Shown here: piece by piece, positions 1 through 55,927 of the stretch | How positions within the stretch are numbered: position 1 is the stretch's first letter | Layout: each line of letters opens with the position of its first letter | Sequence record: OZ035768.1 | Reading direction: 5' to 3' (one strand) | Length of the DNA: 55,927 nucleotides | From: Sashavirus 536P12 | Position numbers and translations under genes: made by a program | Notes under the pieces: generated by a model | What the model saw: the letters and a program-made list of their open reading frames with translations, nothing else | Databases searched by the model: none | Told to the model about the DNA's origin: nothing

Positions 1-29
1 CTAATTTAAAATTTATGGGAGACAAATTT

Positions 30-665
30 ATGAAAATTTCAGACCGGGCTAAAAGGGCTGCTCTGGAGTTGTCGCCGGAACAGCTTAAGTTCGCCAACCT
101 GTGGTTAGATCGTGTCAATAACGGCTTCAGCAATACGCGATGCGTTTTAGAGGCTTATCCGGGTCACACATCTGATGCAGCCGCTGCAACGACCGCACAC
201 CGCCTCCTGTCGAATACGAAGGTGTTGAACTATCTGGACGCGATGGGAAGTCATGCGCTTGAGTCTGTCGGGGAATCGTTAACGAGTCGTGTCGAGTGGT
301 GGAAACGAGCGGCAAGTACGGCTGAAGAATTACTGGAACCGTATTGTCAACGTGTCATCGTTCCTGGCGAAGACGACACAGAAGCGAAACACCTGTGGGT
401 GAACAGTACCGACGATATCCCCAGCCATCTGCAACAGTACGTAGTTTGCTACAAACGTTACATGCGGGGTGGATACATTCTGGTGACACGTGAACTGTTC
501 GACCCGAAAACTCGTGCAAAAGCGTCTGAACAACTGGATAAGATCACCGGGAACAGTATCGATCGTGTGGAATTGTCTGGCGTGGTTGGTAACGTGGTTC
601 AGAGTGTTCCTGAAGGTGCAACTATCGACGACATCGCGCAACTGTATCAGAAGGCGCTTAAATAA
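30..665 (+). CDS. terminase small subunit (TerS) candidate
   Basis: ORF 15..665; likely start ATG at 30 with GGGAGA SD 7 nt upstream; N-terminal HTH-like segment (AKRAALELSPEQLKFANLW) and GFSNTRCVLEAYPG...AHRLLSN pattern typical of phage TerS; lies upstream of TerL. Confidence 0.55.
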   Translation: MKISDRAKRAALELSPEQLKFANLWLDRVNNGFSNTRCVLEAYPGHTSDAAAATTAHRLLSNTKVLNYLDAMGSHALESVGESLTSRVEWWKRAASTAEELLEPYCQRVIVPGEDDTEAKHLWVNSTDDIPSHLQQYVVCYKRYMRGGYILVTRELFDPKTRAKASEQLDKITGNSIDRVELSGVVGNVVQSVPEGATIDDIAQLYQKALK

Positions 666-781
666 CGCCGGAAACCGTTTGCTTTTTCGATAAACAGGGT
701 TGGGTGGTGCGATGGTACAGTGTGGGGTGTTAAGTTCGTCAGAGAGCGTTTTAGAAAGCCCGGTTAATTCCGGGCGATGTT

Positions 782-970
782 TTACACAACAACTTCAAAA
801 ACTGTTTCACCGTTACCCATCGTGTAGTAACCATCGTCAGTTTTACGAACATTCCATTCCAGACCCTTGTGATAAACAACCATGTCGTCAGTATCCAGAT
901 CAACAACGGTTCCGATTTTAAAAGCACCGGGTGTCAGGTCTTTAGCGCGTTTGATTACTTTCAGTTCCAT
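782..970 (-). CDS. hypothetical small protein (62 aa)
   Basis: ORF directly downstream of conserved promoter copy P1; GAGGAA SD before ATG at 970. Confidence 0.5.
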   Translation of the reverse strand: MELKVIKRAKDLTPGAFKIGTVVDLDTDDMVVYHKGLEWNVRKTDDGYYTMGNGETVFEVVV

Positions 971-999
971 TTTTCAGTTCCTCACAGTTCGTTTCAATG

Positions 1000-1047
1000 A
1001 GGTCATTATAGGTTATTTTACTGTAATCCGTCAAGAATTATTTTAAA
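1000..1047 (-). promoter_or_regulatory. conserved sigma70-type promoter element (P1)
   Basis: plus-strand GTCAAGAATTATTTTAAA at 1030-1047 is the reverse complement of TTTAAAATAATTCTTGAC; -35 TTGACG, ~18-nt spacer, -10 TATAAT (1005-1010, minus strand); AT-rich UP-like segment. Confidence 0.7.
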
Positions 1048-1215
1048 CTGTCCGTCACTGTCTGCAGCGTAACAAATACCGTGACTGTAGATTGTCGCAG
1101 TTCGTGTAATTCGTTGATAGTCTGAGCATTGGTTACGAATACGCAGGTCATACCCGGACTGTATGATCAGCCAGGTTGCAATGATGGCGAGTAACTTTAA
1201 AACGTATCTGAACAT
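1018..1215 (-). CDS. small hydrophobic protein (possible membrane protein)
   Basis: ORF 1018..1224 begins with GTG; internal ATG at 1215 preceded by AGGAG at 9-nt spacing; hydrophobic N-terminus FRYVLKLLAIIATWLII; 3' end overlaps promoter P1. Confidence 0.3.
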   Translation of the reverse strand: MFRYVLKLLAIIATWLIIQSGYDLRIRNQCSDYQRITRTATIYSHGICYAADSDGQFKIILDGLQ

Positions 1216-1276
1216 GTTCCACACTCCTGTTTGATAATTTCAGGGTAGTGTGGAACTGGTGAAGATGGTATAGGAT

Positions 1277-1717
1277 TTACGATAATTTAACAGTTAATCC
1301 GGCATTGGTCAGAACGTTAGCAACATCACGCACACCAGCTTCATATCCGTCTATAGGTGTTGCGGGTGATTTAATACAAATGCCAGCATGCTTTGGTAAT
1401 TCAATTACCAACTGTTCCCGACTGACTTTCCACCCTTCCCACATTGCGCTCATGGTGATAAACCAGACACTACCTAAACTGGCTTTCTTGTTCTCCCAAA
1501 ACCAGTCGATGAACTCTATCGACATTCCATGCTGTTTTGCAATTTCATAACGGTCATCCACTTTTTCAACCCTCCACCCATATTTAGCACGATTCATAGC
1601 AGTCCGTTCATCATTTGTGGTGAACAGTACGCGCCCGGATTTATGACAAATGTTCCACATTATTTTGAAAACCATCCTCCTCAAGCTCACCAAGATACGC
1701 ACATTGCCAATCTGCAT
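1277..1717 (-). CDS. hypothetical protein
   Basis: 146-aa ORF in reverse-strand cassette between TerS and TerL; no recognisable motif. Confidence 0.4.
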   Translation of the reverse strand: MQIGNVRILVSLRRMVFKIMWNICHKSGRVLFTTNDERTAMNRAKYGWRVEKVDDRYEIAKQHGMSIEFIDWFWENKKASLGSVWFITMSAMWEGWKVSREQLVIELPKHAGICIKSPATPIDGYEAGVRDVANVLTNAGLTVKLS

Positions 1718-2001
1718 CGCAAAGTACAGGACGGTCAGTTGTTACCAATAGATTTAAACATTCAAATACGGTCATACTTCTGTAATCAAACATAACCTAA
1801 TAACCCCTTTTAATCTTTTCCAGTGCGCGTTGCACGATCTGTCAGGATGACAACATGAATAATTGTGCGTATTGCCCCAGTGCTAAATTTCGTGGTTTAT
1901 CCTGATAAGCGTAAATCGTTGCAACGTCATCACCATTTAAACGGATCCGCCACGGTGTCAGAGTTGGTTTATCACCCATGTTCGATGCTCTCCAGTAATT
2001 T

Positions 2002-2586
2002 TTACTCAGTGAAAAGTTTCACCAACAGTTTGTTAATGTCAGCATCATAAGCATCATAAGCAGCACGAGCAGCATAAGCATCAGCAGCACGAGCAGCACG
2101 AGCAGCACGAGCAGCACGAGCAGCACGAGCAGCATCATAAGCAGCACGAGCAGCATAAGCAGCAGCATAAGCAGCAGCACGAGCAGCACGAGCAGCATAA
2201 GCAGCATAAGCAGCAGCATAAGCAGCACGAGCAGCACGAGCAGCATCAGCAGCATCAGCAGCATCATAAGCAGCACGAGCAGCATAAGCAGCATAAGCAG
2301 CATTCTGTGATGGATTGTTAAGAAAATCCTGAATCAGATTAAAGTCATTCGTATAAGGTCGAATCAATTCGATATTCAACAAAGCACAATCGCAAGCGAA
2401 CCGAACGATTTTTTCTTTCGATAAGATTTTCCCGGCTAACCATAACAAGTCTGAAACGGTGTTTTCACCACCGATTAGACTAATAACTTCAACAGGTTCG
2501 TCAGTGTTGTTAGTCTGAATGATGAAACGTTTAAAACCTTCCTGACATGCGCCAAAATTTTTCAGTTCTTGTTTAGTGATTTTCAT
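2002..2586 (-). CDS. protein with N-terminal globular domain and C-terminal Ala-Ala-(Arg/Tyr/Asp) tripeptide repeat array
   Basis: 194-aa ORF; residues ~95-185 are AAY/AAR/AAD repeats encoded by a near-perfect 9-bp tandem DNA array; GAGGG SD upstream of ATG at 2586; driven by promoter P2. Confidence 0.6.
   Translation of the reverse strand: MKITKQELKNFGACQEGFKRFIIQTNNTDEPVEVISLIGGENTVSDLLWLAGKILSKEKIVRFACDCALLNIELIRPYTNDFNLIQDFLNNPSQNAAYAAYAARAAYDAADAADAARAARAAYAAAYAAYAARAARAAAYAAAYAARAAYDAARAARAARAARAARAADAYAARAAYDAYDADINKLLVKLFTE
2035..2303. repeat. tandem 9-bp (3-codon) repeat array (agcacgagc / agcataagc / agcatcagc), ~30 units
   Basis: directly visible periodicity in sequence 2035-2303; lies inside the 2002..2586 CDS. 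Confidence 0.9.
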
Positions 2587-2809
2587 ACCTGTAACCCTCT
2601 TGTTTTTTGTTTAGTGACAAGATATCTCTTCAACCCGTCGCAACTAATTTCACAATCCCCGCAGGAACCACCATCCAACCAGATGATGCATAGTGTGTGA
2701 TTTCGTGGGGTGAGTTACGCTTTATACTCACCGTAGCGCCTGACAATCAGCGGTATCTTCAGCCGGACAATTCCGGGTTACTACATACTTGGTCAGGTAT
2801 CTTGTCTAT

Positions 2810-2858
2810 GGCAATAACTATACAGATACATGAGTAATCTGTCAAGAATTATTTTAAA
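2810..2858 (-). promoter_or_regulatory. conserved promoter element (P2)
   Basis: GTCAAGAATTATTTTAAA at 2841-2858; minus-strand -35 TTGACA, 17-nt spacer, -10 TATAGT; ~220-nt leader before the ATG at 2586. Confidence 0.7.
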
Positions 2859-2921
2859 TCTCTGTTACCACCAATCACCCGTGGTAAACTGTACAGAACA
2901 GTTACAAACGGACCGACAATC

Positions 2922-4685
2922 ATGATTAAGTTTACTGGAAATATTCATAATTACCCGCGCTGGCGGGATGCTTACGCAAACGACGAACGTATCTGGCGAA
3001 AAGGTCATCCACGCCCGGATTACAAACAGTGTTACATTGACCGCATTAACCTGTTAAATCGTATGCGCATGGATCGGGTCATTGTCCCGGTGCTGAAAAA
3101 GTATTACGAAACAAACCCGGTAGCATTCATTCTCGACTGGGCGTTTACTTATGACCCGCGTAACGTCGGTACTGAATACCCGCCAAACATGCCTTTCTGC
3201 CTTTTCGAACGTCAGATCGACATGGTTCAGTTTGTTTACGAAGCGCTTGAAGACAAAGAAAAAGGGCTTTGGGAAAAATCGCGAGACTATGGTGCGACCT
3301 GGGTAGCCTGTGGTTTGTCCGTGTGGGCGTGGCTGTATCGTCCCGGTTCTTCAGTTGGCTGGGGATCACGTAAAGAGCAACTTGTTGATAAACTGGGCGA
3401 CCCGGATAGTATTTTTGAAAAGATTCGCCAGATTATCCGTGCATTACCACCGGAATTACGCCCTGTTGGTCTGCGTGAAAAAGACCATCTGGTTTACATG
3501 AAATGTATCAACCCTGAAAACGGTGCAACAATTACTGGCGAAGCTGGTGACAACATCGGTCGTGGTGGTCGTAAATCTGTCTATTTCTTGGATGAAGCGG
3601 CACACGTAGATCGTCCTGAACTGATTGAAGCGTCGTTGTCAGCTAACACCAACGTTCGTATCGACATCAGTTCAGTTAATGGCGTTGGTAATGTTTTTTA
3701 TCGTAATCGTAAAGCTGGTCTGGAATGGGAACCGGGTAAGAAATTACCCCGTGGTAAATTGCGTGTCATGGTTCTGGACTGGCGCGATCACCCGGCTAAA
3801 GACGACGAATGGTATAAGCGAGAAAAACAATCGTTCGCTGAAAAAGGTTTACAGCATATTTTCGCACAGGAAGTCGATCGCGACTATGCCGCTGCTGTTC
3901 AGGGTGTACTGATTAAAGCTGAATGGGTGCGCGCTGCTTTTGACGCGTTCCGTGATACAGAATGGCGCAAAGCTAACGACTTACTTACACCAACAGGTCA
4001 ACGTATCGCCGGACAGGATGCCGCAGACGGTGGTGAAGATGCAAGTGCATTGGTAATTGCTCACGGTGTATTCCTGACACATCTACAGCTTGACCACAGG
4101 GGCGCTGAACTGGCTGCACCAGGGATGTTGACGATGGCTAATATGCTGGGTGTTGATGAATACTGGTACGAAGTTAACGGTGTTGGTACAGGCGTTAAAG
4201 TAGCGGCAAATGACCGGAAAGATATTTTACGCTTCCGTGTGCGTCCGTGGTTACCGAATGGAAAAGTTGTGGATCCGGGTGGTGATATTATCGGTGGTAC
4301 GAAACCTGGTGACAAAGACCGTAAATCAAACAAAGATTATTTCTCAAATTATAAAGCACAGGCATCATGGGCGCTGCGTCTGCGTTGTCAGCGAATTTAT
4401 AAATGGTATGTGGAAGGTCAACCACAGGATCCAGACGAAATCATTCTGATTGATCCATCACTGGAAAACGCACAACGGTTAGAAGCTGAGTTAAGTCAGC
4501 CAACGTATACCAGTAACGGTGCCGGGAAGATTGTGATCGACAAGAAACCAAACGGAAGTAAGTCACCAAACTTTTTCGATGCTGCGGTTATTGCACTATC
4601 ACCAAAACGCACTGAATTTGTCGAAGAACCATTTACTGGTGGTGTGAATCCTGTTGGTACTCCTGAATACGGTGACATTTTTTAA
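2922..4685 (+). CDS. terminase large subunit (TerL)
   Basis: 587 aa; Walker A-like EKSRDYGATW, Walker B-like VYFLDEAAH, C-terminal nuclease-like region; size and position typical of TerL. Confidence 0.75.
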   Translation: MIKFTGNIHNYPRWRDAYANDERIWRKGHPRPDYKQCYIDRINLLNRMRMDRVIVPVLKKYYETNPVAFILDWAFTYDPRNVGTEYPPNMPFCLFERQIDMVQFVYEALEDKEKGLWEKSRDYGATWVACGLSVWAWLYRPGSSVGWGSRKEQLVDKLGDPDSIFEKIRQIIRALPPELRPVGLREKDHLVYMKCINPENGATITGEAGDNIGRGGRKSVYFLDEAAHVDRPELIEASLSANTNVRIDISSVNGVGNVFYRNRKAGLEWEPGKKLPRGKLRVMVLDWRDHPAKDDEWYKREKQSFAEKGLQHIFAQEVDRDYAAAVQGVLIKAEWVRAAFDAFRDTEWRKANDLLTPTGQRIAGQDAADGGEDASALVIAHGVFLTHLQLDHRGAELAAPGMLTMANMLGVDEYWYEVNGVGTGVKVAANDRKDILRFRVRPWLPNGKVVDPGGDIIGGTKPGDKDRKSNKDYFSNYKAQASWALRLRCQRIYKWYVEGQPQDPDEIILIDPSLENAQRLEAELSQPTYTSNGAGKIVIDKKPNGSKSPNFFDAAVIALSPKRTEFVEEPFTGGVNPVGTPEYGDIF

Positions 4686-4690
4686 ACAGT

Positions 4691-4724
4691 GTGGCGGGAT
4701 TATTCCCGCCCGTTTTCTTTTTTT
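4691..4724 (+). terminator. rho-independent terminator
   Basis: GGCGGGATTATTCCCGCC hairpin followed by a T-run immediately after the TerL stop. Confidence 0.7.
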
Positions 4725-4725
4725 A

Positions 4726-4760
4726 ATTCTTGACAAATTACATTATAAATGTTTGTAAAT
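4726..4760 (+). promoter_or_regulatory. promoter (partial copy of conserved element, + orientation)
   Basis: AATTCTTGACA with TTGACA at 4730-4735; -10 unclear (TGTAAAT near 4754-4760 or TATACT at 4787-4792); upstream of the strong AGGAG RBS of the gene at 4849. Confidence 0.4.
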
Positions 4761-4848
4761 TATCTGTTAGATTAATGTAACGCGTTTATACTCCTGTAGG
4801 TAACCGATCGGTTACAGTTAATTAACATTCTCTCACAGGAGTTTCAAC

Positions 4849-5526
4849 ATGTCTGACATGACTTTAGTTCCCACTGGCGGTTTCGGCGGTGAAGCTGGCG
4901 CGGCTGCACTTGGCGGTGGCATCGGTGGTCTTATCGGTTCCTGGTTCGGTAACGGTTGGGGTGGCGGTGGTAACTTTGGTGGTCCTGTAGAAGTTCAAGC
5001 CTCTGTAGATACCAACGCTATTCTGCAAGCCATCAATAACGGTGCTCTTCAGACCATTCAGGGTCAGAATGGTACAAACCTGACCGTTGAACGCGCTGCA
5101 GCTTCCACTTTTAACGGTATCACTCAACAGAACACACAAAACCTGCTGGCATCTGTACAAGGTTTTGCAGGTCTGAACACTCAGATTCAGCAGGGTACGA
5201 ACACTGTGACCAATGCGATCTGTGCATCTGAAACTGCGGCACTGACTCGTTCTTTCCAGGCACAGTTAGCGGCTGAGAAGTGTTGCTGCGAAACCAACCT
5301 GAATATCGAACGTCAGGCAGAAGCAACTCGTGCACTGATCCGTGATCAGTTCGCACAGTCTCAGGCTGTTCTGATTTGTGACCTGAAATCTCAGATTCAA
5401 ACCCGTGACTTCCAGTTGTCTCAATTGTCACAAACGTCTCAGTTGGCGTGCAAAATTAACCAGGTCGATCAGCTTATTAACTTCAAGCTGCCTACTCCGC
5501 AAACTCCACCGACTGGCTGCTGCTAA
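4849..5526 (+). CDS. Gly-rich / glycine-zipper N-terminus, Gln/Thr-rich, Cys-containing protein of unknown function
   Basis: 225 aa; N-terminal GGFGGEAGAAALGGGIGGLIGSWFGNGWGGGGNFGG, internal CCC, C-terminal GCC; strong SD AGGAG; first gene after TerL terminator. Confidence 0.6.
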   Translation: MSDMTLVPTGGFGGEAGAAALGGGIGGLIGSWFGNGWGGGGNFGGPVEVQASVDTNAILQAINNGALQTIQGQNGTNLTVERAAASTFNGITQQNTQNLLASVQGFAGLNTQIQQGTNTVTNAICASETAALTRSFQAQLAAEKCCCETNLNIERQAEATRALIRDQFAQSQAVLICDLKSQIQTRDFQLSQLSQTSQLACKINQVDQLINFKLPTPQTPPTGCC

Positions 5527-5576
5527 TTGGTTAACTAAGCGCCTCTGTACGGGGCGCTTTAACAGGAGATAAGAGT

Positions 5577-5936
5577 ATGCATTACAAACCGTATTACGTT
5601 ATCAAAAAAGACGATGATGACGATGAAGAGGAAGATGTAGAAATTCATCACCACCATCATTATCACCACGGACATCACCCGGACACGATGGGAGTATTTC
5701 ATCATGATAGCTCTGTTAGCGAACATGGTTCAGTTATGGCCCATGTTAAAGCACGTATGGATAACCCTCCTTCGACTTGGGCGTCGTACCACGATAAGCC
5801 CGGCGGGATGATGTCCATTGTTGAAATGGAATATCGCGAACTGATGGAAGAAAAAGCCGAAGGTTCGACGTCTGGTATTAAAAAAGAGCTAACAGATCTG
5901 GCTGCAGCCTGTATCAACGCGCTTAAAAAGATGTAA
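5577..5936 (+). CDS. histidine-rich acidic protein (putative metal-binding)
   Basis: 119 aa; DDDDDEEEDVEIHHHHHYHHGHHPD natural poly-His tract; good SD (AGGAGA). Confidence 0.6.
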   Translation: MHYKPYYVIKKDDDDDEEEDVEIHHHHHYHHGHHPDTMGVFHHDSSVSEHGSVMAHVKARMDNPPSTWASYHDKPGGMMSIVEMEYRELMEEKAEGSTSGIKKELTDLAAACINALKKM

Positions 5937-5952
5937 CTAACAGGAAACCGAC

Positions 5953-6456
5953 ATGCAGAATATTAACGCAGGTATGGGTGTCACCCAGTTTAACGGCATG
6001 AAACCGCGAAGCACTATTAACATTGGTGGTGTGGAGTGGTCATTACGTCGGGATGCCACTGACTCAACAACAATGTTTCCTCATCCGAAGGTAAGCTGGC
6101 TTAACGCTGGTTGTGAACCGATGGGTGATGGTCGTTTTCATTACTGTTGGATTTTGGGTGTGATTCCCCCGACACCGGGGACAATCGAACGACCTGTTAA
6201 TGTGATGTATGTTGGTTTCCATCAATTTAAAATTAATATTGCACCTAATTCAATTAGTCAGGCTGATTTGGACAGGATGCATGTTTATGTCAGCGACACT
6301 TCACATTTTGCTGGTGAATTTGTCAGTAAGTTTTTAGGTACAGAACCTGAACCTGTGGAAACTCGTGAAAATATCAGCCCGTGGCCCCCGATGAATGATC
6401 CTCGTGAGCAACCAAAAGTAGCCAAAAATAAGGTAAACGAAGATGACGAAGAATGA
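5953..6456 (+). CDS. hypothetical protein
   Basis: 167-aa ORF in the same operon; acidic C-terminus. Confidence 0.5.
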   Translation: MQNINAGMGVTQFNGMKPRSTINIGGVEWSLRRDATDSTTMFPHPKVSWLNAGCEPMGDGRFHYCWILGVIPPTPGTIERPVNVMYVGFHQFKINIAPNSISQADLDRMHVYVSDTSHFAGEFVSKFLGTEPEPVETRENISPWPPMNDPREQPKVAKNKVNEDDEE

Positions 6457-6697
6457 AGGGGTAGACAAAGTAGTCGAAAGTCTGGGGTTACGCGCACACG
6501 TAATCGTAGACGAAGGTCACAGTCAAGAAGTGATCATGAAGTCGGCATTTAACGATTTTAAAGCGTTGGGTTCAATGAGTGGGATCATGGCAGTGATGGC
6601 TACCGGGAAATTAAGTCAGCAACAGTTAGATCTGGCACAACGTATCGCTGTGAAAGTAATTGCCGTTTTAGGTCTTAAAGAGTCAGAAAAAGCGTAA
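6443..6697 (+). CDS. hypothetical protein
   Basis: 84-aa ORF overlapping the upstream gene end (translational coupling). Confidence 0.45.
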   Translation: MTKNEGVDKVVESLGLRAHVIVDEGHSQEVIMKSAFNDFKALGSMSGIMAVMATGKLSQQQLDLAQRIAVKVIAVLGLKESEKA

Positions 6698-6710
6698 AAA
6701 GGGGGTTATT

Positions 6711-6875
6711 ATGTGTTGTAGAACATCGTGTTGTCTGGGAAGTCCTGTTACGCAATTTGGTCTTCTTCAGTCACAGATTGCACATACTCAGGTCGTTTTC
6801 AGAGGGTTTACCAGTCCGTTCATAGTACCGTTACAGTTTTCCGCGTTCACGTTTAGGCCTTTTGTATTTTACTGA
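6711..6875 (+). CDS. small Cys-rich protein (54 aa), unannotated in the ORF track
   Basis: ATG at 6711 preceded by AAGGGGG SD at 7-nt spacing; N-terminus MCCRTSCC; ends just before the terminator hairpin. Confidence 0.3.
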   Translation: MCCRTSCCLGSPVTQFGLLQSQIAHTQVVFRGFTSPFIVPLQFSAFTFRPFVFY

Positions 6876-6883
6876 TCGACTTT

Positions 6884-6909
6884 GCCCCAGACAGTTCCGG
6901 GGCTTTTTT
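6884..6909. terminator. rho-independent terminator between convergent operons
   Basis: GCCCCAGACAGTTCCGGGGC hairpin followed by TTTTTT on the + strand. Confidence 0.6.
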
Positions 6910-7184
6910 CAACGTCTGAAAGATGAAAGAACAGCGAGGCTAACAGAACCTAAACCGAATATGACGGCGTATGTTAGCTGATGTTGAAGTTTCACAAAAC
7001 CGTAATAATCGCTTTGTAATTCCACGATGTCAAAAGCAATTGAAAAACTGGTTACCAGCAACATGATTGAAAGAACACGAATCAGAGCAACTGCTAATCC
7101 TATCACCCCTTGTTCTTTTTTCTCAGTTGTAATAACGACAACAATTATTAACAGAAGTGAAAAAGCAATGTACATGTATTCCAT
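6909..7184 (-). CDS. small membrane protein (2 predicted TM helices)
   Basis: 91 aa; hydrophobic segments IAFSLLLIIVVVI and VLSIMLLVTSFSIAF. Confidence 0.5.
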   Translation of the reverse strand: MEYMYIAFSLLLIIVVVITTEKKEQGVIGLAVALIRVLSIMLLVTSFSIAFDIVELQSDYYGFVKLQHQLTYAVIFGLGSVSLAVLSSFRR

Positions 7185-7344
7185 AATGATTAGTCCCGAT
7201 AAACTTCAGCACACCCATAAACTTTACCAGGGTTGTAAGCCTGTTCAGCTTGTAAAGCACCCTGACACTGTTCGAACGTCATGATACGTTCTGTCACAGG
7301 TTCAATAGTCACACCATGCAGAACAAGCACCAGTACATAACCAA

Positions 7345-7674
7345 TTAACATTTTCTTAGAGTCTCCCGCCAGTTCAGCCCGTGTAGGTTTACTTTACATA
7401 TATGAATAAACGGAATATCAGGATCATACCACGAGCTACCGCTAATGTATGGGTCGTGTTCCCACGCGTAAACTTCACCATCAGCATCAGTAGTAATAAC
7501 TGTATAGTTTTCTGGTATAGTTACTGACAATCCAAAATACATTACAGTTTTATAAAGATTCATTTCAACCAGTGTCATTTTACAATCCGGCGCTTCTTCG
7601 TGGATATCCCACGATTTACCACAGTGTGAACACTGATATTCATCGTTACAACGAATAGCGTTTACATGATTCAT
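7345..7674 (-). CDS. hypothetical protein with CxxC motif
   Basis: 109-aa ORF; CNDEYQCSHCG...C near N-terminus. Confidence 0.5.
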   Translation of the reverse strand: MNHVNAIRCNDEYQCSHCGKSWDIHEEAPDCKMTLVEMNLYKTVMYFGLSVTIPENYTVITTDADGEVYAWEHDPYISGSSWYDPDIPFIHICKVNLHGLNWRETLRKC

Positions 7675-7676
7675 GA

Positions 7677-7964
7677 TTATTCTCCGATTGCTTTTTTGAT
7701 TGCTTCACGAGCACCTTCAATACGTGCTAAACCATCAAAACCTGTACTTGGTAAGTATGACATAAACTCTTCACATAACTGCAAGGCTTCTAACAGTTCC
7801 GGCGCTGCAGCGATTAATCGTGCGTTTGCTAATTGTTCTGTTTTGTCACCGTTATAAGTTGGTGTATATGCAATCTCAACACCTGAGTCTGAAACAATAT
7901 CGGGAGTATTATCATCATTGATAATAACTTTCCACGAACCTTTTGTACCTTTAAATTGGTTCAT
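7677..7964 (-). CDS. hypothetical protein
   Basis: ORF 7677..7997; likely start at internal ATG 7964 preceded by GGGGTG SD. Confidence 0.45.
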   Translation of the reverse strand: MNQFKGTKGSWKVIINDDNTPDIVSDSGVEIAYTPTYNGDKTEQLANARLIAAAPELLEALQLCEEFMSYLPSTGFDGLARIEGAREAIKKAIGE

Positions 7965-7969
7965 AATTA

Positions 7970-8392
7970 TCACCCCGCGTCCTGAATATCTTCCCATTCT
8001 TCGTCAGATATATTTTGCCCAAAAACACCGCCGTAAAAGTAATCTTCACCAGGCCAAACAATACTGCCACCATAATAACCATTAGAACTGTTACGATAAT
8101 CAATGACTAAATCACCTTTATCGGTGGTTATTTTTGCACCATAGAATTGAAGATAATCATATTCTTCATTTGCTAACGGTTCTTTATTCATATCTAAATC
8201 ATCGCAAGCAATGACGGTAAACGGAAAACCTAATGCTGGAAGTTCTACTGATTCAATCCATGTGTGTGAATAACAGTCAGCATCAACACGAACGATCAGT
8301 TGTTGACCATCATCAGTGACAAAAAGAAGTGCTTTTTTATCCGAAGCGATTTGCATTTTAACTATTTTCTTATTCAATAATAAGTTATTCAT
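7970..8392 (-). CDS. hypothetical protein
   Basis: 140-aa ORF in minus-strand operon. Confidence 0.5.
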   Translation of the reverse strand: MNNLLLNKKIVKMQIASDKKALLFVTDDGQQLIVRVDADCYSHTWIESVELPALGFPFTVIACDDLDMNKEPLANEEYDYLQFYGAKITTDKGDLVIDYRNSSNGYYGGSIVWPGEDYFYGGVFGQNISDEEWEDIQDAG

Positions 8393-8395
8393 AAT

Positions 8396-8545
8396 TCAAA
8401 ACCCCTTACTTTTAGCAATTTGTTGTGCGCGTTTTTTAGTGTGACCAGCGGTAACCAAGCGTTTAACTTCTGCTTTACGGCGTTCGAAGTGATCGGAGCG
8501 TGAATTTTCAACCCACGGGCGACTAATATTCTCGTTCGGATTCAT
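8396..8545 (-). CDS. small basic protein (49 aa), unannotated in the ORF track
   Basis: ATG at 8545 with AAAGGA SD; stop overlaps the start region of the 7970..8392 gene. Confidence 0.3.
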   Translation of the reverse strand: MNPNENISRPWVENSRSDHFERRKAEVKRLVTAGHTKKRAQQIAKSKGF

Positions 8546-8557
8546 TTTAGTGTCCTT

Positions 8558-8854
8558 TCATTTGTAATAAAGTTCTTTTTCAAGCCTGATGATTTCTTCT
8601 TTCAACCACGAAAGTTCTAAAAGAGTTTGTTTACCCCACGCCGTCACTTCGGCATACCGTTTACACTCATAACTGTGTTTTTTACGCTCGTAACAGGTAA
8701 GATGTCGTTGACAACGCGTGCTATTTGAAAGGTGAAACCTTATGTTTACACTAACGCGGTTTTCAATTAAATCATCATTTATACAATCGTTTACGTTGCG
8801 CCAGTCTTGTCGCATTTTAGCTAGTACAACAAGTTTTTCAGCCCGTGTGGTCAT
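8558..8854 (-). CDS. hypothetical Cys-rich protein
   Basis: 98-aa ORF; several Cys/His. Confidence 0.5.
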   Translation of the reverse strand: MTTRAEKLVVLAKMRQDWRNVNDCINDDLIENRVSVNIRFHLSNSTRCQRHLTCYERKKHSYECKRYAEVTAWGKQTLLELSWLKEEIIRLEKELYYK

Positions 8855-9163
8855 TTAACTGTCTCCGGTACAAACCACATTGACGCGAGATACGCACACC
8901 CGGCAATTTTATGTTCGTGTTTAGGTTCGAAACTACCCAGAATCACGCTGATGTGTGCGTGGGCCTGTTTAAAATCCACACCTTTAACAGCAACCGCGTA
9001 TTCTTTCAGACCATTGAAAAACCATTTGCTGATCCACTGATTCCACGGGTTAGAATTTTCGAAAAAATTCTTTCGGAATACTACCCATCGTCGGGAGGAA
9101 TTCAGCAATGTTTTTAGGTCCAAAAGCAATATCCAGTTGTGTAATATTTTCATTCGGTTTCAT
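8851..9163 (-). CDS. hypothetical protein interrupted by a frameshift at a T6/A6 homopolymer
   Basis: ATG at 9163 with AAGGGTGA SD opens a 37-codon frame (MKPNENITQLDIAFGPKNIAEF...) that stops just after the A6 run at 9062-9067; the protein-like continuation lies in the +1 frame (ORF 8851..9153); removing one nucleotide from the run fuses them into ~103 aa. Confidence 0.35.
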
Positions 9164-9189
9164 AGTTATCACCCTTCGTTCATTTGATG

Positions 9190-9235
9190 ACTAAAGCATA
9201 ATCGCATGTTTGCAATCTGTCAAGAATTATTTTAA
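9190..9235 (-). promoter_or_regulatory. conserved promoter element (P4)
   Basis: GTCAAGAATTATTTTAA at 9219-9235; minus-strand -35 TTGACA, 17-nt spacer, -10 TATGCT. Confidence 0.65.
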
Positions 9236-9305
9236 CACCGTGCAAAAAAACCATCACTGATATAACATACGTTAAGAACCGTAAACCGTATGGAGCCTGT
9301 AGAAC

Positions 9306-10661
9306 ATGGCTGATCAACAATTCGAACAACTAGCCGTTGCCGGGTACAGTCGAACAGGCAACCAGGTAAACGACGATTTCCTTCCTAAACTGAATGGTAA
9401 ACAAGGCCGTCGTATTCTTCGTCAGATGGCTGAGAACGACGAAACGATCGGTGGTGTACTGTTTGCTATGAGTAGCGTTTATCGTTCTGTACAGTGGATT
9501 TTTGACCCGTCTGACAAAGATGATCCAGAAGCTATCCGTTATTCAGAATGGTTACAGGATGCTATTGAAAATAAAATGGGTGATCCGCGTGGTGCACTCC
9601 CGGATGATACCTGGTCTGCGTTCGTTCAGACATGGACAGACGTTGATGTATTCGGCTGGGGTTGGTATGACATTTGGGTGAAAGATCTTGATGACGGCAC
9701 GGTGGGTATTGCCCGTCTGGTTCCTGTAGCGCCTGAAACGCTTGCTGGATGGGATATAGAAGAACCGACAGGTTATGTTCGTGGTATTTATCAACGTTCA
9801 CCTAACCAGGGTACAACGACGTTAATCACGCGTGACCGTTCGCTTCATTTGATTTCAAGTCCGAATAAAGGTAACCCGGAAGGTTTATCACTGCTGCGCA
9901 CAGCTTATCGTCCGTGGTACTACAAAAAAGTGAATATGGAAATCGAATCCATACTTGCCGAACGTGGTACAGGGTTCCCGGTAATTACTGTTAACGCAGA
10001 TATTAAGAAAGCGGCTAATGACCCCAACGTTCCTGAACAACAGCGTCAGGCAGCACAGGCGATGATTGATAACTATGAAAACATCGTCGCTAATATCAAA
10101 CGCAATGAACAATCAGGGCTGGTGATTTATTCTAAACCGTATATCATGGGTTACGATAACGAAACAGGTGTTACTACGTACGGTGGTGAACAACAGGTGA
10201 AACTGGAATTCGTTACACCTAACCAGACCAGTTCCGTGGATATTGACCGGACGATTAAACGCCTGGATACCAGTATTGCCCGTGCGTTACTGGCTGATTT
10301 CATGTTTTTCGGAACGGGTGGTAATACCGGGAATAACGCTAATCTGGGTAGTCGTACTGAATTATGGATCCGCGCAATGCAATCACGTATTGACAGCATT
10401 GTAGAATGTGTTAATCGTCAGTTGATACCGCAGTTATGGTCGTTAAACGCATTCCCGAATGAATACCGCCCGTCGATTCGCGCCGGGTCGATCAGTAAAG
10501 ACAGTATCGAGACGTTGACCACTGCACTTGCACGACTTGCACAAGCTGGTGCGCCTGTATTCCCGGATCCAGACCTTCAGGAATACGTATATAAAGAGGC
10601 TGGTCTACCTATTACGGGGATTGATAAAGCAGGGGACGGATTACCGTCTATTGACGACTGA
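9306..10661 (+). CDS. portal protein candidate
   Basis: 451 aa; size and position (after terminase, before MuF-like protein and capsid genes); no motif checked by search. Confidence 0.5.
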   Translation: MADQQFEQLAVAGYSRTGNQVNDDFLPKLNGKQGRRILRQMAENDETIGGVLFAMSSVYRSVQWIFDPSDKDDPEAIRYSEWLQDAIENKMGDPRGALPDDTWSAFVQTWTDVDVFGWGWYDIWVKDLDDGTVGIARLVPVAPETLAGWDIEEPTGYVRGIYQRSPNQGTTTLITRDRSLHLISSPNKGNPEGLSLLRTAYRPWYYKKVNMEIESILAERGTGFPVITVNADIKKAANDPNVPEQQRQAAQAMIDNYENIVANIKRNEQSGLVIYSKPYIMGYDNETGVTTYGGEQQVKLEFVTPNQTSSVDIDRTIKRLDTSIARALLADFMFFGTGGNTGNNANLGSRTELWIRAMQSRIDSIVECVNRQLIPQLWSLNAFPNEYRPSIRAGSISKDSIETLTTALARLAQAGAPVFPDPDLQEYVYKEAGLPITGIDKAGDGLPSIDD

Positions 10662-10664
10662 ATG

Positions 10665-10697
10665 AAAAAGGGACCAGAAACGGTCCCTTAATTTTTA
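10665..10697. terminator. bidirectional rho-independent terminator
   Basis: AGGGACCAGAAACGGTCCCT hairpin flanked by an A-run and a T-run between convergent genes. Confidence 0.7.
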
Positions 10698-11027
10698 CTT
10701 AGTTTCAGGCTGCACGATTGACAGTAATTTACTCGCTTCATCAACAGCAGTCTGAATACGAGTCTGTAACGGGTAACTGTTGTTGATCGCGCGTTCCAGC
10801 GTTTTATCAAGCAGTTGCAGTTTGACTTCATCATCGCCAGTGAACGCGTACATGTCAGCGACAACTTCCTTAAACTGTGATGCTTTCTCAACGATAGTTG
10901 TGGTTACAATGTAGTTCCAGACTTTGTTAAGTAGTTTAAATTTCACTTCGTTGTCAGCAACTGCATCAACCAGAATTTCAGCAGCAGTCTTATCATATTT
11001 AACAAGCTCAAGAATTTCAAAACGCAT
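10695..11027 (-). CDS. hypothetical protein
   Basis: 110-aa ORF. Confidence 0.5.
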   Translation of the reverse strand: MRFEILELVKYDKTAAEILVDAVADNEVKFKLLNKVWNYIVTTTIVEKASQFKEVVADMYAFTGDDEVKLQLLDKTLERAINNSYPLQTRIQTAVDEASKLLSIVQPETK

Positions 11028-11042
11028 TTAAGTTTTCTCCTG

Positions 11043-11387
11043 TCAGTTAACGTACTTCGCGATCAGTTTATCACAGTCCTCGCGACAGGTAGCATACTTA
11101 AACAGGTCACTGGCTGCTTCTGCCCGGTAGTCAGTATCAATGGTGTAATGTTCATTAACATAGTTATAGGCTGCAAGGTAATTGCTGAACATCCCCGTGG
11201 TTACCACTTTCGGTTGTTCCCTTACGACCTTACCGTTAAACAGATATACTATTAGCAAAATCAGACCACCGATCACAGGACTTGTGAGAAATGCGATAAA
11301 GAACCATACACCAGGGTTACGACCTGTTTGTTTGGCAACACCCGCGACAACCAGAGAGAAAAGAATCCATAAAATAGCGAATAACAT
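11043..11387 (-). CDS. membrane protein (2 TM helices at N-terminus)
   Basis: 114 aa; MLFAILWILFSLVVAGVA and VWFFIAFLTSPVIGGLILLIVYLF. Confidence 0.5.
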   Translation of the reverse strand: MLFAILWILFSLVVAGVAKQTGRNPGVWFFIAFLTSPVIGGLILLIVYLFNGKVVREQPKVVTTGMFSNYLAAYNYVNEHYTIDTDYRAEAASDLFKYATCREDCDKLIAKYVN

Positions 11388-11411
11388 GATTGTGCCCTCC
11401 TTTGTTTTGAT

Positions 11412-11459
11412 GTTTGTAGGTTACACGTCCTTGTGTAATCCATCAAGAATTATTTTAAA
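11412..11459 (-). promoter_or_regulatory. conserved promoter element (P5, -35 variant TTGATG)
   Basis: ATCAAGAATTATTTTAAA at 11442-11459. Confidence 0.6.
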
Positions 11460-11698
11460 TTATCGTAGACAGGCGGTAAACCCATTGCGGCCTGTACAGA
11501 CCGTTTTTCGTATTCCTCCCGCAGTTTCTGAAGCTGTTCAATACCGATGTCACAACCACGCATAATATCAGCGCACAGGTCGTTGTAGGTCGCTTCAGAT
11601 TGCTTGCAGTGTGGGTAATCAACACAGGATGGATCTGCAATAATGACTTTCGGCAGATACGCGACAGTATCGCCCATTGCGTTCTTAAATATCGTCAT
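11450..11698 (-). CDS. hypothetical protein
   Basis: 82-aa ORF; last codons overlap the UP-like part of P5. Confidence 0.45.
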   Translation of the reverse strand: MTIFKNAMGDTVAYLPKVIIADPSCVDYPHCKQSEATYNDLCADIMRGCDIGIEQLQKLREEYEKRSVQAAMGLPPVYDNLK

Positions 11699-12024
11699 AA
11701 ATACGACCCCACAATTGCTGCACAGTTGACGATCGCTAAACGCGTTGCTTTTTCACGGTCTTCTCCGTGGCTAACTGGTTGCTTATAACTAACGCCAGTG
11801 TCAGGGTTATTAACCGTCACTTCGTTGTCACGAACATCCAGATCCATGTACATGTTAACCATCAGACTGAAAGCATCCTCATTACGTGTAAGAGGATTCC
11901 ACAGGCGACCATTACCTATATCAATACCTTCGTTTATGTAACGTTCGTCGTACGCGACGTAATATTTACCCTGGATTTCAGCAGCCCGTGCTGCGTTGAC
12001 TAATAAATCACGATTGTTCATCAT
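11695..12024 (-). CDS. hypothetical protein
   Basis: 109-aa ORF overlapping neighbours by 4 nt. Confidence 0.5.
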   Translation of the reverse strand: MMNNRDLLVNAARAAEIQGKYYVAYDERYINEGIDIGNGRLWNPLTRNEDAFSLMVNMYMDLDVRDNEVTVNNPDTGVSYKQPVSHGEDREKATRLAIVNCAAIVGSYL

Positions 12025-12524
12025 ACCCGTCCTGTTGATCCAAACCCGCCATTACGCTGACTATCAACATCTGGTAATTCTTCCACTTCAACCAGGTTAA
12101 CAGGTTCGACACGTTCAACCATAAGCTGGCAAACGCGTTCACCGTCTGCGATGGTCTGTAATTTCTGCCCGTGGTTAGTCAGCGTAACGTAGTATTCTTC
12201 TTTGTAATCACGATCACCGATACCCACACAGTTGATTAGTGACAAACCGTGTTTAAGACTCATGCCGGAACGTGGATAGAATTTAATGCAATATCCGCTA
12301 TCAACTGACATTTTCAGACCAGTGGGGATCATAGCGCGGTCGCTGGGCCATAATGCGATTGTTCCTGCAACAACCGGACGTTCCACTTTAGCACCCGATT
12401 CCGTGAATACCGTTACCGATTCTTCCCACAGGCAAGCACGAACGTCTAACCCGGCGCTGTCTGGTGTTGCACGTGTCGGAAGTTCGGCGCGGGGTGTTAG
12501 TTTTTTGATATACAGGTTAGTCAT
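12021..12524 (-). CDS. dut: dUTPase (trimeric dUTP diphosphatase / dCTP deaminase superfamily)
   Basis: motifs AGLDV (I), PRSGMSLKHGL (III), GIGDRDYKEEY (IV), RNGGFGSTG (V). Confidence 0.8.
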   Translation of the reverse strand: MTNLYIKKLTPRAELPTRATPDSAGLDVRACLWEESVTVFTESGAKVERPVVAGTIALWPSDRAMIPTGLKMSVDSGYCIKFYPRSGMSLKHGLSLINCVGIGDRDYKEEYYVTLTNHGQKLQTIADGERVCQLMVERVEPVNLVEVEELPDVDSQRNGGFGSTGRV

Positions 12525-12554
12525 TGTTTGATTCCTCAGTGTGTTTCGTTCGTG

Positions 12555-12602
12555 ACAAATGTTAGTGTTACTGCTTGCAATGTGTCAAGAATTATTTTAA
12601 AC
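12555..12602 (-). promoter_or_regulatory. conserved promoter element (P6)
   Basis: GTCAAGAATTATTTTAAAC at 12584-12602; minus-strand -35 TTGACA. Confidence 0.6.
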
Positions 12603-12631
12603 TTCTGTCAACGTTAACCAATGAGGAATAA

Positions 12632-13291
12632 ATGATGCGTAACTTTAACTGGAGTGAAGCACCGGACTGGGCTACTTGTGTTGTTAAACCAAAAATTAAT
12701 AAATTCAGTGTTGATTATCACTGGTCAGAAGAACCCCGTGCAGATGCACGCATGATGAGAATTGAAACCGGTACTGAATTTACAATGATCAGTGAAAATT
12801 TCTGGGAAATCATCGCAAAACGCCCTGTAGGTTCACCACGGGATGTAACGGTTACTCGTGTTAACGACGACCAGTTAGTCAAACATGGTTATTCTATTCG
12901 TACTAATGATGAAATAACAAAATATGAACAACCATCAACAGTAACCAGTGCATCTAGACCAACACCACCTTCAAACTGTCGGTGTACATTTACACCTGTT
13001 CAACAACCATCAACAGCGTCTGACTTGCTGAAACAGGCTGAACAGCTACTGACAGAACGTGGTAAGCAGTACGACACGTCTGGTCAGGAACGTTCGTCAG
13101 CTAAAATCGTTGCTGCGTTTAACACAATTACCGGGCGCGACTTAACACCGGGTGAAGGGTGGTTATTCCTGATGCTGTTAAAAGCGGTTCGTTTCTATTC
13201 CAACACTGAAACACCACATCGTGACAGTCTGGAAGACCTGATCAGCTATGCTGCTTTACACGCAGAGGAATATCTTAACGATGAACGGTGA
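12632..13291 (+). CDS. hypothetical protein
   Basis: 219-aa ORF; GAGGAA SD. Confidence 0.5.
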   Translation: MMRNFNWSEAPDWATCVVKPKINKFSVDYHWSEEPRADARMMRIETGTEFTMISENFWEIIAKRPVGSPRDVTVTRVNDDQLVKHGYSIRTNDEITKYEQPSTVTSASRPTPPSNCRCTFTPVQQPSTASDLLKQAEQLLTERGKQYDTSGQERSSAKIVAAFNTITGRDLTPGEGWLFLMLLKAVRFYSNTETPHRDSLEDLISYAALHAEEYLNDER

Positions 13292-13463
13292 ACAAGCATT
13301 CGACCTTCTGGTTAAATACGACATTATTGTTATTCACTGTGACCGTGAACAGATCGTTTTTACAGACGATCTTCGTTATGAAGAACCTTATGATGGTGAT
13401 AAACGGTCTGCCACGATTCGGTTAATCGAACGTGTGGCACGTGACAGAGGGGAACTATTATAA
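13281..13463 (+). CDS. hypothetical small protein
   Basis: ORF 13248..13463; likely start ATG 13281 after GAGGAA. Confidence 0.4.
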   Translation: MNGEQAFDLLVKYDIIVIHCDREQIVFTDDLRYEEPYDGDKRSATIRLIERVARDRGELL

Positions 13464-13657
13464 TGGTTCAAACTATTTCTGAATTACTACCCACCGTTTA
13501 TGGCAACGTGACAGAACTTGCCAGGCGGATTGGGTGTAACAAAGCGACAGTTTATAAATATATGGATGACACCAACGGTGAATTTCACGCAGTGGTGAAT
13601 GGTAAGTTGATGGTCAGACCCGGTTTTAAAGGACGTTATAATCGTGACAAAAGATGA
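13463..13657 (+). CDS. small HTH DNA-binding protein candidate
   Basis: 64 aa; NVTELARRIGCNKATVYKYM resembles a helix-turn-helix; start overlaps the previous stop (TAATG). Confidence 0.4.
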   Translation: MVQTISELLPTVYGNVTELARRIGCNKATVYKYMDDTNGEFHAVVNGKLMVRPGFKGRYNRDKR

Positions 13658-13788
13658 AAAATTATTACGTGAACTTGAAATAGACTACGAACGAGCACAA
13701 AAAGCGTTACAGTTTCTGGAAGAACAGATCCGCGAAGTTAAGAACCGCATTCAGGGAACTGAAAAACGTAATCTTCCACGCCCGTAAC

Positions 13789-13830
13789 ACGTGATATAAT
13801 CGGCCTCAGTGTGTTAACTGAGGCTTTTTT
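13789..13830 (+). promoter_or_regulatory. extended -10 promoter plus palindromic hairpin element abutting the start codon
   Basis: TGaTATAAT at 13792-13800; palindrome GCCTCAG-N8-CTGAGGC (13803-13824) followed by T6 and the ATG at 13831; the GAGG inside the 3' arm is the only SD-like sequence. Confidence 0.45.
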
Positions 13831-14790
13831 ATGGCTACTAAAGACCCATACCCGGATATTTCAGACAAGTATGACGCTCGTATTCGCGAAGCACTTGATA
13901 TTGTGTGGGAAAACGTGCGTCGTAGTGAGTCGTTAGCTAACCTGGAATACATCATTGAAACTCAGGGTATTGCCGGACTACTCCCCATTCTTGAAACACT
14001 TCCTGATGAACTTAGTGCACAGTTGCGCCCGGTTATTGAAGACGCGATCGCCGAATCAGGTCGTATAGTCGTTCAGGTTTTACCGAAAGCGGCTGTGACA
14101 GGTCCGGTTGTGTTCAGTCTGGTCACCCCACAGGTCAGTACATACATCAACAACTATGTCGGACAACTGATCCGTGAAGTCAGTGATGAAACAGTCAAAG
14201 CTGTTCAGATTGCAGTTAACCAGGGTGTGGTAACCGGACGAAATCCGCGTCAGATAGCCCGTGATTTTCGATCATCAATAGGGTTAACCACACGGCAGGA
14301 AATGACGGTTCAACGTCTGCGATCAGCACTGGAAAAAGGTGAATCAGGTTATGTGAACAGTCTGACCACAGTTACAGACAGTGCGAAGAACGCTGTAAGT
14401 GCCGGGAAACTATCACAGGCGAAGATTGACCAGATAATCGAACAGACACGCTTGCGTTACGTAAAACAGCGCACAGAGACAATAGCGCGTACTGAATCAC
14501 TTCGTGCTGTATCCGTTGGTCAGGACCAGGCTATTCGTCAGGGTCAGGTTACGGGGTCGATCAGTAATGAATTATTAAAACGTTGGTTGTACAGGAAGGA
14601 TGGTCGGACACGTGACGCGCATATTTCCACAGGTGAAACGAATGGCTGGATACCAATGGACAGACCGTTTTCAACGCCGTTAGGACCACTTATGTTTCCT
14701 CGTGATCCTAACGGTAGTGCCGCGAATGTGATTAATTGCCGTTGCCGGGTACAGTACAGTTTGCCGGAAGATATTGGTTCGTTTGGTTAA
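13831..14790 (+). CDS. minor head protein (Mu F-like / SPP1 gp7-like head morphogenesis protein)
   Basis: 319 aa; C-terminal NCRCRV motif characteristic of the family. Confidence 0.65.
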   Translation: MATKDPYPDISDKYDARIREALDIVWENVRRSESLANLEYIIETQGIAGLLPILETLPDELSAQLRPVIEDAIAESGRIVVQVLPKAAVTGPVVFSLVTPQVSTYINNYVGQLIREVSDETVKAVQIAVNQGVVTGRNPRQIARDFRSSIGLTTRQEMTVQRLRSALEKGESGYVNSLTTVTDSAKNAVSAGKLSQAKIDQIIEQTRLRYVKQRTETIARTESLRAVSVGQDQAIRQGQVTGSISNELLKRWLYRKDGRTRDAHISTGETNGWIPMDRPFSTPLGPLMFPRDPNGSAANVINCRCRVQYSLPEDIGSFG

Positions 14791-15017
14791 TCAGGTTCAC
14801 GCCAGTCAAGAGGTCGCACATCACATAACAGACGAACATTATCTTCAAATTTTATGTTTATCCTGTGATGTGCAGTATCATTTTCATAAACAGAAGGCCA
14901 TATTTCATAACCCTGAACAGTTCGTGCCACCCACTTGTTAATGCTTGCCAGATGGATCAACACTTCACAACCAACTGGAGGTAGGTTTTTACCATCCCAA
15001 ATCTGTTTCATTCCCAT
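14787..15017 (-). CDS. hypothetical protein
   Basis: 76 aa; AGGAG SD 9 nt upstream. Confidence 0.5.
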   Translation of the reverse strand: MGMKQIWDGKNLPPVGCEVLIHLASINKWVARTVQGYEIWPSVYENDTAHHRINIKFEDNVRLLCDVRPLDWREPD

Positions 15018-15244
15018 AGTGGTTACTCCTGTTCTGGTTTAAACACGCGACTGTTTTAAGTGCCATTGAGCAATGCAGAAGAACGTTGAACCGGGGGGGC
15101 ACTAAAACCGTTAAACAAACCGCCATTTTTTACGCTTATCAATGGTCATTCCTGTTTCTCCCCGCAGAACGGACAATAAGACATTTTGATGTTGATTTCC
15201 AGGCGTGTGAAGTTTGTCACCAACTTTTTTCATACAATCACACA

Positions 15245-15406
15245 TTACGCGTACCTCGATAGTCGTCTTAATTTAACGATCAACCTTGTGACTTTACTCC
15301 AGTCAGATTCAGTAAAGTAGTCCACATCTTTAGCCCATAACTCATTAACATGTCGTGGGTTATATGGTTCTTTCTTAACTGGCGGTTTCCTTTTCTTTTT
15401 ACCCAT
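15245..15406 (-). CDS. small basic protein (53 aa), unannotated in the ORF track
   Basis: ATG at 15406 with GGAGAA SD; N-terminal MGKKKRKPPVKK; stop TAA verified at 15245-15247. Confidence 0.3.
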   Translation of the reverse strand: MGKKKRKPPVKKEPYNPRHVNELWAKDVDYFTESDWSKVTRLIVKLRRLSRYA

Positions 15407-15409
15407 AGG

Positions 15410-15790
15410 TTATTCTCCAGGGTGACGGATGTTTAGATCCGGGAGAATTTGCATCGGGTTAAACGTAACACGATAACGATACTGATCTGTTGGCGAGGGG
15501 TCTGTTTGTTCAATGAAATAAGTTACCTCCGTGGTTAACCCCATAAAGTGTTTCTTAACGTCGTTCGGACCAGTTTTACAGGTGATTTCGATCTCTTTAC
15601 TAGTGTTCTCACGGGCACAACGACCTTCGATAGACAAAAGATACTCACCGTTACGAACGTTATAGAAAACGATACGACGATTTACTTCAAAGTTAGCTGC
15701 AGCGGTTGCAACGTTACGACTGGCAACATCAGCAGCGTTATCACAGGCTGTCAGGGTTGTTAACATTGCGCATAGAATCAGTTTCTTCAT
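15410..15790 (-). CDS. lipoprotein (candidate superinfection-exclusion lipoprotein)
   Basis: signal peptide plus lipobox MKKLILCAMLTTLTAC; 126 aa. Confidence 0.6.
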   Translation of the reverse strand: MKKLILCAMLTTLTACDNAADVASRNVATAAANFEVNRRIVFYNVRNGEYLLSIEGRCARENTSKEIEITCKTGPNDVKKHFMGLTTEVTYFIEQTDPSPTDQYRYRVTFNPMQILPDLNIRHPGE

Positions 15791-15805
15791 TTTAGTGTCT
15801 CGGAG

Positions 15806-16189
15806 TTATTTAATGATTAATGTTGGTTGTAAGTCTTCTTCATACCAAGTCCAACCAATGCATGTACCATCTTCAGCATCAACATATGGTTTCAACCAAT
15901 CGATAAATTGTTCAATCTCACTATCATAATTTTTAATATCGCTACGACTAAAAATATATTGAGTATCGGTGAAATCAAATTTAGGACAACTATTTATTAC
16001 TTCCGGGTGATGATAAAAACTGCTACAACTACCAATAAAATTCCACCTGGGGAGACTGAAAAACTTATGTTGTGGTAGTTTCTCTGGTTCTTTTTCACCA
16101 CAGAACATGTGTGCAATAACAGCTTTCACATCCACAGGTACATCTGCTTTAATCTGACACTTCAATACTAATTCGGTATACATTCCCAT
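15806..16189 (-). CDS. hypothetical protein
   Basis: ORF 15806..16264 over-extends into promoter P7 (TTG start); likely start ATG 16189 preceded by GAGGGTG. Confidence 0.45.
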   Translation of the reverse strand: MGMYTELVLKCQIKADVPVDVKAVIAHMFCGEKEPEKLPQHKFFSLPRWNFIGSCSSFYHHPEVINSCPKFDFTDTQYIFSRSDIKNYDSEIEQFIDWLKPYVDAEDGTCIGWTWYEEDLQPTLIIK

Positions 16190-16229
16190 TTTCACACCCT
16201 CGTTCATAAGCAACCCATCACTGCTTCCC

Positions 16230-16277
16230 GTGATAAAGATACCCCACCGCTTGTAATCCGTCAAGAATTATTTTAAA
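16230..16277 (-). promoter_or_regulatory. conserved promoter element (P7)
   Basis: GTCAAGAATTATTTTAAA at 16260-16277; minus-strand -35 TTGACG, -10 TATCTT. Confidence 0.65.
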
Positions 16278-16560
16278 GGTACAGCTAATACAGAACGTGT
16301 ACTAACTGCACATAGTTCTACATAGGTTTCATGATTTTGAGTTGCAGCTAATACAGAACGTGTATTAGTAGATCATGGGTTCATAGATTTCGTCATGTTT
16401 ATTTTTTAACCAACCTCTCTCTATCTTATTCTTTTTATTATCTTTTTATAATAAACATGATAAACATAGATAAATAGAAGAGTAGTATAAGTAGTATAAG
16501 TTGCTGCAAGTAGGAGAGGTTTAAAAGGTATAGGGAGTCGCATACTTCCCATGAATCTAT
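16278..16560. repeat. iteron-rich AT-rich region A (candidate origin or regulatory hub)
   Basis: two copies of AGCTAATACAGAACGTGTA; a 69-bp block (16382-16450) ~97% identical to 55578-55646; inverted arms CATAGATTTCGTCATG / CATGAATCTATACG flank the AT-rich core. Confidence 0.7.
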
Positions 16561-16603
16561 ACGTAAAATAATTCTTGACGGATTACACCGACACAACTAC
16601 CCT
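16561..16603 (+). promoter_or_regulatory. conserved promoter element (P8, + orientation)
   Basis: AAAATAATTCTTGACGGATTACA with TTGACG at 16575-16580; divergent from P7 across region A. Confidence 0.6.
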
Positions 16604-16633
16604 GTGGTTAAGAAAACAAGAAGGGTTGAATGT

Positions 16634-17002
16634 ATGGATCCGAACATCAGAATTGCTACAGACGAATTCATTCGTCGCGCCCGTAAAATTCACGGTGATC
16701 GTTACGACTACTCATTCAGCATTGTTGAAGATAGTTCCAGCACCGTGGTTATTATTGACCGTGAAACTAACACAGTGTTTTTCCAGGTTGTCGCTGAACA
16801 TCTGGACGGTGTTGAACCGGTAACGACTGCTGTTGAACCGGTAACGACTGCTGTTGAACCGGTAACGACTGCTGTTGAACCGATCAAGAATCTTTCTGAG
16901 ATATTCGGTAACGTCGTAAACAGCGTGTATCACCAGTGCAATTATTCATCTGAAATGTTAGAATTTAGTCATGTTGAAACAATACGAGGACAATCCCCGT
17001 GA
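16634..17002 (+). CDS. hypothetical protein with tandem VEPVTTA heptad repeats
   Basis: ORF 16604 begins with GTG; likely start ATG 16634 after AAGGG; N-terminal EFIRRARKIHGDRYDYS resembles the repeats of the 25306..26217 protein. Confidence 0.5.
   Translation: MDPNIRIATDEFIRRARKIHGDRYDYSFSIVEDSSSTVVIIDRETNTVFFQVVAEHLDGVEPVTTAVEPVTTAVEPVTTAVEPIKNLSEIFGNVVNSVYHQCNYSSEMLEFSHVETIRGQSP
16811..16882. repeat. 21-bp tandem repeat x3.4 (gttgaaccggtaacgactgct)
   Basis: perfect direct repeats inside the CDS, in frame. Confidence 0.9.
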
Positions 17003-17409
17003 TTAACATAAAAGTTAATAAGGTTGACAACTCACTACGTATGGTGTTCGGTTGGGGTAGTATCTGTAAAAAACGCAATCAGGAGACAGGCCAGTTAGAA
17101 ATTTACACAGACACGGACAACGAGCAATTTCCCGAGGATGTCACTCTGAAAGCATGGTTGGACTTCATGAATTCTGATCAGCGCATCATGGACAATATGC
17201 ACAATGAACAATCTGTTGGGAAAGTTGTGTTTGCGTTCCCGATGACTGAAGACATTGCGGCAAGTTTTGGACTGGTTGATAAACTGGATCAGACAGGCGT
17301 CATTGTTGGTACGTTGATAACTGATGACGAAGTTTTGAAAAAGTTTCAGACTGGTGAATATACGGGATATAGTATCGGTGGAACTGCATATTATGAGGAT
17401 GTGGAATAA
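16999..17409 (+). CDS. prohead protease-like protein (XkdF / S78-like) candidate
   Basis: 136 aa; N-terminal KVDNSLRMVFGWGSI and C-terminal GYSIGG resemble this family; sits just before the scaffold and capsid genes. Confidence 0.4.
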   Translation: MINIKVNKVDNSLRMVFGWGSICKKRNQETGQLEIYTDTDNEQFPEDVTLKAWLDFMNSDQRIMDNMHNEQSVGKVVFAFPMTEDIAASFGLVDKLDQTGVIVGTLITDDEVLKKFQTGEYTGYSIGGTAYYEDVE

Positions 17410-18674
17410 TGCGTACAGATGGTACTAATCATTTACGCCGCGCTAAATCGATGAAGATCGGTTTTCTGTCCGGCGTGACAAAACCTGCTCACGAGGGGGC
17501 AAACGCTCTTGTTCTTAAATCACATTCAGAACCGCCTGCTGTTGTTCTTTTAAAGTCAACATTTAGTGCAGCACTGGCTGAAAAAGAACTTGAACAGAAA
17601 GTTCGCGATTTCCTCTCTAATTCGTGGATGTTGAATGATGCGCTTTATGAAGCAGCAGAGGATATTGCAAAAGATGATTCTATTACCGATAAACAAGCAG
17701 CATTGCGTGACGCGGTAAATGAATATATTATAACGTTGCAACAGGCCGCTGGTATTTCGCTGAATAAAGCGAAAGGTGGTAAAACTGAAGGCGGTGAAGT
17801 TTTCCCGGCATCTGATTATGCATATGTACCAGATCCAGAAAAACCTTCAACCTGGAAACTTCGTTTAACAGCTACCCCTGGCGGTGAACCTGATGCGCGT
17901 ATTGTAGGCGCTGCACTTGCTGCATTAGGTCCGGGTTATCGCGGTAACAAAGTTGAAATCCCTGAAGCCGATTTAGCAGGTGTGAAAAACAAAGTCCGAT
18001 CCGCGTGGAAAAAATTACACCCGGACCAGGAAGTACCTCAAGTTTTAAAAACGGCAGAGGAAATCGAAATGTCCGAACTGGAACTGGAAAAATACAAAGC
18101 CCTGGCTGAGATGAACGACGTCCATAAGGCGTATCATAATTCTCTGCCTGAATCTGATCAGGAAGCATTCCGTAAAATGGATGCGACTGCTCGCGATGCC
18201 CTCGTGACGATGGCTAAACAGGCTGATGAATCGTTTACCACGATTGCGGGTCAGGTTGTTCAGAAATCTGTAGCTGGTCCGATGTATGACGTTCTGAAAT
18301 CTCAGGACGAACAACTTCGCAAAGCTCAGACTGAAGCGGCACTGGCGAAAGCTAAAGAAACCGTGAACACTGATTTCGCACATATTCCGGGTGAAATGGT
18401 ACAGAAAACCCAGATGGTCATGACTCTTGATCGTTTACCGGAAGCGGATCGTAACTTCCTGGTTGAAAAACTCAAACAGGCCGACGAACTCTGGAAAGCA
18501 CGTAAAGAACCAGCCGCGCCGAACGGCAGTGGTAAAGGTTCCAGTGCACTGGAAGACATGATTAACGAATGGCTGAAAGCAAATCCGGGTAAAACACGCA
18601 CCCAGGCTATGCAAGCTATTTCTGCAACTAAAAAAGGTCAGGAAGCAATCGAAGCGATGCGAGGTGACGAATAA
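17409..18674 (+). CDS. scaffolding protein candidate
   Basis: 421 aa, Ala/Glu/Lys-rich with helical/coiled-coil character; upstream of decoration and major capsid genes. Confidence 0.5.
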   Translation: MRTDGTNHLRRAKSMKIGFLSGVTKPAHEGANALVLKSHSEPPAVVLLKSTFSAALAEKELEQKVRDFLSNSWMLNDALYEAAEDIAKDDSITDKQAALRDAVNEYIITLQQAAGISLNKAKGGKTEGGEVFPASDYAYVPDPEKPSTWKLRLTATPGGEPDARIVGAALAALGPGYRGNKVEIPEADLAGVKNKVRSAWKKLHPDQEVPQVLKTAEEIEMSELELEKYKALAEMNDVHKAYHNSLPESDQEAFRKMDATARDALVTMAKQADESFTTIAGQVVQKSVAGPMYDVLKSQDEQLRKAQTEAALAKAKETVNTDFAHIPGEMVQKTQMVMTLDRLPEADRNFLVEKLKQADELWKARKEPAAPNGSGKGSSALEDMINEWLKANPGKTRTQAMQAISATKKGQEAIEAMRGDE

Positions 18675-19084
18675 TGGCTAAGAACAGCAAAATCTACTGG
18701 AACTATGAGCGCCCGACCCGTGCCGTTGCATCCGTGGATATTTCGGCAGGTATTGGTCTTGTTCTGGATACCAGTTTAGGTGACACTAACCAATGTGTAC
18801 CTAAATACAAATTCCCAACGGCTGACGGTCGTATTGACGGTGTAGCTGTTGATGATGCCACTGCTGGTGTATTCTTCGACCTGGTAAACGAAAAAGAAAA
18901 ATTCGTACCAGTAAAAGCTGCTGCACCGTTCGCCACAGGTGTTGAGCTTGCTGTTGGTGATGACGGACGATTCAAGGCCGCTACTGCTAAACAACTGGTT
19001 GTGGCTATTTCTCAAACTAATGCCACTGATAAAAACCAGGTAGTTACCGCATTACTTATTGCACCGTATTCTAAAGGAGCATAA
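18674..19084 (+). CDS. head decoration / cement protein candidate
   Basis: 136-aa ORF immediately upstream of the major capsid gene. Confidence 0.35.
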   Translation: MAKNSKIYWNYERPTRAVASVDISAGIGLVLDTSLGDTNQCVPKYKFPTADGRIDGVAVDDATAGVFFDLVNEKEKFVPVKAAAPFATGVELAVGDDGRFKAATAKQLVVAISQTNATDKNQVVTALLIAPYSKGA

Positions 19085-19087
19085 CCG

Positions 19088-20110
19088 ATGAGTTACAAAC
19101 AGAATTTTCGCGACGTTGGCGCACCAGATACATTCCTGTCTAACTTTTCTGTAAGTTACTGGCAGGATACATCACTGTTTGTCGGCACTCGTTATTTCCC
19201 GGTAGTTCCTGTTAATCAGGCTGCTGGTAAGTTTCTGACTTACCCGAAAGGGTATTTCGGTCGTCCGGTTAACTCCAAACGTGCCGAAGATGGTGTTGCT
19301 AACACTATTGGTTACAAAACCAAAAACCAGGGTTACACCGTTGATGACGATGCGATCCGTATCTTCATTTCTGACAAAAAACGTGCAAACGTTCAGAACG
19401 GTCAGCAACTGGATATGGAAGCATCTGCAGTAACCACGGACGCGTTGTTGATTAACAAAGAAGTGGATTTTGCTGAAAAATTCCTGACCGCTGGTAAATG
19501 GGGTCTTAATTTCCAGGGTAATAAAGATGCGTCTTTGTCCACGGGTGAATTCCTGAAATGGTCTAATGCGAATGCCGATCCGATTGGTGACATCCTGTCA
19601 CGGCGTGTTGCGTTCTCCCTGGCATCCGGTGGTCGTCGCTGGAACAAAGCACTGATGACGCTGGACGTGTATGACGCACTGACCCGTAGCCCGGCTGTTA
19701 TTGACCGTATTAACGGTGGTTCTACCACTCAGAATCCGGGAATCGTGACTAAACAGGCACTGGCTGCACTGCTGGAAGTTGACGAACTGGAAATCATGCA
19801 ATCTGTGGTCAACATGGCTACTGATGGCGTTGAAGACGTTAACGGCAATCCGCTGTCAAACTTCCAGTTTGCTAAAACTGGTGTGCTGATGCTCAACTAT
19901 GTTGAACCGACTGTTGGTAACATGAAACCTGTTGCTGCTGCTGGTTTCGTGTGGAACGAATTCATCGGTCTGGGTGTTAACAACGGTCCGTCTATCCGCA
20001 CCTATCCGGGTGTTGAAGGTCGTCGTGGTAATTTCGTTGAAGCGGAATTTGCCATTGATGTTCAGATGGTTGCACCTGATCTGGGCGTTCTGTTCTACGA
20101 CGCGGTTTAA
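19088..20110 (+). CDS. major capsid protein (lambda gpE-like)
   Basis: 340 aa; position after scaffold/decoration genes and followed by a strong terminator. Confidence 0.7.
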   Translation: MSYKQNFRDVGAPDTFLSNFSVSYWQDTSLFVGTRYFPVVPVNQAAGKFLTYPKGYFGRPVNSKRAEDGVANTIGYKTKNQGYTVDDDAIRIFISDKKRANVQNGQQLDMEASAVTTDALLINKEVDFAEKFLTAGKWGLNFQGNKDASLSTGEFLKWSNANADPIGDILSRRVAFSLASGGRRWNKALMTLDVYDALTRSPAVIDRINGGSTTQNPGIVTKQALAALLEVDELEIMQSVVNMATDGVEDVNGNPLSNFQFAKTGVLMLNYVEPTVGNMKPVAAAGFVWNEFIGLGVNNGPSIRTYPGVEGRRGNFVEAEFAIDVQMVAPDLGVLFYDAV

Positions 20111-20130
20111 TAACAACTGTGGTATTATTA

Positions 20131-20158
20131 AGGGGTGGCTTGTGCTGCCCCTTTTTTT
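20131..20158 (+). terminator. rho-independent terminator after major capsid gene
   Basis: AGGGGTGGCTTGTGCTGCCCCT hairpin plus T7. Confidence 0.7.
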
Positions 20159-20173
20159 CATGAGGTTAAAATC

Positions 20174-20527
20174 ATGCGTAATTCATATGATCCGTCACTG
20201 AAATATGTTTTCACCCGTCCGATACTGTGGAATGGTAAACAGATGTCCGCTGGCGATAAAGTATCAACATCAAAAGCTATCCCGGCTGTTTTAAATGCCC
20301 TTGTGCGTATGCGCCACATTGAACCAGCTACTGTGACCGTTGAAGAACCAGTGACTGTAGCAACCGAAGAATCGGCATCAACCACAGCTGCTGAAATCCG
20401 ACGTGACGCGCCAAAAACCTATAACGTTTATGTTATGGGTATGCCGATGAATTCAGAATCGTTTAGTAGTAAAAGTGCCGCTGCTGAATGGTGTGAATCA
20501 CAAGGCTTGACATATAACTATTCTTGA
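20174..20527 (+). CDS. hypothetical protein
   Basis: ORF 20135..20527; likely start ATG 20174 after GAGG. Confidence 0.4.
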   Translation: MRNSYDPSLKYVFTRPILWNGKQMSAGDKVSTSKAIPAVLNALVRMRHIEPATVTVEEPVTVATEESASTTAAEIRRDAPKTYNVYVMGMPMNSESFSSKSAAAEWCESQGLTYNYS

Positions 20528-20560
20528 CCTATTGTTAAGTCAGTGACAGAACTGCATAGC
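20517..20560 (+). promoter_or_regulatory. degenerate copy of conserved promoter element (+ orientation)
   Basis: TATAACTATTCTTGACC with TTGACC ~20523-20528; -10 not obvious. Confidence 0.25.
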
Positions 20561-20942
20561 AGACACTATCACTTAATCGGTCGAAAGACGCCGGATAAAC
20601 GTAACCGGCACATAACAGATAAGAGCATTGAGTTGTTTAAAGTGGTGCTGCGACGATTATCATACATCTCAGTGCTCTTATCGTTGTGGTGAATTGCAGT
20701 TCTTAGAAACAACCAGAAGATAAGCGCCTGGCACCGCAACCCAAACACTCGCTGATAAGGAGGTGATCCTTATCTTGCTGGCGGGAAAGCCGCAAATCGT
20801 GGGTAAAGCATGTTGTGAAACATCCTGAACTGCGTGTCGTTTTACATAACTGGTTATTCACGTGTCACGCATAGGGGTATGTTGGGACGTCAGGTGTGGA
20901 TGACCAGTTATGTAAAACCCTCATTATCACCCAGAGCCATTT

Positions 20943-20968
20943 GCCGTCTGTTTAAGACGGCTTTTTTT
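20943..20968 (+). terminator. rho-independent terminator inside noncoding island
   Basis: GCCGTCTGTTTAAGACGGC hairpin plus T7. Confidence 0.7.
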
Positions 20969-21007
20969 CGTGCTAATATAACGAAAACATTTCTCACAGG
21001 TGATCAC

Positions 21008-21418
21008 ATGGCTATTACAGTTGAAGGTATTCGTTATTTGATCAGTGTCCCTGATGTTACTGATGAACAAATTCAGTGGTACATTGACAACGGTTATACA
21101 AATCCTCTCAGTATTTGCGTCGCTCTCTGTGATTATATGGCGTCTATTGCCAGCAACGATACTGATATTAAAGTAGGCCCGATCTCACTCAGCAGTAGTC
21201 AGTCAGCAGACGCCTGGAATAAACTTAAAAAAGATTTTATTTTACGTATTAATACTGGCGCTGATTCAGGTGGCGGTTTGTTAGGTAATTTTATGGGTGT
21301 CGGTGGAGCTACATTAACTGGCGCTGGTATGCAACCTGCTATTCAGCGTGGTCAGTTCGACAACCCACCTGTAACACTTGAAAGTGGTGATCGTGCACTT
21401 AACGAGGGTGAACGGTGA
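21008..21418 (+). CDS. head-tail connector / adaptor protein candidate
   Basis: ORF 20834..21418 has an implausible N-terminal extension containing a terminator; likely start ATG 21008. Confidence 0.4.
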   Translation: MAITVEGIRYLISVPDVTDEQIQWYIDNGYTNPLSICVALCDYMASIASNDTDIKVGPISLSSSQSADAWNKLKKDFILRINTGADSGGGLLGNFMGVGGATLTGAGMQPAIQRGQFDNPPVTLESGDRALNEGER

Positions 21419-21792
21419 TGGCAGACAAACGTCAAAGTGTCCTGAACGGTGTTACTCGTGCACTTGCTGAAGTAGGTGAGGATTTGACGGTAAAACGTGT
21501 GACAACAGTTCCCAACCCGTCTAATCCTACATTACCGGGTACAACCGTTACTGAATCGCATACGTGCCGTGGTTATATTTACCCATTAGAAAAGTGGGAT
21601 CCGACTACTATGACCAGAATAACCACAACAATGGTAATTATGGATAGTCAGAGTTTTGAACCACGATTCGTTCCCGATCGGGGGGATGTTGTGGTTGATG
21701 AACGTGGTAAAGAATATCGCCTTCTTGATCGTCAAAACCCACGATTGTTAGGTGACGATATGGCGTTTATTCACCCTGTTGGAGCGGCCTGA
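21415..21792 (+). CDS. head closure / head-tail joining protein candidate
   Basis: 125 aa; C-terminal RGDVVVDERGKEYRLLD pattern; position. Confidence 0.4.
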   Translation: MMADKRQSVLNGVTRALAEVGEDLTVKRVTTVPNPSNPTLPGTTVTESHTCRGYIYPLEKWDPTTMTRITTTMVIMDSQSFEPRFVPDRGDVVVDERGKEYRLLDRQNPRLLGDDMAFIHPVGAA

Positions 21793-21793
21793 T

Positions 21794-22225
21794 ATGGCTA
21801 AGACTAACGTTAACGATATAAACCGGATAACAGGTGTCTTTAAAGACATTAAAGCCGACCTGCGAGATTTTACCGATCGTGAAGTCATCCGGTATGTCCT
21901 GACGTTACGTAATATTCTTGTCAGTGAACCACCTGACGGTACACCTGTGGATACAGGCTGGGCAAGCAACAACTGGTGGTTCGATCAGGGGCAACCCGCT
22001 AATAGTCCTGATACACCAACAGGTAATGTTGAAGCCAGTAAAGCACGTATCGAACAGGATACGGTCACTATCAGCAGTATTAAAGTTAATGGTCAGGAAC
22101 TGCATATTACTAACAACGTTCCTTACATTGGTGTTCTCAATGGTGGTAGCAGTACACAGACACCTTCCGGGTTTGTCGAACGTGCTATATTAAAAGCCGG
22201 AATAATGGTGAGGTTTAATCAGTGA
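21794..22225 (+). CDS. HK97 gp10-like neck / tail component candidate
   Basis: ORF 21752; likely start ATG 21794; DTGWASNNWWFD motif. Confidence 0.4.
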   Translation: MAKTNVNDINRITGVFKDIKADLRDFTDREVIRYVLTLRNILVSEPPDGTPVDTGWASNNWWFDQGQPANSPDTPTGNVEASKARIEQDTVTISSIKVNGQELHITNNVPYIGVLNGGSSTQTPSGFVERAILKAGIMVRFNQ

Positions 22226-22647
22226 TGACACTCTCAGATGTTTCAGGAATTGTTTATAATCGCGTTCTGGCGAATCTCCCCGTGGAAATTACACCTGACC
22301 GATTTACAATCGCTTCTGGTCAACTCCCTGATGACACTACAGAAAAACCCGGTCTGATTCTGACACACAATCCCGGCCCGTGGACAATAACCACGCTGGG
22401 TGGGGAAGGTGTTTGTCGCCGTCGTTTAAGAACAGGAAACGTTTTTTTACAGGTACGCACACCTGCTCAGTATGGTATGGACACTTTAAGTATTGATATT
22501 GCGGATCGGCTTGTAAAATTATTTGAAGGTGTCTGGCAGGATCGCCCGTTAATTTACACGAGTGTTGATATTCGTCATCAGGGTCGTGATAACGCGTGGT
22601 TTTTAACGAATGTCGTACTTAGTTACGAATACGAAGAAATATATTAA
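22222..22647 (+). CDS. tail terminator / tail completion protein candidate
   Basis: 141-aa ORF immediately upstream of the major tail protein gene. Confidence 0.35.
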   Translation: MMTLSDVSGIVYNRVLANLPVEITPDRFTIASGQLPDDTTEKPGLILTHNPGPWTITTLGGEGVCRRRLRTGNVFLQVRTPAQYGMDTLSIDIADRLVKLFEGVWQDRPLIYTSVDIRHQGRDNAWFLTNVVLSYEYEEIY

Positions 22648-22683
22648 ACTACGAATGATTGCAATCAAACGAGGCTTAGAACA

Positions 22684-24141
22684 ATGGCTGAATCAATTTT
22701 TAAATGTTCGCAAACACCTGCGGCTGATGTAAACGCAACACGACTCAGTGTAGCAAAAGTCTGTGAACCTGTTTTTGGTACACCCTGGACGGTTCAACAA
22801 CCGAATGAAATCAGTTCTTACAGTGCTGATATTACAAAGACTCAGCGTACACCGATCAGTACGGACCGATCTGCACGTAAAGGCACGGTAACTAACGTTG
22901 AAGTTGCACCGGGCTTTCAGACAGACCTGACACTTGATACGTTCCGCTACTGGGGTGACGGATTCCTTTATAGTAAATGGGTCGGTGCTGGTGCAATTGA
23001 TATTGATGTTACCAGTGTTGGCGCTGATGCTTATAACGTTACTACTCTTGATGCGGCATTACCTGAAGGTGCTCTTGTTTATGCGACAGGTTTTACACTG
23101 GCTGCAAACAACGGTTTGAAAACTGTAGGCGCTAATAGTACCACTACTGCTATCAACGTGTCAGGGCTTACTGCTGAAGCGTCACCGCCTACTGAAGCTC
23201 GTTTATATCTCGTGGGGTATGCTGCAGCGTCTGATGACATCGCTGTTAACAGTAATGGTCAGTTGACGTCTACCACCCCGTATTTTTCCACACTGGGTTT
23301 AGTACCGGGACAGTATATTTATATTGATGGTCTAACACAGTCTGTAACCAGTAAAATGGCCCGTGTGACTATGGTTAGCGATCATGTTCTGACTCTCGCT
23401 AACAGTGAATTCACCACTGAAGAAGGTACGGGTAAAACTGTACGTTTATTTGTTTCCAGTTTTGTTCGAAACGTTCCTGTTGACTCTGCAGAGTTCGTTA
23501 AAACTGAATACACAATGGAAGCACGTTACAACACGACACCTGTTATTTATGAATATGCGCGTGCTGTAGCTGCAAACCAGATGACGATCAACGCACCGTT
23601 GACTGAAAAAATGACAATGGATCTGACGTTTGTAGCACAGGATTTATCAGCACCGTCAAAAACCGCGCTACCTGGTTCCGGGTATGTTGAATTCGTGGCT
23701 AACGAAGCGTACAACACCGTAACGAACCTGAACCGTGTACGACTGACCGGGATTGATGATAGTGGACTCAGTACGTTCCTGAAAGACGTTACTGTCACAG
23801 TGAATAACAACGTGTCAGGCGAAAACGTGCTGGGCGTGATGGGTGCTGCGTTTACTAACATCGGTAACCTGGAAATCACGATGGAAACTGAAACAGTGAT
23901 GACTGACGGTGCTGTACTGACTGCGATCCGTAACAACGCGACCGTCAACTTCGAACTTGCCGGGGTAAACGGTGACGGTGCAATTGTGGTTAATATCCCC
24001 GCTATGACACTGGGTGACGGTTCTAAGAACCTTGCAACTGGCGAAAAAGTGAAAGTCACTGTGTCAGGTAACGCCCACGAAGAAGAGTCAATCGGTTTTA
24101 TGATTGGTTTCAGCTTGTTCCCGTACTTGCCTACAGCATGA
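22684..24141 (+). CDS. major tail (tube) protein candidate
   Basis: 485 aa, Thr/Val/Asn-rich beta-type composition; followed by a terminator and then tail chaperone genes. Confidence 0.55.
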   Translation: MAESIFKCSQTPAADVNATRLSVAKVCEPVFGTPWTVQQPNEISSYSADITKTQRTPISTDRSARKGTVTNVEVAPGFQTDLTLDTFRYWGDGFLYSKWVGAGAIDIDVTSVGADAYNVTTLDAALPEGALVYATGFTLAANNGLKTVGANSTTTAINVSGLTAEASPPTEARLYLVGYAAASDDIAVNSNGQLTSTTPYFSTLGLVPGQYIYIDGLTQSVTSKMARVTMVSDHVLTLANSEFTTEEGTGKTVRLFVSSFVRNVPVDSAEFVKTEYTMEARYNTTPVIYEYARAVAANQMTINAPLTEKMTMDLTFVAQDLSAPSKTALPGSGYVEFVANEAYNTVTNLNRVRLTGIDDSGLSTFLKDVTVTVNNNVSGENVLGVMGAAFTNIGNLEITMETETVMTDGAVLTAIRNNATVNFELAGVNGDGAIVVNIPAMTLGDGSKNLATGEKVKVTVSGNAHEEESIGFMIGFSLFPYLPTA

Positions 24142-24161
24142 CATGGTGGATGGTAGTGGTT

Positions 24162-24186
24162 GCCCGGTTAACGCCGGGCTTTTTTG
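24162..24186 (+). terminator. rho-independent terminator after major tail gene
   Basis: GCCCGGTTAACGCCGGGC hairpin plus T-run. Confidence 0.7.
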
Positions 24187-24215
24187 TTTATATTTTACCC
24201 TCCTGCATCAATCCT

Positions 24216-24452
24216 TCAGCAACAGTCATTTGGTAACGTGGTGCTTTCCATGCTTGAAGTGCTTTTTCTGCGCTTTTTTTGTGTTTTATACGGTTTGATA
24301 CTTGTTAAAATAGCAGTTGTAATACCTGCACCATAACCACGGTCTGTTTCCTGACAAACTCGAAACAAACCATCAATTTGTTTAACTACTAAACGTTTGA
24401 ACGCAATATTGCCCGTTTCTTTGTTGATGTAGCGTTGAATTACCCGTTCCAT
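24216..24452 (-). CDS. hypothetical protein
   Basis: 78 aa; GAGGG SD; driven by P9. Confidence 0.4.
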   Translation of the reverse strand: MERVIQRYINKETGNIAFKRLVVKQIDGLFRVCQETDRGYGAGITTAILTSIKPYKTQKKRRKSTSSMESTTLPNDCC

Positions 24453-24479
24453 TATTTTAACCCTCAGTTCGTTTCGTTG

Positions 24480-24526
24480 AGTTAAAGATACCTTAACAGG
24501 TGTAATTCGTCAAGAATTATTTTAAA
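24480..24526 (-). promoter_or_regulatory. conserved promoter element (P9)
   Basis: CGTCAAGAATTATTTTAAA at 24508-24526; minus-strand -35 TTGACG, -10 TATCTT. Confidence 0.65.
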
Positions 24527-24590
24527 TATCTTGCGTAATTTGTACAGAACTATTACTATCTAATCGTCTACTACATAAAAGGTAAAAACC

Positions 24591-25013
24591 ATGTCAAAGT
24601 TTGACCATCTGAAAAAAGCACTTTCTCCATTAGTGCTGAAGTCTTCTGCTGAACTGATTTTAAATGAAAATTTCAGTATCACCGTGTTGAACCTGAACAC
24701 CGCTAACCAGGTATATAACGTAACAGTCGCGGACTATGTAAAACAGAACGGTGTGTTGTCTGAAAACTTCTTTGAAAAACTGTGGAATCAGGAATATACA
24801 CCAGAAGGTGTTAAGTTCGTGGCTAACGTTCTTATGCTGGACTGGAAACTGATTGGTGAAGATGACAAACCGGAACCATTCAGTGTTGAAGAAGCTATTG
24901 AACTGTTAAGTGATGAACGTTTCGGTCAGGTGATCTACAGTCGTGTTATTCAGTTCGCAATTAATTCCGCATTCTTCCAGGACGAATGGGAAAAACAGAT
25001 TGAAAAAAACTGA
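24591..25013 (+). CDS. tail assembly chaperone (gpG-like)
   Basis: 140-aa acidic protein immediately upstream of the frameshift partner and tape measure gene. Confidence 0.55.
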   Translation: MSKFDHLKKALSPLVLKSSAELILNENFSITVLNLNTANQVYNVTVADYVKQNGVLSENFFEKLWNQEYTPEGVKFVANVLMLDWKLIGEDDKPEPFSVEEAIELLSDERFGQVIYSRVIQFAINSAFFQDEWEKQIEKN

Positions 25014-25309
25014 TCGACTTCCTCTTGTGGAACGATAAGACAGACGGGGACGACCTGGACTGGGTTACACAAGGGGCGGCTGCACGTGGTATATCTGTTC
25101 CGAGTGTTGTACAGAAACGTCCTGAATTGCGACCTGATGCTATCTTTTACTGGAATGCTTATCTTGATTTGATAAATAGTGATTGGGTTGCTTGTGAGCG
25201 GTATGCACGGGTGTATAACGTTGATGTACAGTTCCTATGGAAATTATTGGTAGCATTGCGGTCTGCACGTGTTGTCGAGATGAAGAAAAATAAACATAAG
25301 CCCGGTTAG
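24591..25309 (+). CDS. tail assembly chaperone frameshift product (gpGT-like), -1 frameshift at A_AAA_AAC (25004-25010)
   Basis: slippery heptamer A AAA AAC just before the G stop (25011-25013); -1 frame is open from 25004 to 25309 (ORF 25025..25309). Confidence 0.5.
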
Positions 25310-25322
25310 TTCCGGGCTTTTT
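25299..25322. terminator. bidirectional terminator hairpin
   Basis: AAGCCCGGTTAGTTCCGGGCTT followed by a T-run, at the junction of convergent genes. Confidence 0.6.
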
Positions 25323-26217
25323 CATTTATGTAGTCGAGGATTGCGGGAGAATATTTAAACCACTCTGTAGCACCGTCAAAGCCTTTGAGACGCGCATTAA
25401 GTTCACGGAAGACCTTGTGTACCTCTTGTTCCAGTTTGTAAGCATCAGCGCCGTGTGGAAATGGATACGACACGAGTTTAACCACGGGGTGCGGAGTTCG
25501 TCGTTGTAGTTGTCGTAGTCGCTGTTTTAAGTCGTTTGTAACACCGACTTTAAGCAGAGTGGGACACTGTTTATCATCGGTTAACACGTAGAGTGTACCG
25601 GGTTCAAGTGGGTTGAAACCCGCTTGTGAACATTGTGGGCAAGCGTTTAAACAGCAATGGTTATTAGGAGTCTGTTCAAACACCCCATGCTCGGGACATA
25701 TTATTTTTACTCGAGTGAAATTATTAATATACTCCACCAGTGAGTAATCGTATTTGTTTCCGTGAATTTCACGAGCACGATTGACGAATTCTTCAGTAGT
25801 CAAGCGTTGTTGTTCAGACGACTGTTCCCGAGCACATTGTGGGCAACCTCTCCCGTGAACATGGTTGTTAGGAGTCTGTTCAAACACCCCATGCTCTGGG
25901 CATGTTATTTTTACTTTAGTATGAGCGCCTTTATGTTCCACCAACGAGTAATCGTATTTGTGTCCATGGAGTTCACGCGCCCGTGTGATGAATTCTTCTA
26001 CAGGTGATCGTTTTTGTTCTACCGCACACCATGGACACCCATGTTTCAAAGAAACATGATTATTAGGAATCTGTTCAAACACACCATGTTCTGGACAGGT
26101 GACCTTCACAGGAGTACACCAATTCACATACTCCACTAGCGAGTAATCGTATTTGTGCCCGTGAAGTTCACGGGCACGCGTGATAAACTCTTCTGTGGTT
26201 AAACGTTTCCTACTCAT
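25306..26217 (-). CDS. T5orf172 (GIY-YIG-like) domain protein with three N-terminal zinc-ribbon-like repeats (homing-endonuclease-like)
   Basis: 303 aa; three ~65-aa repeats (TTEEF..RARELHGHKYDYSLVEY...CPEHGVFEQ.PNNH...GCPxC); C-terminal LYVLTDD...LLKVGVTNDLKQRL matches the T5orf172 signature. Confidence 0.55.
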   Translation of the reverse strand: MSRKRLTTEEFITRARELHGHKYDYSLVEYVNWCTPVKVTCPEHGVFEQIPNNHVSLKHGCPWCAVEQKRSPVEEFITRARELHGHKYDYSLVEHKGAHTKVKITCPEHGVFEQTPNNHVHGRGCPQCAREQSSEQQRLTTEEFVNRAREIHGNKYDYSLVEYINNFTRVKIICPEHGVFEQTPNNHCCLNACPQCSQAGFNPLEPGTLYVLTDDKQCPTLLKVGVTNDLKQRLRQLQRRTPHPVVKLVSYPFPHGADAYKLEQEVHKVFRELNARLKGFDGATEWFKYSPAILDYINEKARN

Positions 26218-26218
26218 C

Positions 26219-26398
26219 TTATTTGTCGCTTTTTAACACAGACCAGATTAACGCACCTAACCAACCGATGAATGTCCAACCCGCAAAGATGTTAAGTAAA
26301 ATAATTGCTGTTTGTTGTTTATGTTTAACGTTAATCGCGATGAGTGCTGGGATCAGATATACAGCAGCGATTAAGAAAAGAATGATGAAACTAGCCAT
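26219..26398 (-). CDS. superinfection immunity (Imm-like) small membrane protein
   Basis: 59 aa; strong SD GGAGGG; two TM segments and LLNIFAGWTFIGWLGALIW motif; the + ORF 26223..26405 is its mirror. Confidence 0.55.
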   Translation of the reverse strand: MASFIILFLIAAVYLIPALIAINVKHKQQTAIILLNIFAGWTFIGWLGALIWSVLKSDK

Positions 26399-26452
26399 TT
26401 TGTAACCCTCCGTTGTTTTGTTGATTGTAGTTTACACACCATTGTGCAATCC

Positions 26453-26470
26453 GTCAAGAATTATTTTAAA
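26453..26470 (-). promoter_or_regulatory. conserved promoter element (P10)
   Basis: GTCAAGAATTATTTTAAA at 26453-26470; minus-strand -35 TTGACG. Confidence 0.65.
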
Positions 26471-26514
26471 CATTTGTCGCTTTTTAGACCCGTGTTAAAC
26501 TGTGTATATGCTTC

Positions 26515-29103
26515 GTGAAAAGGTTAACCACAATGGCACAGTATCCGATTGATATAAAAATAGACACTGGTAACGCTGACAGAAATCTTAACAGCCTTAA
26601 TAACCAGTTAGACCAAACAGCTAATTCTGCAAAATCTGCTGCACAAGCGGCAAACACTTTATCAAAAAGTGAACAGCAAGCTGCAAAATCTGCACAAGTA
26701 ATGGCGTCAAATACTGGTAACGCTACATCATCTTTAAAGACGATGGCATCTGGCGTAAATCTTGCAACAAACGCCGTTCGTGGTTTTATGGCAATAGGTG
26801 CGGTGTCTTCTGCTATTGAGTTAGGAAAAGCGTTTATTGTTGCGGGTGATGCAGCTAATCAACTCGAAGCTCGTATTGCAAGATTGACCGGGAGTACATC
26901 ATCAGCCGAACAAACATTTCAAACACTCGCGGATATTGCCTCTAAAACAGGTGGTGGTCTTGCTGATACTGAACGTTTATGGGAAACCTTATCATCATCA
27001 TTAAAGGATAGCGGCGCAACAAACGATCAGATATTACGATTAACTGAAACACTTCAAAAAATAGGTCGTGTTGGTGGTTCATCTGCTGAAGAAATGTCTA
27101 ACGCATTACGTCAGTTTGGTCAGTCAATTTCATCTGGTGTAGTTCGTGCAGAAGAATTTAACAGCATTGTTGAACAGATGCCAGAACTGGCAAGACAGAT
27201 GGCTGCTGGTTTAGGTATTTCAATGGGTGAGTTACGTCAGCAAATGCTGAATGGTGAACTTACAGCGGAACAAGCATTGAATGCTATCATTCGTCAAACG
27301 CAAAATGTTGATGAAGAATTTAGCAAATTGCCACGGTCTTTAGATCAGGCCACAAATTCGTTATCTGTATCGTTAGCCACGTTTGTTGCAAGCATGAATG
27401 ATGTGACTGGAGCATCAAATCTTGCTGTAAACGCTATTGATACACTTACAGGTTTCATCAATAAATTAGGCGATGATTCAACAACAACTGCTGATAAATT
27501 GTGGTCAATAGCTGGCGTAATATCTAAGTTACAACCTGGTGCTATCGGAGCATCCCTTGCCGATCTGGTCTGGTCTAATGACGATGTAAATAATGCAAAA
27601 GCGTACAATGACCAGGTTGACAGATTTGTTAAAGCATCTGCTGCTGGATACGAACAAGCTGAAAAAAACCGTAATGCTACAAAACCTATTTCTATAAAAG
27701 GGACAAATGCATCAGACGCGGAAGCACAAAAACAGATTAAAAACCTGAAAGAGCAGATCACCTACACCCAGGCGCTTGCTGACGGTAACTATGAACTGGC
27801 AGCAAGTCAGAAACTGGGTAATAAAGCAACAAAGGAACAGATTGCAGACTATGCTGCGTTGTTGAAGCAACAGGCAGAATATAAAGAAAATCAAAAGAAC
27901 CAGAAGAAATCAGCGAGTGCTGAAGCATCTGCGGCTAAACGTGCACAGAAAGAACTGGAACGTAATCAGGCTGCTAACCAGAAATACCTGAAAACGCTTC
28001 AGGATAAAATCAATGCTGGTAATTATGATGTTCAGTTAGCACGTGAACTGGTTCAGATCGCTTTAACACAGGGGTCGTCTGTTGAACAACTTACAGCAAT
28101 GTATCAGAAAGAATATCAGGTACGTCAACAGTTAACGCTGGCTTCACAACAAGCAGAAGCACAGTCACGACTGAATAAAGACGCGACTGATGCTGAACGT
28201 GCCGCTGTTGATGCGCATGTGGCTGCATTGCAACGACAACAGCAGATAGCACAGTTAAGCGCAGATGTAAAACAAGTTGAATTAGATACCACAGGTATTC
28301 TTAATCCTGAGCAAGCCAAACTGGATGCTATAAACCAGCAAGAAGCCACTCGTCTTAGTATTGTTCAGGCGGCCCGTGAACAAGATTTAATCAACGAGCA
28401 ACAATACCAGGACATGAAAACGCAGATTCAACAGGCCGGGGAATTGCAACGTAATGATATGATGATGCAAAACAATGCATTACTATTGTCATCTACTGGT
28501 GATTTTTTCGGTGCAATGGGTGATGTTCTGAAAAATGCTAAAGGCGAACAGTCAGGCATTTATAAAGCGATGTTTGCCGCAAGTAAAGCGTTTGCCATAG
28601 CATCTGCATCAATTAACCTGTGGCAAAACGTCAGTAAAGCAATGTCTGTTGGTTTCCCAATGAACATTCCATTCATTGCCGGGGCTATGGCACAAGGTAC
28701 GGCAATTCTTCAAAGTTTATCATCTGTACAGGCTGCGGGGTTCGCTACGGGTGGTTTAGTTACTGGTCCTGGTACTGGTCAAAGTGATAGCATTAACGCA
28801 CGTTTAAGTAATGGGGAATTTGTCAGTACCAAACAGGCTACTAGTCGTTACCGTAATACACTGGAAGCAATGAACCGTGGTACATACACAGAGAACGGTC
28901 AGGGTAGTTCAGGTGTAAACGTACAGGTTTCCAATTATGGTGGTGAACGTGTTCGTGTGCAACAAGGCTTAACTCCCGATGATGTTCGTATTATCATAGG
29001 TGAAGAAGTACCCCGTATTAACCAACGTGAATTTAATGACCCTTATAGTAAAACAAATAAAGCGTTTCGTACTAACTATGAAGCACAAAGGAAAACATCA
29101 TGA
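26515..29103 (+). CDS. tape measure protein
   Basis: 862 aa, long helical Ala/Gln-rich protein downstream of the G/GT chaperones. Confidence 0.8.
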   Translation: MKRLTTMAQYPIDIKIDTGNADRNLNSLNNQLDQTANSAKSAAQAANTLSKSEQQAAKSAQVMASNTGNATSSLKTMASGVNLATNAVRGFMAIGAVSSAIELGKAFIVAGDAANQLEARIARLTGSTSSAEQTFQTLADIASKTGGGLADTERLWETLSSSLKDSGATNDQILRLTETLQKIGRVGGSSAEEMSNALRQFGQSISSGVVRAEEFNSIVEQMPELARQMAAGLGISMGELRQQMLNGELTAEQALNAIIRQTQNVDEEFSKLPRSLDQATNSLSVSLATFVASMNDVTGASNLAVNAIDTLTGFINKLGDDSTTTADKLWSIAGVISKLQPGAIGASLADLVWSNDDVNNAKAYNDQVDRFVKASAAGYEQAEKNRNATKPISIKGTNASDAEAQKQIKNLKEQITYTQALADGNYELAASQKLGNKATKEQIADYAALLKQQAEYKENQKNQKKSASAEASAAKRAQKELERNQAANQKYLKTLQDKINAGNYDVQLARELVQIALTQGSSVEQLTAMYQKEYQVRQQLTLASQQAEAQSRLNKDATDAERAAVDAHVAALQRQQQIAQLSADVKQVELDTTGILNPEQAKLDAINQQEATRLSIVQAAREQDLINEQQYQDMKTQIQQAGELQRNDMMMQNNALLLSSTGDFFGAMGDVLKNAKGEQSGIYKAMFAASKAFAIASASINLWQNVSKAMSVGFPMNIPFIAGAMAQGTAILQSLSSVQAAGFATGGLVTGPGTGQSDSINARLSNGEFVSTKQATSRYRNTLEAMNRGTYTENGQGSSGVNVQVSNYGGERVRVQQGLTPDDVRIIIGEEVPRINQREFNDPYSKTNKAFRTNYEAQRKTS

Positions 29104-29597
29104 CAGATAACTTACCACGGTTGATGTATGGTGGTGAAATGGTATTACCGGAACGTGACAGTTATAGTTACAACCCTCCGTGGGGGATTGTTAAATCTGA
29201 TATTGCCGGAACATTATCACGTTTACAAAGGGCTAGTTTTGGCAGTCCTGCTAATGTGTCTTGTTCTGTTCAATTATATTCACCAGCAATGCTTCAGTGG
29301 TGGGATGATTTTTATAATTATACAATTGCCGAAGGGTCTAAACGTTTTTTAATGCGTTTGTTTGTTAATGGTTTGATTCAGGATCATGTTTGTCAGATTG
29401 TTAATCAAGTACAATCTGACGTAGTAGGTTGGAAGGGGACTGTTCAGTTACAACTAGAAGCAATTCCTGTAATAGATCGTTGTGCAATGGCATCACGTAT
29501 TATCATTACTCAGTGTCAGGGTGATCGTGCGTTATGTTATTTACATGAAATCATTGATGTTGGTTTACTTCTGAATAATGCGTGGACACCAGAATGA
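29100..29597 (+). CDS. minor / distal tail protein candidate (gpM-like position)
   Basis: 165-aa ORF overlapping the tape measure stop. Confidence 0.4.
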   Translation: MTDNLPRLMYGGEMVLPERDSYSYNPPWGIVKSDIAGTLSRLQRASFGSPANVSCSVQLYSPAMLQWWDDFYNYTIAEGSKRFLMRLFVNGLIQDHVCQIVNQVQSDVVGWKGTVQLQLEAIPVIDRCAMASRIIITQCQGDRALCYLHEIIDVGLLLNNAWTPE

Positions 29598-30100
29598 AAG
29601 ATGAATTACGGGAACTACTAACTGTCGCTACTACAGGTAAAGGTGTGGTAGATGGTGTTGAAATAAATCATTCATCATGGTCTGAACCTGTTTATTTAAC
29701 ATCGTCTTACCCAGGTTTCACCGCCATACATGAAGATGGTAAGGAATATGATTACCTGTATGTGCCAATGGCTGTAAAAAAAGCAAACAAACAAACAGAT
29801 TTATCACAGGAGTTTAGTTTTACAATACAGGATCTGAATGAAATTGTGGCGGTTAAATGTGATGAAATACCTTTAGATACTGATGAAAAACCAACAGTAA
29901 CGTTAAGAACTTTTGTGTACCGTGAAGACGGGTCTATATCAGATATTCAGGATGGTCCATATATTTTAAATTCAGGTGATATAACTTTTTCACCTGAAGG
30001 TTGTACTTTTACAGCTAACCCACCGTTAACAAATTATGCTGGAACTGGCGAATTATATACGTTTGAACGTTTCCCGACACTTTTGGCATATGCATCATGA
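29582..30100 (+). CDS. minor tail protein candidate (gpL-like position)
   Basis: 172-aa ORF. Confidence 0.4.
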   Translation: MDTRMKDELRELLTVATTGKGVVDGVEINHSSWSEPVYLTSSYPGFTAIHEDGKEYDYLYVPMAVKKANKQTDLSQEFSFTIQDLNEIVAVKCDEIPLDTDEKPTVTLRTFVYREDGSISDIQDGPYILNSGDITFSPEGCTFTANPPLTNYAGTGELYTFERFPTLLAYAS

Positions 30101-30480
30101 TCGGTGATCGTTATGATATTGACAAGTGGAATTGCACACACGAGGTTGCGCAATGGTACGCTATAAACGGCTATCCCGGTGCAGTAGAACCTGTATCATC
30201 TTTACAATGGGATATTCGTTTTGTGCTATGGATGAGGCGACATTTTACACCTATTGAAAACACTGAACAGGGTGCTTTGGTAGTAATGCGTAATAAGTAC
30301 AGTGGCGGTTTACATGTTGGTGTGTGGGATAAGGGAATGGTTCATCATTGTTTCCAACCACTAACAGGAGGTCCCGGTCAGACTATACGATCCCCGTTGT
30401 GTCTGTTAAAATCAAACCATGTAATTCTAAAATATGGTAGATATAATGGCACGGATCCTTTACTTCAAACCAGGTCATGA
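30097..30480 (+). CDS. tail tip protein with NlpC/P60-type peptidase motifs (gpK-like)
   Basis: 127 aa; Cys (NCTHEVAQWY) and His (GGLHVGVW...MVHH) spacing consistent with an NlpC/P60 catalytic core. Confidence 0.5.
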   Translation: MIGDRYDIDKWNCTHEVAQWYAINGYPGAVEPVSSLQWDIRFVLWMRRHFTPIENTEQGALVVMRNKYSGGLHVGVWDKGMVHHCFQPLTGGPGQTIRSPLCLLKSNHVILKYGRYNGTDPLLQTRS

Positions 30481-32998
30481 TGTAATTGATGAACAGGCTG
30501 AAAACCTTGCTGAATGGTTGCTCGCAACATGGCCTGTCGGATCTGTTCGTCCACGTGGCCTTAAACTCTATAAAAATGAGGTTACTCCAGAAAATGACAT
30601 AACTCACGCGTGGGTTGGTGATCCGTCTGTAGTGATGGACAATAGTGCTAATTATATCGTTGTGGAACTTCCTAAAGGTCCGGTTGCTGCATTTGTTCCG
30701 TATATCATAGCAGCTATAGTTGCTGTTGCCGCAACTATTATTTTAACACCTAATGCGGGGCTATCTGCATCACTTAAAAATACTCGTTCAGCTTCTTCAA
30801 ATAACGCATTGCAAGGCCGTACCAACGCACCACGACCCGGTGAACGTATAGCAGATATCCGTGGTTATGTTCGTGCATACCCAGATCTTCTGATGGATTA
30901 TAAAATTTTCATTGACCGCACTGAATACGAAGTTCAGTTTCTATGTTTAGGCGCTGGTGAATATAAAATCGAAGATGTAAGAGATGGTATTACACCTGCG
31001 TTAAATATCAGTGGCGAACAGCTTGATTTTTATAAAAACAGTGCGGCACCTGGTTATGGTTCGCCATATATGAATATTGGCGGTGGTATCGATCTGTCTA
31101 AATTTCCAATAATGACAGCTAAATCATCAAATGAAGCCGATGGTTCTGAAGTCAAACCGCCTAATTATGCAGATATTAGTAACGCCAAATTTAAAATATT
31201 TAGCACGGGTGAAATTAATACCAGTATCACATCAGGAAGTGGTAACACTACTATTGATTGGACTGAACGTGCATCTACTGGTCAGGTTCGTCTTTCTGGT
31301 TTTTATAGTTTTACACCAAACACATTACCACTTAATACGTATACAAGAAATGATTTAAGCGGTTTATATGATGTTATATCATCCGGTGATGATTTTTTAA
31401 TACTTGACACTACTGGTCATGATGGGTGGGATGAATTATCATCTTCAGGTCAAGATGCGTATACACAGGCTTATTTGCGAAAAGACGGTTACTGGGAATT
31501 TGAAGCCACTGAAGGAAGCGAAAGTTTTTTATACAAATTTTCACCTGTTGTTGAAAGTACCGCACCTTATCAGGTTGGACCATACTTGTTAGATAGTGCA
31601 GATCGTGTAATGGTGAATTTGTATGCACAGTCTGGCGTATATAAAACAGATGGTGATATTTATCCTTTCACCTGTGATTTTCTTGTCATACTATCAGACC
31701 CCAATCATGTTCACGGGGATATTAGCCATTCTATGTCTGTTGTTGGTCGATATGATGAGGCTGTAGGTGCTACATTAATCGTAGATAATCCATTTAACGG
31801 ACCCGTTAATGTATCTGTTCGTCGTACTACTAATACAGATAAAGATTTCGAAGGTACTGTTGTAGATACGGTAAAATGGCGAGATTTATATGCTATAACT
31901 AATGTTCCCGCTCGTTCATATGGTGATGTAACATTAATTCATACAGTGACTAAAGCAACTAACGCAGCTTTAAAACAGAAAGAACGAAAACTAAACATGC
32001 TTGCAACCCGAGTGTATAATGGTGTTGCAAGTAGAAATTTTGCAGATGTAATAATGTCGATGCATACAGATCCATTTTTCGGTCGTCGAACTGTTGAAAG
32101 TATTGATGTTGACGCATTATATGACGTACAACAGCAGATATTAGATTATTTTGGTGATGGTCGTGCAATTGAAGTTGGTTATACATTTGACAGTAATAAC
32201 ACCACATATGAAGAAGCATTACAGGTTATTTGTGGACCAGTTAATATAATGCCCTATCAGGTCGGTAGTGTATTGTATTTCTGGCCTGAATTACCACAAG
32301 ACCAGTCCGCAATGCAGTTTGGTCATGCGTTTAAAGTACCAGATACTGATAAACGTACCCGGAGTTTTGCATCTAATAAAGATTTCACGGGTGTACAGGT
32401 GAAATATTTTGATCACGATGCTAAATCTTATTTATATATAACCAAAGGCGAAGAAACAAACCTTAATAAGATAGATCTTGTTGCGTGTCAGTCACGATAC
32501 CTTGCAAATATCCGTGCTAATCGTGAGATGAATAAATTACGTTATCAACGTATTACTCACGAGTGCACAGCGCTTAGTATCGGGTTACAGGCTACCCCGG
32601 GTATGCGTGTGGATATGATTGATAACACCCGTATGAAACAACACGAAGGTGTCGTAGTTGATGTTGACGGTTTAACGCTTATTCTTAGTGATCCTGTTAC
32701 GTTCACTACGGGTAATATATACAGCATAACGTTAACACACCGACTGGGAACACTTGAAAATATTCCTGTAACTGCCGGGGATGATGAATTTTCAGTGGTA
32801 ATGGCTTATCAACCGTCTGAAGAAATTTACACGGGGTGGTTACGTGACCGTACCGCATATGTTATCCGTGCTGATGACGAACGTAGCAAATTAGCGATGC
32901 TTGTTCAGAGTATGGAACCGTCAGGAAGAGATAATAACTATCAGGTAGGTTTAACGTGCATCAATTACGATGCACGTTATTATCAGGATGATTTATAA
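30434..32998 (+). CDS. tail tip / host-specificity protein candidate (gpI/gpJ-like region)
   Basis: 854 aa following the gpK-like gene; start uncertain (overlaps upstream gene by 47 nt). Confidence 0.5.
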   Translation: MVDIMARILYFKPGHDVIDEQAENLAEWLLATWPVGSVRPRGLKLYKNEVTPENDITHAWVGDPSVVMDNSANYIVVELPKGPVAAFVPYIIAAIVAVAATIILTPNAGLSASLKNTRSASSNNALQGRTNAPRPGERIADIRGYVRAYPDLLMDYKIFIDRTEYEVQFLCLGAGEYKIEDVRDGITPALNISGEQLDFYKNSAAPGYGSPYMNIGGGIDLSKFPIMTAKSSNEADGSEVKPPNYADISNAKFKIFSTGEINTSITSGSGNTTIDWTERASTGQVRLSGFYSFTPNTLPLNTYTRNDLSGLYDVISSGDDFLILDTTGHDGWDELSSSGQDAYTQAYLRKDGYWEFEATEGSESFLYKFSPVVESTAPYQVGPYLLDSADRVMVNLYAQSGVYKTDGDIYPFTCDFLVILSDPNHVHGDISHSMSVVGRYDEAVGATLIVDNPFNGPVNVSVRRTTNTDKDFEGTVVDTVKWRDLYAITNVPARSYGDVTLIHTVTKATNAALKQKERKLNMLATRVYNGVASRNFADVIMSMHTDPFFGRRTVESIDVDALYDVQQQILDYFGDGRAIEVGYTFDSNNTTYEEALQVICGPVNIMPYQVGSVLYFWPELPQDQSAMQFGHAFKVPDTDKRTRSFASNKDFTGVQVKYFDHDAKSYLYITKGEETNLNKIDLVACQSRYLANIRANREMNKLRYQRITHECTALSIGLQATPGMRVDMIDNTRMKQHEGVVVDVDGLTLILSDPVTFTTGNIYSITLTHRLGTLENIPVTAGDDEFSVVMAYQPSEEIYTGWLRDRTAYVIRADDERSKLAMLVQSMEPSGRDNNYQVGLTCINYDARYYQDDL

Positions 32999-33024
32999 CA
33001 AGTTATCTAAGCCGTTGGCTTGTT

Positions 33025-33395
33025 TCCGTTGCAACATCTGAGCAGTGGAAAGATAAGCAGACAGGAGAAAAGAAAGAACAGACTGAATGGCATCCGTGGT
33101 CATCTTCGGAAAGCTTGCTGAGGTTGCAGGAGAATACCTTAGCAAAGGCTCGCAGGTTTACATCGAAGGACAACTTCGCACTCGTAAGTGGACTGACAGC
33201 AATGGCGTGGACAAATACACCACTGAGATTGTCATTCCGCAGATGGGTGGCTTTATGCAGATGCTTGGCGGTAAACGTGATGATTCTGGTCAGCAACAAC
33301 AACGCCAGCAACGACAACAACAGCAACCACCAAAACAACAAAGCTCACAAGGAGGAAATGAGTCTCCTATGGACTTCGAAGATATTCCGTTTTGA
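33025..33395 (+). pseudogene. ssb: single-stranded DNA-binding protein (ssb) remnant: N-terminally truncated and frameshifted
   Basis: frame 1 encodes [21 protein letters not shown], then a 1-nt frame change near 33092 continues as [34 protein letters not shown]...MDFEDIPF (ORF 33087..33395); collinear with E. coli SSB residues ~36-178 as recalled; first ~35 residues absent; no SD before ATG 33087. Confidence 0.6.
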
Positions 33396-33406
33396 TGATA
33401 AAACTA

Positions 33407-33431
33407 GCCCCGCCGAAGCGGGGTTTATTTT
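33407..33431 (+). terminator. rho-independent terminator
   Basis: CCCCGCCGAAGCGGGG hairpin followed by TTTATTTT. Confidence 0.6.
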
Positions 33432-33537
33432 ACGGTGACACAGATGCTACCGTATACTCAACAGTAAGCCATGATCCGCATTCATTTTACTTTTATTATA
33501 CACAGTAGTTTAAAGTTCGTGCAGATCAAGGTCCCTG

Positions 33538-36081
33538 TTACTGTGAAACTAATTTCTCCTCAATGATGCTCAGTCTCTCTGACAGACCACGCATCACGAA
33601 TCTGTCAAATTCCTGATCGCGTAATTGCCATACAGAACCAGACTCACGTACTAATTGCAGTTCGCCAGTTTCAACGACTTCGCCATCTACCTCAATGGTT
33701 ACCGGGGTATATTCATCATCCCACTCATCAAAACAGATAAATCCATAGCTCCGCCAGTCTAGACCTTCCTCTTCCAGAACAGCTAACACTGCTTGAACCG
33801 TAGTCCCTGCATGCAAACGCTTACTGTCATCATCAAGCCACGTCCAGAATCCAAACATTTTCGAGATGCGCATTGCTGCATTGAGTTCGGCCTGATTGAA
33901 CTCCCGGATAGGGTCTTTAAGTGTGGCATCTGAAGTTGACTGTGTTCCGCCAGCGAAGAAACCAACATTGTAGCGATTGCTTGCCCTGCCAAGGTTCTGC
34001 GTGGCGTCATTGACTGGATGCTGGGTTCCGTCAGATTTGAATACATACAGGGGGGTTAATGCACCCGAGGATGTGTTTCTTTGCGAGACGGTGAGATCGC
34101 CTATTGATGATGCCGTGACATCAGCACCGGAAAGATTGGCGTTACGAATAGAAAGGATGCTTTGCGGGCCAGCATTCCTCGGCAGCATAGTACCATCTGG
34201 CTTGATTATTGTGCTCTCGCCGTTATTGATGTAATCTCCCGTTGTGTTACCAGTCACTTCTCCAGAGCCTTTAAGCACAATTTTTGCGTGAGTTACGTTA
34301 ACCCCATAGCGACCGTTGCTCGTTGAATTGGCATTGGCGGCAGATATTAAGCCATCGTAAACAGCAACCAGACCATCCGTGCCATTTTGTGTGGCAGTTG
34401 AGTTAGTGAAAATAACTGCACCGCTATTTGAAGCGGTTACACCAATTAGCCTGTTTAAATAGCTCTTCCCATTTTGCAGATTTAATGCACCTGGTCCGCG
34501 TGATTCACCACCATTGGTATAGTTACCGCACGCAATCCCCCCTGGTGCCCCCAAAAAACCATGATTAAAAGACCAGAACCCATTCAACCCATTGCCAGAG
34601 CAAACTGATCCGTTAGCCTGTATTGCGCCACCAATATCAGCAATAATCCCATCCTCACCATTCCCTGAGCAAAGCATAAATTTACCGCGTATATGAGCGC
34701 CTTCAGAATATACACCGCGCTTGCGGTTAGAGCATGAAGATATAAAGTTTGAAACCACACCAGATCTTTCTGAAGCCACGACCCCCTGTTCTCCGAACCC
34801 AACGATCGCCAGATCAGGCCCAATTGCTATACATCCTGACGCATCAAAAACCACGTTGGATGGGTCTTGGATGGCAACAGTTATATCTGGAGTGGCAAGG
34901 GAGAAGCCATGTGCCCCGATAGTGCCAGTGCCGGCCACAAGGTCATAATCACCAACAATTGCGACACCGTTTATTGTCTTAATGCACCCAGCACCTGCAG
35001 CCACAATCCCATCACATCCGGCATATCTCAGAATACTTTTTAGTATGACTACTGTTCCGCCTGTAATCGTTGACGTTGGTAATTCAGACAGGTGGCAGGT
35101 GTTTTTTACGGTAACATTTTTGCCAGACACGGCAGTCACAACCCATCCGCCACAATGGATGTGATATCCTCCTGTCCCCGTTATATCGTGACGAATCATC
35201 ACGATGTCGCCTACAGAAACGTTTGAAGCATCAGCCAGAGAGAGCGTAACTAGGTATGATTTGGGGATACCAGATACACCCACTAAGCCAGTTAGCGTAG
35301 TTGAATACGTAATACCAGAAATAGAAAGTTTATGAACATTTTGTGATCTGATTAGCGTCTTTTCTGATAGGTTAACAGTTCCAACAGGAAGATTGATGGT
35401 CAAAGAACCTCTAAACTCTGCTCGTGAAAGCAATTTCAGTACAGAAGGAACCTGCGACAAGGTTGGCGTGGCCGTATAATCGCCTGGAGGCACAATGATG
35501 GTGCCGCTTGTCGCCGCTACCGCCTTAATGATTGCTCCCGCAACATCACCTCCGGTCAGGTAATCTGCAATGCTTATCGACTCCAGCATTTTGTCGTGAA
35601 CGGTTCTGACGACCGAGTCGCCTGGCTGCTTAACTACAACCAATGCATCTCCAGCCCCATCATGAGGACTACCCAGAACAGCCGAGCCAACTCCCAGCCA
35701 TTTTCCGATCCCAACACCACCTGCCGTGTCAGGAGTGGAACCTGGTGGAACAATTTTTCCTGATGGCAGAAATGCGCCATCCCAGCGGTAATATTCGCCA
35801 GTTGCCTTATATCGCAGCACCTGATTAGATAATGTAAGTGTCGCACCATCTTCGAAGCTATCCATCGTTATATAGCCGACCCGAGATATAGCCTGATTAT
35901 ACAGGTTTTCTAAACCATCAAGTGTCTTGTTAGTAACTGATTCGCCACGGATTGTATCGGTTGCTTCCAGTGCAGGTTTACCGGTAGCGTCACGACTTTT
36001 TGCAACGTGTTCAATATGTAAAATCGCTTGTTTGCCTGTTTTCAAATCATCAGCACTGATATAATCGTTACAGTTAGCCAT
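33538..36081 (-). CDS. tailspike / tail fibre with beta-helix region and C-terminal intramolecular chaperone (peptidase S74-like) domain
   Basis: ORF 33538..36108 begins with TTG; likely start ATG 36081 with GGAGA SD; Gly/Asn/Ser-rich central region; C-terminal TSDATLKDPIREFNQAELNAA matches the autoproteolytic chaperone motif. Confidence 0.75.
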   Translation of the reverse strand: MANCNDYISADDLKTGKQAILHIEHVAKSRDATGKPALEATDTIRGESVTNKTLDGLENLYNQAISRVGYITMDSFEDGATLTLSNQVLRYKATGEYYRWDGAFLPSGKIVPPGSTPDTAGGVGIGKWLGVGSAVLGSPHDGAGDALVVVKQPGDSVVRTVHDKMLESISIADYLTGGDVAGAIIKAVAATSGTIIVPPGDYTATPTLSQVPSVLKLLSRAEFRGSLTINLPVGTVNLSEKTLIRSQNVHKLSISGITYSTTLTGLVGVSGIPKSYLVTLSLADASNVSVGDIVMIRHDITGTGGYHIHCGGWVVTAVSGKNVTVKNTCHLSELPTSTITGGTVVILKSILRYAGCDGIVAAGAGCIKTINGVAIVGDYDLVAGTGTIGAHGFSLATPDITVAIQDPSNVVFDASGCIAIGPDLAIVGFGEQGVVASERSGVVSNFISSCSNRKRGVYSEGAHIRGKFMLCSGNGEDGIIADIGGAIQANGSVCSGNGLNGFWSFNHGFLGAPGGIACGNYTNGGESRGPGALNLQNGKSYLNRLIGVTASNSGAVIFTNSTATQNGTDGLVAVYDGLISAANANSTSNGRYGVNVTHAKIVLKGSGEVTGNTTGDYINNGESTIIKPDGTMLPRNAGPQSILSIRNANLSGADVTASSIGDLTVSQRNTSSGALTPLYVFKSDGTQHPVNDATQNLGRASNRYNVGFFAGGTQSTSDATLKDPIREFNQAELNAAMRISKMFGFWTWLDDDSKRLHAGTTVQAVLAVLEEEGLDWRSYGFICFDEWDDEYTPVTIEVDGEVVETGELQLVRESGSVWQLRDQEFDRFVMRGLSERLSIIEEKLVSQ

Positions 36082-36107
36082 CTTTAAGTCTCCAGGAGTG
36101 TAGAACA

Positions 36108-36428
36108 ATGTCTGATAACCCAGTGTTAAGGTATTGGCCTATAATAGCATTTGTTGCCACGGGGTTGGTAGGTTACGGAGTAACTCAAAACCAAATCAAT
36201 TCTAATGAAAAAGATATTACTGATGCAAAAACCTATGCGCATGAGGCGCTTAATCTGGCAAAGCGAGTGGAATCCCGAGTGGATGTTCACGACATCAAAA
36301 TCGAATATCAGGCCACACAGAACGCTGAAATCCTCACTAGTGTTAAAGAGCTAACACAGTCAACAAATGACCTGAAAGTTGTTATTGAAGGTTTGAAAGC
36401 GGAACAACGTAAAACCGGGAGTAAGTGA
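36108..36428 (+). CDS. membrane protein with N-terminal TM helix and coiled-coil (holin/antiholin-like lysis protein candidate)
   Basis: 106 aa; YWPIIAFVATGLVGYGV TM; immediately upstream of the endolysin gene. Confidence 0.4.
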   Translation: MSDNPVLRYWPIIAFVATGLVGYGVTQNQINSNEKDITDAKTYAHEALNLAKRVESRVDVHDIKIEYQATQNAEILTSVKELTQSTNDLKVVIEGLKAEQRKTGSK

Positions 36429-36817
36429 TGAATAACTTTAAATTCAGTCAGAGAAGTGAAAATAATCTGAAAGGGGTTAACCCAGATCTTGTGAAAATCG
36501 TGCGTCGGGCACTTCAGTTATCACCCGTTGATTTCGGTATCACAGAAGGTTTACGAACTGTTGAACGACAACGACAACTGGTTGCTGCAGGTAAAAGTCA
36601 GACAATGAACAGTCGTCATATTTCGGGTCACGCAGTGGATGTATTTGCTTATCCTACATCTGCCGGGTCGTGGGAGTGGAAGTATTACGAACAAATTGCC
36701 ACTGCATTTAAACAGGCTGCAAAAGAACTGAATATCCCTGTTGAATGGGGTGGTGACTGGAAAACACTGAAAGATGGTCCACACTTCCAGTTACCACATG
36801 CGAAATATCCGGCGTGA
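36425..36817 (+). CDS. endolysin, L-alanyl-D-glutamate peptidase (peptidase M15 / T5-type)
   Basis: 130 aa; metal-binding motif SRHISGHAVDV...; overlapping start with the upstream gene. Confidence 0.75.
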   Translation: MMNNFKFSQRSENNLKGVNPDLVKIVRRALQLSPVDFGITEGLRTVERQRQLVAAGKSQTMNSRHISGHAVDVFAYPTSAGSWEWKYYEQIATAFKQAAKELNIPVEWGGDWKTLKDGPHFQLPHAKYPA

Positions 36818-36827
36818 GATAACAATC

Positions 36828-37058
36828 ATGGATAAATTCAGCATATTACGTAACACAACCGGGGGGATCTCTTTAAGCCGCGCACAAGCGGCTTTAGGCT
36901 TCCTCGTGGTAACAGGTATTCTGATTTATCAGACCGTGGACCGCACACTTGATGATACAGTGCTGTTAACCTATTTCGGTTTCTGTATAGGTCAGTATGT
37001 TGGTGCTAAAAAAATCGCTGTAGATAAACAACGAGGTACACCAAATGACAACCCGTAG
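36828..37058 (+). CDS. holin-like small membrane protein (2 TM)
   Basis: ORF 36774; likely start ATG 36828; hydrophobic segments AALGFLVVTGILIY and VLLTYFGFCIGQYVGA. Confidence 0.4.
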   Translation: MDKFSILRNTTGGISLSRAQAALGFLVVTGILIYQTVDRTLDDTVLLTYFGFCIGQYVGAKKIAVDKQRGTPNDNP

Positions 37059-37443
37059 TGTGTTAATCACCGTTGTTGCAACTGTTCTGGTATTAGGCGC
37101 TGGTGCGTATACGTGTTACCACGCGGGATATAAAGCACGGGTAAATGAAGAACGTCAGGAACGTTTAGACGATGCACAACGGGAACAACAACGGTTAAAG
37201 GCACAACAGGAACTGGCAGATGATGTACTTCGTGGTTTAGCTGACTGGTCGCAGAATACTAAAATCGTGGAAATACGACATGAAAAGACTAATACTGTTT
37301 TTCGTAACGAGTGTCTTACTTCTGAATATCAACGCTTGTACAACGAACGAGTTACCGAAGCAGAAGCCCGTTTATCAGGCCGCATTAGTTCAGAAGTGTC
37401 AGACCGAAAACCTTCCACGGCTGAACGGTCTGACAGGAAGTGA
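37045..37443 (+). CDS. i-spanin (Rz-like)
   Basis: 132 aa; N-terminal TM (VLITVVATVLVLGAGAY) then charged coiled-coil; contains an out-of-frame lipoprotein gene. Confidence 0.55.
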   Translation: MTTRSVLITVVATVLVLGAGAYTCYHAGYKARVNEERQERLDDAQREQQRLKAQQELADDVLRGLADWSQNTKIVEIRHEKTNTVFRNECLTSEYQRLYNERVTEAEARLSGRISSEVSDRKPSTAERSDRK

Positions 37444-37528
37444 TTCAACAGATGTTAATGACCAGTGGTTAGATATTTATTTCAAATGTGCAACTATTCA
37501 CAACGCATTAGTAGACAGTCTTCAGTAA
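37280..37528 (+). CDS. o-spanin (Rz1-like outer-membrane lipoprotein)
   Basis: 82 aa; signal peptide and Cys (MKRLILFFVTSVLLLNINAC); starts inside the Rz-like gene in a different frame and extends past its stop. Confidence 0.5.
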   Translation: MKRLILFFVTSVLLLNINACTTNELPKQKPVYQAALVQKCQTENLPRLNGLTGSDSTDVNDQWLDIYFKCATIHNALVDSLQ

Positions 37529-37741
37529 ATCTTCAACCGATACTTCAATCCACGATGCGGGAACCGGATATTCAGTCCGGTACATGAACAAGGATGTTCC
37601 AATCAACCCGTGTGGATCTGTTTTAATCCCTCGCATGTTCAACAACGGAAAAAACTGTTCACGCGTTTGTGGCAACCTTGCAAAGCGCCCTGTGGGACGT
37701 TTCGCCGGGTCCATAGGGTTAAACTCAACGATTGTGGACAT
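37508..37741 (-). CDS. hypothetical protein
   Basis: 77-aa ORF overlapping the 3' end of the Dam-like gene by 17 nt; could instead be a frameshifted Dam C-terminus. Confidence 0.3.
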   Translation of the reverse strand: MSTIVEFNPMDPAKRPTGRFARLPQTREQFFPLLNMRGIKTDPHGLIGTSLFMYRTEYPVPASWIEVSVEDLLKTVY

Positions 37742-38246
37742 AACAATAACTCCTGTATGCTTGTCGTTTTATTTTCTGATAGTCAGAAACTTTTACAGAT
37801 CTCGTTTTACATTCACCAATACGATACGGGTCGAAAATAAACATTACCTGTGAACGATCATTTCCTCCTGCTGGTAACCCGGTGTCAGGGTCTACAAATG
37901 CTATACGGCCTTTAAACACCCATAGTTCCGAACAATGTGTCAGTGCTTTGTGAAACCAGTCTGCAGACGTCATAGCGTTCACGAGTAATAACGAACCAGT
38001 TCCCTGATGAACAGTGGTTATTATTTTATTAACCCAGGGAGACGGATCGCTGTACGGTGGGTTACACCAGATGAACCCACCACCATTACTTTGAACAATC
38101 GAATGCCAGTCTTTATTCAGACTATCAGTGATAAACAACGAACATTTAGCGTTAGAACCATCGGTACACACATCAAGAACAAGTGGGAATTCACGAGAAA
38201 CGTTATCAATAAAATCCCACGGTGTTTCCCAGTTGTCTTTAGCCAT
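37725..38246 (-). CDS. DNA N6-adenine methyltransferase (phage Dam / T1-Dam-like)
   Basis: N-terminal WETPWDFIDNV and catalytic CNPPYS motif. Confidence 0.65.
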   Translation of the reverse strand: MAKDNWETPWDFIDNVSREFPLVLDVCTDGSNAKCSLFITDSLNKDWHSIVQSNGGGFIWCNPPYSDPSPWVNKIITTVHQGTGSLLLVNAMTSADWFHKALTHCSELWVFKGRIAFVDPDTGLPAGGNDRSQVMFIFDPYRIGECKTRSVKVSDYQKIKRQAYRSYCYVHNR

Positions 38247-38592
38247 GTTCCGGTACGCTCTCCACGCTGTAGTAAACAGGAATACCCAACCGTTCAGCTT
38301 CTACAATTTCTGCCAGCGTACCAGATGAACGACGATAATCAGGAAGCACCAGAACAGCGTCACAACGGCGCATAACTTCTAATGTGCCTGACAGGTAGTA
38401 TTCAGGTTGTACATTGCGTAAACCGCCGTCAAAGTCCCACAATTCGGTGTTCTTGTGAGGGATAACCGGGAACCACCCCGGACGTTGTAAAGCAAGTCGT
38501 TTACCTGCCTGTTCAGCGCGTGACACGTTACGGGATGTTTTAAGCGCACAATCAGCACGATAAGGCCCGGCAATGTAACAGAGTTTAATCAT
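38239..38592 (-). CDS. DUF4406 / nucleoside 2-deoxyribosyltransferase-like protein
   Basis: ORF 38239..38622; likely start ATG 38592 (MIKLCYIAGPYR...); Rossmann-like pattern with conserved AGPY and trailing acidic residue. Confidence 0.45.
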   Translation of the reverse strand: MIKLCYIAGPYRADCALKTSRNVSRAEQAGKRLALQRPGWFPVIPHKNTELWDFDGGLRNVQPEYYLSGTLEVMRRCDAVLVLPDYRRSSGTLAEIVEAERLGIPVYYSVESVPEHG

Positions 38593-38926
38593 GGTTGTTT
38601 TCCTGCATCTGTAAGAACACAATCATTGCGGCACGGAGTGGGTTAGCGTGAATAACACATGAGTCATCCGCATAAATCATTTCTGTCGCATCACCAGTAA
38701 TTCCATCAATAGCAGCATTGTCAGGTAAAGCGATCCATGATGAATCTGTTGAAACAATACTAATTTTATTTTCAATAATAATCGGCATTGCATCGTTTGG
38801 TTTATTACAATAATCGACTACTTGATTCACCAGTTCGAGACGATGTTCATGTGATGGTTCACCGTACAATTTACGACTAACCATTGCGTTGATTGAAATA
38901 TCACTTAAAACGCTGTAATCAGTCAT
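38585..38926 (-). CDS. hypothetical protein
   Basis: 113-aa ORF. Confidence 0.45.
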   Translation of the reverse strand: MTDYSVLSDISINAMVSRKLYGEPSHEHRLELVNQVVDYCNKPNDAMPIIIENKISIVSTDSSWIALPDNAAIDGITGDATEMIYADDSCVIHANPLRAAMIVFLQMQENNHD

Positions 38927-39455
38927 GACGATTCATTCCTTCTAACATATCCCAGATAAGTGCAACACGACGCGGGTCAGTGCTGATAGTGTGTAGAGTT
39001 TCACACCCGTAATGCCACCCCCAGCGAACGGATAATTCTGACAGTAGGTAACCACGAGAATTAGCCAGTTCAGCCAGTTCACCGGGTTTAAACGTCGCTG
39101 TATTAGGTTCTGTAAGAACACGAGTACCACAGATAGCGTCACTGATGCGCCACGGTTTCATCAGGTTATCAACCTTATACCAGTTACTGATACTGATTTC
39201 AGACGTTCCCCAGCGTGCAGCCAGTTTAAGACGTTCCTGACGGGCCGGGAACATTGGCATCTGTGGTAAACGCAGTTGGATCTGTTCTGCAGGTTCGAAC
39301 ATGTCATCGTCTGTTAAACGGAATTCACCACGGTCATCAATATAAAAACCACGGGAACGACCATCACGGGTGAACCCGTCAACACGGTTGTAAATTTTAC
39401 CGGGAGTAAAGACACCAATCGGTGAACCAGCTACAAATTTGTGTGAAGTATGCAT
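38919..39455 (-). CDS. hypothetical protein
   Basis: 178-aa ORF directly downstream of the DNA polymerase gene. Confidence 0.5.
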   Translation of the reverse strand: MHTSHKFVAGSPIGVFTPGKIYNRVDGFTRDGRSRGFYIDDRGEFRLTDDDMFEPAEQIQLRLPQMPMFPARQERLKLAARWGTSEISISNWYKVDNLMKPWRISDAICGTRVLTEPNTATFKPGELAELANSRGYLLSELSVRWGWHYGCETLHTISTDPRRVALIWDMLEGMNRHD

Positions 39456-39494
39456 TGTTATCGCCTCAATAAGTTTTAAATAATTCTATACGGT

Positions 39495-41351
39495 TTACCG
39501 AAGTGGTGCAACGAGTTTTTCAGCTTCTTTGATGTAAAAATCATAATTGAGCGTTGCCCGGTTAAAACGTTTCATGTCGTTACATTCCGTGGTCAACCAA
39601 CCTTTGCACACGGACATACGGCGCTCAGGCGCGTCAGGGTTCAGTTTCAGTGATTTTGCCAGCGGTGGCATGACTTTTGTCAAAGGTGCACCATCTGTAC
39701 TGACGTAATAACGGGTAATGTTCTGAACCTGTTTATCACCCCATAGTAATTTGCTGTTACGCGGTACTTTCGTCACTAACATGAAATCGTGAATATCTTC
39801 GTGTGATGTTATAAAATCACGAATGTCTTTATTGTGTACCAGTGCTGCTTCAGCCGCTTTTGCGACAACCTGCATGCTGTGGTTTTGATGCCAACCAAGG
39901 TCAACACTGTGACAATAAGCACCTTTACGTTTAACTTTCTTACCACCTTCGTAAACAGCGATGTAGTTGTTTACGTCGCGAATAAACATCACGTCATAAA
40001 TCGCTTCTTCAAGCTGGAGTCTGGTTAATTTTTCCCACGCGTGACGAACCTGTTCTACTTGTCCGGTAAACACTCGTGGTACGTAAACCGTAAGACCATC
40101 TGTGTTAGCCTGGATCATGGACAAACCAGGGATTTTCAGAAGTTCTTCAGCCAACATGCACAAAAGTAATTGTCCGTTAATCGTAATAGCCATTGTATAA
40201 GCAGGATCGTAGAACGGGCTGTATACGTTATTACTGTCACCATACACACCGTTTAACGCCAGTTTTAACATTGCATTTTCTGGTGTACCTTTCGGGTAAC
40301 TGGAACGCATGTCATAAACATTTTTATAAATGGTGCAAAATTGTTTACCCAGATGTGCCGGATAAAGTTCATTACTGATCGCAAGGTTCGGGTAAAAACT
40401 GGCAACGTCCAGATCGATGATCACATAATTTTCAGTGGACCTGATAGTTTGAGACTCAATAGACCCGTGGATACCACCCGTACCAAAATCAAACGAGAAC
40501 CCGTTAATGTCTGCGCTTAAATCTGTAAATACACCTTTTGTTTCAGTGATGACCTGCTGACGTAACCAGTTAAGAACACGATTAAATTCAGGCTGTTCAA
40601 AACGGACATAAGGGAAAATCACGCTGTTTAATGCAATTGATAGTCTGTGCGTCTGTCGTGGTTTTCTACTACCCGGTTCGAAACATTGAATACCTGATTT
40701 TTCAAGTTCCATGATGAAATAGTCTTTACCGATTTTCGTGTCGTTATGGTTCATGAAATTACGACCGTATTTAGCAGAAAGTTCACGACGAAAATCTATC
40801 AGCTTTTTACTATGTTTATAAAACATCAAAGTCGCTTTCAAATCGTGTATCAGATATTGACGAAGCGTATCAATTTGAGAATCGGTTAAATAAGTCCCTG
40901 GGATAAACGGAAGGTCTTCAATGTTTTCCATTCTCATATTGAATTCAAGTGTTTTCAGACTTGTTCGTTTTGCCTGATTGTCGAAATGATGAATTTTATA
41001 CAAATCAAGCTGGGGAACTATCCAGTCTTTTTCCCACACCATATGAGCAAAACGATTTTCATCACCAGCGTTAATTATTGAATCACCTTTTTTATAAATG
41101 TCTGCGTTGGTGATATACATGATGTTGTTCAAAATAGAATGCTGAACAGGATAGTCGTAACCCAGATTGTTATAACCAATTTCTTCAGCACGATGTTCAC
41201 GCAAATATTCTGTGAACAGGTAAAAAGCCTGACGATCATCGCGACGATGTGAAATCTCAAAAATATAAGGCGTTTCAGTTAACGCGTGAATAGCACCGAA
41301 CAGAAAAACATTAGGATAGTTTTCAATATCGTGAACGTAAGCATCTGACAT
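39495..41351 (-). CDS. DNA polymerase (compact family-B-like with 3'-5' exonuclease motifs)
   Basis: 618 aa; Exo I-like HDIEN; motif A-like DLDVASFYPNL (DxxSLYPS); motif B-like KLALNGVYG (Kx3NSxYG); motif C-like ANTDGL (DTDS variant). Confidence 0.65.
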   Translation of the reverse strand: MSDAYVHDIENYPNVFLFGAIHALTETPYIFEISHRRDDRQAFYLFTEYLREHRAEEIGYNNLGYDYPVQHSILNNIMYITNADIYKKGDSIINAGDENRFAHMVWEKDWIVPQLDLYKIHHFDNQAKRTSLKTLEFNMRMENIEDLPFIPGTYLTDSQIDTLRQYLIHDLKATLMFYKHSKKLIDFRRELSAKYGRNFMNHNDTKIGKDYFIMELEKSGIQCFEPGSRKPRQTHRLSIALNSVIFPYVRFEQPEFNRVLNWLRQQVITETKGVFTDLSADINGFSFDFGTGGIHGSIESQTIRSTENYVIIDLDVASFYPNLAISNELYPAHLGKQFCTIYKNVYDMRSSYPKGTPENAMLKLALNGVYGDSNNVYSPFYDPAYTMAITINGQLLLCMLAEELLKIPGLSMIQANTDGLTVYVPRVFTGQVEQVRHAWEKLTRLQLEEAIYDVMFIRDVNNYIAVYEGGKKVKRKGAYCHSVDLGWHQNHSMQVVAKAAEAALVHNKDIRDFITSHEDIHDFMLVTKVPRNSKLLWGDKQVQNITRYYVSTDGAPLTKVMPPLAKSLKLNPDAPERRMSVCKGWLTTECNDMKRFNRATLNYDFYIKEAEKLVAPLR

Positions 41352-41431
41352 AATAAAACCCTGATAAGTAAATGGGGCACTATGGCCCCATGTCTGTTTA
41401 AAGCGGTATGTCGTCCCAGTTCCAGTAACTA

Positions 41432-42235
41432 TCAGTAACCGTTACCGTTGAGAAAATTCGGGGCCGGGGTGGTCATTACCATATAACCGTTAGCGATCAA
41501 TTGTTCATCGTTCCAACCTTGCGCAATAAACTGTTCGTAAGTAGCACCACCTGCTTTTTCAGTCATTACCTTCACAGGTGCTGCCGCTGGTGTAGGCGCT
41601 GCTACAGGTGCTGCCGCTGGTGTAGGCGCTGGTGTTACGCCGATCGGACGTGCACCTTCAGGCATTGCAGGAGCAGCACCGAACACAGAGGCAGGAGCCG
41701 GACCAGAAATAATTTCTTCACCTGCATAAAGCAATTGCGCCATTTCCATGTTGATATATACACCAGCCTGATTACCTGTACGACCGTTTGCAACAGATGA
41801 CCCGCTGATACGGTAGTAATAACCTTTTTTCGCCAGATTTTTATCAATAACTGGCTGGTACGCTGCGTTATAAACAGGACACGCGTCAATAGCCACGTTG
41901 CGTGAGAAACCAATTACCCAGTGACCAGCATAACCAGTTTTACTCGCATGTTTCGGATCGTCACCGTTAATAATTTTCCATGCGAAAGTGGGTTGTTGTG
42001 GTTCGCCGTTCACATAGTGTGAGTTAGCCGCTCGCATGATGGCCTGGAACACCGCACCAAGTTCACCTTGTTCTTCCCACCAGTTCGCAGCTGTTTTAGG
42101 AAATGCCAGACCAACCCACCAGTTATGTTTTTCAGGTGCTAACGGTTTATTTTCGTGGTCATGAGTGTTGATATCGAAAAAAGAACCGCCAACCAGACGA
42201 CCAACCGGAGTTACAAAAGATTCTTTCTGTGCCAT
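41432..42235 (-). CDS. ssDNA-binding protein candidate (gp2.5 / DUF2815-like)
   Basis: 267 aa; N-terminal FVTPVGRLVGGSFFD...KHNWWVGLAFPK pattern, Pro/Ala-rich linker, aromatic C-terminus; sits in the replication module. Confidence 0.35.
   Translation of the reverse strand: MAQKESFVTPVGRLVGGSFFDINTHDHENKPLAPEKHNWWVGLAFPKTAANWWEEQGELGAVFQAIMRAANSHYVNGEPQQPTFAWKIINGDDPKHASKTGYAGHWVIGFSRNVAIDACPVYNAAYQPVIDKNLAKKGYYYRISGSSVANGRTGNQAGVYINMEMAQLLYAGEEIISGPAPASVFGAAPAMPEGARPIGVTPAPTPAAAPVAAPTPAAAPVKVMTEKAGGATYEQFIAQGWNDEQLIANGYMVMTTPAPNFLNGNGY
41575..41636. repeat. 30-bp tandem repeat x2 inside CDS (encodes PAPTPAAAPV linker)
   Basis: CAGGTGCTGCCGCTGGTGTAGGCGCTG(C/G)T repeated directly. Confidence 0.8.
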
Positions 42236-42250
42236 GTTATTAACCTTCTT

Positions 42251-43396
42251 TTAAAGTGGACGTGCGCCAGTCGGCATCGTCACGGGTTTATTAAAAACAG
42301 ATTCTGCCAGTGTGCTGTGACCTTTACGCGGGTCACTGTCAGGTACTAAAACTGGCTGACCTTCTGGTTTTGTCGTACACATGTCAACAAGTGCCGGAGG
42401 CAGTGATTTTTCCAGTGTTGACAACGGTTTTAATTTACGTTCGTACAATGTTTCAGGGTTTACACCAAACATGGGTGCAGCACCGATCAGTTTTCCTTCG
42501 TCCGTAAGCTGACGTCGGGTTTGCTTTGTTGCAAGTTTAAAACCCGGTAAAGCCTTACCCATGCGAACAAAATGTAACCCCTGAGTATGTAACGCTGTTT
42601 TTGCTTCAGAAGAACGTGTATACAGTTCTTCAAGAAGTGCCAGACGACGCGCTACTTCTTCTGGCGTAAGTGATGGTGGTGCATCAAGAACAGTAGCCAA
42701 TTCTAAAACCCTCTCATACATTGCCGGACACATACCACGCGCCGGACAGTAATGACAATGACTACCAACATTTAACGGTGCGTCTGGTTTATGTGCTTCG
42801 TTAAACCCGTGTTTAAATCGTTCAGCCCATTCCATCAATGTTGCCCGGTTAAACTCCCATCGTCTTACAGGTCCGAGTGGGTGATAAGCCCGTGGCTGAA
42901 CAATTGTGAACACAACGCGCTTAACAGTGTCGATGCAACGTTGGTCCAGTGCATAATAGACCCCCTGTGAGTTATCAACTGCGTCAACTGCAACATGACC
43001 GTATTTATAATCCCATACGTAAAGCGTATCAGTATTAAAGTCATACCAGCGATAATCACAGGTTCCGTACTGACCGGGTAACAACCAGTCAATGTGAATG
43101 CGAACTTCTGAAAACAGCGGATCAAGTTTCGCACCAACTGAAAGAACATCTGCTATAAAGTCACCCGCGTAAATATGCATGTCTTCAGTAACCTGAACAC
43201 CGTTAGGAGCAAGACACGGCATTAATGGCGGTTTACCTTTAATCTTCTGTTCTAACACCCAGTGTCCGGCTGTACCTTCTTCAGCACTGGGTGATGATGG
43301 TTCTACATAATCAATCCGCTGTGACAGTTGAACGCTACCCGGACAAGCTAACCAACGTTTTGATCCACTGGCACTAAAGGTAGCGTGACTGGTCAT
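42251..43396 (-). CDS. PD-(D/E)xK nuclease with Cys cluster (Cas4 / DUF2800-like exonuclease)
   Basis: 381 aa; N-terminal SASGSKRWLACPGS, DYKYG (D/ExK), and CHYCPARGMC cysteine cluster. Confidence 0.55.
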   Translation of the reverse strand: MTSHATFSASGSKRWLACPGSVQLSQRIDYVEPSSPSAEEGTAGHWVLEQKIKGKPPLMPCLAPNGVQVTEDMHIYAGDFIADVLSVGAKLDPLFSEVRIHIDWLLPGQYGTCDYRWYDFNTDTLYVWDYKYGHVAVDAVDNSQGVYYALDQRCIDTVKRVVFTIVQPRAYHPLGPVRRWEFNRATLMEWAERFKHGFNEAHKPDAPLNVGSHCHYCPARGMCPAMYERVLELATVLDAPPSLTPEEVARRLALLEELYTRSSEAKTALHTQGLHFVRMGKALPGFKLATKQTRRQLTDEGKLIGAAPMFGVNPETLYERKLKPLSTLEKSLPPALVDMCTTKPEGQPVLVPDSDPRKGHSTLAESVFNKPVTMPTGARPL

Positions 43397-44166
43397 CAGA
43401 ATGCCCCACCCATTTGTTTAACAGACTCAGCCTGACCGACAATATTTTCAGCATCAGCAGGGGCAGCGTTAATACGTTCAATCAGTTCGATGATAGATTT
43501 CAGTTTTACTGGGTCGTCAATCTGCATCACGTTCTGAGTTTCATACAGTCCCATGATTCGCTGACTTAATGGCGCAGCACGGTCACCCGTAATTTGTCCA
43601 AACATCTGCATCAGTGCTGACTGAAGAACCTGTGTGTTATAAACTTTAGCCGGATCCGTGGTTACATGTTGCTCGATTGGTGCAGCCGGTGCTGCTGGTA
43701 CAACTGGAGCTACCGGAGCTACCGGAGCGGCAGGAACCGCTGGAGCAGGATCAACAGGTGCTACATAACCCGGTGCAAGTTCTGCAGGTCCGGTATAACG
43801 CCCTGCTTCAACTGCTTCAGCGATAAGTTCACGTTTAACACCGTCAACAAACGCTTCATCCAGTTTTTTCTTTTGACGCCACAGACCATCACCTTTGTTC
43901 AGGGATTTACTGTCAGTGTGGATACGCGGATCATGACGCAAACCCCATTTGTCGAACTCTTCAGTGCTGGTTTCATTATCGTCAACATCTTCAGTTGGTG
44001 CAGATACAACAGGCAATGATTCAGCAACGACAGTCACAGTTTCTTTAGTGATACCATCACCCTGAGCAGTCATGAGTGGTGCAGCACCAGTCGCAATAGC
44101 ATTTGCCAGATTGTTGATCGCAGTTTCCAGACCCGGAGCAGTTACAAGTAATTTAACTTCGAACAT
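43396..44166 (-). CDS. hypothetical protein with Pro/Ala-rich linker
   Basis: 256 aa; first gene of the minus-strand replication operon; PAPAVPAAPVAPVAPVVPAAPAAP linker. Confidence 0.5.
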   Translation of the reverse strand: MFEVKLLVTAPGLETAINNLANAIATGAAPLMTAQGDGITKETVTVVAESLPVVSAPTEDVDDNETSTEEFDKWGLRHDPRIHTDSKSLNKGDGLWRQKKKLDEAFVDGVKRELIAEAVEAGRYTGPAELAPGYVAPVDPAPAVPAAPVAPVAPVVPAAPAAPIEQHVTTDPAKVYNTQVLQSALMQMFGQITGDRAAPLSQRIMGLYETQNVMQIDDPVKLKSIIELIERINAAPADAENIVGQAESVKQMGGAF

Positions 44167-44192
44167 TACGTTTTCCTCTTGTTGTTTGGTTG

Positions 44193-44240
44193 TCGCTAAC
44201 TTTAAAAGGTGTTGTGTAATCTGTCAAGAATTATTTTACA
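44193..44240 (-). promoter_or_regulatory. conserved promoter element (P11)
   Basis: GTCAAGAATTATTTTACA at 44223-44240; minus-strand -35 TTGACA, -10 TAAAGT. Confidence 0.6.
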
Positions 44241-44255
44241 CTCGCCTTTCGTTGA

Positions 44256-44303
44256 TGCAGATGTTAGAGGAATGAGTTGCAATACGTCAAGAACTATTTT
44301 AAA
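44256..44303 (-). promoter_or_regulatory. conserved promoter element (P12, tandem with P11)
   Basis: GTCAAGAACTATTTTAAA at 44286-44303; minus-strand -35 TTGACG. Confidence 0.55.
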
Positions 44304-44336
44304 CTTTTTTCACGATTCGATATTACAGGGTAGAAA

Positions 44337-45998
44337 ATGAAAGCTCGTTATTATCAGACTGAAGCTATCAATAACGTATGTCAGGCATGGTCAAGCGGTG
44401 CTGACGACGTGATTCTTGTGCTTCCCACGGGGGCAGGAAAAACGTTCTGTATGTCTGAACTGGTAAAAACAAGAGACGGTGTAAAAGTCATTCAGGCGCA
44501 CCGTAAGGAACTGGTTAGCCAAATCGCAATGGCTGTTGCTCGTCAGGGGTTAGCACACAGATTTATAGCGCAAAAAGATACTGTTAAGTTTGCAACTAAT
44601 CAGCAGATGAAAACGCTTGGTTACAGTACCTATTCCCCCGGCGCTGACATCGTTATTACCAGTTCACAAACGTTAAGAACAAAACAGTACGAACGGTGGT
44701 ACAACGATGTGTCTCTTGTGTTCAGCGACGAAGCGCATCACCTGGTGCGTGGCACACAGTGGGGAGACTGCCGGGAAAAATTCCCTAACGCTAAAGGTCT
44801 GGGTGTTACAGCTACACCGATCCGTGCTGACGGTAAAGGCTTGGGTCGTCATGCGTCAGGTTACGCAGATCAGATGATCATTGGTCCGTCAATGCGTGAG
44901 TTAATCAGTCAACAACACTTGGCTGATTATCGTCTGATTATGGCTGAAACAGACCTGGAATTAACTGCAGAAATGATTTCCCATACTACGGGTGATTACA
45001 AACCCTCTGCGTTAAAAAAAGCGATGGAAGATTCAAACATCGTTGGTGATACCGTCAGTACGTGGAAAACATATGCAGATGGTTTACTCACTGTTGTGTT
45101 TACGTGTGATGTGGATTCTGCTGAAGCACTTGCAAAAGAATTTCGCGATGCTGGCATTCCTGCAGAGGCGATCAGCTCACGAAACAGCAATCAGGAACGA
45201 GCGGATATTCTGGAACGTTTTGAACGACGTAAAACACTCGTGCTATGTAACAACGATTTATTCGGTGAAGGGTATGATTGCCCGGCGATGGAATGTGCTG
45301 TAATGGACCGTCCAACAGAATCTTACTCTTTGTTTGTACAACAGATGGGTCGTCCGTTGCGTTTCAAACCGGGTAAAAAAGCACTGATTATTGATAAAGT
45401 AGGTAATGTTCGTCGATTTCTGGCCCGTGGTTTTCCACTTCCTGATCAGCACTACAACTGGTCTTTAGATGACCGTGACCGTCGTTCATCTAACAGCAGC
45501 GGGAACAGTAACACAACATGCACAAACAAGGGTGATCCTGATAATGGTATTCCACCGTGTCTAAAGCCTTATCCGTCTGGTCTGCCATGCTGCCCATATT
45601 GTGGTCATATTCCTGAAAAAGCCGAACGCTCAGGCCCGGATCGTGTAGAAGGTAATTTACGTGAACTGACACCTGAAGAACTGGAAGAATTACGCCGGGC
45701 AGTTGTGATAATCGACCGTGACCCTGTTGCGGTAAAAGAACAAATGTTGAACGCTGGTGCACCCCCTGTTGCAGCTTACAGTGCAATGAAAAACATTCAG
45801 GCAATGAATGATGCACAGCGTAAGTTACGTAGCATGATTACCACATGGGCGGGTATTCAGCGTGATAAAGGTATACCCGTTGATGACGCTTACAAGATGT
45901 TTTACAGGGTGTTTGGTGTTGATGTACTTAGCGCTCAGGGGTTACGTACTCGTGAAGCTAATGAACTTGCCGCAAGGGTTGCAAGTTCATTAATCTGA
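44337..45998 (+). CDS. SF2 DEAD/DEAH-box DNA helicase
   Basis: 553 aa; Walker A LPTGAGKT, motif II FSDEAHH, C-terminal Cys-rich CPYCGH. Confidence 0.7.
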   Translation: MKARYYQTEAINNVCQAWSSGADDVILVLPTGAGKTFCMSELVKTRDGVKVIQAHRKELVSQIAMAVARQGLAHRFIAQKDTVKFATNQQMKTLGYSTYSPGADIVITSSQTLRTKQYERWYNDVSLVFSDEAHHLVRGTQWGDCREKFPNAKGLGVTATPIRADGKGLGRHASGYADQMIIGPSMRELISQQHLADYRLIMAETDLELTAEMISHTTGDYKPSALKKAMEDSNIVGDTVSTWKTYADGLLTVVFTCDVDSAEALAKEFRDAGIPAEAISSRNSNQERADILERFERRKTLVLCNNDLFGEGYDCPAMECAVMDRPTESYSLFVQQMGRPLRFKPGKKALIIDKVGNVRRFLARGFPLPDQHYNWSLDDRDRRSSNSSGNSNTTCTNKGDPDNGIPPCLKPYPSGLPCCPYCGHIPEKAERSGPDRVEGNLRELTPEELEELRRAVVIIDRDPVAVKEQMLNAGAPPVAAYSAMKNIQAMNDAQRKLRSMITTWAGIQRDKGIPVDDAYKMFYRVFGVDVLSAQGLRTREANELAARVASSLI

Positions 45999-46038
45999 TG
46001 GTAATCTGCATAGAAATATTTAAACGTAAGGAACTGTA

Positions 46039-46545
46039 ATGCGTGATTTGATGGTTGACATTGAAACGTGTGGTACTAAACCGGGTTGTGTAGTGCTGTC
46101 AATTGGCGCTGTTTACTTTGACCGTCAGGGTAACATTGGTGAAACGTTTTACGCATCAATGGGTTTTAATGCGCTCGCTTATGGTCACACAGACCCTGAC
46201 ACTATGAAGTGGTGGTCGCAGCAGTCAGAACAAGCACAAAAAGATGCTTTTGGTGGTACTGCCGATCCTGTTCAGGTTGCTAAAGATTTTGCCAAATTCA
46301 TCTGGCACGATGCTAAACCGTGGGGCAATGGTTCCACATTCGATATCACTATTCTGGAAGCATGGTTTAATGCGGTTGGTGTTCGTTGCCCGTGGAAGTT
46401 CTGGAACGTCCGTGATGTTCGTACCGCTGTTGATTTGCTGGGTATTAACCCGAAAGAATTTACCCGTGACGGTACTTACCACAATGCGTTAGACGACTGT
46501 TTACACCAGATTAAATATCTTACTAGCGGGACTAAAACATTATGA
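46039..46545 (+). CDS. DEDDh 3'-5' exonuclease (DnaQ-like)
   Basis: 168 aa; Exo I DIETCG, C-terminal H..LDDC motif. Confidence 0.65.
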   Translation: MRDLMVDIETCGTKPGCVVLSIGAVYFDRQGNIGETFYASMGFNALAYGHTDPDTMKWWSQQSEQAQKDAFGGTADPVQVAKDFAKFIWHDAKPWGNGSTFDITILEAWFNAVGVRCPWKFWNVRDVRTAVDLLGINPKEFTRDGTYHNALDDCLHQIKYLTSGTKTL

Positions 46546-47033
46546 CAACGCTTGAACAATGGGCGATTCGTCACGGTATTAGTCAGATGGCGTTGTACGA
46601 GTTATACGCTCTTTATCAGCCTGATGGAACACCACACGAAGACGGTGTAAGTGAAAGCGCTACCAGTAAAGAGTGTGAACTGATTGCGGCACGTGCAGGG
46701 CAACGTATCTGGCGTAATAACTCAGGTGCTCTGAAAAACAAAAAAGGAATGATGGTTCGTTATGGTCTTGGTAACACCAGTGCGAAAATCAACGCTGTTA
46801 TGAAGTCAAGCGACTACATCGGCATTAAAACCAAAATCGTTACACCAGACATGGTAGGTTCGAAAGTGGGTGTCTTTATTGCTGCCGAAATGAAACGCCC
46901 TGACTGGCACATGATCCCCAGTGATAAACGTGCACAAGCACAAGCCACTTTCGGTGCGATTGTTGAAAACGCAGGTGGTGAATTTCGTTTCATCACCCAT
47001 CCTTCACAATTTGAAAAATGGATTAAACAATGA
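46542..47033 (+). CDS. VRR-NUC domain nuclease candidate
   Basis: 163 aa; WRNNSGA...DYIGIK...AAEMKR pattern consistent with a PD-(D/E)xK VRR-NUC core. Confidence 0.5.
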   Translation: MTTLEQWAIRHGISQMALYELYALYQPDGTPHEDGVSESATSKECELIAARAGQRIWRNNSGALKNKKGMMVRYGLGNTSAKINAVMKSSDYIGIKTKIVTPDMVGSKVGVFIAAEMKRPDWHMIPSDKRAQAQATFGAIVENAGGEFRFITHPSQFEKWIKQ

Positions 47034-47305
47034 ATAAAAAATCTTTAATCGCAACAATTGTAAGTCCTGAATACAAACAAAAACGTGAATCAATAACGTC
47101 TGAAATTGTTTCTGAATTTGATGACGTTAAAAAAACAAACCAGCGCGTATCACGTCTACAAAAACTGATTGATAACCACGGTATTGAAGCTGTTGCTAAA
47201 CGTCTGAACGTTACTGAAATTCATGTTAAACGTAATCTGCTTACCGGGCGATCTGCTATCAACCTGGTCAAACTGATGGCTGCTGAACGTCAGTTCGGAG
47301 CGTAA
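47030..47305 (+). CDS. small HTH-like protein
   Basis: 91 aa; IEAVAKRLNVTEIHVKRNL resembles a helix-turn-helix. Confidence 0.4.
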   Translation: MNKKSLIATIVSPEYKQKRESITSEIVSEFDDVKKTNQRVSRLQKLIDNHGIEAVAKRLNVTEIHVKRNLLTGRSAINLVKLMAAERQFGA

Positions 47306-47308
47306 ATT

Positions 47309-49663
47309 ATGAAAGGGTTACTGAACCGTAAACAGTGGGTCATGTGGCGACTTGAGACAGTCGCCGATCGTCCAAAACCAACGAAAGTACCATACAGCCC
47401 GGTACACGGTTATAAAGCCAGTACCACTAACCCTAACGACTGGTCTGACTATCACACCGCGTTAGGTATGGCGCAAATGTACGGTATGTCTGGTGTTGGT
47501 TTTGTATTCACAGAAAATGACCCTTATTTCTTTATCGATATTGATAACTGTCTGGTAGATCAGGCAACAGCTACGTGGTCACCACTGGCGCATGAATTCG
47601 TAAACCGTTTTCCAAATGCTTACACTGAAGTCAGTCAGTCAGGAACAGGTTTGCATATCATCTGTGCTTATACCAGCATACCGGAAGGTTTTAACAGTCT
47701 GAACGACCAGAAAACCGGGCTGGAAATGTACTGGCGTGATCGTTTCGTCGCGATGACGCTCACGGGTAATGGTGATGTTGATATTGATTATACCCAGGGC
47801 ATTCATGATTCTATTGCCCGGTATGGTCGTATCCGTTCAGACCGTTCCGCACGCTGGACAACAGCACCTTGTGATGACTGGTCAGGTCCGGCAGACGATG
47901 ATGAACTGATTAAAATGGCGTTAAATTCGTCCAGTGCTGCTTCAGTATTTGGCAATAAAGCGTCATTTGCAGATCTGTGGAATGCAAACGTTGAACGTCT
48001 GTCTGTGTCATATCCTAGCGACCAGGGAAAAGACTACAATGCATCTGCCGCTGATGCTGCCCTGTGCTCACACCTTGCGTTCTGGACCGGGAAAGATTGC
48101 GAACGTATTGAACGATTGTTTAACCGTTCCGGGCTGGTTCGTGGTAAATGGACAGATCGTCAGGATTACCGTGAAAACACAATTCTGGGCGCTGTGGAAC
48201 GTTGTGATACGGTTTATCGTAGTCAACCGACGCTGACACCAGAACTGATGAAAGCAGTCACACCAGCGCCTACCATCGTTCCTAACGGTGGAACACCTGC
48301 GTACATGAGTGTGAAACCCGGTGAAGGTGCATATGGTTCAAACCATACTGTTAATGCATCCACTTTCGTTAATAACTATTATCCGAACAACACATTGATT
48401 TTCGTCCAGCAACAGCCGTACCGGTTCAACGGTCGCGTGTGGGAACGTGTGAGTGAAGATGAACTGAAACATCAGATATCTATGGCAATGCTCGCCAGCG
48501 AACCAAAAGCTGACGTAATTAACGGTACGTACAAGGTTTTGTCGTATTTATTCACACGCGCTGATCGTGAGCTTGGAACATGGCCAGGTGTTGATGTGTC
48601 ACACTACATTGTATGTCAGAACGGGATACTGGATGTACACACGGGTAAATGTGATGCACATAACCCGGATTTCTTTACGACCAGTATTTTACCGTATAGC
48701 TACGATCCGTTTGCCCGTGCGCCAGCATTTGAACAGTTTTTAAATACAACTCTGGAAGGTGATCAGGAACGTATTGCACTGTTGCAGGAATGGCTGGGTT
48801 ACATGCTTGTCAACTCATATGACTATCAGAAAGCGATGCTGTTGATTGGTGCACCACGTTCCGGTAAAGGTACGATTGGTCGCATCATTCAGGCACTGGT
48901 AGGTGATGAAGCGTATGCAGGGATCACACTAGAGGGTTTAGCTAGTGATGCGGTACTTGAAACTGTGTTGGATAAATCTGTGCTGTTTATTGGTGATGCT
49001 CACAGTGTGTCCGGGCCTGATCGCAACCGAATTCTGGACCGTTTCAAATCTATTACAGGTTGTGATGCGATTCCGGTTAATCGTAAATATAAAGGTGCAT
49101 GGAACGGTCGTTTACCGGGACGTATGACACTGGCTGCTAACAACATTCCGGCATTTGCTGATGATTCAGGTGCAATGGCTAACCGTTTGCTGATCCTGCC
49201 ATTCAACATTTCGTTCCTGGGTCGTGAAGATACCACTCTGGAAGCACGACTGATGAAAGAACTACCGGGGATCTGTAACTGGGCGATTGAAGGTTTACAA
49301 CGGTTACGTGCTAACGGACGATTTTCTGAACCAAAAGCAAGTCTGGAAGAACGTCAGGAAATTATGGATCAACAATCACCACTTAGAAGTTTTATCAGAG
49401 ATTGTTGCGAATTGGTATCTGATGGTGAGGTGCACACTGAAGAACTCTATGGTCGTTATCGTCTCTGGAAAACACAGGAAGGTGGTCCAGCAATGACTAA
49501 AACTGCATTTAGTCGGGCATTTAAATCCACCCTTCGTGGTAAAGTGAAAAAAGACGTCGTTAATATAAATAACGTTCGACTAAACGGTTTCAGGGGTATT
49601 CGTCTTCTCCCTTTTCAGTCAACAGCTAATGTAGTGCCTTTCCCACCTGCGAGTAACGGTTAG
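47309..49663 (+). CDS. primase-helicase (prim-pol N-terminal domain plus D5/SF3-type P-loop NTPase)
   Basis: 784 aa; prim-pol motifs FIDIDN and GLHIICAY; Walker A GAPRSGKGT. Confidence 0.75.
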   Translation: MKGLLNRKQWVMWRLETVADRPKPTKVPYSPVHGYKASTTNPNDWSDYHTALGMAQMYGMSGVGFVFTENDPYFFIDIDNCLVDQATATWSPLAHEFVNRFPNAYTEVSQSGTGLHIICAYTSIPEGFNSLNDQKTGLEMYWRDRFVAMTLTGNGDVDIDYTQGIHDSIARYGRIRSDRSARWTTAPCDDWSGPADDDELIKMALNSSSAASVFGNKASFADLWNANVERLSVSYPSDQGKDYNASAADAALCSHLAFWTGKDCERIERLFNRSGLVRGKWTDRQDYRENTILGAVERCDTVYRSQPTLTPELMKAVTPAPTIVPNGGTPAYMSVKPGEGAYGSNHTVNASTFVNNYYPNNTLIFVQQQPYRFNGRVWERVSEDELKHQISMAMLASEPKADVINGTYKVLSYLFTRADRELGTWPGVDVSHYIVCQNGILDVHTGKCDAHNPDFFTTSILPYSYDPFARAPAFEQFLNTTLEGDQERIALLQEWLGYMLVNSYDYQKAMLLIGAPRSGKGTIGRIIQALVGDEAYAGITLEGLASDAVLETVLDKSVLFIGDAHSVSGPDRNRILDRFKSITGCDAIPVNRKYKGAWNGRLPGRMTLAANNIPAFADDSGAMANRLLILPFNISFLGREDTTLEARLMKELPGICNWAIEGLQRLRANGRFSEPKASLEERQEIMDQQSPLRSFIRDCCELVSDGEVHTEELYGRYRLWKTQEGGPAMTKTAFSRAFKSTLRGKVKKDVVNINNVRLNGFRGIRLLPFQSTANVVPFPPASNG

Positions 49664-49681
49664 TCATTGCACAAGGATGTG

Positions 49682-49723
49682 TAAAATAATTCTTGACGAA
49701 TTACAGAGGTGTGCGCTATAGTC
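49682..49723 (+). promoter_or_regulatory. conserved promoter element (P13, + orientation)
   Basis: TAAAATAATTCTTGACGAATTACA; -35 TTGACG 49693-49698, 18-nt spacer, -10 TATAGT 49717-49722. Confidence 0.7.
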
Positions 49724-49753
49724 TGTACATCAAGTGAACAAGGAGTGATTGTT

Positions 49754-49966
49754 ATGAAACCACACTACCGATTAATGAGACTTTCACAGTGTCCTAATGG
49801 AACACGGTTTTATTTTTATCGTCTGAAGCAACTATTACCTTTCACGTTAATTGCTAACAGCTTCAAGAAATACGAAAGTATTTATCACGAGGGTCACGAT
49901 TTTAATATTACCGCGAGAAAATACAGAACGTCTATTCATAAACTTGTGTGGGCTAAGGTGAACTAA
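49754..49966 (+). CDS. hypothetical early protein
   Basis: ORF 49709 begins with GTG; likely start ATG 49754 after AAGGAG. Confidence 0.45.
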   Translation: MKPHYRLMRLSQCPNGTRFYFYRLKQLLPFTLIANSFKKYESIYHEGHDFNITARKYRTSIHKLVWAKVN

Positions 49967-49968
49967 TA

Positions 49969-50208
49969 ATGGGTGGTCGTGGATCATGTCGTCGAACTCG
50001 TTCATTACGCTGCAGTAAGTGTTATGAGCGAAACCTACGTGATTATTTATTAGGGTTTGGTACACGCAACTGGGAAAACGTTGAAGTTACTGGTGAAAAT
50101 GGAAACACTTACACCTGCCGTTGTGAATCCTGTGGTCACACTTATCAAACAACATCAGCGGCTGCACGTCGCGAATGGAAGTGGAAGAAAAACCATGTTA
50201 ATAACTAG
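49969..50208 (+). CDS. small Cys-rich zinc-finger-like protein
   Basis: 79 aa; CSKCYER...CRCESCGH. Confidence 0.45.
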   Translation: MGGRGSCRRTRSLRCSKCYERNLRDYLLGFGTRNWENVEVTGENGNTYTCRCESCGHTYQTTSAAARREWKWKKNHVNN

Positions 50209-50452
50209 TATTTTCATACTTGTATTTTGGATAATCATCGTTATACGTATAATTATTTGTGCTGTCATACAAAGAAAAATGATTGATTTTTATTATTCTG
50301 ATAAAAGTGGTTGGGACACACATCAACAGAGTATGTTTGATGCTTACCCACAATTAGATACTTTCAAAATGATTTTTAAATTCTGGGTATGGCCTATGTC
50401 AAAATTCTATCCTGAATACAGGAAAGGTAAAAACCATGAAAAACATATTTGA
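50195..50452 (+). CDS. small membrane protein
   Basis: ORF 50057; likely start ATG 50195; hydrophobic LITSIFILVFWIIIVIRIIICAVI. Confidence 0.35.
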   Translation: MLITSIFILVFWIIIVIRIIICAVIQRKMIDFYYSDKSGWDTHQQSMFDAYPQLDTFKMIFKFWVWPMSKFYPEYRKGKNHEKHI

Positions 50453-50633
50453 CCGTTTAATTACTGTTATCGTATTTCTTGTATCCGTAACGCTCGCGTC
50501 TTGTATTGTCGGACTAATGACCCGTGGTAATCATGCGGAAACACCGTGGTGGTTTCTGGCAGGTATTGGATTATTAGCGGCTGCGGCATCAATTGATGCT
50601 TGCATGTGGGGAGTGAAAAACGATCATGACTGA
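50436..50633 (+). CDS. small membrane protein (2 TM)
   Basis: 65 aa; LITVIVFLVSVTLASCIVGLM and WWFLAGIGLLAAAASI. Confidence 0.45.
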   Translation: MKNIFDRLITVIVFLVSVTLASCIVGLMTRGNHAETPWWFLAGIGLLAAAASIDACMWGVKNDHD

Positions 50634-50841
50634 ATTCGGTGCTGTAATCAAAAAAGAAGACCGTTATGCACATATTGATACCCGGATTACCTGGGTTGAT
50701 ATCAGTGAAGCTACTCTGTTCAGTTCAACTTACATGGCTGGTGTTGCACTTAAATCACTTCGCGATCAGGGTTTCAATTGCAGAAAAGTAACAATTGCTC
50801 CTGTTAAAATCACGCGGATCGTAGAGGAAACAGAAGGATGA
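50626..50841 (+). CDS. hypothetical protein
   Basis: 71-aa ORF. Confidence 0.4.
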   Translation: MTEFGAVIKKEDRYAHIDTRITWVDISEATLFSSTYMAGVALKSLRDQGFNCRKVTIAPVKITRIVEETEG

Positions 50842-50865
50842 ATATTGCTGGTAGGAGTATTGATT

Positions 50866-51063
50866 ATGCAAGTAGGTAATTGTTATTTATATCCTAAAAC
50901 AGATCTGTTTGAAAAATGTTGGGTGGTAATAACCTATTCAAATCCGTGTCAGGGAGTTATCATGTGGGATGATGGTAAATGTCAGACTTCAATGATAAAT
51001 GATCAGGACATGCGAGGCTGTCAATTAGTTGGATGTAATATGAAGATGAGATCAACACAATGA
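50866..51063 (+). CDS. hypothetical Cys-containing protein
   Basis: ORF 50845 begins with TTG; likely start ATG 50866 after AGGAG. Confidence 0.35.
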   Translation: MQVGNCYLYPKTDLFEKCWVVITYSNPCQGVIMWDDGKCQTSMINDQDMRGCQLVGCNMKMRSTQ

Positions 51064-51455
51064 TAATCGTCGTCACAGGTGGTCGTGACTTCAACGACAG
51101 AGTAGCAGTATTTTCCGCGTTAGGACTACTTCACAAACAATTCCCCATTACCGAACTAATTGAAGGTGGTGCGTCAGGTGTTGATAACCTGTGTAAGCAA
51201 TGGGCGCAGTTACACAGTATTCCTGTGCGTAGTTGCCCGGCAGCGTGGGACGATCTGACTGTACCTGGTGCGGTTGTAAAACAGGGCAAGCACGGGCCTT
51301 ATAACGCTGTTGCAGGTCATCAACGTAATCAGGCGATGTTAGAGGGTGAGCCACGCCCTACATATGGTGTTGTGTTCCCCGGTGGGCGTGGTACTGCTGA
51401 TATGCATCGTCGCATGTTGAAAGCTGGTTTAACTGTGTGGGTTCCATATCCTTAA
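51060..51455 (+). CDS. DUF2493 / SLOG-family protein (predicted nucleotide-binding)
   Basis: 131 aa; MIIVVTGGRDF...GGASGVDNL...GHQRNQAM...VVFPGGRGT pattern; stop overlaps promoter P14. Confidence 0.5.
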   Translation: MIIVVTGGRDFNDRVAVFSALGLLHKQFPITELIEGGASGVDNLCKQWAQLHSIPVRSCPAAWDDLTVPGAVVKQGKHGPYNAVAGHQRNQAMLEGEPRPTYGVVFPGGRGTADMHRRMLKAGLTVWVPYP

Positions 51456-51493
51456 AATAATTCTTGACAGATTACCAACCCTCCCCGATAATT
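51452..51493 (+). promoter_or_regulatory. conserved promoter element (P14, + orientation)
   Basis: TTAAAATAATTCTTGACAGATTACCA; -35 TTGACA 51464-51469, 17-nt spacer, -10 GATAAT 51487-51492. Confidence 0.7.
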
Positions 51494-51518
51494 AGCCTCA
51501 GTTAACACACATGAGGCT
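51494..51518. promoter_or_regulatory. palindromic element AGCCTCA-N11-TGAGGCT at the transcription start region (operator or leader hairpin candidate)
   Basis: inverted repeat directly visible; near reverse complement of the element at 13803-13824; GAGG in its 3' arm is the SD for the ATG at 51527. Confidence 0.45.
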
Positions 51519-51526
51519 AAACACAA

Positions 51527-51622
51527 ATGGCTAACATTAACTCCCTTCGCAAGCTATCTGATACCGATAAAACCAATGTAAAACGTGGTAATGCGTATCA
51601 TCAAGATTCGTCCAGGGCATAA
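51527..51622 (+). CDS. small ORF (31 aa) downstream of P14
   Basis: ATG 51527 nine nt after GAGG; stop TAA at 51620-51622. Confidence 0.25.
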   Translation: MANINSLRKLSDTDKTNVKRGNAYHQDSSRA

Positions 51623-51894
51623 CCCACGCGGTGAATGGTCTGTAACCCGTTCGGAAAGTGGTAAAGTCCTGGTTGAACTTACCACTGAACAGTTCGAAGC
51701 GTTAAAAGCACTGAAGGAGCACCAGTTATGAAAACTATGTCAGACAACTTAACATCAATTTACGGTACGTTGACCTGTCGTTCTAAATTTAAACCGTTGA
51801 CAAAAGAAGAAGAACGTCAGTGTAAGTTTAATAACAGTTTTCCCAGCGTTAATGAAAATCGTTGGATTGCCAAACTGACCGGGAGTAAAAAGAA

Positions 51895-52119
51895 ATGACT
51901 ATCCGACTGATGAATCCAACCGTTGCCCGTAATATTAAACCGGGCGACAAGATTGAAGTATTTAATGAATGGTACTGGGTACGCTATATCAATTACCACG
52001 GGGCAACACTTACCCTTCGCTTACAACCGGAAGATGAACCGCTATCACCATTTTGCGAAAACGACCGCGTTGTGGTGACAGTACCAGAAGATTTAACGAT
52101 TGATGTCGAGGTGCGTTAA
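51895..52119 (+). CDS. hypothetical early protein
   Basis: 74-aa ORF. Confidence 0.45.
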   Translation: MTIRLMNPTVARNIKPGDKIEVFNEWYWVRYINYHGATLTLRLQPEDEPLSPFCENDRVVVTVPEDLTIDVEVR

Positions 52120-52443
52120 ATGACTGTATATGAAATGGAAGGTTTTCTTCGTGGTAAATGTGTTCCGGGCGACCTGAAAGTTAACGAAACAAACGCTGAA
52201 TATCTGGTACGTAAATTTGGTGAACTTGAAAATAAATGTGCGGCGCTGGTTACGGAGAATGTTCGACTTAAGTCAGGTATAGCTGGCCTGATACATCTCG
52301 GTATTCGATACGCAGATGTTGATGTAATGAAAATTGCTGGAGACGCACAGCTTTCCACTCCATGTACTGATGACATCATAAACAGCATTACCCAAAAAGA
52401 AACCAGTGATAAAAGTGCACAAGCACAAAATGTTCCCTCGTAA
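52120..52443 (+). CDS. hypothetical early protein
   Basis: 107-aa ORF. Confidence 0.45.
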   Translation: MTVYEMEGFLRGKCVPGDLKVNETNAEYLVRKFGELENKCAALVTENVRLKSGIAGLIHLGIRYADVDVMKIAGDAQLSTPCTDDIINSITQKETSDKSAQAQNVPS

Positions 52444-52672
52444 TGGTTTGAAGTGGTCCGCACGAGATCTGACGTTATTAAAAATTAATGCAGGAAAGAT
52501 CAGTGCGGACGAAATAGCGTATTACCTTCGCCGGGACGTTGAAGCGGTGCACATTAAAGCGTCACGTCTCGGTATATCACTGGTAACCAATAAATGTAAA
52601 CGTGGTCATACGCGAGTTTACCAAAAAGGTAGATGGCGCTGTCCTGAGTGTAGAAAATTAAAAGGGTATTAA
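52430..52672 (+). CDS. small protein with C-terminal zinc-ribbon-like motif
   Basis: ORF 52406; likely start ATG 52430; CKRGHTRVYQKGRWRCPEC. Confidence 0.35.
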   Translation: MFPRNGLKWSARDLTLLKINAGKISADEIAYYLRRDVEAVHIKASRLGISLVTNKCKRGHTRVYQKGRWRCPECRKLKGY

Positions 52673-52674
52673 AG

Positions 52675-52908
52675 ATGAAAATTAAAAACATGGCTACAAG
52701 TGGTCTGTCAGGCCGTATCTTTTACGGTACGATGGAAACAAAAGACGGTGGTCAGTCTGGTAAATGGTTAGCAGGAAAGCAAGACGTTACTGATATGGCG
52801 ATCCGCGCCGTTGCTGAACATTGTCATCTGACAGGGAACGAATATTCATTTACGCTTAACGACGGTCGTGTGATTACACTGGCAGTAACAGAGGTACAAC
52901 CATCATGA
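52675..52908 (+). CDS. hypothetical early protein
   Basis: 77-aa ORF. Confidence 0.4.
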   Translation: MKIKNMATSGLSGRIFYGTMETKDGGQSGKWLAGKQDVTDMAIRAVAEHCHLTGNEYSFTLNDGRVITLAVTEVQPS

Positions 52909-53474
52909 CACCTGAACAATTCGCAACAGCAGCACACGGTGATCAACTTCGTAAGTACACCAACGACCCATATGTGAACCACTGCCGGAACGTTGCTGAA
53001 CTGGTTAAACGCTATGGTGGTACGCCGGATATGGTTACCGCTGCCTGGCTGCATGACGTCGTTGAAGATACACCCGTGACCGTGGGTGATGTGTGTTCGC
53101 AGTTCGGTGAGACTGTGGCACGTTATGTTGATCAGCTTACTGATGTGAGTCGTCCACACCACGGCAACCGTGTTAAGCGTAAAGCACGGGACATCGACCA
53201 TTTATCACGGGCTGAACCTGTAGTGAAAACTATAAAACTGTGTGATCTGCTAGATAACACCTCTTCAATTGTCCGACACGATCCGAAGTTTGCTGTAACA
53301 TACCTGGCTGAAAAACAACTCATGCTTGCTCACCTGTCAGACACCAGTAATCAGGAGTTATACGCGCTTGTTGAGCGTGAATTGTTTAAAGCCAAATACA
53401 AACTAACGAACGTCCAGTTGACCGCGTTTGACAAACACTACGACGCACTGGTTAAAGCGATGGGGGAGTTGTGA
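52905..53474 (+). CDS. HD-domain hydrolase, SpoT/Mesh1-like small alarmone hydrolase candidate
   Basis: 189 aa; AAHGDQLRKYTNDPYVNHCRNVA and AAWLHDVVEDT match the HD signature of (p)ppGpp hydrolase domains. Confidence 0.6.
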   Translation: MTPEQFATAAHGDQLRKYTNDPYVNHCRNVAELVKRYGGTPDMVTAAWLHDVVEDTPVTVGDVCSQFGETVARYVDQLTDVSRPHHGNRVKRKARDIDHLSRAEPVVKTIKLCDLLDNTSSIVRHDPKFAVTYLAEKQLMLAHLSDTSNQELYALVERELFKAKYKLTNVQLTAFDKHYDALVKAMGEL

Positions 53475-53783
53475 TTATGAAAGAAATAGAACAACTGGTT
53501 AAACGTTTACGTGCTGCTGATCATCAACTTACTGTTGAAAATAACTGGATAGTGGTTAATCCACCATGTTCTTTATCTGATACGCTTTTAATTCAGAAAT
53601 TGAATAAAGGTGAAAAACTGGCTAAGTATATTAAGGAAAACCCGTAATGAAACTAAAACTTCCAGGATACTGGTTTTCCGTAAGCTGGAACAATTACAGT
53701 AATTGGGGTTATTTCAAACTATGGTATGACGGCCCGTACCGCGCATTCTGGATCGGTCGTCTTTGTTTCGAATGGTGGTGGCG

Positions 53784-54005
53784 ATGATTGCAGATCACTT
53801 ACTGTGTAAACTACGTGCGGACCTGATTAATAAAAAGTTTTGTCGTGATATAAACAAACCACTTGTATTTGTAAAAATGCTCAACGTCTATAGAGCAGGT
53901 CGTGGTTTTAAGGTCATGTTCAGATACGGTGATGACGGTCATGTCGTATATTGTGGTTACACCAATTTTTTGAAACGTTACCCGGAGGAACTAACACATG
54001 AATAA
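53784..54005 (+). CDS. hypothetical early protein
   Basis: ORF 53763; likely start ATG 53784 after GGTGGTGG. Confidence 0.35.
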   Translation: MIADHLLCKLRADLINKKFCRDINKPLVFVKMLNVYRAGRGFKVMFRYGDDGHVVYCGYTNFLKRYPEELTHE

Positions 54006-54207
54006 AGCATCGCCTGTAGAAATACGTAAGTGTCTTGAAATGGCAAACAGTCTTGCACATGCCGGGATTAGATTTGTCCCTGTACCAGTAACCAGTGATG
54101 ATGAATTTAATTCGCTGGTTTCTCATTCGTACGGGATGCTAAACAAAATAGCAGACGATTGTGATACAACTAACCGCCAGTTCGAAAGCCTGGCTAATCA
54201 TAAATAA
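53998..54207 (+). CDS. hypothetical early protein
   Basis: 69-aa ORF; GGAA SD. Confidence 0.4.
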   Translation: MNKASPVEIRKCLEMANSLAHAGIRFVPVPVTSDDEFNSLVSHSYGMLNKIADDCDTTNRQFESLANHK

Positions 54208-54270
54208 CTACCCGTTCATACTAATCATCAGTGCGCTCTATGTGGCGCACGTTTTCTGGGAGATGTACCG

Positions 54271-54558
54271 ATGACCATAAGACGTGTTGTGTGTGCGGCA
54301 AATAAATATGAACTTAACGATGGTTCAACTAAAATTTTCACGGGTATCCGACACTATTGTCCCGTTATGCGTCAGAATATGGAGTTCTGGAAATTATCCA
54401 TCAAACGTTCTACAGAAATACAAGGCTTTGTAGATCAGTATGGTGTTTTTATGGACCGTTTTGAAGCACTTCAGGTTGCAAAAGATTCCGGGCAACTGAA
54501 TATCGCCAGACCAAAAACATCACCTGAAGATCGGTTATTTAGCAAGGACTTATACTAA
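54271..54558 (+). CDS. hypothetical protein
   Basis: 95-aa ORF followed by a terminator. Confidence 0.45.
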   Translation: MTIRRVVCAANKYELNDGSTKIFTGIRHYCPVMRQNMEFWKLSIKRSTEIQGFVDQYGVFMDRFEALQVAKDSGQLNIARPKTSPEDRLFSKDLY

Positions 54559-54584
54559 CAAAAAAGCGGGGCTAACTACCCCGC
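54559..54584. terminator. bidirectional terminator hairpin
   Basis: AAAAAA + GCGGGGCTAACTACCCCGC between convergent genes. Confidence 0.6.
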
Positions 54585-54589
54585 TATCT

Positions 54590-55345
54590 TTATTGACCCA
54601 TCATATCTTTATACATCATCAAAACAACATCATCCGGCATATTGTCTACATCACAATGTGGGTTGTGTGATAACGCATACAGTCTGATTTTCTCCTTCAA
54701 ATCGCTGACATCGACTACAGGTGGTTCCACTCGTGTTACAGGTGGTTCCACTCGTGTTACAGGTGGTTCCACTCGTGTTACAGGTGGTTCACAAACCATC
54801 ACGTTAAACGGTGTACCGGTGCCTTCGTATTTTTCAAGCAAATCGACCATTACGTTTACACATTCCGGGATCCAGCCCCGGCGCAAACCATTCTGAATCC
54901 AACTGTCAGTAATTGTGTGTTCGTTTAAATTTCTGCGTAGCACATATCTTGCACATTCAAAATTACCGCACATCGCCTCAAACCGTGTCCACACGTCGTG
55001 ACCGTGAACAGCTTCCAGGATCTGTGAATCAACGTATCTGACACGTTGCCAGTATTTATTAGCAAAACGCCTGTGTGGTAATTTCTGACGCAGTTCGGTA
55101 ACCGGTATTGTGTGTTTAAGAACAATATTTTCGTCAGAATGTTGTACTGGCAAGGGTGACAGTGTGAAGTCAGTAATCTCTTCAAGAATAATACTGATCG
55201 TTTCATATTTAGGATGAAACCTACCGCTTAACCATTGGTTGTAACGACCAACAGTTACCTTAACACCCCGACGATTAAGGTATTCAACAGCGTTTTGTAC
55301 CCCGCCTTTTAAATCTATCAATTCGTCTAAAAGGTTCTTTTTCAT
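54590..55345 (-). CDS. HTH-like protein with C-terminal VEPPVTR tandem repeats (candidate regulator of adjacent operator-like repeats)
   Basis: ORF 54590..55381; likely start ATG 55345 with AAGGGTG SD; N-terminal LIDLKGGVQNAVEYLNRRGVKVTVGRYNQW resembles an HTH. Confidence 0.45.
   Translation of the reverse strand: MKKNLLDELIDLKGGVQNAVEYLNRRGVKVTVGRYNQWLSGRFHPKYETISIILEEITDFTLSPLPVQHSDENIVLKHTIPVTELRQKLPHRRFANKYWQRVRYVDSQILEAVHGHDVWTRFEAMCGNFECARYVLRRNLNEHTITDSWIQNGLRRGWIPECVNVMVDLLEKYEGTGTPFNVMVCEPPVTRVEPPVTRVEPPVTRVEPPVVDVSDLKEKIRLYALSHNPHCDVDNMPDDVVLMMYKDMMGQ
54718..54790. repeat. 21-bp tandem repeat x3.5 (caggtggttccactcgtgtta)
   Basis: perfect direct repeats inside the CDS, in frame. 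Confidence 0.9.
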
Positions 55346-55380
55346 TATCACACCCTTCTTGTTTGACCACGGGTAAATCA

Positions 55381-55927
55381 TAACGCGCGTTAGCAGCTAG
55401 TGCAAGACGTGCTTTATATGTTAGTGTGTTTACACCTAATGCATGTTGTGCATTAGCAGTTAGTGCAAGATGCACGTTGTGTATTAGCTGTTAGTGCACG
55501 TTGTGTATCTATGTTGGTACAGCTAATGCACGTTGTGAATTATATAATGCATGTTGTGCATTAAAGTTATACTTAACATAGATTTCGTCATGTTTACTTT
55601 TTAACCAACCCCTCTCTATCTTATTCTTTTTATTATCTTTTTATAGATAACATAGAAAACATAGATATAAAGAAGAAGTAGTATAGAAAGATAGAGATAG
55701 TGCATATAGTGTATTAGCTGTAAATAGAGCTAAAATAAAAGTCTGGGAGATACCTATTGTAATCTATGTTTTTATGCAAGTCTTTGAATTGATTGTGATT
55801 ATGGGCTACGTATTTATGTATGTAATCGAAAATTAGTGCATGTTGTGCACTAACTGTAAAATTAATACTAACGTTGTATTAGCTGTAAAACAGGGCGTGT
55901 GGACAACCCGTGGGTATCTGTGGGAAA
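55381..55927. repeat. iteron / operator-rich AT-rich region B (candidate origin, pac-proximal or regulatory region)
   Basis: multiple copies of TGCACGTTGTG / TATTAGCTG motifs; palindrome TTAGTGCA-N5-TGCACTAA (~55840-55860); 69-bp block 55578-55646 ~97% identical to 16382-16450; AT-rich core. Confidence 0.7.

What the first reader, a model, noticed from the sequence alone, without database searches (positions are those of the whole stretch)
1000..51493. A conserved ~30-bp promoter element (TTTAAAATAATTCTTGAC[A/G]GATTACA) is present 13 times and heads reverse-strand cassettes
Full copies sit at 1030, 2841, 9219, 11442, 12584, 16260, 16575, 24508, 26453, 44223, 44286, 49693 and 51464, with degenerate copies at 4730 and ~20523. 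Each has an AT-rich UP-like segment, a TTGAC(A/G) -35, a conserved GATTACA immediately downstream, a 17-18-nt spacer and a variable TAnnnT -10. Conservation well beyond the -35 hexamer suggests an added recognition layer, for example a phage factor binding GATTACA. The element marks the heads of minus-strand cassettes inserted between plus-strand morphogenesis genes (TerS/TerL, portal/MuF, major tail/chaperone, chaperone/tape measure), an unusual mosaic.
Basis: partly seen in the sequence, partly recalled or inferred. Interest (0 to 1): 0.55.

Follow-up and report, generated by a model that had tools for sequence, protein, structure and literature searches.

The report
Repeated promoter block in 9NA-like phage
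A 26-base sequence repeated 13 times in this 9NA-like E. coli phage is almost certainly its standard host-type promoter; half of it is a widely used promoter module and the other half (ATTRCA) is a short box specific to this phage lineage whose reader is unknown.

Summary
TTTAAAATAATTCTTGAC-R-N-ATTRCA occurs 13 times (0 expected by chance), scoring 38-45 bits, against 9.3 for the best of 20 shuffles. Copy 4717(+) is a genuine but degenerate member. The "~20523" copy is only a weak look-alike (17/26 positions).

The window is a 9NA-like siphovirus, about 96% identical to Escherichia phage AVIO78A. Every copy points at a downstream gene. A TAnnnT -10 lies 17-18 nt after TTGAC in 12 of 13 copies. 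In 11 of 14 copies a 22-28-nt leader, a Shine-Dalgarno sequence and an ATG follow.

Ten copies are on the minus strand: eight head small-gene cassettes between morphogenesis genes and two head the replication operon. Three are on the plus strand.

The block is a lineage signature, with 6-13 copies in each of 28 Salmonella, Escherichia and Klebsiella 9NA-like records. Proteus phage Isfahan carries a variant.

In 97 unrelated viral contigs that share only the AT-rich+TTGAC 16-mer, a -10 lies at exactly 17 nt in 58%, but none has the box. So the upstream half is a generic promoter module and ATTRCA is a lineage-specific layer.

No phage protein that could read the box was found. The gene mosaic was already published. 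This is a new member of a known kind (phage-specific early-type sigma-70 promoters), of moderate interest.

The parts
1005..1047 (-). Promoter copy: block 1022-1047, TTGACG, 18-nt spacer, -10 TATAAT at 1005-1010. Drives the 62-aa gene 970..782. Lies in the last codons of the upstream ORF 1018-1215.
2817..2858 (-). Promoter copy: block 2833-2858, TTGACA, 17 nt, TATAGT. A 224-nt leader precedes the repeat-containing gene 2586..2002. Divergent from TerL (ATG 2922).
4717..4742 (+). Degenerate copy: the AT-rich half is overwritten by the T-run of the TerL terminator (4693-4710) and the -10 is unclear. Heads plus-strand genes 4849-6875. The 9NA orthologue scores 36 bits.
9195..9236 (-). Promoter copy: TTGACA, 17 nt, TATGCT. 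Heads the minus-strand cassette 9163..6909. Divergent from portal (ATG 9306).
11418..11459 (-). Promoter copy with TTGATG as -35, 17 nt, TAACCT. Internal promoter driving 11387..10695. Overlaps the 3' end of ORF 11450-11698.
12559..12601 (-). Promoter copy: TTGACA, 18 nt, TAACAT. Drives dUTPase 12524..12021 and the following genes.
16236..16277 (-). Promoter copy: TTGACG, 17 nt, TATCTT. Heads the cassette 16207..14787, which includes an RDF-like gene.
16562..16603 (+). Plus-strand promoter copy: TTGACG, 17 nt, TACCCT. Drives the 122-aa gene 16634-17002, which runs into the head genes. Present in AVIO78A but absent at this site in 9NA and Carvaje.
24485..24526 (-). Promoter copy: TTGACG, 17 nt, TATCTT. 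One-gene cassette 24452..24216 between the major tail protein and the chaperone.
26429..26470 (-). Promoter copy: TTGACG, 17 nt, TAAACT. Drives an Imm-like superinfection-immunity gene 26398..26219 and a 273-aa gene. This cassette is absent between the chaperone and the tape measure in AVIO78A, 9NA and Carvaje.
44199..44240 (-). Promoter copy: TTGACA, 17 nt, TAAAGT. Proximal promoter of the leftward replication operon 44166..37508.
44261..44303 (-). Tandem upstream promoter copy: TTGACG, 18 nt, TAACAT, 63 bp upstream of the previous copy.
49680..49722 (+). Plus-strand promoter copy: TTGACG, 18 nt, TATAGT. Lies after the primase gene and drives small genes 49754-51455.
51451..51492 (+). Plus-strand promoter copy: TTGACA, 17 nt, GATAAT, box ATTACC. 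A conserved hairpin sits in the leader. Drives the remnant of a ParB-like gene and the right-arm small genes, up to the terminator at 54565-54585.
758..775 (.). Terminator-like hairpin at the convergent junction between terS and the first minus-strand cassette.
10668..10689 (.). Bidirectional terminator between portal and the minus-strand cassette driven from 12576 and 11434.
24162..24179 (.). Terminator at the junction between the major tail protein and the cassette driven from 24501.
25298..25319 (.). Bidirectional terminator closing the cassette driven from 26445 and the chaperone gene.
54565..54585 (.). Bidirectional terminator closing the right-arm plus-strand unit.

Best explanation
The element is the upstream two-thirds of this phage's standard sigma-70-type promoter. 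Host RNA polymerase would bind the A/T-rich tract through its alpha subunit C-terminal domains (about -48 to -37, the proximal UP-element position). Sigma region 4 would bind TCTTGAC. A variable TAnnnT -10 lies 17-18 nt further on. Transcripts would start about 7 nt later and reach a Shine-Dalgarno sequence and an ATG after about 25 nt. The 13-14 promoters split the genome into many short, separately terminated units. These are eight minus-strand accessory-gene cassettes wedged between plus-strand morphogenesis genes (moron-like), the leftward replication operon, and three or four plus-strand units. The AT-rich+TTGAC half is a generic polymerase-recruiting module. The ATTRCA box at about -28 to -23 is a lineage-specific addition under purifying selection. 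Its most likely role (inferred, about 30-35%) is as a recognition site for an unidentified 9NA-lineage factor that times or tunes these promoters. Otherwise it tunes promoter strength directly. What is shown: sequence anatomy, gene coupling, conservation and distribution. What is inferred: polymerase binding, start sites, early timing and the role of the box.
For: There are 13 copies against 0 expected, and PWM scores are bimodal. The conserved block has sharp edges within unconserved flanks. The generic sigma-70 scan ranks these sites highest. The -10 is TAnnnT at 17/18 nt in 12 of 13 copies; the leader is 22-28 nt with SD and ATG in 11 of 14; all 14 copies are co-oriented with the next gene. 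At 8 orthologous sites aligned over 4-5 genomes, 65-92% of block columns are invariant against 16-55% in the flanks. The block is restricted to 9NA-like phages, with 6-13 copies per genome, and is absent from the E. coli core genome (8 of 5,426 genomes, one copy each). In 97 unrelated contigs that share only the 16-mer, 58% have TAnnnT at exactly 17 nt, against about 5% at other offsets, and none has the box. The box is present in 43 of 44 family copies and is kept in Isfahan, where the AT-rich half has changed. A perfect block heads HicB/HicA-like or membrane-protein cargo in prophages. Cassettes end at strong, often bidirectional, terminators. The AVIO78A record annotates five orthologous sites as generic sigma-70 promoters.
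Against: No transcript 5' ends, reporter data or in vitro transcription exist for any copy. Several -10 hexamers are weak (TACCCT, TAACCT). Copy 4717 has no clear -10. Copy 16562 feeds into head genes, so these units are not all 'early'. For the box, no DNA-binding or RNAP-binding protein was found that is co-distributed with it. The prophage copies suggest the promoter works with host polymerase alone.
Confidence: 0.85

Rival explanations
1. The block is a promoter, but the ATTRCA box has no function of its own. All copies descend from one ancestral promoter, and recombination or gene conversion between copies keeps them alike (concerted evolution, as proposed for T4-type PeSL cassettes).
For: Homology breakpoints between this phage and AVIO78A, 9NA or Carvaje are about 4-fold enriched within 40 nt of a block (4 against about 1 expected; P 0.015-0.03). 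In Isfahan all copies share the same changed AT-rich half, a concerted pattern. Cassette content behind conserved promoters varies between relatives.
Against: Positions 27-36, next to the box, are fully randomised among copies, while 21-23 and 25 are invariant. Conversion tracts would not stop at a 6-bp edge. The box has stayed the same across phages of Escherichia, Salmonella, Klebsiella and Proteus, whereas the AT-rich half drifted in Isfahan. Positions 19, 20 and 24 inside the block vary freely between 96%-identical phages, so homogenisation is not strong.
Confidence: 0.2
2. The block's main role is as a recombination site that mobilises promoter-gene cassettes, in the manner of PeSLs. Promoter activity would be secondary.
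For: There is modest breakpoint enrichment at blocks. Abrupt loss of homology falls exactly at block edges at the TerL-upstream and ParB-like sites between window and AVIO78A. The cassette behind 26445 sits at a site that is empty in relatives, and its 273-aa gene has a 38%-identical relative elsewhere in 9NA. The same block lies at a mosaic boundary in prophages.
Against: Only 4 of 36-45 breakpoints lie at blocks. Strict co-orientation with genes, the fixed -10 spacing and the fixed leader length are promoter constraints, not recombination constraints. No conserved stem-loop accompanies the block, unlike PeSLs.
Confidence: 0.1
3. The repeats are not promoters. They would be binding sites for a genome-organising, replication or packaging protein, such as the ParB-like protein of relatives or TerS.
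For: Relatives encode a ParB-like protein just downstream of one copy. The copies are dispersed along the genome.
Against: The ParB-like gene is internally deleted in this window, yet all blocks are intact. The block is not palindromic. Orientation, -10 spacing and leader geometry are unexplained by this model. The same 16-mer carries a correctly spaced -10 in 97 unrelated contigs.
Confidence: 0.03

Closest known systems
Phage-specific early sigma-70 promoter families (T4 early promoters, T5 early promoters, T7 A1-A3)
   Same: There are many near-identical strong host-type promoters per genome. Conservation extends beyond the two hexamers, including A/T-rich upstream tracts. They are read by unmodified host polymerase and head early or accessory genes (own knowledge of these systems).
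   Different: Here the -10 is the least conserved part. A 6-bp box in the upstream half of the spacer is as conserved as the -35. The promoters are scattered through the morphogenesis region on the opposite strand. Timing has not been measured.
PeSL mobile regulatory cassettes of T4-type phages (Arbiol et al. 2010, PMC2839356; PMC4122927)
   Same: A conserved strong sigma-70-like promoter is repeated among small variable genes. Some homology breakpoints between related phages fall at the repeats.
   Different: PeSLs are composite promoter plus stem-loop terminator units. Here no stem-loop adjoins the block, and the terminators lie at the far ends of the cassettes. The breakpoint association is modest.
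Morons of lambdoid/HK97-like phages (Hendrix and colleagues; own knowledge)
   Same: These are autonomous promoter-gene(s)-terminator units inserted between late genes. The cassette behind 26445 sits between two genes that are adjacent in relatives. The same block heads a moron-like HicB/HicA cassette in prophages.
   Different: The phage is virulent, so the units cannot serve lysogenic conversion. All units share one promoter sequence, whereas morons usually have unrelated promoters.
Factor-dependent phage promoters with a box near -30 (T4 middle promoters/MotA box; lambda Q-binding element in the PR' spacer; own knowledge)
   Same: A short phage-specific DNA element next to or inside the -35/spacer region marks a promoter class.
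   Different: The MotA box replaces the -35, whereas here a consensus -35 is kept. No AsiA, MotA or Q homologue was detected.

Membership tests
Sigma-70 (-10/-35 class) promoter with UP element | -35 hexamer close to TTGACA | tested here: met
   TTGAC is present in 12 of 13 copies and TTGAT in one. Position 19 is A or G.
Sigma-70 (-10/-35 class) promoter with UP element | -10 hexamer (TAnnnT) 16-18 bp downstream of the -35 | tested here: met
   12 of 13 copies have TAnnnT at 17 or 18 nt; copy 51451 has GATAAT. Degenerate copy 4717 has no clear -10.
Sigma-70 (-10/-35 class) promoter with UP element | A/T-rich UP element upstream of the -35, bound by alpha-CTD | tested here: inconclusive
   An invariant TAAAATAATT lies at about -46 to -37, the proximal-subsite position. 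No distal subsite is conserved. Binding cannot be tested here.
Sigma-70 (-10/-35 class) promoter with UP element | Located upstream of, and co-oriented with, a gene | tested here: met
   14 of 14 copies are co-oriented. The leader is 22-28 nt in 11 of 14.
Sigma-70 (-10/-35 class) promoter with UP element | Transcription initiates there with sigma-70 holoenzyme | not testable with these tools
   No RNA data are available. Indirect support: the same 16-mer has a -10 at exactly 17 nt in 58% of 97 unrelated contigs.
PeSL (promoter-early stem-loop) cassettes | Conserved promoter physically joined to a conserved stem-loop terminator | tested here: not met
   The flanks of the block are at background conservation. 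Terminators lie hundreds to thousands of nt away, at the cassette ends.
PeSL (promoter-early stem-loop) cassettes | Indels and replacements between relatives are bounded by the motif | tested here: inconclusive
   4 of 36-45 breakpoints lie within 40 nt of a block, against about 1 expected (P 0.015-0.03). Most breakpoints lie elsewhere.
Morons | Own promoter and own terminator flanking one or a few genes | tested here: met
   Examples: P24501 to the terminator at 24162-79, P26445 to 25298-319, and P12576/P11434 to 10668-89. These are predictions only.
Morons | Inserted between genes that are adjacent in related phages | tested here: met
   The cassette between the chaperone and the tape measure is absent in AVIO78A, 9NA and Carvaje. 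Other cassettes occupy conserved sites but with variable content.
T4 middle promoter / sigma appropriation | Factor box replaces the -35; phage encodes AsiA- and MotA-like proteins | tested here: not met
   A consensus -35 is present. No such families were found in Pfam or PHROG scans of the proteome.

The most novel reading that the evidence does not exclude
The ATTRCA box at -28 to -23 is the docking site of an unidentified protein specific to the 9NA lineage, either a DNA-binding regulator or an RNA polymerase-associated factor. This protein would switch the whole promoter family off or on during infection. That would be a new phage transcription-timing system built on an otherwise generic host promoter. 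A paired class of extended -10 promoters (TGnTAnnnT, 31-32 nt before the ATG of TerL, MuF, the tape measure and the gene at 46039) might escape it.
Probability: 0.3. Interest if true: 0.65.

Novelty: new member of a known kind. Interest (0 to 1): 0.4.

Why it matters
[quoted passage not shown] 2014), which includes the BASEL model phage KarinMuster (Bas82). It explains how dozens of small opposite-strand genes between morphogenesis genes can be expressed independently. It separates a generic polymerase-recruiting half of the promoter from a 6-bp lineage-specific box. That makes the question of whether a phage factor reads the box directly testable by mutating six bases. The 26-bp block is also a compact, portable, probably strong promoter module, and a simple sequence marker for recognising 9NA-like phages in metagenomes.

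Tried and rejected
(1) Prior description of the motif: the key paper (Zeng et al. 2019, PMC6819911) is not held. Other papers and a search for the sequence string gave nothing relevant. I therefore cannot exclude that the promoters are described there.

(2) TGTACAGAAC as a late-promoter word: not enriched with 1 mismatch (8 against 5.6 expected). The shorter TACAGAAC is enriched (10 against about 2), so I kept it only as a side note.

(3) Extended -10 motifs in general: not enriched in intergenic DNA (17 against 14.4 expected). Only the four copies with a fixed 31-32-nt distance to an ATG stand out.

(4) The 224-nt leader behind copy 2833: not unusually structured (z = -0.2). No Rfam family matches anywhere in the window.

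(5) Trans-factor hunt, all negative:
- Phyletic profiling.
- Pfam and PHROG scans of about 90 proteins.
- PDB sequence searches of four conserved unknown proteins.
- NinH and the RDF-like protein are not co-distributed with the motif.
- The ParB-like gene is deleted in this window.

(6) Readings of the block as a pseudo-palindrome (TAATTC-N5-GGATTA), a direct repeat, a sigma-54 site, a lambda CII site or a MotA box were considered from the sequence. I dropped them because the matches were poor or at chance level.

(7) The Vibrio relative's repeated word CGCTCCTAT is the reverse complement of a shared ribosome-binding site, not a promoter.

(8) A bare 16-mer scan of IMG/VR was at first uninformative about distribution. 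It later served as the control set.


Full report
**1. Observation**

The pattern TTTAAAATAATTCTTGACRGATTACA, allowing up to 3 mismatches, occurs 13 times; no match appeared in any of 100 dinucleotide-preserving shuffles. The shorter TTGACRGATTACA with up to 1 mismatch occurs 12 times against 0.24 expected.

A matrix built from the 13 copies scores them at 38-45 bits. After a wide gap come 4717(+) at 17 bits, 39474(+) at 19 and 46000(-) at 10. The best score in 20 shuffles was 9.3.

Per-column information shows a block with sharp edges:
- Positions 3-18 (TAAAATAATTCTTGAC) are essentially invariant.
- Position 19 is A or G, and position 20 is mostly G.
- Positions 21-23 (ATT) are invariant, position 24 is A or G, position 25 (C) is invariant, and position 26 is mostly A.
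- Everything outside the block is at background.

So these are not long duplicated segments. Ten copies lie on the minus strand and three on the plus strand (16562, 49680, 51451).

Its AT-rich half is overwritten by the T-run of the TerL terminator at 4693-4710, and its orthologue in 9NA scores 36 bits. The '~20523' copy matches only 17 of 26 positions and scores 2.9 bits. Weak orthologues of about 12 bits exist in 9NA and Carvaje.

**2. What the window is**

The window is a 9NA-like siphovirus.
- It is about 96% identical to Escherichia phages AVIO78A, PJ16, KarinMuster (Bas82) and PDP46.
- It is 84-89% identical to Salmonella phages Sasha, Sergei, Solent and 9NA.
- It is about 79% identical to Klebsiella phages such as Carvaje.
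- It has no tRNA genes.

[quoted passage not shown] It is visible in the deposited annotations.

**3. Anatomy of each copy**

Taking TTGACR as the -35, a TAnnnT hexamer follows at 17 nt (8 copies) or 18 nt (4 copies). Copy 51451 has GATAAT at 17 nt. The generic sigma-70 scan ranks these sites at the top of its lists.

The -10 hexamers vary: TATAAT, TATAGT, TATGCT, TAACCT, TAACAT, TATCTT, TACCCT, TAAACT and TAAAGT. This suggests graded strength.

In 11 of 14 copies the predicted start site is followed by a 22-28-nt A-rich leader, a Shine-Dalgarno sequence and an ATG. The exceptions are:
- copy 2833, with a 224-nt leader that is also present in 9NA;
- copy 4717, with an 83-nt leader;
- copy 44278, which is a tandem promoter 63 bp upstream of 44215.

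All 14 copies are co-oriented with the next gene. By my gene calls only 8.6% of the window is non-coding. The blocks lie in that fraction or over the last codons of an upstream gene (1022, 11434, 51451).

With the -35 at -35 to -30, the invariant TAAAATAATT occupies about -46 to -37. That is the position of the proximal UP-element subsite (own knowledge of the Estrem/Gourse consensus). ATTRCA occupies about -28 to -23.

**4. Transcription units**

Strong, often bidirectional, terminator-like hairpins lie at the convergent ends of the units. They are at 758-775, 4693-4710(+), 10668-10689, 20130-20153(+), 24162-24179, 25298-25319, 33406-33425, 41372-41391 and 54565-54585.

The predicted minus-strand units are:
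- P2833 and P1022, between terS and TerL;
- P9211, before portal;
- P12576 and P11434, after portal;
- P16252, after MuF;
- P24501, between the major tail protein and the chaperone;
- P26445, between the chaperone and the tape measure;
- P44278 and P44215, the replication operon 44166..37508.

The predicted plus-strand units are P4717, P16562, P49680 and P51451.

Identified cargo includes dUTPase, an Imm-like superinfection-immunity protein, an RDF-like protein, Dam, SSB, an HD hydrolase, homing-endonuclease-like domains and many proteins of unknown function.

**5. Comparative evidence**

Distribution:
- The matrix finds 10-11 strong copies in 9NA and in Carvaje, and 13 in AVIO78A.
- A 32-nt query containing the block hits 30 of 50,697 phage records, at 221 places. 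Twenty-eight are 9NA-like records from Salmonella, Escherichia or Klebsiella, with 6-13 copies in each complete genome (fewer in the partial FSL SP-062/SP069 records).
- The E. coli core genome lacks the block: 8 of 5,426 genomes have one copy each.

Conservation at orthologous sites: at eight junctions aligned over 4-5 genomes, 65-92% of block columns are invariant against 16-55% in the flanks.

Proteus phage Isfahan has a capsid protein only about 60% identical and a GC content of 36%. It carries nine copies of a variant, TTTAAAATATAGC-TTGACAGATTRCA. The AT-rich half has changed in concert across its copies, while TTGAC and ATTRCA are kept.

A Vibrio relative (capsid 52% identical) has no box and only a faint echo of the AT-rich half.

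**6. A natural control that separates the two halves**

A scan of IMG/VR for the bare 16-mer TAAAATAATTCTTGAC returned more than 100 contigs, mostly with single matches. After removing box-bearing loci, 97 unrelated contigs (about 70% A+T) remain.
- They have TAnnnT at exactly 17 nt after the hexamer in 58% of cases and at 18 nt in 14%. Other offsets give about 5%.
- They show no conservation at positions 21-26.

The AT-rich+TTGAC half is therefore a recurrent, generic promoter module in many phages. This is independent support for promoter function. It also means the upstream half needs no lineage-specific explanation.

In contrast, when four complete 9NA-like genomes are anchored only on the core, 43 of 44 copies have ATT[AG]C at positions 21-25. 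The adjacent positions 27-36 are random. Selection therefore acts on the box itself, and it is specific to this lineage. The box is ATTRCA, however, not GATTACA: positions 19, 20 and 24 flip between phages that are 96% identical.

**7. The block outside the family**

A perfect block (TTTAAAATAATTCTTGACGGATTGCA) sits 44 nt upstream of a DUF1902 (HicB-like)/HicA cassette beside tail-fibre genes. It is found in an E. coli prophage and in Klebsiella prophage ST512-KPC3phi13.3, and in about ten IMG/VR prophage-type contigs. These have two different upstream flanks and two or three different cargos.

Similarity to the 9NA-like phages ends at the block edges, and the cargo genes are absent from 9NA-like genomes. 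This is essentially one prophage lineage, so it counts as one independent context. It shows that the block is a discrete, portable unit. It also suggests that the promoter works with host polymerase alone, which argues against an obligatory phage activator.

**8. Who reads the box?**

I found no candidate.
- Phyletic profiling listed proteins shared by all box-bearing phages but undetected in the Vibrio relative.
- Pfam, PHROG and PDB sequence searches gave no sigma factor, HTH repressor, antiterminator, or AsiA/MotA-like family.
- NinH (13463-13657) and the RDF-like protein (15410-15766) are missing from Carvaje and Isfahan.
- The ParB-like gene that follows the 51451-type copy in relatives is internally deleted here, yet all blocks are intact.

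The role of the box therefore remains inferred. I put about 30-35% on an unidentified lineage factor, about 20% on a neutral or concerted-evolution origin, and the rest on direct tuning of polymerase binding.

**9. Recombination role**

Homology breakpoints between the window and AVIO78A, 9NA or Carvaje fall within 40 nt of a block four times in each comparison, against about 1 expected (P 0.015-0.03). Some junctions are exact, for example the TerL-upstream and ParB-like sites against AVIO78A. Most breakpoints lie elsewhere, however, and no stem-loop is attached to the block. The resemblance to T4-type PeSL cassettes (PMC2839356) is therefore partial.

**10. Prior knowledge and novelty**

- The AVIO78A record annotates seven generic 'TTGACA(N15-18)TATAAT' promoters, five of which coincide with orthologues of this motif.
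- The stretch of the Sergei record inspected, around one block (24424-29450), annotates ribosome-binding sites and terminators but no promoter.
- The main genomics paper on the group (Zeng et al. 2019) could not be read, so a prior description cannot be excluded.

Conserved phage-specific early-type sigma-70 promoters are a known kind; T4, T5 and T7 have them. This family is a new member of that kind. Its distinctive feature is a conserved spacer box, and its reader is an open, testable question.

**11. Verdict**

- Observation: confirmed.
- Interpretation: partly supported.
- Confidence that these are functional sigma-70-type promoters: about 0.85.
- Interest: 0.4.

Noticed in passing
window 2882-2899, 16289-16296, 16352-16359, 24543-24550 (+): The word TACAGAAC occurs 10 times against about 2 expected. 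All its intergenic copies lie on the plus strand just upstream of late-gene blocks: TerL, two tandem GCTAATACAGAACGTGTA units before the head genes, and the chaperone. The TerL and chaperone sites are conserved in AVIO78A, 9NA and Carvaje. It may be a late-promoter or start-site element.
   Followed up: partly
window 2882-2890, 13792-13800, 26493-26501, 45999-46007 (+): Extended -10-like elements (TGGTAAACT, TGATATAAT, TGTTAAACT, TGGTAATCT) lie exactly 31-32 nt before the ATG of TerL, MuF, the tape measure and the gene at 46039. This is the same leader geometry as the block promoters, but without a good -35. They may be a second promoter class that does not depend on a -35. Portal has TGATATAAC 40 nt before its ATG.
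   Followed up: partly
window 13802-13825 and 51478-51508: A hairpin followed by a T-run sits directly between the TGATATAAT element and the MuF start codon. Nearly the same hairpin, inverted, lies in the leader of promoter copy 51451 (AGCCTCAGTTAACACACATGAGGCT) and is conserved in 9NA and Carvaje.
   Followed up: no
window 51527-51731: The ParB-like gene (about 255 aa in AVIO78A, 9NA and Carvaje) is internally deleted. Only residues 1-57 and 222-255 remain, in different frames.
   Followed up: yes
window 9050-9163 and 8851-9153 (-): The first gene behind promoter 9211 appears frameshifted relative to its 103-aa AVIO78A homologue: the N-terminal 37 aa are in one frame and the rest is in another. 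This is either a sequencing error or a pseudogene.
   Followed up: partly
window 2039-2303 (inside gene 2002-2586, -): A coding tandem array with a 9/18/39-nt period and about 29 copies of a 9-nt unit (AGCAGCAYR...). It gives a highly repetitive 194-aa protein behind promoter 2833. Only half of the protein is conserved in 9NA.
   Followed up: no
window 55439-55563: Several direct repeats containing TGCACGTTGTG lie in the roughly 580-bp non-coding stretch at the end of the window, which is upstream of terS on the circular map. They may be a pac, origin or regulator site.
   Followed up: no
window 39474-39499 (+) and 46000-46025 (-): Two block look-alikes lie antisense to the surrounding genes. 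They keep the AT-rich half and an ATTACC/TTTACC box, but the -35 is spoiled (TATAC, TATGC). The first is identical in 9NA and Carvaje. The second scores 30 bits in those genomes, and its reverse complement forms the TGGTAATCT element before the gene at 46039.
   Followed up: partly
window 20507-20535 and gap 20528-20899: A weak promoter-like site (TTGACA, 17 nt, TATTGT) and a degenerate block open a roughly 370-nt gene-free gap after the capsid-proximal gene. Carvaje carries a tRNA-Ser in the equivalent gap. No tRNA or Rfam match was found here.
   Followed up: partly
L131 3501-4028; L132 3501-3826: E. coli and Klebsiella prophages carry a HicB-like (DUF1902)/HicA cassette beside the tail-fibre genes, driven by a perfect copy of the 9NA-type block. 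Sister contigs have the same promoter with a membrane-protein cargo instead.
   Followed up: yes

Follow-up and report, generated by a model that had tools for sequence, protein, structure and literature searches.

We found that the gene at 2002..2586 on the minus strand of Sashavirus 536P12 encodes a predicted helical protein with a conserved head and tail and, between them, an Ala-rich array. In this gene, and throughout the family to which it belongs, the array is very probably hypervariable through slippage that keeps the reading frame. As the best explanation of the whole, namely a hypervariable in-frame array gene whose product is an inferred binder, we assign a probability of roughly one half. 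The window, that is the complete stretch of 55,927 nucleotides analysed here (sequence record OZ035768.1), is from a 9NA/Sashavirus-type virulent phage. Should the array serve as a variable binding surface, it would represent a simple slippage route to protein diversity that is distinct from retroelement-driven diversification (DGRs).

Gene layout, promoter and leader

Judged from its sequence, the gene is real, is a phage accessory gene and heads a leftward operon of small genes, with a recurring phage promoter as its predicted driver. The coding region is divided as follows.

2002..2586, minus strand: complete coding sequence of 194 amino acids plus stop, with an ATG start; member of phrog_21347
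2428..2586, minus strand: N-terminal subdomain MKITKQEL...DLLWLAGK, aa 1-53, AF2 pLDDT 94-98
2302..2427, minus strand: core helices, aa 54-95 (KEKIVRFACDCALLNIELIRPYTNDFNLIQDFLNNP...), a conserved segment with which the array-bearing module opens
2038..2301, minus strand: hypervariable Ala-rich array, aa 96-183, a coding minisatellite of the (GCT GCT NNT) type
2005..2037, minus strand: conserved C-terminal helix INKLLVKLFTE, aa 184-194, a non-repeat tail with pLDDT 93-95

An SD-like GAGGG is located 8 nt 5′ of the ATG (2595-2599). The initial annotation had divided the protein into two parts; a helical N-terminal domain followed by an Ala-rich array was indeed found, but the conserved 11-residue C-terminal helix had been overlooked. 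Since this helix is conserved after the array, with (I/V)NxLLxxLF as the tail pattern throughout the family, the array must keep its frame.

Upstream of the coding sequence, three further features were assigned.

2840..2856, minus strand: conserved promoter-associated motif TAAAATAATTCTTGACA, ending in the -35 hexamer TTGACA (2845..2840)
2817..2822, minus strand: -10 hexamer TATAGT, 17 nt 3′ of the -35 hexamer
2587..2816, minus strand: 5′ leader of ~225 nt that lacks a start codon in the frame of the gene and has an in-frame TAA at 2611-2613

The arrangement TTGACA-17-TATAGT (2845..2817, minus strand) matches the consensus at 11 of 12 positions and is the sole sigma-70-like site between 1700 and 3100. 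The TAAAATAATTCTTGACA motif has 13 matches in the window at no more than three mismatches, where 0.28 would be expected, including four exact minus-strand copies that are each followed by a -10-like hexamer, and it is invariant in the phages 9NA, Sergei, Solent, PDP46 and L010. These data were in agreement with the earlier proposal that the gene has its own promoter and a leader of ~220 nt. The leader is kept in 9NA, Sergei and Solent; in PDP46 and L010 it is replaced by sequence that lengthens the open reading frame by 47 codons. Its RNA fold does not stand out from shuffled sequence (z = -0.22), indicating that the leader is not an unusually structured RNA, and an Rfam search of the whole window gave no match.

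Family membership, distribution and genomic context

The phrog_21347 HMM matched the window protein over its entire length (E = 5.1e-75; residues 1-194 against profile positions 1-186 of 186), and phrog_18326 was a second PHROG match (E = 5e-14). Both are annotated as 'unknown function'. Searches of Pfam (even at E <= 1), NCBIfam and PADLOC with the window protein gave no match, which upheld the view that its architecture lies outside the characterised families, and an exact-sequence look-up retrieved no record. The N-terminal subdomain (aa 1-53) behaves as an independent module, which elsewhere is joined to DUF6931, to Imm5_like or to unrelated C-terminal halves, while the core helices (aa 54-95) are common to DUF7666-containing proteins.

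Homologs numbered 128 at 90% clustering, and a profile search returned 821 cluster representatives at E <= 1e-3. The family is widespread and wholly uncharacterised. Homologs are carried by phages of Salmonella, E. coli, Vibrio and Shewanella; most come from enteric or temperate-water phages, and those of the Shewanella phages are from sea ice. None of 5,426 complete E. coli genomes contained the N-domain DNA. The window gene is surrounded by small phage genes and the terminase, with no replication gene adjoining it. Primase or helicase genes lie directly upstream of the gene in five other phage lineages, and when a conserved neighbour was sought across lineages, the remaining ones had ADDT, a peptidase or unknown genes, revealing no obligate partner. 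Homologs that lack an array fill the identical genomic slot.

Composition and codon usage of the array

The array comprises 88 residues, of which 64% are Ala, in the units AAR (12 copies), AAY (4), AAD (3), AAYD (3), AAAY (3) and three short units. It had been described as about 30 consecutive AAX triplets; an AA-X array is indeed present, but it consists of 25 AA-X units, 19 of which are exact triplets. Likewise, the tandem array proved to be real, but the term near-perfect 9-bp repeat was an overstatement because the TRF call at 2039-2303 (period 9, 29.1 copies) has 79% matches and 6% indels. TRF also scores the array at periods of 18, 39 and 12, and the codon is its actual repeating unit. 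Only four codons, all of the NNT type, make up the whole array: GCT for Ala (about 55-56), TAT for Tyr (12), CGT for Arg (12) and GAT for Asp (7). The third codon position is T in 87 of 87 cases, with a similar pattern in the Vibrio phage homologs, and in array-less family members the position of the array is taken by ordinary helical sequence in which codon usage is mixed.

Related arrays fall into two codon types, NNT (Ala with Tyr, Asp and Arg) and NNR (Ser-Ala-Ala with Trp, Glu and Arg), which converge on one set of an aromatic, an acidic and a basic residue. Family-wide, Pro (0.4%) and Gly (1.9%) are rare in the arrays, while other residues that are one step from GCT are far commoner (Asp 10%, Thr 5.8%, Val 5.7%), and there is enrichment of Tyr (7.8%) and Arg (6.0%), each two steps away. 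The depletion of Pro and Gly, together with the equal residue mix of the two codon types, points to selection on the protein. Such selection, as read from these residue frequencies and from the in-frame conservation of the C-terminal helix, holds the array in frame and helical, and favours aromatic, acidic and basic residues at the non-Ala positions.

The array varies in length by whole codons

In 9NA, Sergei and Solent, the arrays measure 297, 138 and 240 nt, and the flanking 276 nt of N-domain DNA are 100% identical. The flanks are thus without any substitution over 276 nt while the arrays differ by up to 159 nt, which bore out the expectation of the initial annotation that copy number would vary. 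Compared with four relatives whose N-domains are 95-97% identical, the window array differs in length by 69-78 nt. Where the N-domain is at least 93% identical to that of the window protein, the array spans 21-91 aa; family-wide it spans 10-117 aa, and it is nearly absent in P0032 (10 aa), P0043 and P0012 (21 aa) despite a conserved head.

These properties liken the array to unstable triplet repeats, coding minisatellites and contingency loci: it has uniform triplets, slipped-hairpin potential and length polymorphism beside identical flanks, the last also between near-identical genomes, so that slippage is predicted as for unstable coding triplet repeats of the (CNG)n type. Runs of GCT are (CNG)n-type triplet repeats, the single strands of which form slipped hairpins. 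Indeed, the single-stranded array DNA folds into CTG-type hairpins of -51.9 kcal/mol, against -36.1 +/- 2.8 kcal/mol for shuffled sequences (z = -5.6), and the array RNA is also more stable than its shuffles (z = -2.9). Unlike (CNG)n tracts, the array is interrupted every 2-3 codons. As an identical-codon minisatellite of the (CNG)n type, it would be expected to expand and contract in whole codons by replication slippage or unequal recombination, and it would do so much faster than the flanks gain point substitutions.

Conceivably, the repeat could instead act at the level of DNA or RNA, as origin iterons, a zone of CTG/GCT sites for primase, a hot spot of recombination or an attenuator of translation, with its coding role being secondary. 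The uniform third codon position in the window and in the Vibrio phages would fit this, as would the stable DNA and RNA folds and the frequent location of the gene directly 3′ of primase or helicase genes; moreover, the origin iterons of phage lambda sit within the O gene. However, no DNA word is conserved across clades, where GCT, GCA or GCG sets are used depending on the lineage, and what is preserved is the reading frame and the C-terminal helix, with Pro and Gly codons depleted. In addition, array-less homologs occupy the equivalent slot, and the window gene adjoins the terminase rather than replication genes. We therefore consider a nucleic-acid element improbable.

The array-length differences among eight compared alleles (seven pairwise comparisons) were all multiples of 3. 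Core and tail motifs were both matched in 109 of ~140 homologs, the C-terminal helix was in frame in nearly all homologs examined, and no frame-shifted homolog was found among about 250 sequences. The earlier idea that slippage would switch the frame, and with it the chemistry of the C-terminus, was not sustained by these alleles. It had drawn on the other frames of the array being open: the coding-strand +1 frame (Leu/Met) is indeed open through the array, as an open reading frame of 94 aa at 2019..2303, but 8 stops interrupt the +2 frame, and the open frames rich in Gln/His and in Ser belong to the opposite strand. A shift would also lose the conserved tail. With all differences being multiples of 3 and no frame-switched allele, phase switching is unsupported. 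Alleles that differ by non-multiples of 3, as in frameshift-type contingency loci, were not seen; in contrast to contingency loci, the strictly in-frame changes generate diversity in length and sequence and not ON/OFF switching.

This frame switch had been coupled to the suggestion that the Ala-rich form serves as a DNA mimic, an ice-binding-like protein or a surface decoy, and we judge the combined reading to be highly improbable. Some orthologous arrays are acidic (9NA, net charge -10), as a DNA mimic would require, but the array of the window is net positive (+4; whole protein +3, with 24 K+R against 21 D+E), and the charge of orthologous arrays ranges from -10 to +4. The consistently negative charge of DNA-mimic anti-restriction proteins of the Ocr/ArdA type was thus not found. 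The sea-ice origin of the Shewanella phage homologs would suit ice binding, but most homologs belong to enteric or temperate-water phages, and the lack of an 11-residue Thr periodicity and of a signal peptide also speaks against an ice-binding or decoy role. The array shares with Type I and 'Maxi' antifreeze helices, and with alacoil-type hairpins, an Ala content above 60% and long helices that are predicted to fold back. Unlike Type I antifreeze helices, it has a period of 3 and not 11, no Thr ladder, enteric phage hosts and no structural match. In the window array the autocorrelation peaks at lag 3 (0.60) and Thr is absent, which sets its sequence apart from the 11-residue Type I repeat.

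We also considered that the array could be an artefact of assembly, or the product of retroelement-driven (DGR) hypermutation. Assembly from short reads can shorten or lengthen repeats of this kind, and single metagenomic array lengths may accordingly be wrong. Homologous arrays are, however, carried by phages that were sequenced independently, among them 9NA, for which Sanger reads of ~660 nt gave 9-fold coverage; this disposed of the concern, raised at the outset, that the array might be artefactual. DGRs change bases at a fixed length and require a template repeat and a reverse transcriptase. Like DGR targets such as Mtd of the Bordetella phage, the window protein has a localised hypervariable region of one codon class, and its NNT-only codons superficially resemble the AAY-to-NNY pattern of DGR variable regions (NNY there, NNT here). 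Unlike Mtd-type targets, it varies in length, and its scaffold is a predicted helical hairpin rather than a C-type lectin fold. The window holds no second repeat copy that could serve as a template, no reverse transcriptase was noted in a non-exhaustive search, and in all cases the frame and tail are intact. Both explanations together have a close to negligible probability.

Predicted structure

The best AF2 model of the protein has a mean pLDDT of 87, with 91-98 for the head (aa 1-95), and the five models range in mean pLDDT from 69 to 87. For the array, helices were modelled at residues 96-143 and 151-193, joined by a turn of low confidence. AF2 thus predicts a compact helical head (aa 1-95) from which the array projects as a long antiparallel helical hairpin. 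For a compact homolog of 113 aa, AF2 predicts a matching head. A pure AAX period of 3 leaves no all-Ala face for hairpin packing; family-wide, the arrays have periodicities of 3, 4 and 7. A Foldseek search of the PDB with the full model gave no match, and sequence searches of the PDB with the family profiles returned only spurious matches to the YopM LRR and to designed repeats. Profile searches and structure prediction, proposed as a check when the gene was first described, thus yielded a helical N-domain and a predicted hairpin, but no Pfam match for the window protein.

Putative relationship to Imm5-like and DUF6931 proteins, and DUF7666 sister proteins

Against the Pfam models of Imm5, Imm5_like and DUF6931, the window protein itself remained below detection. 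Some relatives did score. The gathering score of DUF6931 (PF22011; 27 bits) was passed over the core-plus-array region by P0121 (46.3 bits), P0113 (37.6) and P0120 (37.3), and 9 of 94 aligned family members had DUF6931 hits at E < 0.01. The gathering score of Imm5_like (PF21805) was passed by P0122 (49.5 bits, aa 54-154), the N-subdomain of which is very similar to that of the window protein, and by P0371 (32.1 bits); P0122 scored 25.3 bits against Imm5 (PF14423). When the C-terminal halves were aligned by hhalign with the DUF6931/Imm5-like variants, the probability was 98.1% (E = 8e-14) over only 45 columns, the first of which adjoins the shared N-subdomain, so that module swapping is possible. 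Because the window protein has no Pfam match, the link is drawn from its relatives and this 45-column alignment, and the core-plus-array module is a putative relative of the DUF6931/Imm5-like helical superfamily. This distant relationship had been missed initially.

Imm5 has been predicted to be a helical scaffold that confers immunity to DYW-clade deaminase and CdiA-CT toxins, and Imm5 and Imm5_like proteins, which are putative immunity proteins of polymorphic toxin systems, have been proposed as versatile scaffolds for structurally different toxins. Like them, the window protein is small, and it is predicted to be nearly all-helical with an Ala-rich helical C-terminal part. It differs in being encoded by a virulent phage and in that its Ala-rich part is a recently expanded array instead of a fixed sequence. 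No toxin gene or domain adjoins the gene in the window or in any context of its relatives that was examined, and neither the toxin adjacency of Imm5 nor a poly-immunity locus was found. DUF6931 is itself uncharacterised and therefore offers no functional clue.

A sister architecture with more than 2,000 members, likewise uncharacterised, carries DUF7666 as its N-terminal domain instead of the MKITKQEL...DLLWLAG subdomain. These DUF7666-core-SAA[W/R/E] proteins (phrog_18326, 3416, 8332) share the module of the window protein, with an xFAxxxALINIEKIKPY core, a periodic Ala-rich array that is hypervariable too, and a short conserved C-terminal helix. Their repeats are usually tetrapeptides in NNR codons (GCA/GCG, TCA, TGG, GAG, AGG), although the DUF7666-type proteins P0360 and P0361 bear AA[Y/R/H/D] arrays as in the window protein. 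Our search of the literature on DUF6931, DUF7666, Imm5_like and Ala-rich hypervariable phage repeats retrieved nothing relevant.

A possible role as a fast-evolving binder

Unusually fast-evolving accessory genes of phages are often weapons in the arms race with the host, and most known anti-defence proteins came from following such signals of fast evolution. Tentatively, we propose that the gene product is a slippage-driven, fast-evolving binder or inhibitor. The array would be a rapidly diversifying protein-binding surface with which the phage could bind or neutralise a fast-evolving partner early in infection, for instance a host defence effector or the toxin of a rival. If true, this would suggest a new class of proteins that act against defences or toxins and are related to Imm5-like immunity scaffolds.

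The alternative that we take most seriously, although we regard it as doubtful, is a tolerated 'selfish' expansion, in which a slippage-prone (GCN)n tract has grown in the hairpin of an otherwise ordinary small helical protein. The activity would then reside entirely in the head, and the array would be near-neutral in length and sequence, its sole constraints being frame, helicity and solubility. In agreement with this idea, array length varies more than 10-fold beside a conserved head, down to the nearly array-less P0032, P0043 and P0012, the net charge of the array is not conserved, and its single-stranded DNA is strongly hairpin-forming. Judging from the natural alleles P0032 and P0012, the protein may not depend on array length, or perhaps even on having an array. 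The uniform third codon position agrees with concerted evolution by slippage, and the charged residues could merely keep a poly-Ala helix soluble. Solubility does not call for Tyr and Trp, however, which are 2-3 mutational steps from Ala codons and yet rank with the most frequent non-Ala residues in arrays of either codon type. Furthermore, arrays have been rebuilt independently from different codons, and the persistence of the array-bearing module in both the DUF7666-type proteins and the 821 family representatives is hard to explain as tolerated junk.

A more speculative extension of the binder proposal is that the family is a natural diversity generator without a retroelement, in which slippage in a (GCN)n scaffold would continually rearrange a minimal 'binding code' displayed on a helical hairpin. 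Besides Ala, this code would use a single aromatic, a single acidic and a single basic residue, namely Tyr, Asp and Arg in arrays of the NNT type and Trp, Glu and Arg in those of the NNR type. Tyr, Trp and Arg are classic hot-spot residues of protein interfaces, and Fellouse and colleagues reportedly found in 2004 that a Tyr/Ala/Asp/Ser code suffices for synthetic antibody paratopes. Joined to varied N-terminal domains, such an antibody-like inhibitor module might act against defence effectors or rival toxins in thousands of phages.

Two observations concern the handling of such arrays in general. Short-read assembly may report their lengths incorrectly, and the arrays mislead annotation pipelines, as one GenBank record labels the array as CRISPR spacers.

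The array gene encodes an alanine-rich codon repeat

The minus-strand ORF at 2002..2586 of the window, the array gene, encodes a protein of 194 aa. Translation and a codon listing placed the array at residues 96-183, a stretch of 88 residues with 64% Ala that is built from the units AAR (12 times), AAY (4 times), AAD, AAYD and AAAY (3 times each) and three short units. The array is followed by INKLLVKLFTE, a tail of 11 non-repeat residues that is conserved family-wide and was overlooked in the initial annotation. Tandem Repeats Finder returned a single array at 2039-2303 (period 9, 29.1 copies, 79% matches, 6% indels), for which periods of 18, 39 and 12 were also scored. These several periods and the 79% matches showed that the array is imperfect and that the codon is its real unit. 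Only four codons occur in it, with all Ala encoded by GCT, all Tyr by TAT, all Arg by CGT, and Asp by GAT. The third position is T throughout the array, and mixed third bases are found in the N-terminal 94 codons. The unusual repeat architecture proposed for this protein was confirmed by translation, Tandem Repeats Finder and family searches.

The array changes length in frame

In the related phages 9NA, Sergei and Solent, where the N-domain DNA (276 nt) is 100% identical, the arrays measure 297, 138 and 240 nt, respectively, in agreement with the earlier proposal that repeat copy number varies. These three arrays differ through the duplication or deletion of blocks such as AAARAADADAAAYAAYAAY. 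Between the window and four relatives with N-domains 95-97% identical, array length differs by 69-78 nt. Where N-domain identity to the window protein is 93% or higher, arrays span 21-91 residues, the longest being the window's own; the family-wide range is 10-117. All array-length differences compared were multiples of 3. The initial annotation had also envisaged that frame slips switch the C-terminus. This idea was not upheld: the +1 frame is open, the +2 frame contains 8 stops, the 'Ser/His' frames belong to the opposite strand, and no frame-shifted allele was seen among the array alleles compared. The array is an in-frame hypervariable coding minisatellite that is constrained at the protein level.

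GCN runs for Ala belong to the (CNG)n class of repeats, known for such slipped folding and for instability in E. coli. The coding-strand ssDNA of the array is predicted to fold into CTG-type hairpins that contain in-register GC pairs and T-T mismatches, at -51.9 kcal/mol compared to -36.1 +/- 2.8 in shuffles (z = -5.6). Because of these hairpins and the known (CNG)n instability, we infer that array length likely changes through slippage or unequal recombination. Both DGR-type mutagenesis and an assembly artefact as the origin of the array were contradicted by the results of this analysis.

In database records, parts of the homologous Ala-codon array of Vibrio phage 2.044.O (MG592661, 4324-4397) are annotated as 'CRISPR spacers', a repeat-finder false positive within a coding gene, and the Sergei record names its array merely a 'direct tandem repeat region'.

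A widespread family with separable modules

From end to end, the array protein matches phrog_21347 (E = 5e-75); its match to phrog_18326 is weaker. Neither family has an assigned function, and the protein had no match in Pfam, NCBIfam or PADLOC. Among 5.8 billion proteins, 128 homologs were found, nearly all without a name. Vibrio and Shewanella phages carry annotated homologs. When 1.84 billion cluster representatives were searched with a profile, 821 reached E <= 1e-3 and 71 reached E <= 1e-30. The array gene is real, and it belongs to a widespread, uncharacterised phage family, whose members are organised as follows.

Regions of the array protein
aa 1-53: N-terminal subdomain, conserved in family alignments
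aa 54-95: core helices, ..IVRFACDCALLNIELIKPYT..LI..FLNNP, conserved in alignments
Array region: Ala-rich and of variable length, for which reason it is not alignable across the family
After the array: C-terminal helix, conserved in alignments

Five homologs that share the N-subdomain with the array protein pass Pfam gathering scores with their C-terminal halves: P0121 (46.3 bits), P0113 (37.6) and P0120 (37.3) for DUF6931, and P0122 (49.5 bits) and P0371 (32.1 bits) for Imm5_like, P0122 also scoring 25.3 bits against Imm5. DUF6931 was matched by 9 of the 94 aligned family members at E < 0.01, and profile-profile comparison, confined to the C-terminal halves, gave 98.1% probability (E = 8e-14, 45 columns). 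Judged by these relationships, the array protein would be an Imm5/DUF6931-like helical scaffold bearing an unstable coding triplet repeat.

The core-plus-array module was found behind DUF7666, alone at the N-terminus (P0332) and before DUF6900 (P0370), and the N-subdomain is also joined to unrelated C-terminal halves (P0330), so that the two modules are separable. The first 41 residues of two related proteins, P0118 (72 aa; 9 contigs up to 54.9 kb) and P0119, are identical to the array protein, beyond which they turn to unrelated residues (..NFRDCLKQAKKAGWVFKENN..). This switch suggests a recombination breakpoint or an insertion within the N-subdomain in some related phages.

Predicted structure and selection on the array

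AlphaFold2, run with a 94-sequence alignment, yielded a model with a mean pLDDT of 87 and a pTM of 0.68. The head is confidently predicted to be helical (pLDDT 91-98), and the same head is predicted for a natural homolog of 113 aa that nearly lacks the array. The array is predicted as two long helices, 96-143 and 151-193, separated by a low-confidence turn, and the C-terminal helix reached a pLDDT of 93-95. The model suggests an antiparallel helical hairpin, which calls for caution since the strict period of 3 distributes the array side chains around the helix and confidence varies across the five AlphaFold2 models.

In 109 arrays, the residue frequencies are A 47%, D 10%, Y 7.8%, R 6.0%, T 5.8%, V 5.7%, S 3.3%, G 1.9% and P 0.4%. 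Pro, Gly, Asp, Thr, Val and Ser are all one step from GCT, and Pro and Gly are 3- to 25-fold rarer in the arrays than the others, a scarcity that fits a need for helix. Tyr and Arg require two changes from GCT, yet both are among the commonest array residues. A wider search revealed a far larger sister group of at least 2,046 matches with the core xFAxxQALINIEKIKPY, as in the array family, and a conserved C-terminal helix of like kind, in which the arrays consist of the tetrapeptide S-A-A-[W/R/E]. Here the codons are of the type NNR (GCA or GCG, TCA/TCG, TGG, GAG, AGG/CGG), and the third position is G at 51 of 53 sites in one such array. Thus, NNT arrays (Ala with Tyr/Asp/Arg) and NNR arrays (Ala/Ser with Trp/Glu/Arg) arrive at one aromatic/acidic/basic set by different codons. 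That the same residue set arises from different codons argues for selection on side-chain chemistry and against a conserved DNA word; a DNA-level role of the array is contradicted accordingly by the differing codon sets. Vibrio phage K120, L017 and P0112 have no array; the helical sequence found in its place is ordinary and its codon usage normal, which also counts as evidence of selection on the protein.

The main rival explanation is that the array represents a tolerated expansion of slippery DNA that plays no part itself. This rival is supported by natural alleles from which the array is almost missing. We infer that the array, on its predicted helical hairpin, may present a binding surface that diversifies rapidly; the scaffold would be Imm5/DUF6931-related, and the surface would be aimed at a fast-evolving partner. 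Tyr, Trp and Arg are classic interface hot-spot residues, and a Tyr/Ala/Asp/Ser code reportedly suffices for synthetic antibody paratopes (Fellouse et al. 2004). Of the roles suggested earlier, DNA mimicry is at odds with array net charges running from +4 to -10, and ice binding was contradicted by our results; the functions put forward in the initial annotation were not borne out. The family is of interest for its size, for how fast its arrays change and for the two codon types that yield the same residue chemistry; none of these was found reported in the literature searched.

Promoter, leader and gene context

The closest DNA matches of the window are Sashavirus BDX09P1 (93%), AVIO78A (95%), PJ16, PDP46, Sasha and 9NA, and the phage is a 9NA/Sashavirus-type siphophage. 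The array gene is the first of a leftward small-gene cluster between the small (15..665) and large (2922..4685) terminase genes. An own promoter with a leader, as initially annotated, was corroborated by the following elements.

Promoter, recurring motif and leader
2845..2817, minus strand: sigma-70-like promoter TTGACA-17-TATAGT, 11/12 matches
1029-1045, 2840-2856, 9218-9234, 11441-11457, 12583-12599, 16259-16275, 16564-16580: 17-mer copies 1-7
24508-24524, 26452-26468, 44222-44238, 44285-44301, 49682-49698, 51453-51469: 17-mer copies 8-13
PDP46 (L002) 4857-4997 and metagenomic relative L010 2048-2194: leader replacement, equivalent to window 2587-2816

The -35 element lies inside the 17-mer TAAAATAATTCTTGACA, which is invariant in relatives and has 13 matches in the window at <=3 mismatches (0.28 expected), 10 of them on the minus strand. 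With the form TAAAATAATTCTTGAC[A/G], it combines an A/T-rich upstream element with the -35 hexamer and looks like the mark of a phage-specific promoter class heading small-gene operons scattered over the genome. The leader of ~225 nt is kept in 9NA, Sergei and Solent; neither unusual RNA structure (fold z = -0.22) nor an Rfam match was found in it. In PDP46 and L010, unrelated sequence takes its place and adds an in-frame 47-codon extension (MNIVNSLMKDLLISGGWSESCVQ...), which might be either a small upstream gene that has become fused or a gene call extended too far.

As an accessory gene, the array gene occurs in the window, PDP46, 9NA, Sergei and Solent; Sasha and AVIO78A lack it, and it was not found among 5,426 complete E. 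coli genomes. Its homolog directly follows a primase or helicase gene in five other lineages.

Primase or helicase neighbours of array-gene homologs
Vibrio phages 2.044.O and 489E54-1
P0122: D5_N/DUF5906
P0113: Prim-Pol and exonuclease
P0114: DnaB

In the remaining contexts the homolog sits next to genes for an amino-acid:DNA transferase or a peptidase, or next to genes without assigned function. Across the contexts examined, neither an obligate partner gene nor a toxin gene beside the homologs was found. The array gene associates with accessory genes of the early or replication phase.

Other features of the window

At 15-4685, small accessory genes of opposite orientation hold the two terminase genes apart. 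This cluster differs in length and content between relatives: it measures ~0.6 kb in Sasha and ~1.8 kb in the window, and in PDP46 and AVIO78A it reaches ~4.2 kb and includes an RdgC-like exonuclease gene. Two 21-nt coding tandem repeats, both 100% perfect, encode the heptapeptides VEPVTTA (x3.5; 16810-16882, plus-strand ORF 16604..17002) and EPPVTRV (x3.6; 54716-54790, minus-strand ORF 54590..55381), which look like similar Pro/Val/Thr linkers in two different proteins. The plus-strand ORF 5577-5936 encodes 119 aa in which an acidic run precedes a His-rich stretch (..KKDDDDDEEEDVEIHHHHHYHHGHHPD..), and its product may bind metal. At the right end of the window, 55439-55563, an imperfect direct-repeat cluster with periods of 21-31 nt and ATGCACGTTGTG-like words may represent iterons or operators.

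What the first reader, a model, noticed from the sequence alone, without database searches (positions are those of the whole stretch)
4849..5526. Highly expressed Gly-zipper / Gln-Thr-rich / Cys-tailed protein of unknown function
The 225-aa protein starts with a Gly-rich segment containing GxxxG-type glycine-zipper spacing (GGIGGLIGSWFGNGWGGGG), continues with a long Q/N/T-rich helical-looking region, and carries a CCC triplet and a terminal GCC. It has the strongest-looking RBS in its region and is the first gene after the TerL terminator. The features recall membrane-active or bacteriocin-like peptides, or an unusual virion decoration protein; I cannot place it in a known family.
Basis: seen in the sequence. 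Interest (0 to 1): 0.6.

Follow-up and report, generated by a model that had tools for sequence, protein, structure and literature searches.

The report
Abundant dispensable phage accessory-cassette protein
This gene makes a glycine-, glutamine- and cysteine-rich protein that appears to be produced at capsid-protein levels, yet it is the lead gene of a four-gene cassette that hops between unrelated virulent phages and that lab phages have lost repeatedly, so it is a real, conserved but non-essential accessory function that nobody has yet characterised.

Summary
ORF 4849-5526 (+) encodes a 225-aa protein with a Gly-rich head, a Q/N/T-rich body, a CCC triplet and a terminal CC, preceded by an AGGAG Shine-Dalgarno and the TerL terminator.

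It belongs to an uncharacterised phage family (phrog_9288; more than 1,000 clusters). It has no Pfam, NCBIfam, PADLOC or PDB relative.

New findings:
- It is the first gene of a conserved cassette: X, a MazG-like His-rich protein, a 167-aa protein and an 84-aa protein. The cassette occurs in Sashavirus, Queuovirinae, Drexlerviridae, Eiauvirus, Yersinia phages and a T4-like contig, usually at the end of the tail-fibre locus.
- X is an autonomous high-expression unit. It has a −10 box, a conserved 5' hairpin with compensatory changes, a strong SD, codon optimisation equal to the major capsid protein, and a hairpin before gene 2.
- It is dispensable. 9NA, TLS and PLYYY01 carry deletions, KurtStettler carries a fusion, and T5-like phages carry decayed remnants.
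- The "lateral tail fiber chaperone" label is annotation transfer from an S74 fusion.

Function remains inferred. The options are a bulk, self-associating accessory protein acting on the host (about 0.4), a non-essential virion decoration or fibre (about 0.3), or a fibre helper (about 0.1). Only the glycine zipper and the CCC motif are conserved across the family; the terminal GCC is not.

The parts
4693..4725 (+). Intrinsic terminator of the terminase large subunit gene (stem 4693-4710 plus T-run). It isolates the X unit from upstream transcription.
   Evidence: 7-bp stem, 6 GC pairs, T-run; sequence
4787..4792 (+). −10-like box TATACT, 7 nt before the leader hairpin. The −35 is weak in this phage. 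Tlsvirus-type relatives have a full sigma-70-like TTGTCA-16-TAGAAT at the same place.
   Evidence: aligned −10-like boxes TATACT/TAGAAT/TAAATT/TATTCT; 10/12 promoter match in L029 and L031. The transcription start is inferred, not mapped.
4800..4815 (+). Conserved 5'-leader hairpin: GTAACC, loop GATC, GGTTAC. It probably lies at the 5' end of the mRNA. Likely role: transcript stabilisation or a regulatory site.
   Evidence: 5 consensus pairs kept in 10 lineages (one broken cell), 3 pairs with compensatory double changes
4837..4841 (+). Shine-Dalgarno AGGAG, 7 nt upstream of the ATG
4849..5526 (+). X: a 225-aa Gly-zipper / Q-N-T-rich / CCC protein (phrog_9288). It is the bulk product of the cassette.
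4876..4983 (+). Codons 10-45: the Gly/aromatic-rich head with the conserved small-xxx-small register (22/26/30/34), interleaved with L28, I29, W32 and F33
5281..5289 (+). CCC triplet (C145-147) within the family motif CCCxT..I..EGxATRxL
   Evidence: 87-92% conserved in the divergent alignment
5538..5560 (+). GC-rich hairpin (AGCGCC...GGCGCT) plus a short T-run between X and gene 2. Probably an attenuating terminator that sets a high X : g2-4 ratio.
   Evidence: an equivalent hairpin follows X in all 8 other loci examined
5577..5936 (+). Gene 2: 119 aa, with a His/acidic-rich N-terminal tract (HHHHHYHHGHH) and a conserved C-terminal MazG-like two-helix core
   Evidence: profile hit to PDB 2P06 AF_0060, E=8e-6
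5953..6456 (+). Gene 3: 167 aa, an alpha/beta protein with an acidic disordered tail. It is the best-conserved partner of X and has no known fold relative.
6443..6697 (+). Gene 4: 84 aa, a small protein of unknown function and the last gene of the cassette

Best explanation
X is the bulk product of a self-contained, horizontally mobile and dispensable four-gene accessory cassette (X, MazG-like g2, g3, g4) of virulent phages. It is not a core virion or assembly protein, and it is not a tail-fibre chaperone.

The cassette brings its own expression signals:
- a −10 box (a full sigma-70-type promoter in some lineages)
- a conserved hairpin at the presumed 5' end of the mRNA
- a strong SD
- capsid-grade codon usage
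- a hairpin after X that lets only part of the transcription run into g2-g4.

X is therefore made stoichiometrically, in capsid-like amounts, with the three partners at lower levels.

Most likely mechanism (inferred). The conserved N-terminal helix has one glycine face (positions 22/26/30/34) and one Leu/Ile/Trp/Phe face. It drives tight self-association, probably at a membrane interface. The Q/N/T-rich body is built from units of about 11 residues ('QGFxGLN') whose number varies between homologues, and it forms an extended stalk. The near-invariant CCC (plus C177) locks the oligomer through disulfides or a metal.

I think the assembled protein acts on the infected cell or its envelope, in competition, exclusion or defence-related functions that matter in nature but not in laboratory monoculture, rather than on the virion.

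Shown: the gene's reality, the cassette, its mobility, its expression architecture and its dispensability. Inferred: oligomerisation, location and target.
For: Family and novelty:
- Full-length match only to phrog_9288, of unknown function.
- 204 clusters found with the single sequence, 1,082 with a profile.
- 108 clusters at 50% identity among 1.84 billion representatives.

Cassette:
- g2, g3 and g4 are homologous and collinear in Sashavirus, Seuratvirus, Hanrivervirus, Eiauvirus, Yersinia YenM_22, a T4-like contig and two other contigs.
- 31 of 34 IMG/VR loci carry it intact.

Mobility:
- X is 72-83% identical between phage groups whose flanking S74 fibre domains are only 25-46% identical.
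- The insertion site differs between lineages.
- It is absent from GTDB representative genomes, 5,426 complete E. coli genomes and 72,556 plasmids.

Expression:
- Fop is 0.756, rank 2 of 77, equal to the major head protein.
- X ranks 1-2 (z = 2.0-3.3) in 8 other loci, and a hairpin follows X in every one.
- The 5' hairpin is conserved with compensatory changes, and −10 boxes or sigma-70-like promoters precede it.

Dispensability:
- 9NA lacks window ~4985-6024: most of X, all of g2 and the start of g3.
- TLS keeps only a g4 remnant.
- PLYYY01 fuses a fibre to X residues 148-225.
- KurtStettler fuses an S74 domain to X.
- Epseptimavirus copies are frameshifted remnants without CCC.

Conserved core: the glycine register, QGFAGLN, CCC and LCDAKAKI.

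Against a virion role: the cassette sits in siphoviruses of four unrelated groups, in Yersinia phages named vB_YenM and in a T4-like contig.
Against: - There is no direct evidence of location, oligomeric state or target.
- The Gly-rich segment is too weakly hydrophobic for a classical TM helix (maximum 19-residue Kyte-Doolittle mean 0.84).
- I see no signal peptide or lipobox in any of the four proteins (by inspection only).
- The AF2 monomer model is low confidence (pLDDT 51), and no clear heptad periodicity supports a coiled coil.
- In most lineages the cassette sits next to tail-fibre genes. Its capsid-like expression and its loss in lab phages fit a non-essential virion decoration or fibre equally well.
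- No virion proteome of a phage carrying X could be found. TLS, whose gel I read, lacks X.
Confidence: 0.4

Rival explanations
1. X is a non-essential virion-associated decoration or accessory fibre, comparable in logic to T4 Hoc, Soc or fibritin, SPP1 gp12 or lambda Stf. It would be made in capsid-like amounts, attached to the head or tail with the help of g2-g4, useful in natural environments (adhesion, stability) and lost during laboratory propagation.
For: - Codon optimisation equals the major head protein.
- It lies among structural genes or at the end of tail-fibre loci.
- The Q/N/T-rich body is repetitive and varies in length, as in phage fibres.
- It has been lost repeatedly in long-propagated lab phages 9NA and TLS, as happened to lambda stf (the lambda case is from my own knowledge).
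- It has no secretion signal, so it is cytoplasmic, where virions assemble.
Against: - The cassette moves between phages with unrelated capsids and tails, including a T4-like contig. A docking site would have to exist in all of them.
- Its position relative to head genes is not conserved.
- In KurtStettler, X is fused behind an S74 autoproteolytic chaperone that is normally released from the fibre.
- There is no homology to any known decoration protein.
- A sigma-70-type promoter suggests expression is not tied to late transcription.
Confidence: 0.3
2. X is a helper for tail-fibre or tailspike maturation, as two GenBank records annotate it ('lateral tail fiber chaperone'). It might, for example, assist trimerisation or handle S74-type fibres.
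For: - It is annotated so in PJ16 and KurtStettler.
- It lies directly downstream of an S74-type fibre C-terminus (gap 88-500 nt) in 23 of 47 loci.
- It lies next to other tail-fibre genes in Eiauvirus, L009 and L012.
- The window phage has an S74 tailspike at 33538-36108(−).
- 9NA, whose tailspike is described as a homologue of the P22 and Det7 tailspikes (PMC4153490; that this type lacks an S74 domain is my own knowledge, not tested here), has lost X.
Against: - The label traces to KurtStettler bas22_0024. There only the N-terminal part carries Peptidase_S74 (residues 208-259, E=1e-14), and X is fused behind it. X itself has no S74 or Tfa signature.
- S74 fibres carry their own intramolecular chaperone (established knowledge).
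- X is far more conserved than the fibres it flanks.
- In Sashavirus-type phages it is unlinked to the tailspike.
- Capsid-level expression is out of proportion to a few fibres per virion.
- Several lineages have no adjacent fibre.
Confidence: 0.1
3. X is a bacteriocin-, microcin- or RiPP-like precursor: a Gly/Cys-rich product made in bulk from a 'structural gene, leaky terminator, processing genes' operon, modified by g2-g4 and released at lysis to act on neighbouring cells.
For: - The operon layout resembles precursor-plus-modification operons: a highly expressed first gene, an attenuator, then low-level partners.
- The Gly-rich hydrophobic head recalls class II microcins (from memory).
- Conserved Cys residues.
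- g2 belongs to a nucleotide-pyrophosphatase-like superfamily.
Against: - At 225 aa it is far larger than microcins.
- It has no double-glycine leader or signal peptide.
- There is no ABC exporter, protease, cyclodehydratase, LanM-type or immunity gene in the cassette or nearby.
- g3 lacks a conserved catalytic Cys/His set.
- No Pfam or NCBIfam bacteriocin family matches.
Confidence: 0.05

Closest known systems
Peptidase_S74 intramolecular chaperone domains of tail fibres and endosialidases (the source of the 'lateral tail fiber chaperone' annotation)
   Same: X lies immediately downstream of S74-type fibre C-termini in Queuovirinae and Drexlerviridae. It is fused in-frame to one in phage KurtStettler.
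   Different: X has no S74 domain or any similarity to one. It is a separate gene in nearly all phages, is much better conserved than the adjacent S74 domains, and is unlinked to the S74 tailspike in this window.
Phage 'morons': autonomous promoter-gene-terminator units inserted between essential genes (lambda/HK97-type; from my own knowledge of Hendrix and colleagues' definition)
   Same: It has its own −10 box or promoter, and terminators flank X. Its presence or absence varies among close relatives. Its insertion site varies. It is not needed for plaque formation.
   Different: It is found only in virulent phages, not in prophages. It is a four-gene unit with an internal attenuator. Its expression signals point to capsid-level output rather than modest lysogen expression.
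Glycine-zipper membrane proteins (Pfam Gly-zipper families such as SlyB/Pcp-type lipoproteins; VacA-type GxxxG channels)
   Same: It has a conserved small-xxx-small register over about four turns with hydrophobic or aromatic residues between.
   Different: No Pfam Gly-zipper model matches even at E ≤ 1. I see no lipobox or signal peptide. Hydrophobicity is below the usual TM threshold. A 180-residue Q/N/T-rich body with CCC follows the zipper.
Non-essential virion decoration and fibre proteins (T4 Hoc, Soc and fibritin; SPP1 gp12; lambda Stf)
   Same: High inferred copy number, dispensability in the laboratory, and a repetitive fibrous-looking sequence.
   Different: There is no sequence relationship and no conserved position next to head genes. 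The cassette crosses virion types, it comes with three partner genes, and virion presence is untested.
MazG-like all-alpha NTP pyrophosphatases (for gene 2 only)
   Same: The g2 profile matches PDB 2P06 (AF_0060) at E=8e-6 over the conserved core. An E..E and E..D-type acidic pattern is present. BASEL annotates the Seuratvirus homologue as 'putative pyrophosphatase'.
   Different: Only about 60 residues are conserved. The second acidic motif is E-x-x-H in distant members. There is no Pfam MazG hit. The N-terminal His-rich tract is variable.

Membership tests
Tail-fibre chaperone (S74 intramolecular chaperone, or Tfa-type) | Peptidase_S74 (PF13884) or a tail-fibre-assembly domain in the protein | tested here: not met
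   Pfam scan of X at E ≤ 1 gives only two sub-threshold unrelated hits. In KurtStettler the S74 hit lies at residues 208-259, upstream of the X-homologous part.
Tail-fibre chaperone (S74 intramolecular chaperone, or Tfa-type) | Encoded directly next to the fibre it serves | tested here: inconclusive
   Adjacent to S74 fibres in 23 of 47 loci and to other fibre genes in three more lineages. Unlinked in this window and other Sashavirus-type loci, and absent from fibre neighbourhoods in L005 and L011.
Tail-fibre chaperone (S74 intramolecular chaperone, or Tfa-type) | Required for fibre assembly | not testable with these tools
   Natural deletions (9NA, TLS, PLYYY01) are viable. Lateral fibres are themselves dispensable on rough lab hosts, so this does not settle the question.
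Glycine-zipper membrane protein | Conserved (G/A/S)xxxGxxxG register | tested here: met
   Positions 22/26/30/34 are small in 92-100% of a divergent alignment. Positions 28/29/33 are small in 0-5% and position 32 in 16%. In the single sequence the run is not beyond chance (37% of shuffles).
Glycine-zipper membrane protein | Match to a curated Gly-zipper family model | tested here: not met
   No Pfam or NCBIfam match.
Glycine-zipper membrane protein | Hydrophobic membrane-spanning segment, or a signal or lipoprotein anchor | tested here: not met
   The maximum 19-residue Kyte-Doolittle mean is 0.84, below the conventional ~1.6. The N-terminus MSDMTLVPTGG is acidic with no basic n-region or lipobox (sequence).
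Class II microcin / bacteriocin | Small precursor with a leader peptide, plus a dedicated exporter and immunity gene nearby | tested here: not met
   225 aa. The neighbours are the g2-g4 proteins (a MazG-like protein and two of unknown function), TerL and small hypothetical genes.
Virion decoration protein (Hoc/Soc/Dec/gpD-like) | Homology to a known decoration family, or a conserved position beside the major capsid gene | tested here: not met
   No hits. The gene lies 13.5 kb from the major head gene here and after tail fibres elsewhere.
Virion decoration protein (Hoc/Soc/Dec/gpD-like) | Present in purified virions at high copy number | not testable with these tools
   No proteome of a carrier phage was found. 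The TLS gel is uninformative because TLS lacks X.
Moron-type autonomous accessory unit | Own promoter and terminator | tested here: inconclusive
   Terminators lie on both sides of X. Aligned −10 boxes occur in all lineages, and there is a 10/12 sigma-70-like promoter in L029 and L031. The consensus scan found no + strand promoter in the window itself, and no transcription start is mapped.
Moron-type autonomous accessory unit | Presence/absence polymorphism among close relatives, and dispensability | tested here: met
   9NA versus Sasha-type phages, and TLS versus other tlsviruses.
Alpha-helical coiled-coil fibre (fibritin-like) | Heptad (3.5-residue) hydrophobic periodicity | tested here: not met
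   The Fourier spectrum of family-averaged hydrophobicity for residues 50-215 peaks at 5.6, 2.95 and 2.2. Only a weak 3.65 peak appears for residues 50-140.

The most novel reading that the evidence does not exclude
X, g2, g3 and g4 form a previously undescribed, horizontally mobile accessory system of virulent enterobacterial phages. In it, a glycine-zipper protein made in capsid-like amounts assembles at the cell envelope, with a MazG-like nucleotide hydrolase and two helper proteins. Its role would be ecological and invisible in the laboratory. Examples are excluding competing phages, masking debris so that progeny are not lost, or neutralising membrane-targeting abortive-infection effectors.
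Probability: 0.25. Interest if true: 0.7.

Novelty: new variant of a known kind. Interest (0 to 1): 0.5.

Why it matters
A gene with expression signals as strong as the capsid gene's, conserved at 60-97% identity across unrelated phage families, should be doing something important. Yet it can be deleted, it has no characterised relative, and it is currently mislabelled in GenBank.

It is present in widely used model collections. BASEL phages carry it intact, or fused in the case of Bas22, and natural deletion variants already exist (9NA, TLS, PLYYY01). Its function is therefore directly testable.

Whichever way the test falls, it would add a new entry to the short list of known accessory functions encoded at phage host-recognition loci. 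That could be a new decoration or fibre, a new exclusion or defence-related factor, or a new type of fibre helper.

It also flags a cost-benefit trade-off relevant to phage therapy production strains: lab passage seems to select for its loss.

Tried and rejected
- Pfam, NCBIfam and PADLOC scans of X and g2-g4 gave nothing usable.
- A PDB sequence search with the X family profile returned only chance-level hits with E above 0.28 and no colicin, fibritin or fusion-protein relative. My remembered resemblances to colicin T-domains, the TolB box and viral fusion peptides therefore stay as leads only.
- AF2 of X with a 32-sequence alignment gave pLDDT 51, so I did not run a fold search on it.
- A Cys/His enzyme idea for g3 was dropped because the Cys and most His residues are not conserved in distant members.
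- Spanin or lysis role: rejected, because a complete lysis cassette lies at 36108-37528.
- Relationship to the tape measure protein (weak phrog_167 hit): hhalign probability 0.5%.
- Canonical coiled coil: no 3.5-residue periodicity.
- P0171 and P0193, apparent large fusions, are spurious repeat-composition matches.
- Co-inheritance of X with one particular S74 chaperone type: rejected.
- Prophage, plasmid or bacterial occurrence: none found. The first attempt with the divergent alignment failed for lack of conserved stretches.
- Literature. No paper uses the phrase 'lateral tail fiber chaperone'. The BASEL papers, the 9g, Vid5, TLS, AVIO78A and Sergei papers contain no data on this protein. 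Zeng et al. 2019 on 9NA-like phages is not held. One call was wasted on the wrong region of phage 9g.
- Rfam: only a sub-threshold chance match to mir-598.
Full report
**1. The observation**

Its composition is dominated by G (27), Q (27), A (26), T (22) and N (17). The eight cysteines lie at 125, 145-147, 177, 201 and 224-225.

An intrinsic terminator follows the terminase large subunit gene (2922-4685) at 4693-4710. AGGAG at 4837-4841 sits 7 nt before the start codon. The window is a nearly complete Sashavirus/Nonanavirus-type siphophage genome. The region is 94.7% identical to AVIO78A and 91-92% identical to KarinMuster/Bas82 and PJ16.

**2. Is it more than chance?**

The gene is certainly real.
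- It matches phrog_9288 (function unknown) end to end at E=5e-121.
- It has 204 homologous 90% clusters by single-sequence search and 1,082 by profile.
- It has 108 clusters at 50% identity in a library of 1.84 billion representatives.

The glycine zipper needs a caveat. Within this one Gly-rich segment, a five-in-register GxxxG run is reached by 37% of shuffles. Across a divergent alignment (25-63% identity), however, positions 22/26/30/34 are small residues in 92-100% of members. Positions 28/29/33 between them are small in 0-5% and position 32 in 16%.

The CCC triplet is kept in 87-92% of divergent members and C177 in 68%. C125, C201 and the terminal CC are specific to the enterobacterial lineage (5%).

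The family core is therefore:
- an N-terminal M-[SD]-D-M-x-L-P
- the glycine register
- one or more 'QGFxGLN' units
- CCCxT..I..EGxATRxL
- LCDAKAKI..LE.Q and SQxAQT
- a variable Thr/Pro/Ser-rich tail.

**3. No known relative**

Pfam, NCBIfam and PADLOC give nothing. A family profile finds no solved structure (best E 0.28). hhalign against this phage's tape measure protein is negative.

An AF2 model from a 32-sequence alignment is poor (pLDDT 51). It shows a disordered head and a single long helix, 76-213. Family-averaged hydrophobicity shows no dominant 3.5-residue periodicity. I therefore do not claim a canonical coiled coil.

Homologues differ in the number of ~11-residue 'NQGFxGxxNxx' units. 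That suggests an extended, repeat-built body.

**4. The existing annotation is an artefact**

Two GenBank records call the protein a 'lateral tail fiber chaperone'.

In the BASEL phage KurtStettler the 510-aa bas22_0024 consists of fibre repeats, a tip and a Peptidase_S74 intramolecular chaperone (residues 208-259, E=1e-14). It then continues in-frame into X from 'AGAAGIGG...' onward. In the related CAjan, X is a separate 235-aa gene 170 nt downstream of the S74 fibre.

The name belongs to the S74 part and was transferred to X in PJ16. Another BASEL record calls a homologue a 'putative sugar-binding protein'. No paper uses the chaperone phrase.

**5. A conserved four-gene cassette**

X is followed here by three genes:
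- g2 (5577-5936, 119 aa)
- g3 (5953-6456, 167 aa)
- g4 (6443-6697, 84 aa).

The same four genes occur in the same order in:
- Seuratvirus and Nonagvirus
- Hanrivervirus and other Tempevirinae
- Eiauvirus
- Yersinia phage YenM_22
- a 75-kb T4-like contig (with gp32, gp59 and Gp10_C)
- two further metagenomic phages.

Of 34 IMG/VR loci, 31 carry the intact collinear cassette.

g2 has a variable His/acidic-rich N-terminus and a conserved ~60-residue core. Its profile matches PDB 2P06 (AF_0060) at E=8e-6. As I recall, that entry belongs to the MazG-like all-alpha NTP-pyrophosphatase superfamily.

g4 is a small protein without relatives.

**6. Mobility**

The insertion site differs between lineages.
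- Here it lies after TerL.
- In Queuovirinae and Drexlerviridae it lies after the lateral tail fibre.
- In Eiauvirus it lies after a tail protein.
- In the T4-like contig it lies between tail genes.
- In L012 it lies upstream of a fibre gene.

An S74 HMM finds a fibre C-terminus 88-500 nt upstream of X in 23 of 47 loci. However, the flanking S74 domains are only 25-46% identical to one another, while X is 72-83% identical across the same phages. In this window the S74 tailspike (33538-36108, − strand) is 28 kb away.

The firm association is therefore with the downstream edge of host-recognition loci, not with one fibre type.

X is absent from GTDB species representatives (pattern scan), from 5,426 complete E. 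coli genomes and from 72,556 plasmids. It appears confined to virulent phages.

**7. Expression architecture**

The fraction of optimal codons in X is 0.756, rank 2 of 77 ORFs in the window (mean 0.553, sd 0.082). That is indistinguishable from the major head protein gene (0.768; phrog_1005). g2-g4 are average at 0.57, 0.47 and 0.56.

In eight other loci from different lineages X ranks first or second (z = 2.0-3.3). It is always followed by a GC-rich hairpin with a T-run before g2. In the window this hairpin is at 5538-5560.

Upstream, all lineages share two features:
- a −10-like box (TATACT here, 4787-4792), which in Tlsvirus-type loci is part of a full TTGTCA-16-TAGAAT promoter
- 6-9 nt further on, a hairpin GUARC-loop-GYUAC (4800-4815 here).

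The hairpin's five pairs are kept in ten lineages, and three pairs show compensatory double changes.

I infer a self-contained unit: promoter, 5'-terminal stabilising hairpin, strong SD, optimal codons and attenuator. It would produce much X and less g2-g4. The transcription start and its timing are not mapped. The consensus scan did not call a + strand promoter in the window itself.

**8. Dispensability**

- Phage 9NA keeps the leader and the first ~45 codons of X (annotated as gp12, 62 aa). It lacks the equivalent of window ~4985-6024: the rest of X, all of g2 and the first 28 codons of g3.
- Phage TLS has only a remnant of g4 between ssb and its stf fibre gene.
- PLYYY01 fuses a truncated fibre to X residues 148-225.
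- KurtStettler carries the S74-X fusion.
- Epseptimavirus (T5-like) phages carry frameshifted remnants that lack CCC and g2-g4.

X is thus not needed for plaque formation. It seems to need its partners, and it tends to be lost, notably in two long-propagated laboratory phages.

**9. What it most likely is**

What is shown:
- an abundant, stoichiometric (not catalytic) product
- of a mobile, autonomous, dispensable cassette of virulent phages.

What I infer:
- The N-terminal helix has a glycine face and a Leu/Ile/Trp/Phe face. It mediates tight self-association, perhaps at a membrane interface.
- The repeat-built body forms an extended stalk.
- CCC locks the oligomer by disulfides or a metal.
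- g2-g4 are low-level helpers.

I favour a host-directed, non-virion role (about 0.4) for three reasons. The cassette functions in phages with unrelated virions, including a T4-like contig and Yersinia phages named vB_YenM. It carries host-type expression signals. It sits where phages keep exclusion and host-range accessories.

A non-essential decoration or fibre (about 0.3) explains the capsid-like expression, the fibre neighbourhood and the loss in the laboratory equally well. It cannot be excluded without virion proteomics. A fibre helper (about 0.1) and a bacteriocin- or RiPP-like product (about 0.05) are less likely, for the reasons given under rival explanations.

The lysis cassette (36108-37528) is complete without X.

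**10. Novelty and verdict**

The family is already catalogued as a PHROG of unknown function, so the protein is not newly seen. The following appear undescribed in the literature I could search:
- the cassette
- its mobility
- its expression design
- its repeated natural loss
- the origin of the misleading annotation.

I rate it a new variant of a known kind, namely an autonomous accessory ('moron-like') unit at a host-recognition locus, with moderate interest (0.5). It is not astonishing, but it is unusually well set up for a decisive experiment.

Noticed in passing
window 2002-2586 (− strand): A 194-aa ORF whose C-terminal two-thirds is an Ala/Tyr/Arg/Asp repeat (AAYAARAARAAYDAA...). Its codon optimisation is fairly high (Fop 0.661). 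It is an odd low-complexity protein in the early-gene block between TerS and TerL.
   Followed up: no
window 5577-5936 (gene 2): An N-terminal acidic run (DDDDDEEED) is followed by HHHHHYHHGHH. Homologues have different but equally His-rich tracts. This suggests metal binding next to the MazG-like core, possibly related to the CCC site of X.
   Followed up: partly
L013 (phage 9NA, KJ802832) 5959-6147 and 6174-6524: 9NA gp12 (62 aa, 'hypothetical') is the truncated head of X, read into the deletion junction. gp13 is a 5'-truncated gene 3. Neither is annotated as a remnant.
   Followed up: yes
L050 (phage TLS, NC_009540) 31783-31980 (− strand): An unannotated remnant of cassette gene 4 (residues 18-83, 70% identity) lies between ssb and stf. 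It shows that TLS once had the cassette.
   Followed up: yes
L004 5791-6495 and L014 3294-3890 (Epseptimavirus rokbiter, vaffelhjerte): T5-like Salmonella phages carry a frameshifted, decaying copy of X directly after an S74-type fibre gene. It lacks the CCC motif and genes 2-4.
   Followed up: partly
L002 7041-8573 (KurtStettler bas22_0024); L001 6148-6846 (PJ16_015); KarlJaspers MZ501090 25083-25592: There are three different annotations for the same family. 'Putative lateral tail fiber chaperone' comes from the S74 fusion, 'lateral tail fiber chaperone' was transferred to a stand-alone X, and 'putative sugar-binding protein' is a third label. None is supported by the tests here.
   Followed up: yes
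L049 (Shigella phage 2019SD1, IMG/VR copy) ~5236-6580: The cassette is rearranged. Genes 3 and 4 lie on the opposite strand next to a C-terminal fragment of X and an S74 segment.
   Followed up: no
window 33538-36108 (− strand) and 36108-37528 (+ strand): The tailspike has Tail_spike_N and a C-terminal Peptidase_S74 chaperone. It is encoded divergently from a complete lysis cassette: a holin-like 106-aa protein, a 130-aa endolysin-like protein, a 94-aa membrane protein, and overlapping i- and o-spanin genes.
   Followed up: partly
window 5610-5679 (− strand): A sub-threshold Rfam match to mir-598 (32 bits against a gathering score of 69) falls in the GAT/GAA/CAT-rich part of gene 2. It is almost certainly a chance match to repetitive sequence.
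   Followed up: no
window 4731-4736: A perfect TTGACA lies about 50 nt upstream of the −10-like box and is also present in 9NA. It has no properly spaced −10 partner. Its role, if any, is unclear.
   Followed up: no

What the first reader, a model, noticed from the sequence alone, without database searches (positions are those of the whole stretch)
5577..5936. Natural poly-histidine protein next to the Gly-rich protein
The sequence contains an acidic run directly followed by HHHHHYHHGHH, resembling Ni/Zn-binding histidine-rich proteins (Hpn/HypB-like tracts). A phage-encoded metal-sequestering or metallochaperone-like protein co-transcribed with the Gly/Cys protein and a Cys-rich micro-ORF (6711-6875) hints at a small metal-dependent module.
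Basis: seen in the sequence. Interest (0 to 1): 0.5.

Follow-up and report, generated by a model that had tools for sequence, protein, structure and literature searches.

The report
Phage MazG-like protein with histidine tail
A small phage gene really does encode a built-in run of histidines, kept by selection, attached to a divergent nucleotide-pyrophosphatase-type (MazG-like) domain; it is the second gene of a five-gene accessory cassette of unknown function that is shared between unrelated enterobacterial phages.

Summary
ORF 5577-5936 (+) encodes 119 aa with DDDDDEEEDVE followed by HHHHHYHHGHH.

The tract is selected, not slippage. It uses mixed CAT/CAC codons. Residues 1-36 are identical in phage Sasha despite 7 synonymous changes. 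The same acidic-run plus HHHxHHHH layout recurs in relatives below 50% identity.

The gene is second in a conserved five-gene cassette: Gly-rich protein with an invariant CCC triplet, this protein, a ~165-aa protein with no fold match, an ~85-aa protein, and the Cys-rich micro-ORF, which is a real gene. The core of this cassette recurs in Sashavirus, Seuratvirus, Tlsvirus, Eiauvirus and metagenomic phages. It is partly deleted in phage 9NA.

Most likely reading: a metal-dependent MazG-type enzyme with a metal-capturing His/acidic arm. Catalysis, metal binding and the cassette's role remain untested. It is a new variant of a known kind, of moderate interest.

The parts
4693..4710 (+). Intrinsic terminator after the large terminase gene (2922-4685). 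It separates the cassette from terL.
   Evidence: GC-rich stem of 7 pairs followed by a T run. The same site is annotated as a terminator in AVIO78A.
4730..4759 (+). Candidate sigma-70 promoter of the cassette (TTGACA, 18-nt spacer, TGTAAA).
   Evidence: Sequence read. The equivalent site is annotated as a promoter in AVIO78A. The consensus scan did not report it because the -10 hexamer is weak.
4849..5526 (+). g1: 225-aa Gly-rich N-terminus, Q/N-rich middle, invariant CCC triplet, C-terminal ...PTGCC (phrog_9288, unknown function).
   Evidence: Homologues occur in 180 phage records.
5537..5559 (+). GC-rich hairpin between g1 and g2 (9-bp stem, 5-nt loop) with only a short U tract. It is a weak terminator or attenuator, or an mRNA-stabilising hairpin.
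   Evidence: Fold (centroid -15 kcal/mol, z -1.97). Annotated as a terminator in AVIO78A and Sasha.
5564..5568 (+). Ribosome-binding site AGGAG, 8 nt before the ATG of g2.
   Evidence: Sequence. An RBS is annotated at the same place in Sasha and Solent.
5577..5936 (+). g2: the 119-aa His-rich protein (phrog_9157), which is the finding itself.
5610..5642 (+). Acidic run DDDDDEEEDVE (residues 12-22) in the disordered N-terminal arm.
   Evidence: pLDDT is about 50 in this region.
5646..5678 (+). His tract HHHHHYHHGHH (residues 24-34).
   Evidence: Related tracts (V/I)(V/I)HHH(T/V)HHHH occur in distant family members.
5712..5933 (+). C-terminal three-helix domain (residues 46-119), AF_0060-like, of the all-alpha NTP pyrophosphohydrolase (MazG) superfamily. 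It carries P65-x-T67-W68, M84-E85-x-x-E88 and E104-x-x-D107.
5953..6456 (+). g3: 167-aa protein (phrog_8329) with a beta-sheet-rich predicted fold that has no informative structural match.
6443..6697 (+). g4: 84-aa protein (phrog_7239) whose start overlaps the end of g3 by 14 nt.
6711..6875 (+). g5: 54-aa Cys-rich micro-ORF (MCCRTSCCLGSP...), a real gene.
   Evidence: 15 third-position synonymous against 6 non-synonymous codon differences to the 9NA/Sasha/Solent clade. Annotated as 9NA gp15 and Solent_024. A 67-aa homologue sits at the same position in CAjan.
6884..6909 (+). Intrinsic terminator closing the cassette (GCCCC...GGGGC followed by TTTTTT).
   Evidence: Sequence. Conserved in the alignment. 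Annotated as a terminator in AVIO78A, Sasha and Solent.

Best explanation
g2 is a two-part small protein. Its C-terminal 74 residues form a three-helix domain that descends from the all-alpha NTP pyrophosphohydrolase (MazG) superfamily and is closest to the AF_0060 type. This domain keeps the four carboxylates that hold the catalytic divalent metals in MazG-type enzymes (E85, E88, E104, D107). Its N-terminal 45 residues are a disordered arm made of a short hydrophobic N-terminal motif, a run of about 10 acidic residues and a 9-of-11 His tract. The most likely working model is a divalent-metal-dependent nucleotide (pyro)phosphohydrolase or nucleotide-binding protein. In this model the His/acidic arm acts as a flexible metal-capturing antenna (Zn, Ni, Co or Mn) that feeds or regulates the carboxylate site. 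The protein is made from one transcription unit as gene 2 of a five-gene accessory cassette (g1-g5). That cassette moves horizontally among enterobacterial siphophages and is not needed for plaque growth. Shown here: the tract, its purifying selection, the homology of the domain, the presence of the motif residues, the conserved gene order and the natural deletion. Inferred: catalysis, the substrate, metal binding by the arm, and any cooperation with g1, g3, g4 or g5.
Against: The window protein itself gives no Pfam or NCBIfam hit even at E up to 1. The first Glu of the canonical EExxE is Met in 117 of 124 members. Position 107 is His rather than Asp in 71% of the family. No basic residue is conserved family-wide to hold a triphosphate. 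The domain has three helices rather than the canonical four. AF_0060 has no known activity and a distinct active-site architecture. Most family members (109 of 124) lack a His tract, and other members carry quite different low-complexity linkers such as Arg/Glu repeats, so the arm may be an evolvable spacer rather than a dedicated metal site. The neighbours offer no nucleotide-metabolism context.
Confidence: 0.45

Rival explanations
1. Non-catalytic adaptor. The MazG-type helical domain is a degenerate scaffold used for protein-protein contacts inside the cassette or with tail-fibre-associated proteins. The His/acidic arm is only a charged, disordered linker, whose composition may give it pH sensitivity.
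For: Met replaces the first catalytic Glu, position 107 varies between His and Asp, and no basic residue is conserved family-wide. The N-terminal linker is a hot spot for unrelated low-complexity expansions. The two N-terminal types are swapped onto nearly identical C-domains. The cassette sits directly after lateral tail-fibre genes in Seuratvirus, Tlsvirus and Eiauvirus, and g1 alone sits after the L-shaped fibre gene in T5-like phages. A distant member lies between fibre-like genes. The short hydrophobic N-terminal motif M-(R/K)-x-hydrophobic is visible in many family members, including ones without a His tract, and could dock onto a partner (by inspection; not quantified).
Against: E85 and E88 are almost invariant and position 107 is always a residue that can bind metal, which a pure scaffold would not require. 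In Sashavirus and two metagenomic phage types the cassette is nowhere near fibre genes. Phage 9NA lacks g1, g2 and part of g3 yet forms normal virions (that 9NA is a long-used laboratory phage is general knowledge), so the cassette has no essential structural role.
Confidence: 0.27
2. One reading: a dedicated metal-sequestering or metallochaperone protein (functionally Hpn/HypB/SlyD-tail-like). It would store Ni or Zn, or deliver it to the Cys-rich partners g1 (CCC, GCC) and g5 (MCC..CC), forming a small metal-dependent module.
For: The 9-of-11 His tract next to an acidic run is under purifying selection. From general knowledge, the composition resembles Hpn and the His/Asp-rich loops of ZnuA-type zinc proteins. 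The whole family is His-rich, with a median of 5.2%. g1 has an invariant CCC triplet. g3 has invariant or near-invariant Cys and His residues. g5 is Cys-rich and syntenic.
Against: There is no homology to any metallochaperone family. The only PDB sequence hits to the tract are recombinant His and FLAG tags. The His tract is absent from 109 of 124 family representatives, while g1's CCC is invariant whether or not g2 has the tract. The g1 C-terminal GCC and g5 are missing in cassettes that do have a His-tract g2 (L007, L003). Annotated relatives carry no metalloenzyme client.
Confidence: 0.15
3. Nucleic-acid-level feature. The run of His codons, or the partial complementarity of the Asp-codon and His-codon runs, acts as a translational sensor or mRNA hairpin that regulates the downstream genes.
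For: The GAT/GAC and CAT/CAC runs form a 15-nt inverted repeat that is 80% complementary. Seven consecutive His codons regulate the his operon leader (general knowledge).
Against: The hairpin is not more stable than shuffled sequence (z -1.55; 18 of 200 shuffles fold as well). Rfam gives only a far sub-threshold hit. Synonymous CAT/CAC and GAT/GAC changes accumulate without compensation while the amino acids stay fixed. The tract lies inside a protein whose C-terminal domain is itself conserved.
Confidence: 0.03

Closest known systems
AF_0060 of Archaeoglobus fulgidus (PDB 2P06), the AF0060-like family of the all-alpha NTP pyrophosphohydrolase superfamily
   Different: AF_0060 has EE where g2 has Met-Glu, has no N-terminal acidic/His arm, is archaeal and is not in a phage cassette. 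Its own biochemical activity is unknown, and SCOP notes a distinct subunit fold, a tetramer and a distinct active-site architecture.
Phage MazG-like pyrophosphatases: Atd1 of Pectobacterium phage PcCB7V, cyanophage MazG, and MazZ of cyanophage S-2L (PDB 7ODY)
   Different: Sequence similarity is too low for Pfam MazG to detect the window protein. g2 has three rather than four core helices, Met at the first catalytic position and an N-terminal His/acidic arm. No substrate is known, and its genomic context is a five-gene cassette of unknown function rather than nucleotide-metabolism genes.
His-rich metal-binding proteins and tails (Hpn, the HypB N-terminus, the SlyD C-terminus, the His/Asp loops of ZnuA)
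   Same: The resemblance is compositional only: dense His runs interrupted by Y, G or T, next to acidic residues (from general knowledge, Hpn contains HHHHHHHTHHHHYHGG). Such tracts bind Ni and Zn in vitro.
   Different: There is no detectable homology. No GTPase, FKBP or periplasmic-binding domain is attached, and there is no Ni-enzyme context. The tract is a clade-specific appendage on a MazG-type domain.

Membership tests
All-alpha NTP pyrophosphohydrolase superfamily (MazG / HisE / dimeric dUTPase / AF0060-like; Pfam clan of PF03819) | All-alpha core built on a helical hairpin that carries the metal ligands, structurally superposable on known members | tested here: met
   [not shown]
All-alpha NTP pyrophosphohydrolase superfamily | Statistically supported sequence relationship to an accepted member | tested here: met
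   The family profile (124 sequences) finds 2p06_A as the top PDB hit at E 4.7e-4. hhalign against the AF_0060 family gives probability 95.6% and E 1.3e-8. AF_0060 scores 30.3 bits against the Pfam MazG threshold of 22.
All-alpha NTP pyrophosphohydrolase superfamily | Metal-binding motif E-E-x-x-E ... E-x-x-D | tested here: inconclusive
   In the window protein E85, E88, E104 and D107 align with the AF_0060 motif, but the first E is Met (117 of 124 members). Family-wide, position 107 is H 88, D 32 and E 4, and E104 is present in 85 of 124.
Pfam MazG (PF03819) as a family | Score above the gathering threshold of the curated model | tested here: not met
   The window protein gives no Pfam hit at E up to 1. 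Only 5 of 124 relatives hit MazG and 9 hit PRA-PH; the best E-values are 3.4e-4 (MazG) and 5.7e-3 (PRA-PH), and the gathering thresholds were not checked for those members.
All-alpha NTP pyrophosphohydrolase superfamily | Divalent-metal-dependent hydrolysis of a nucleoside triphosphate or related pyrophosphate bond | not testable with these tools
   This needs an enzyme assay on purified protein.
   9 His in 11 residues and 15 in 119.
Hpn / HypB-type Ni-binding His-rich proteins | Homology to the family (HypB/CobW GTPase domain, or Hpn-like sequence throughout) | tested here: not met
   No Pfam or NCBIfam hit. The only PDB sequence hits to the tract are artificial His or FLAG tags. The rest of the protein is AF_0060-like.
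Hpn / HypB-type Ni-binding His-rich proteins | Genomic association with Ni-enzyme (hydrogenase or urease) maturation genes | tested here: not met
   The complete annotation of the 96%-identical phage AVIO78A lists none. The cassette neighbours have no such domains.
Hpn / HypB-type Ni-binding His-rich proteins | Measured Ni or Zn binding with a physiological role | not testable with these tools
   This needs ITC or ICP-MS together with genetics.
phrog_9157 (phage protein family, unknown function) | Full-length match to the PHROG profile | tested here: met
   E 6.2e-47 over residues 1-119. All 124 representatives match it.

The most novel reading that the evidence does not exclude
The five-gene cassette would be a previously unrecognised, horizontally mobile, metal-dependent phage accessory system. 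Its parts are g1 (fusion-peptide-like Gly-rich N-terminus plus an invariant CCC triplet), g2 (His-armed AF_0060/MazG-type domain), g3 (a predicted fold with no structural match), g4, and g5 (Cys-rich). In this reading g2 would couple transition-metal availability to hydrolysis of a nucleotide alarmone or immune second messenger, or would load metal onto the Cys-rich partners. The system would act in host takeover, superinfection exclusion or counter-defence.
Probability: 0.15. Interest if true: 0.7.

Novelty: new variant of a known kind. Interest (0 to 1): 0.45.

Why it matters
Three things would follow if the model holds. First, a biochemical assignment would become testable for phrog_9157: 161 clusters at 50% identity in metagenomes, and 114 phage records in the GenBank-derived (INPHARED) collection. 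It would also give a first activity to the AF0060-like branch of the MazG superfamily, which has had none since its structure was solved in 2007. Second, a His/acidic metal-capturing arm fused to a MazG-type domain has no described precedent that I could find; searches of the held papers returned nothing. It would show how a phage enzyme secures its cofactor in an infected cell. Third, the five-gene cassette is common in well-studied coliphage and Salmonella phage genera, including several BASEL collection phages, is evidently mobile, and is wholly uncharacterised. On the practical side, the protein would bind Ni-NTA without any tag and would co-purify as a contaminant from infected cells.

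Tried and rejected
- **Direct family look-ups.** The four cassette proteins g1-g4 gave nothing in Pfam or NCBIfam, and PHROGs returned only 'unknown function'; g5 was not scanned.
- **Single-sequence PDB search.** It matched only recombinant His and FLAG tags, so it was rejected as artefact.
- **First PDB profile search.** The best hits were PA2G4/Ebp1 (E about 0.02). They cover only helix 1 plus the loop and vanished with the broader profile, so they were rejected.
- **g1 profile searches.** The profile gave only chance-level PDB hits, including influenza B HA2 at E about 0.4. Pfam gave only weak hits.
- **mRNA hairpin or His-codon sensor.** The fold is not significant (z -1.55) and nothing in Rfam reached threshold.
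- **Slippage or tandem-repeat origin.** TRF finds nothing in the tract.
- **His tract co-varying with Cys motifs of g1 or g5.** This was not observed.
- **Literature.** Searches for His-rich phage proteins or for this cassette found nothing relevant.
- **Technical failures.** The AFDB Foldseek library was unavailable.
- **P0049.** This 1468-aa repeat protein scored against the family profile because of 15 short repeats. It was set aside as not a family member.

Full report
**1. The observation**

ORF 5577..5936 on the + strand starts with ATG and is preceded by AGGAG at 5564-5568. It encodes 119 residues:

MHYKPYYVIKKDDDDDEEEDVEIHHHHHYHHGHHPDTMGVFHHDSSVSEHGSVMAHVKARMDNPPSTWASYHDKPGGMMSIVEMEYRELMEEKAEGSTSGIKKELTDLAAACINALKKM.

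- Residues 12-22 contain ten acidic residues out of eleven.
- Residues 24-34 contain nine His out of eleven.
- The protein has 15 His (12.6%), against 2.8% in all stop-free stretches of the window.
- No other 11-residue window in any frame exceeds 6 His. The runner-up, on the + strand near 2040-2300, is only the mirror of an Ala-rich repeat gene on the minus strand.
- CAT and CAC codons are mixed and Tandem Repeats Finder reports nothing there.

**2. Origin of the window and close relatives**

The region is 95-96% identical to E. coli siphophages of the Sashavirus/Nonanavirus group (vB_EcoS_AVIO78A, Bas82 KarinMuster, PJ16). It is 84-87% identical to Salmonella phages Sasha, Sergei and Solent. 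In all of them the ORF is annotated as a hypothetical protein.

The first 36 residues, including the whole acidic run and the His tract, are identical between the window and Sasha. The underlying codons differ at 7 synonymous and 0 non-synonymous positions. The C-terminal domain shows 13 synonymous and 11 non-synonymous differences.

Twelve alignment columns are His in all five orthologues compared, and five of these vary between CAT and CAC. Tract length varies slightly: a four-residue deletion in P0003 and a two-residue deletion in phage yong3. The tract is never lost in this clade. It is therefore selected at the protein level.

**3. The wider family**

A word-indexed search found 36 clusters. 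A profile search of 1.84 billion cluster representatives found 161 at E no greater than 1e-3. All 124 that I aligned match phrog_9157, which is listed as unknown function.

What is conserved is the C-terminal ~70 residues. In numbering of the window protein, over 124 representatives:

| Position | Conservation |
|---|---|
| P65 | 121 |
| T67 | 106 |
| W68 | 123 |
| Y71 | 106 |
| I81 | 113 |
| M84 | 117 |
| E85 | 122 |
| E88 | 117 |
| E104 | 85 (Asn in 26) |
| 107 | His 88, Asp 32, Glu 4 |
| A111 | 119 |
| C112 | 74 |

The N-terminus is variable, though by eye many members begin with a short M-(R/K)-x-hydrophobic stretch (not quantified).

Fifteen of the 124 representatives have at least 6 His in a 10-residue window. 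All 15 have Asp at position 107, and nine also have an acidic run. Their tracts share a recognisable form, for example DDDDDDIVIHHHTHHHHEG, EDDIEVHHHTHHHHHH, DDKVHHHHVHHHHHH and EEDDVVIHKHTHHHHHH.

Other members carry a different N-terminus. Seuratvirus and Tlsvirus phages have MSHIKIATMGMPRVKLPKVALPRISVGEHHHEHEKEE.... Some members have Arg/Glu repeats, and some have no linker at all.

The two main N-terminal types occur on nearly identical C-domains: P0010 and P0012 are 83-91% identical to the window in the C-domain. Conversely, phage Segz_1 has a near-identical N-terminal arm on a diverged C-domain. The arm is therefore a recombining module.

**4. What the conserved domain is**

AlphaFold2 with the 37-sequence alignment predicts a disordered arm (residues 1-45, pLDDT about 50). 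It predicts three confident helices at 46-62, 77-95 and 98-118 (pLDDT 90-98).

- **Sequence profile.** Independently, the 124-sequence profile finds 2p06_A as its best PDB hit at E 4.7e-4.
- **Profile-profile.** Comparison with an alignment of AF_0060 homologues gives probability 95.6% and E 1.3e-8 over 65 columns.
- **Status of AF_0060.** It passes the Pfam thresholds for MazG (30.3 against 22 bits) and PRA-PH. SCOP classified it as a separate family within the all-alpha NTP pyrophosphohydrolase superfamily. SCOP noted a conserved metal-binding motif but a distinct subunit fold, a tetramer and a distinct active-site architecture (PMC2238974).
- **Residue correspondence.** E85, E88, E104 and D107 of the window protein correspond to the second E and the third E of EExxE, and to E and D of ExxD. 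M84 replaces the first E. Because helices 2 and 3 form an antiparallel hairpin, these four residues should face one another; this is an inference from the helix boundaries.
- **Other support.** Individual family members give only weak Pfam hits (PRA-PH in 9, MazG in 5). The window protein gives none. Foldseek against BFVD gives weak hits enriched in phage MazG/NTP-PPase proteins. Some BASEL phage records call the orthologue 'putative pyrophosphatase'.

Membership of the superfamily is well supported. Membership of Pfam MazG proper is not. Catalytic competence is plausible for the Asp-107 clade, in which K93 and K103 are also conserved, but it is unproven.

**5. Genomic context: a mobile cassette**

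The gene is the second of five co-oriented genes lying between the terL terminator (4693-4710, with a TTGACA box at 4730) and a terminator at 6884-6909.

| Gene | Coordinates | Description |
|---|---|---|
| g1 | 4849-5526 | Gly-rich N-terminus, Q/N-rich middle, invariant CCC, C-terminal GCC |
| g2 | 5577-5936 | The His-rich protein |
| g3 | 5953-6456 | 167-aa protein |
| g4 | 6443-6697 | 84-aa protein overlapping g3 |
| g5 | 6711-6875 | Cys-rich micro-ORF |

A GC-rich hairpin with a short U tract (5537-5559) separates g1 from g2.

*Conservation of gene order.* The order g1-g2-g3-g4, with similar sizes and the g3/g4 overlap, recurs widely.

- Seuratvirus CAjan shows 82%, about 72% (C-domain), 77% and 73% identity for g1-g4 respectively.
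- It also recurs in Seuratvirus yong3 and Tlsvirus DanielBernoulli.
- It recurs in Eiauvirus eiAU, judged there by gene sizes and a g1 tblastn match only.
- It recurs in three metagenomic phage types, with all four proteins detectably homologous in two of them. In the SU10-like type, g4 matches by position and size only. These three are a phage with a Mu-F-type head module, one next to a holin/endolysin module, and the SU10-like podophage, whose g2 has no His tract.

*Location.* In Seuratvirus, Tlsvirus and Eiauvirus the cassette directly follows lateral tail-fibre or tail genes. In T5-like Epseptimavirus, g1 alone follows the L-shaped fibre gene. In Sashavirus the cassette lies between terL and portal.

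*Prevalence.* tblastn finds g2 in 114 phage records and g1 in 180.

*Natural deletion.* Phage 9NA retains only the 3' part of g3 plus g4 and g5 (the Solent annotation says the same). The cassette is therefore dispensable for lytic growth.

*g5 is a real gene.* Against the 9NA/Sasha/Solent clade it shows 15 synonymous third-position changes and 6 non-synonymous changes. It is annotated in 9NA and Solent. It has a 67-aa homologue in CAjan (MC..T..CCLGSP.TQ.G.LQ.Q).

**6. How it most likely works**

The evidence shown supports a bipartite protein. One part is a conserved AF_0060/MazG-type helical domain with an intact set of four metal-ligand carboxylates. The other is a selected, disordered acidic/His arm. 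Both are made from a five-gene accessory transcription unit.

The step from there to function is inference, and I weigh the readings as follows.

- **Favoured model (about 0.45).** A divalent-metal-dependent nucleotide pyrophosphohydrolase-type activity, with the arm serving as a metal-capturing or metal-regulating antenna.
  - Phage precedents for small MazG-type enzymes include (p)ppGpp hydrolysis by Atd1 as an anti-defence measure.
  - From general knowledge they also include dNTP-pool remodelling by cyanophage MazG and by MazZ.
- **Main rival (about 0.27).** The fold has been recruited as a non-catalytic adaptor within the cassette.
  - In favour: Met-84, the His/Asp variability at position 107, the lack of conserved basic residues, the interchangeable low-complexity linkers and the frequent tail-fibre neighbourhood.
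  - Against: the near-invariance of E85 and E88, and the dispensability of the cassette in 9NA.
  - It keeps the compositional argument and the striking Cys content of g1 and g5.
  - It is weakened because there is no homology to metallochaperones.
  - It is weakened because 109 of 124 family representatives lack the tract.
  - It is weakened because the tract does not co-vary with the Cys motifs.
- **Nucleic-acid-level role (about 0.03).** A role for the codon runs themselves is unlikely.

**7. Novelty and verdict**

The family is already catalogued (phrog_9157) and is occasionally labelled 'putative pyrophosphatase'. Its fold class is known.

What I could not find described is the following:

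- the specific link to the AF0060-like branch;
- the selected natural His/acidic arm fused to this domain;
- its place in a widespread, mobile, uncharacterised five-gene cassette.

I rate it a new variant of a known kind, with moderate interest (0.45). Its interpretation is partly right on the conserved tract and the linked Cys-rich genes. It is not supported on Hpn/HypB-like identity, and metal binding could not be tested here.

Noticed in passing
window 6711-6875 (+): The Cys-rich 54-aa micro-ORF (MCCRTSCCLGSP...) is a genuine conserved gene with its own GGGGG ribosome-binding site. It shows 15 synonymous against 6 non-synonymous codon differences to the 9NA clade. It is annotated as 9NA gp15 and Solent_024, and a 67-aa homologue sits at the same position in Seuratvirus CAjan.
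   Followed up: yes
window 2002-2586 (-), repeat at 2039-2303: A 194-aa ORF whose C-terminal half is a long Ala-rich tandem repeat (AARAAY/AAYDA units; DNA period 9/18/39, about 29 copies of 9 nt). The His/Gln-rich reading on the opposite strand is only its mirror image.
   Followed up: partly
window 4849-5526 (+), g1: The Gly-rich protein has an invariant CCC triplet in eight homologues from divergent phages. Its N-terminus (GGLIGSWFGNGWGGGG followed by a Q/N-rich, coiled-coil-like region) gives chance-level profile hits (E about 0.4) to the influenza B HA2 fusion peptide plus stalk. That resemblance is an analogy at most and suggests a membrane-active segment. Homologues follow the lateral or L-shaped tail-fibre gene in Tlsvirus, Seuratvirus, Eiauvirus and T5-like Epseptimavirus.
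   Followed up: partly
L013 (Salmonella phage 9NA, KJ802832.1 5959-6940): The type phage 9NA carries a natural deletion of g1, g2 and the 5' third of g3, leaving a truncated g3 (gp13), g4 (gp14) and g5 (gp15).
   Followed up: yes
window 5613-5660 (+): The Asp-codon run (GAT/GAC) and the His-codon run (CAT/CAC) are partly reverse-complementary (15 nt, 80%). This gives a weak hairpin that is no more stable than shuffled sequence (z -1.55), and a far sub-threshold Rfam mir-598 hit on the minus strand. It may hint at how adjacent acidic and His runs arise.
   Followed up: yes
P0049 (metagenomic protein, 1468 aa): A fibre-like protein with about 15 repeats of IKERLDNIDSSWDYYYDK. These score against the helix-1 to P-x-T-W-x-x-Y part of the g2 profile (ARMDNPPSTWASYHDK). 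Whether this is convergence or a shared motif is unknown.
   Followed up: no
P0050; L018 (SeppeHuegi 21802-22584): Two damaged cassette variants exist. P0050 is a metagenomic protein that fuses the g1 N-terminus in frame to the g2 C-domain. In the BASEL Seuratvirus SeppeHuegi, g1 is split into two ORFs.
   Followed up: no
P0124, P0161, P0172, P0175 (family members): Some members of the g2 family carry long N-terminal (D/E)EMEMRRRRRS-type repeats instead of the acidic/His arm. The linker of this family is therefore a hot spot for low-complexity expansion.
   Followed up: no
[not shown]
   Followed up: partly
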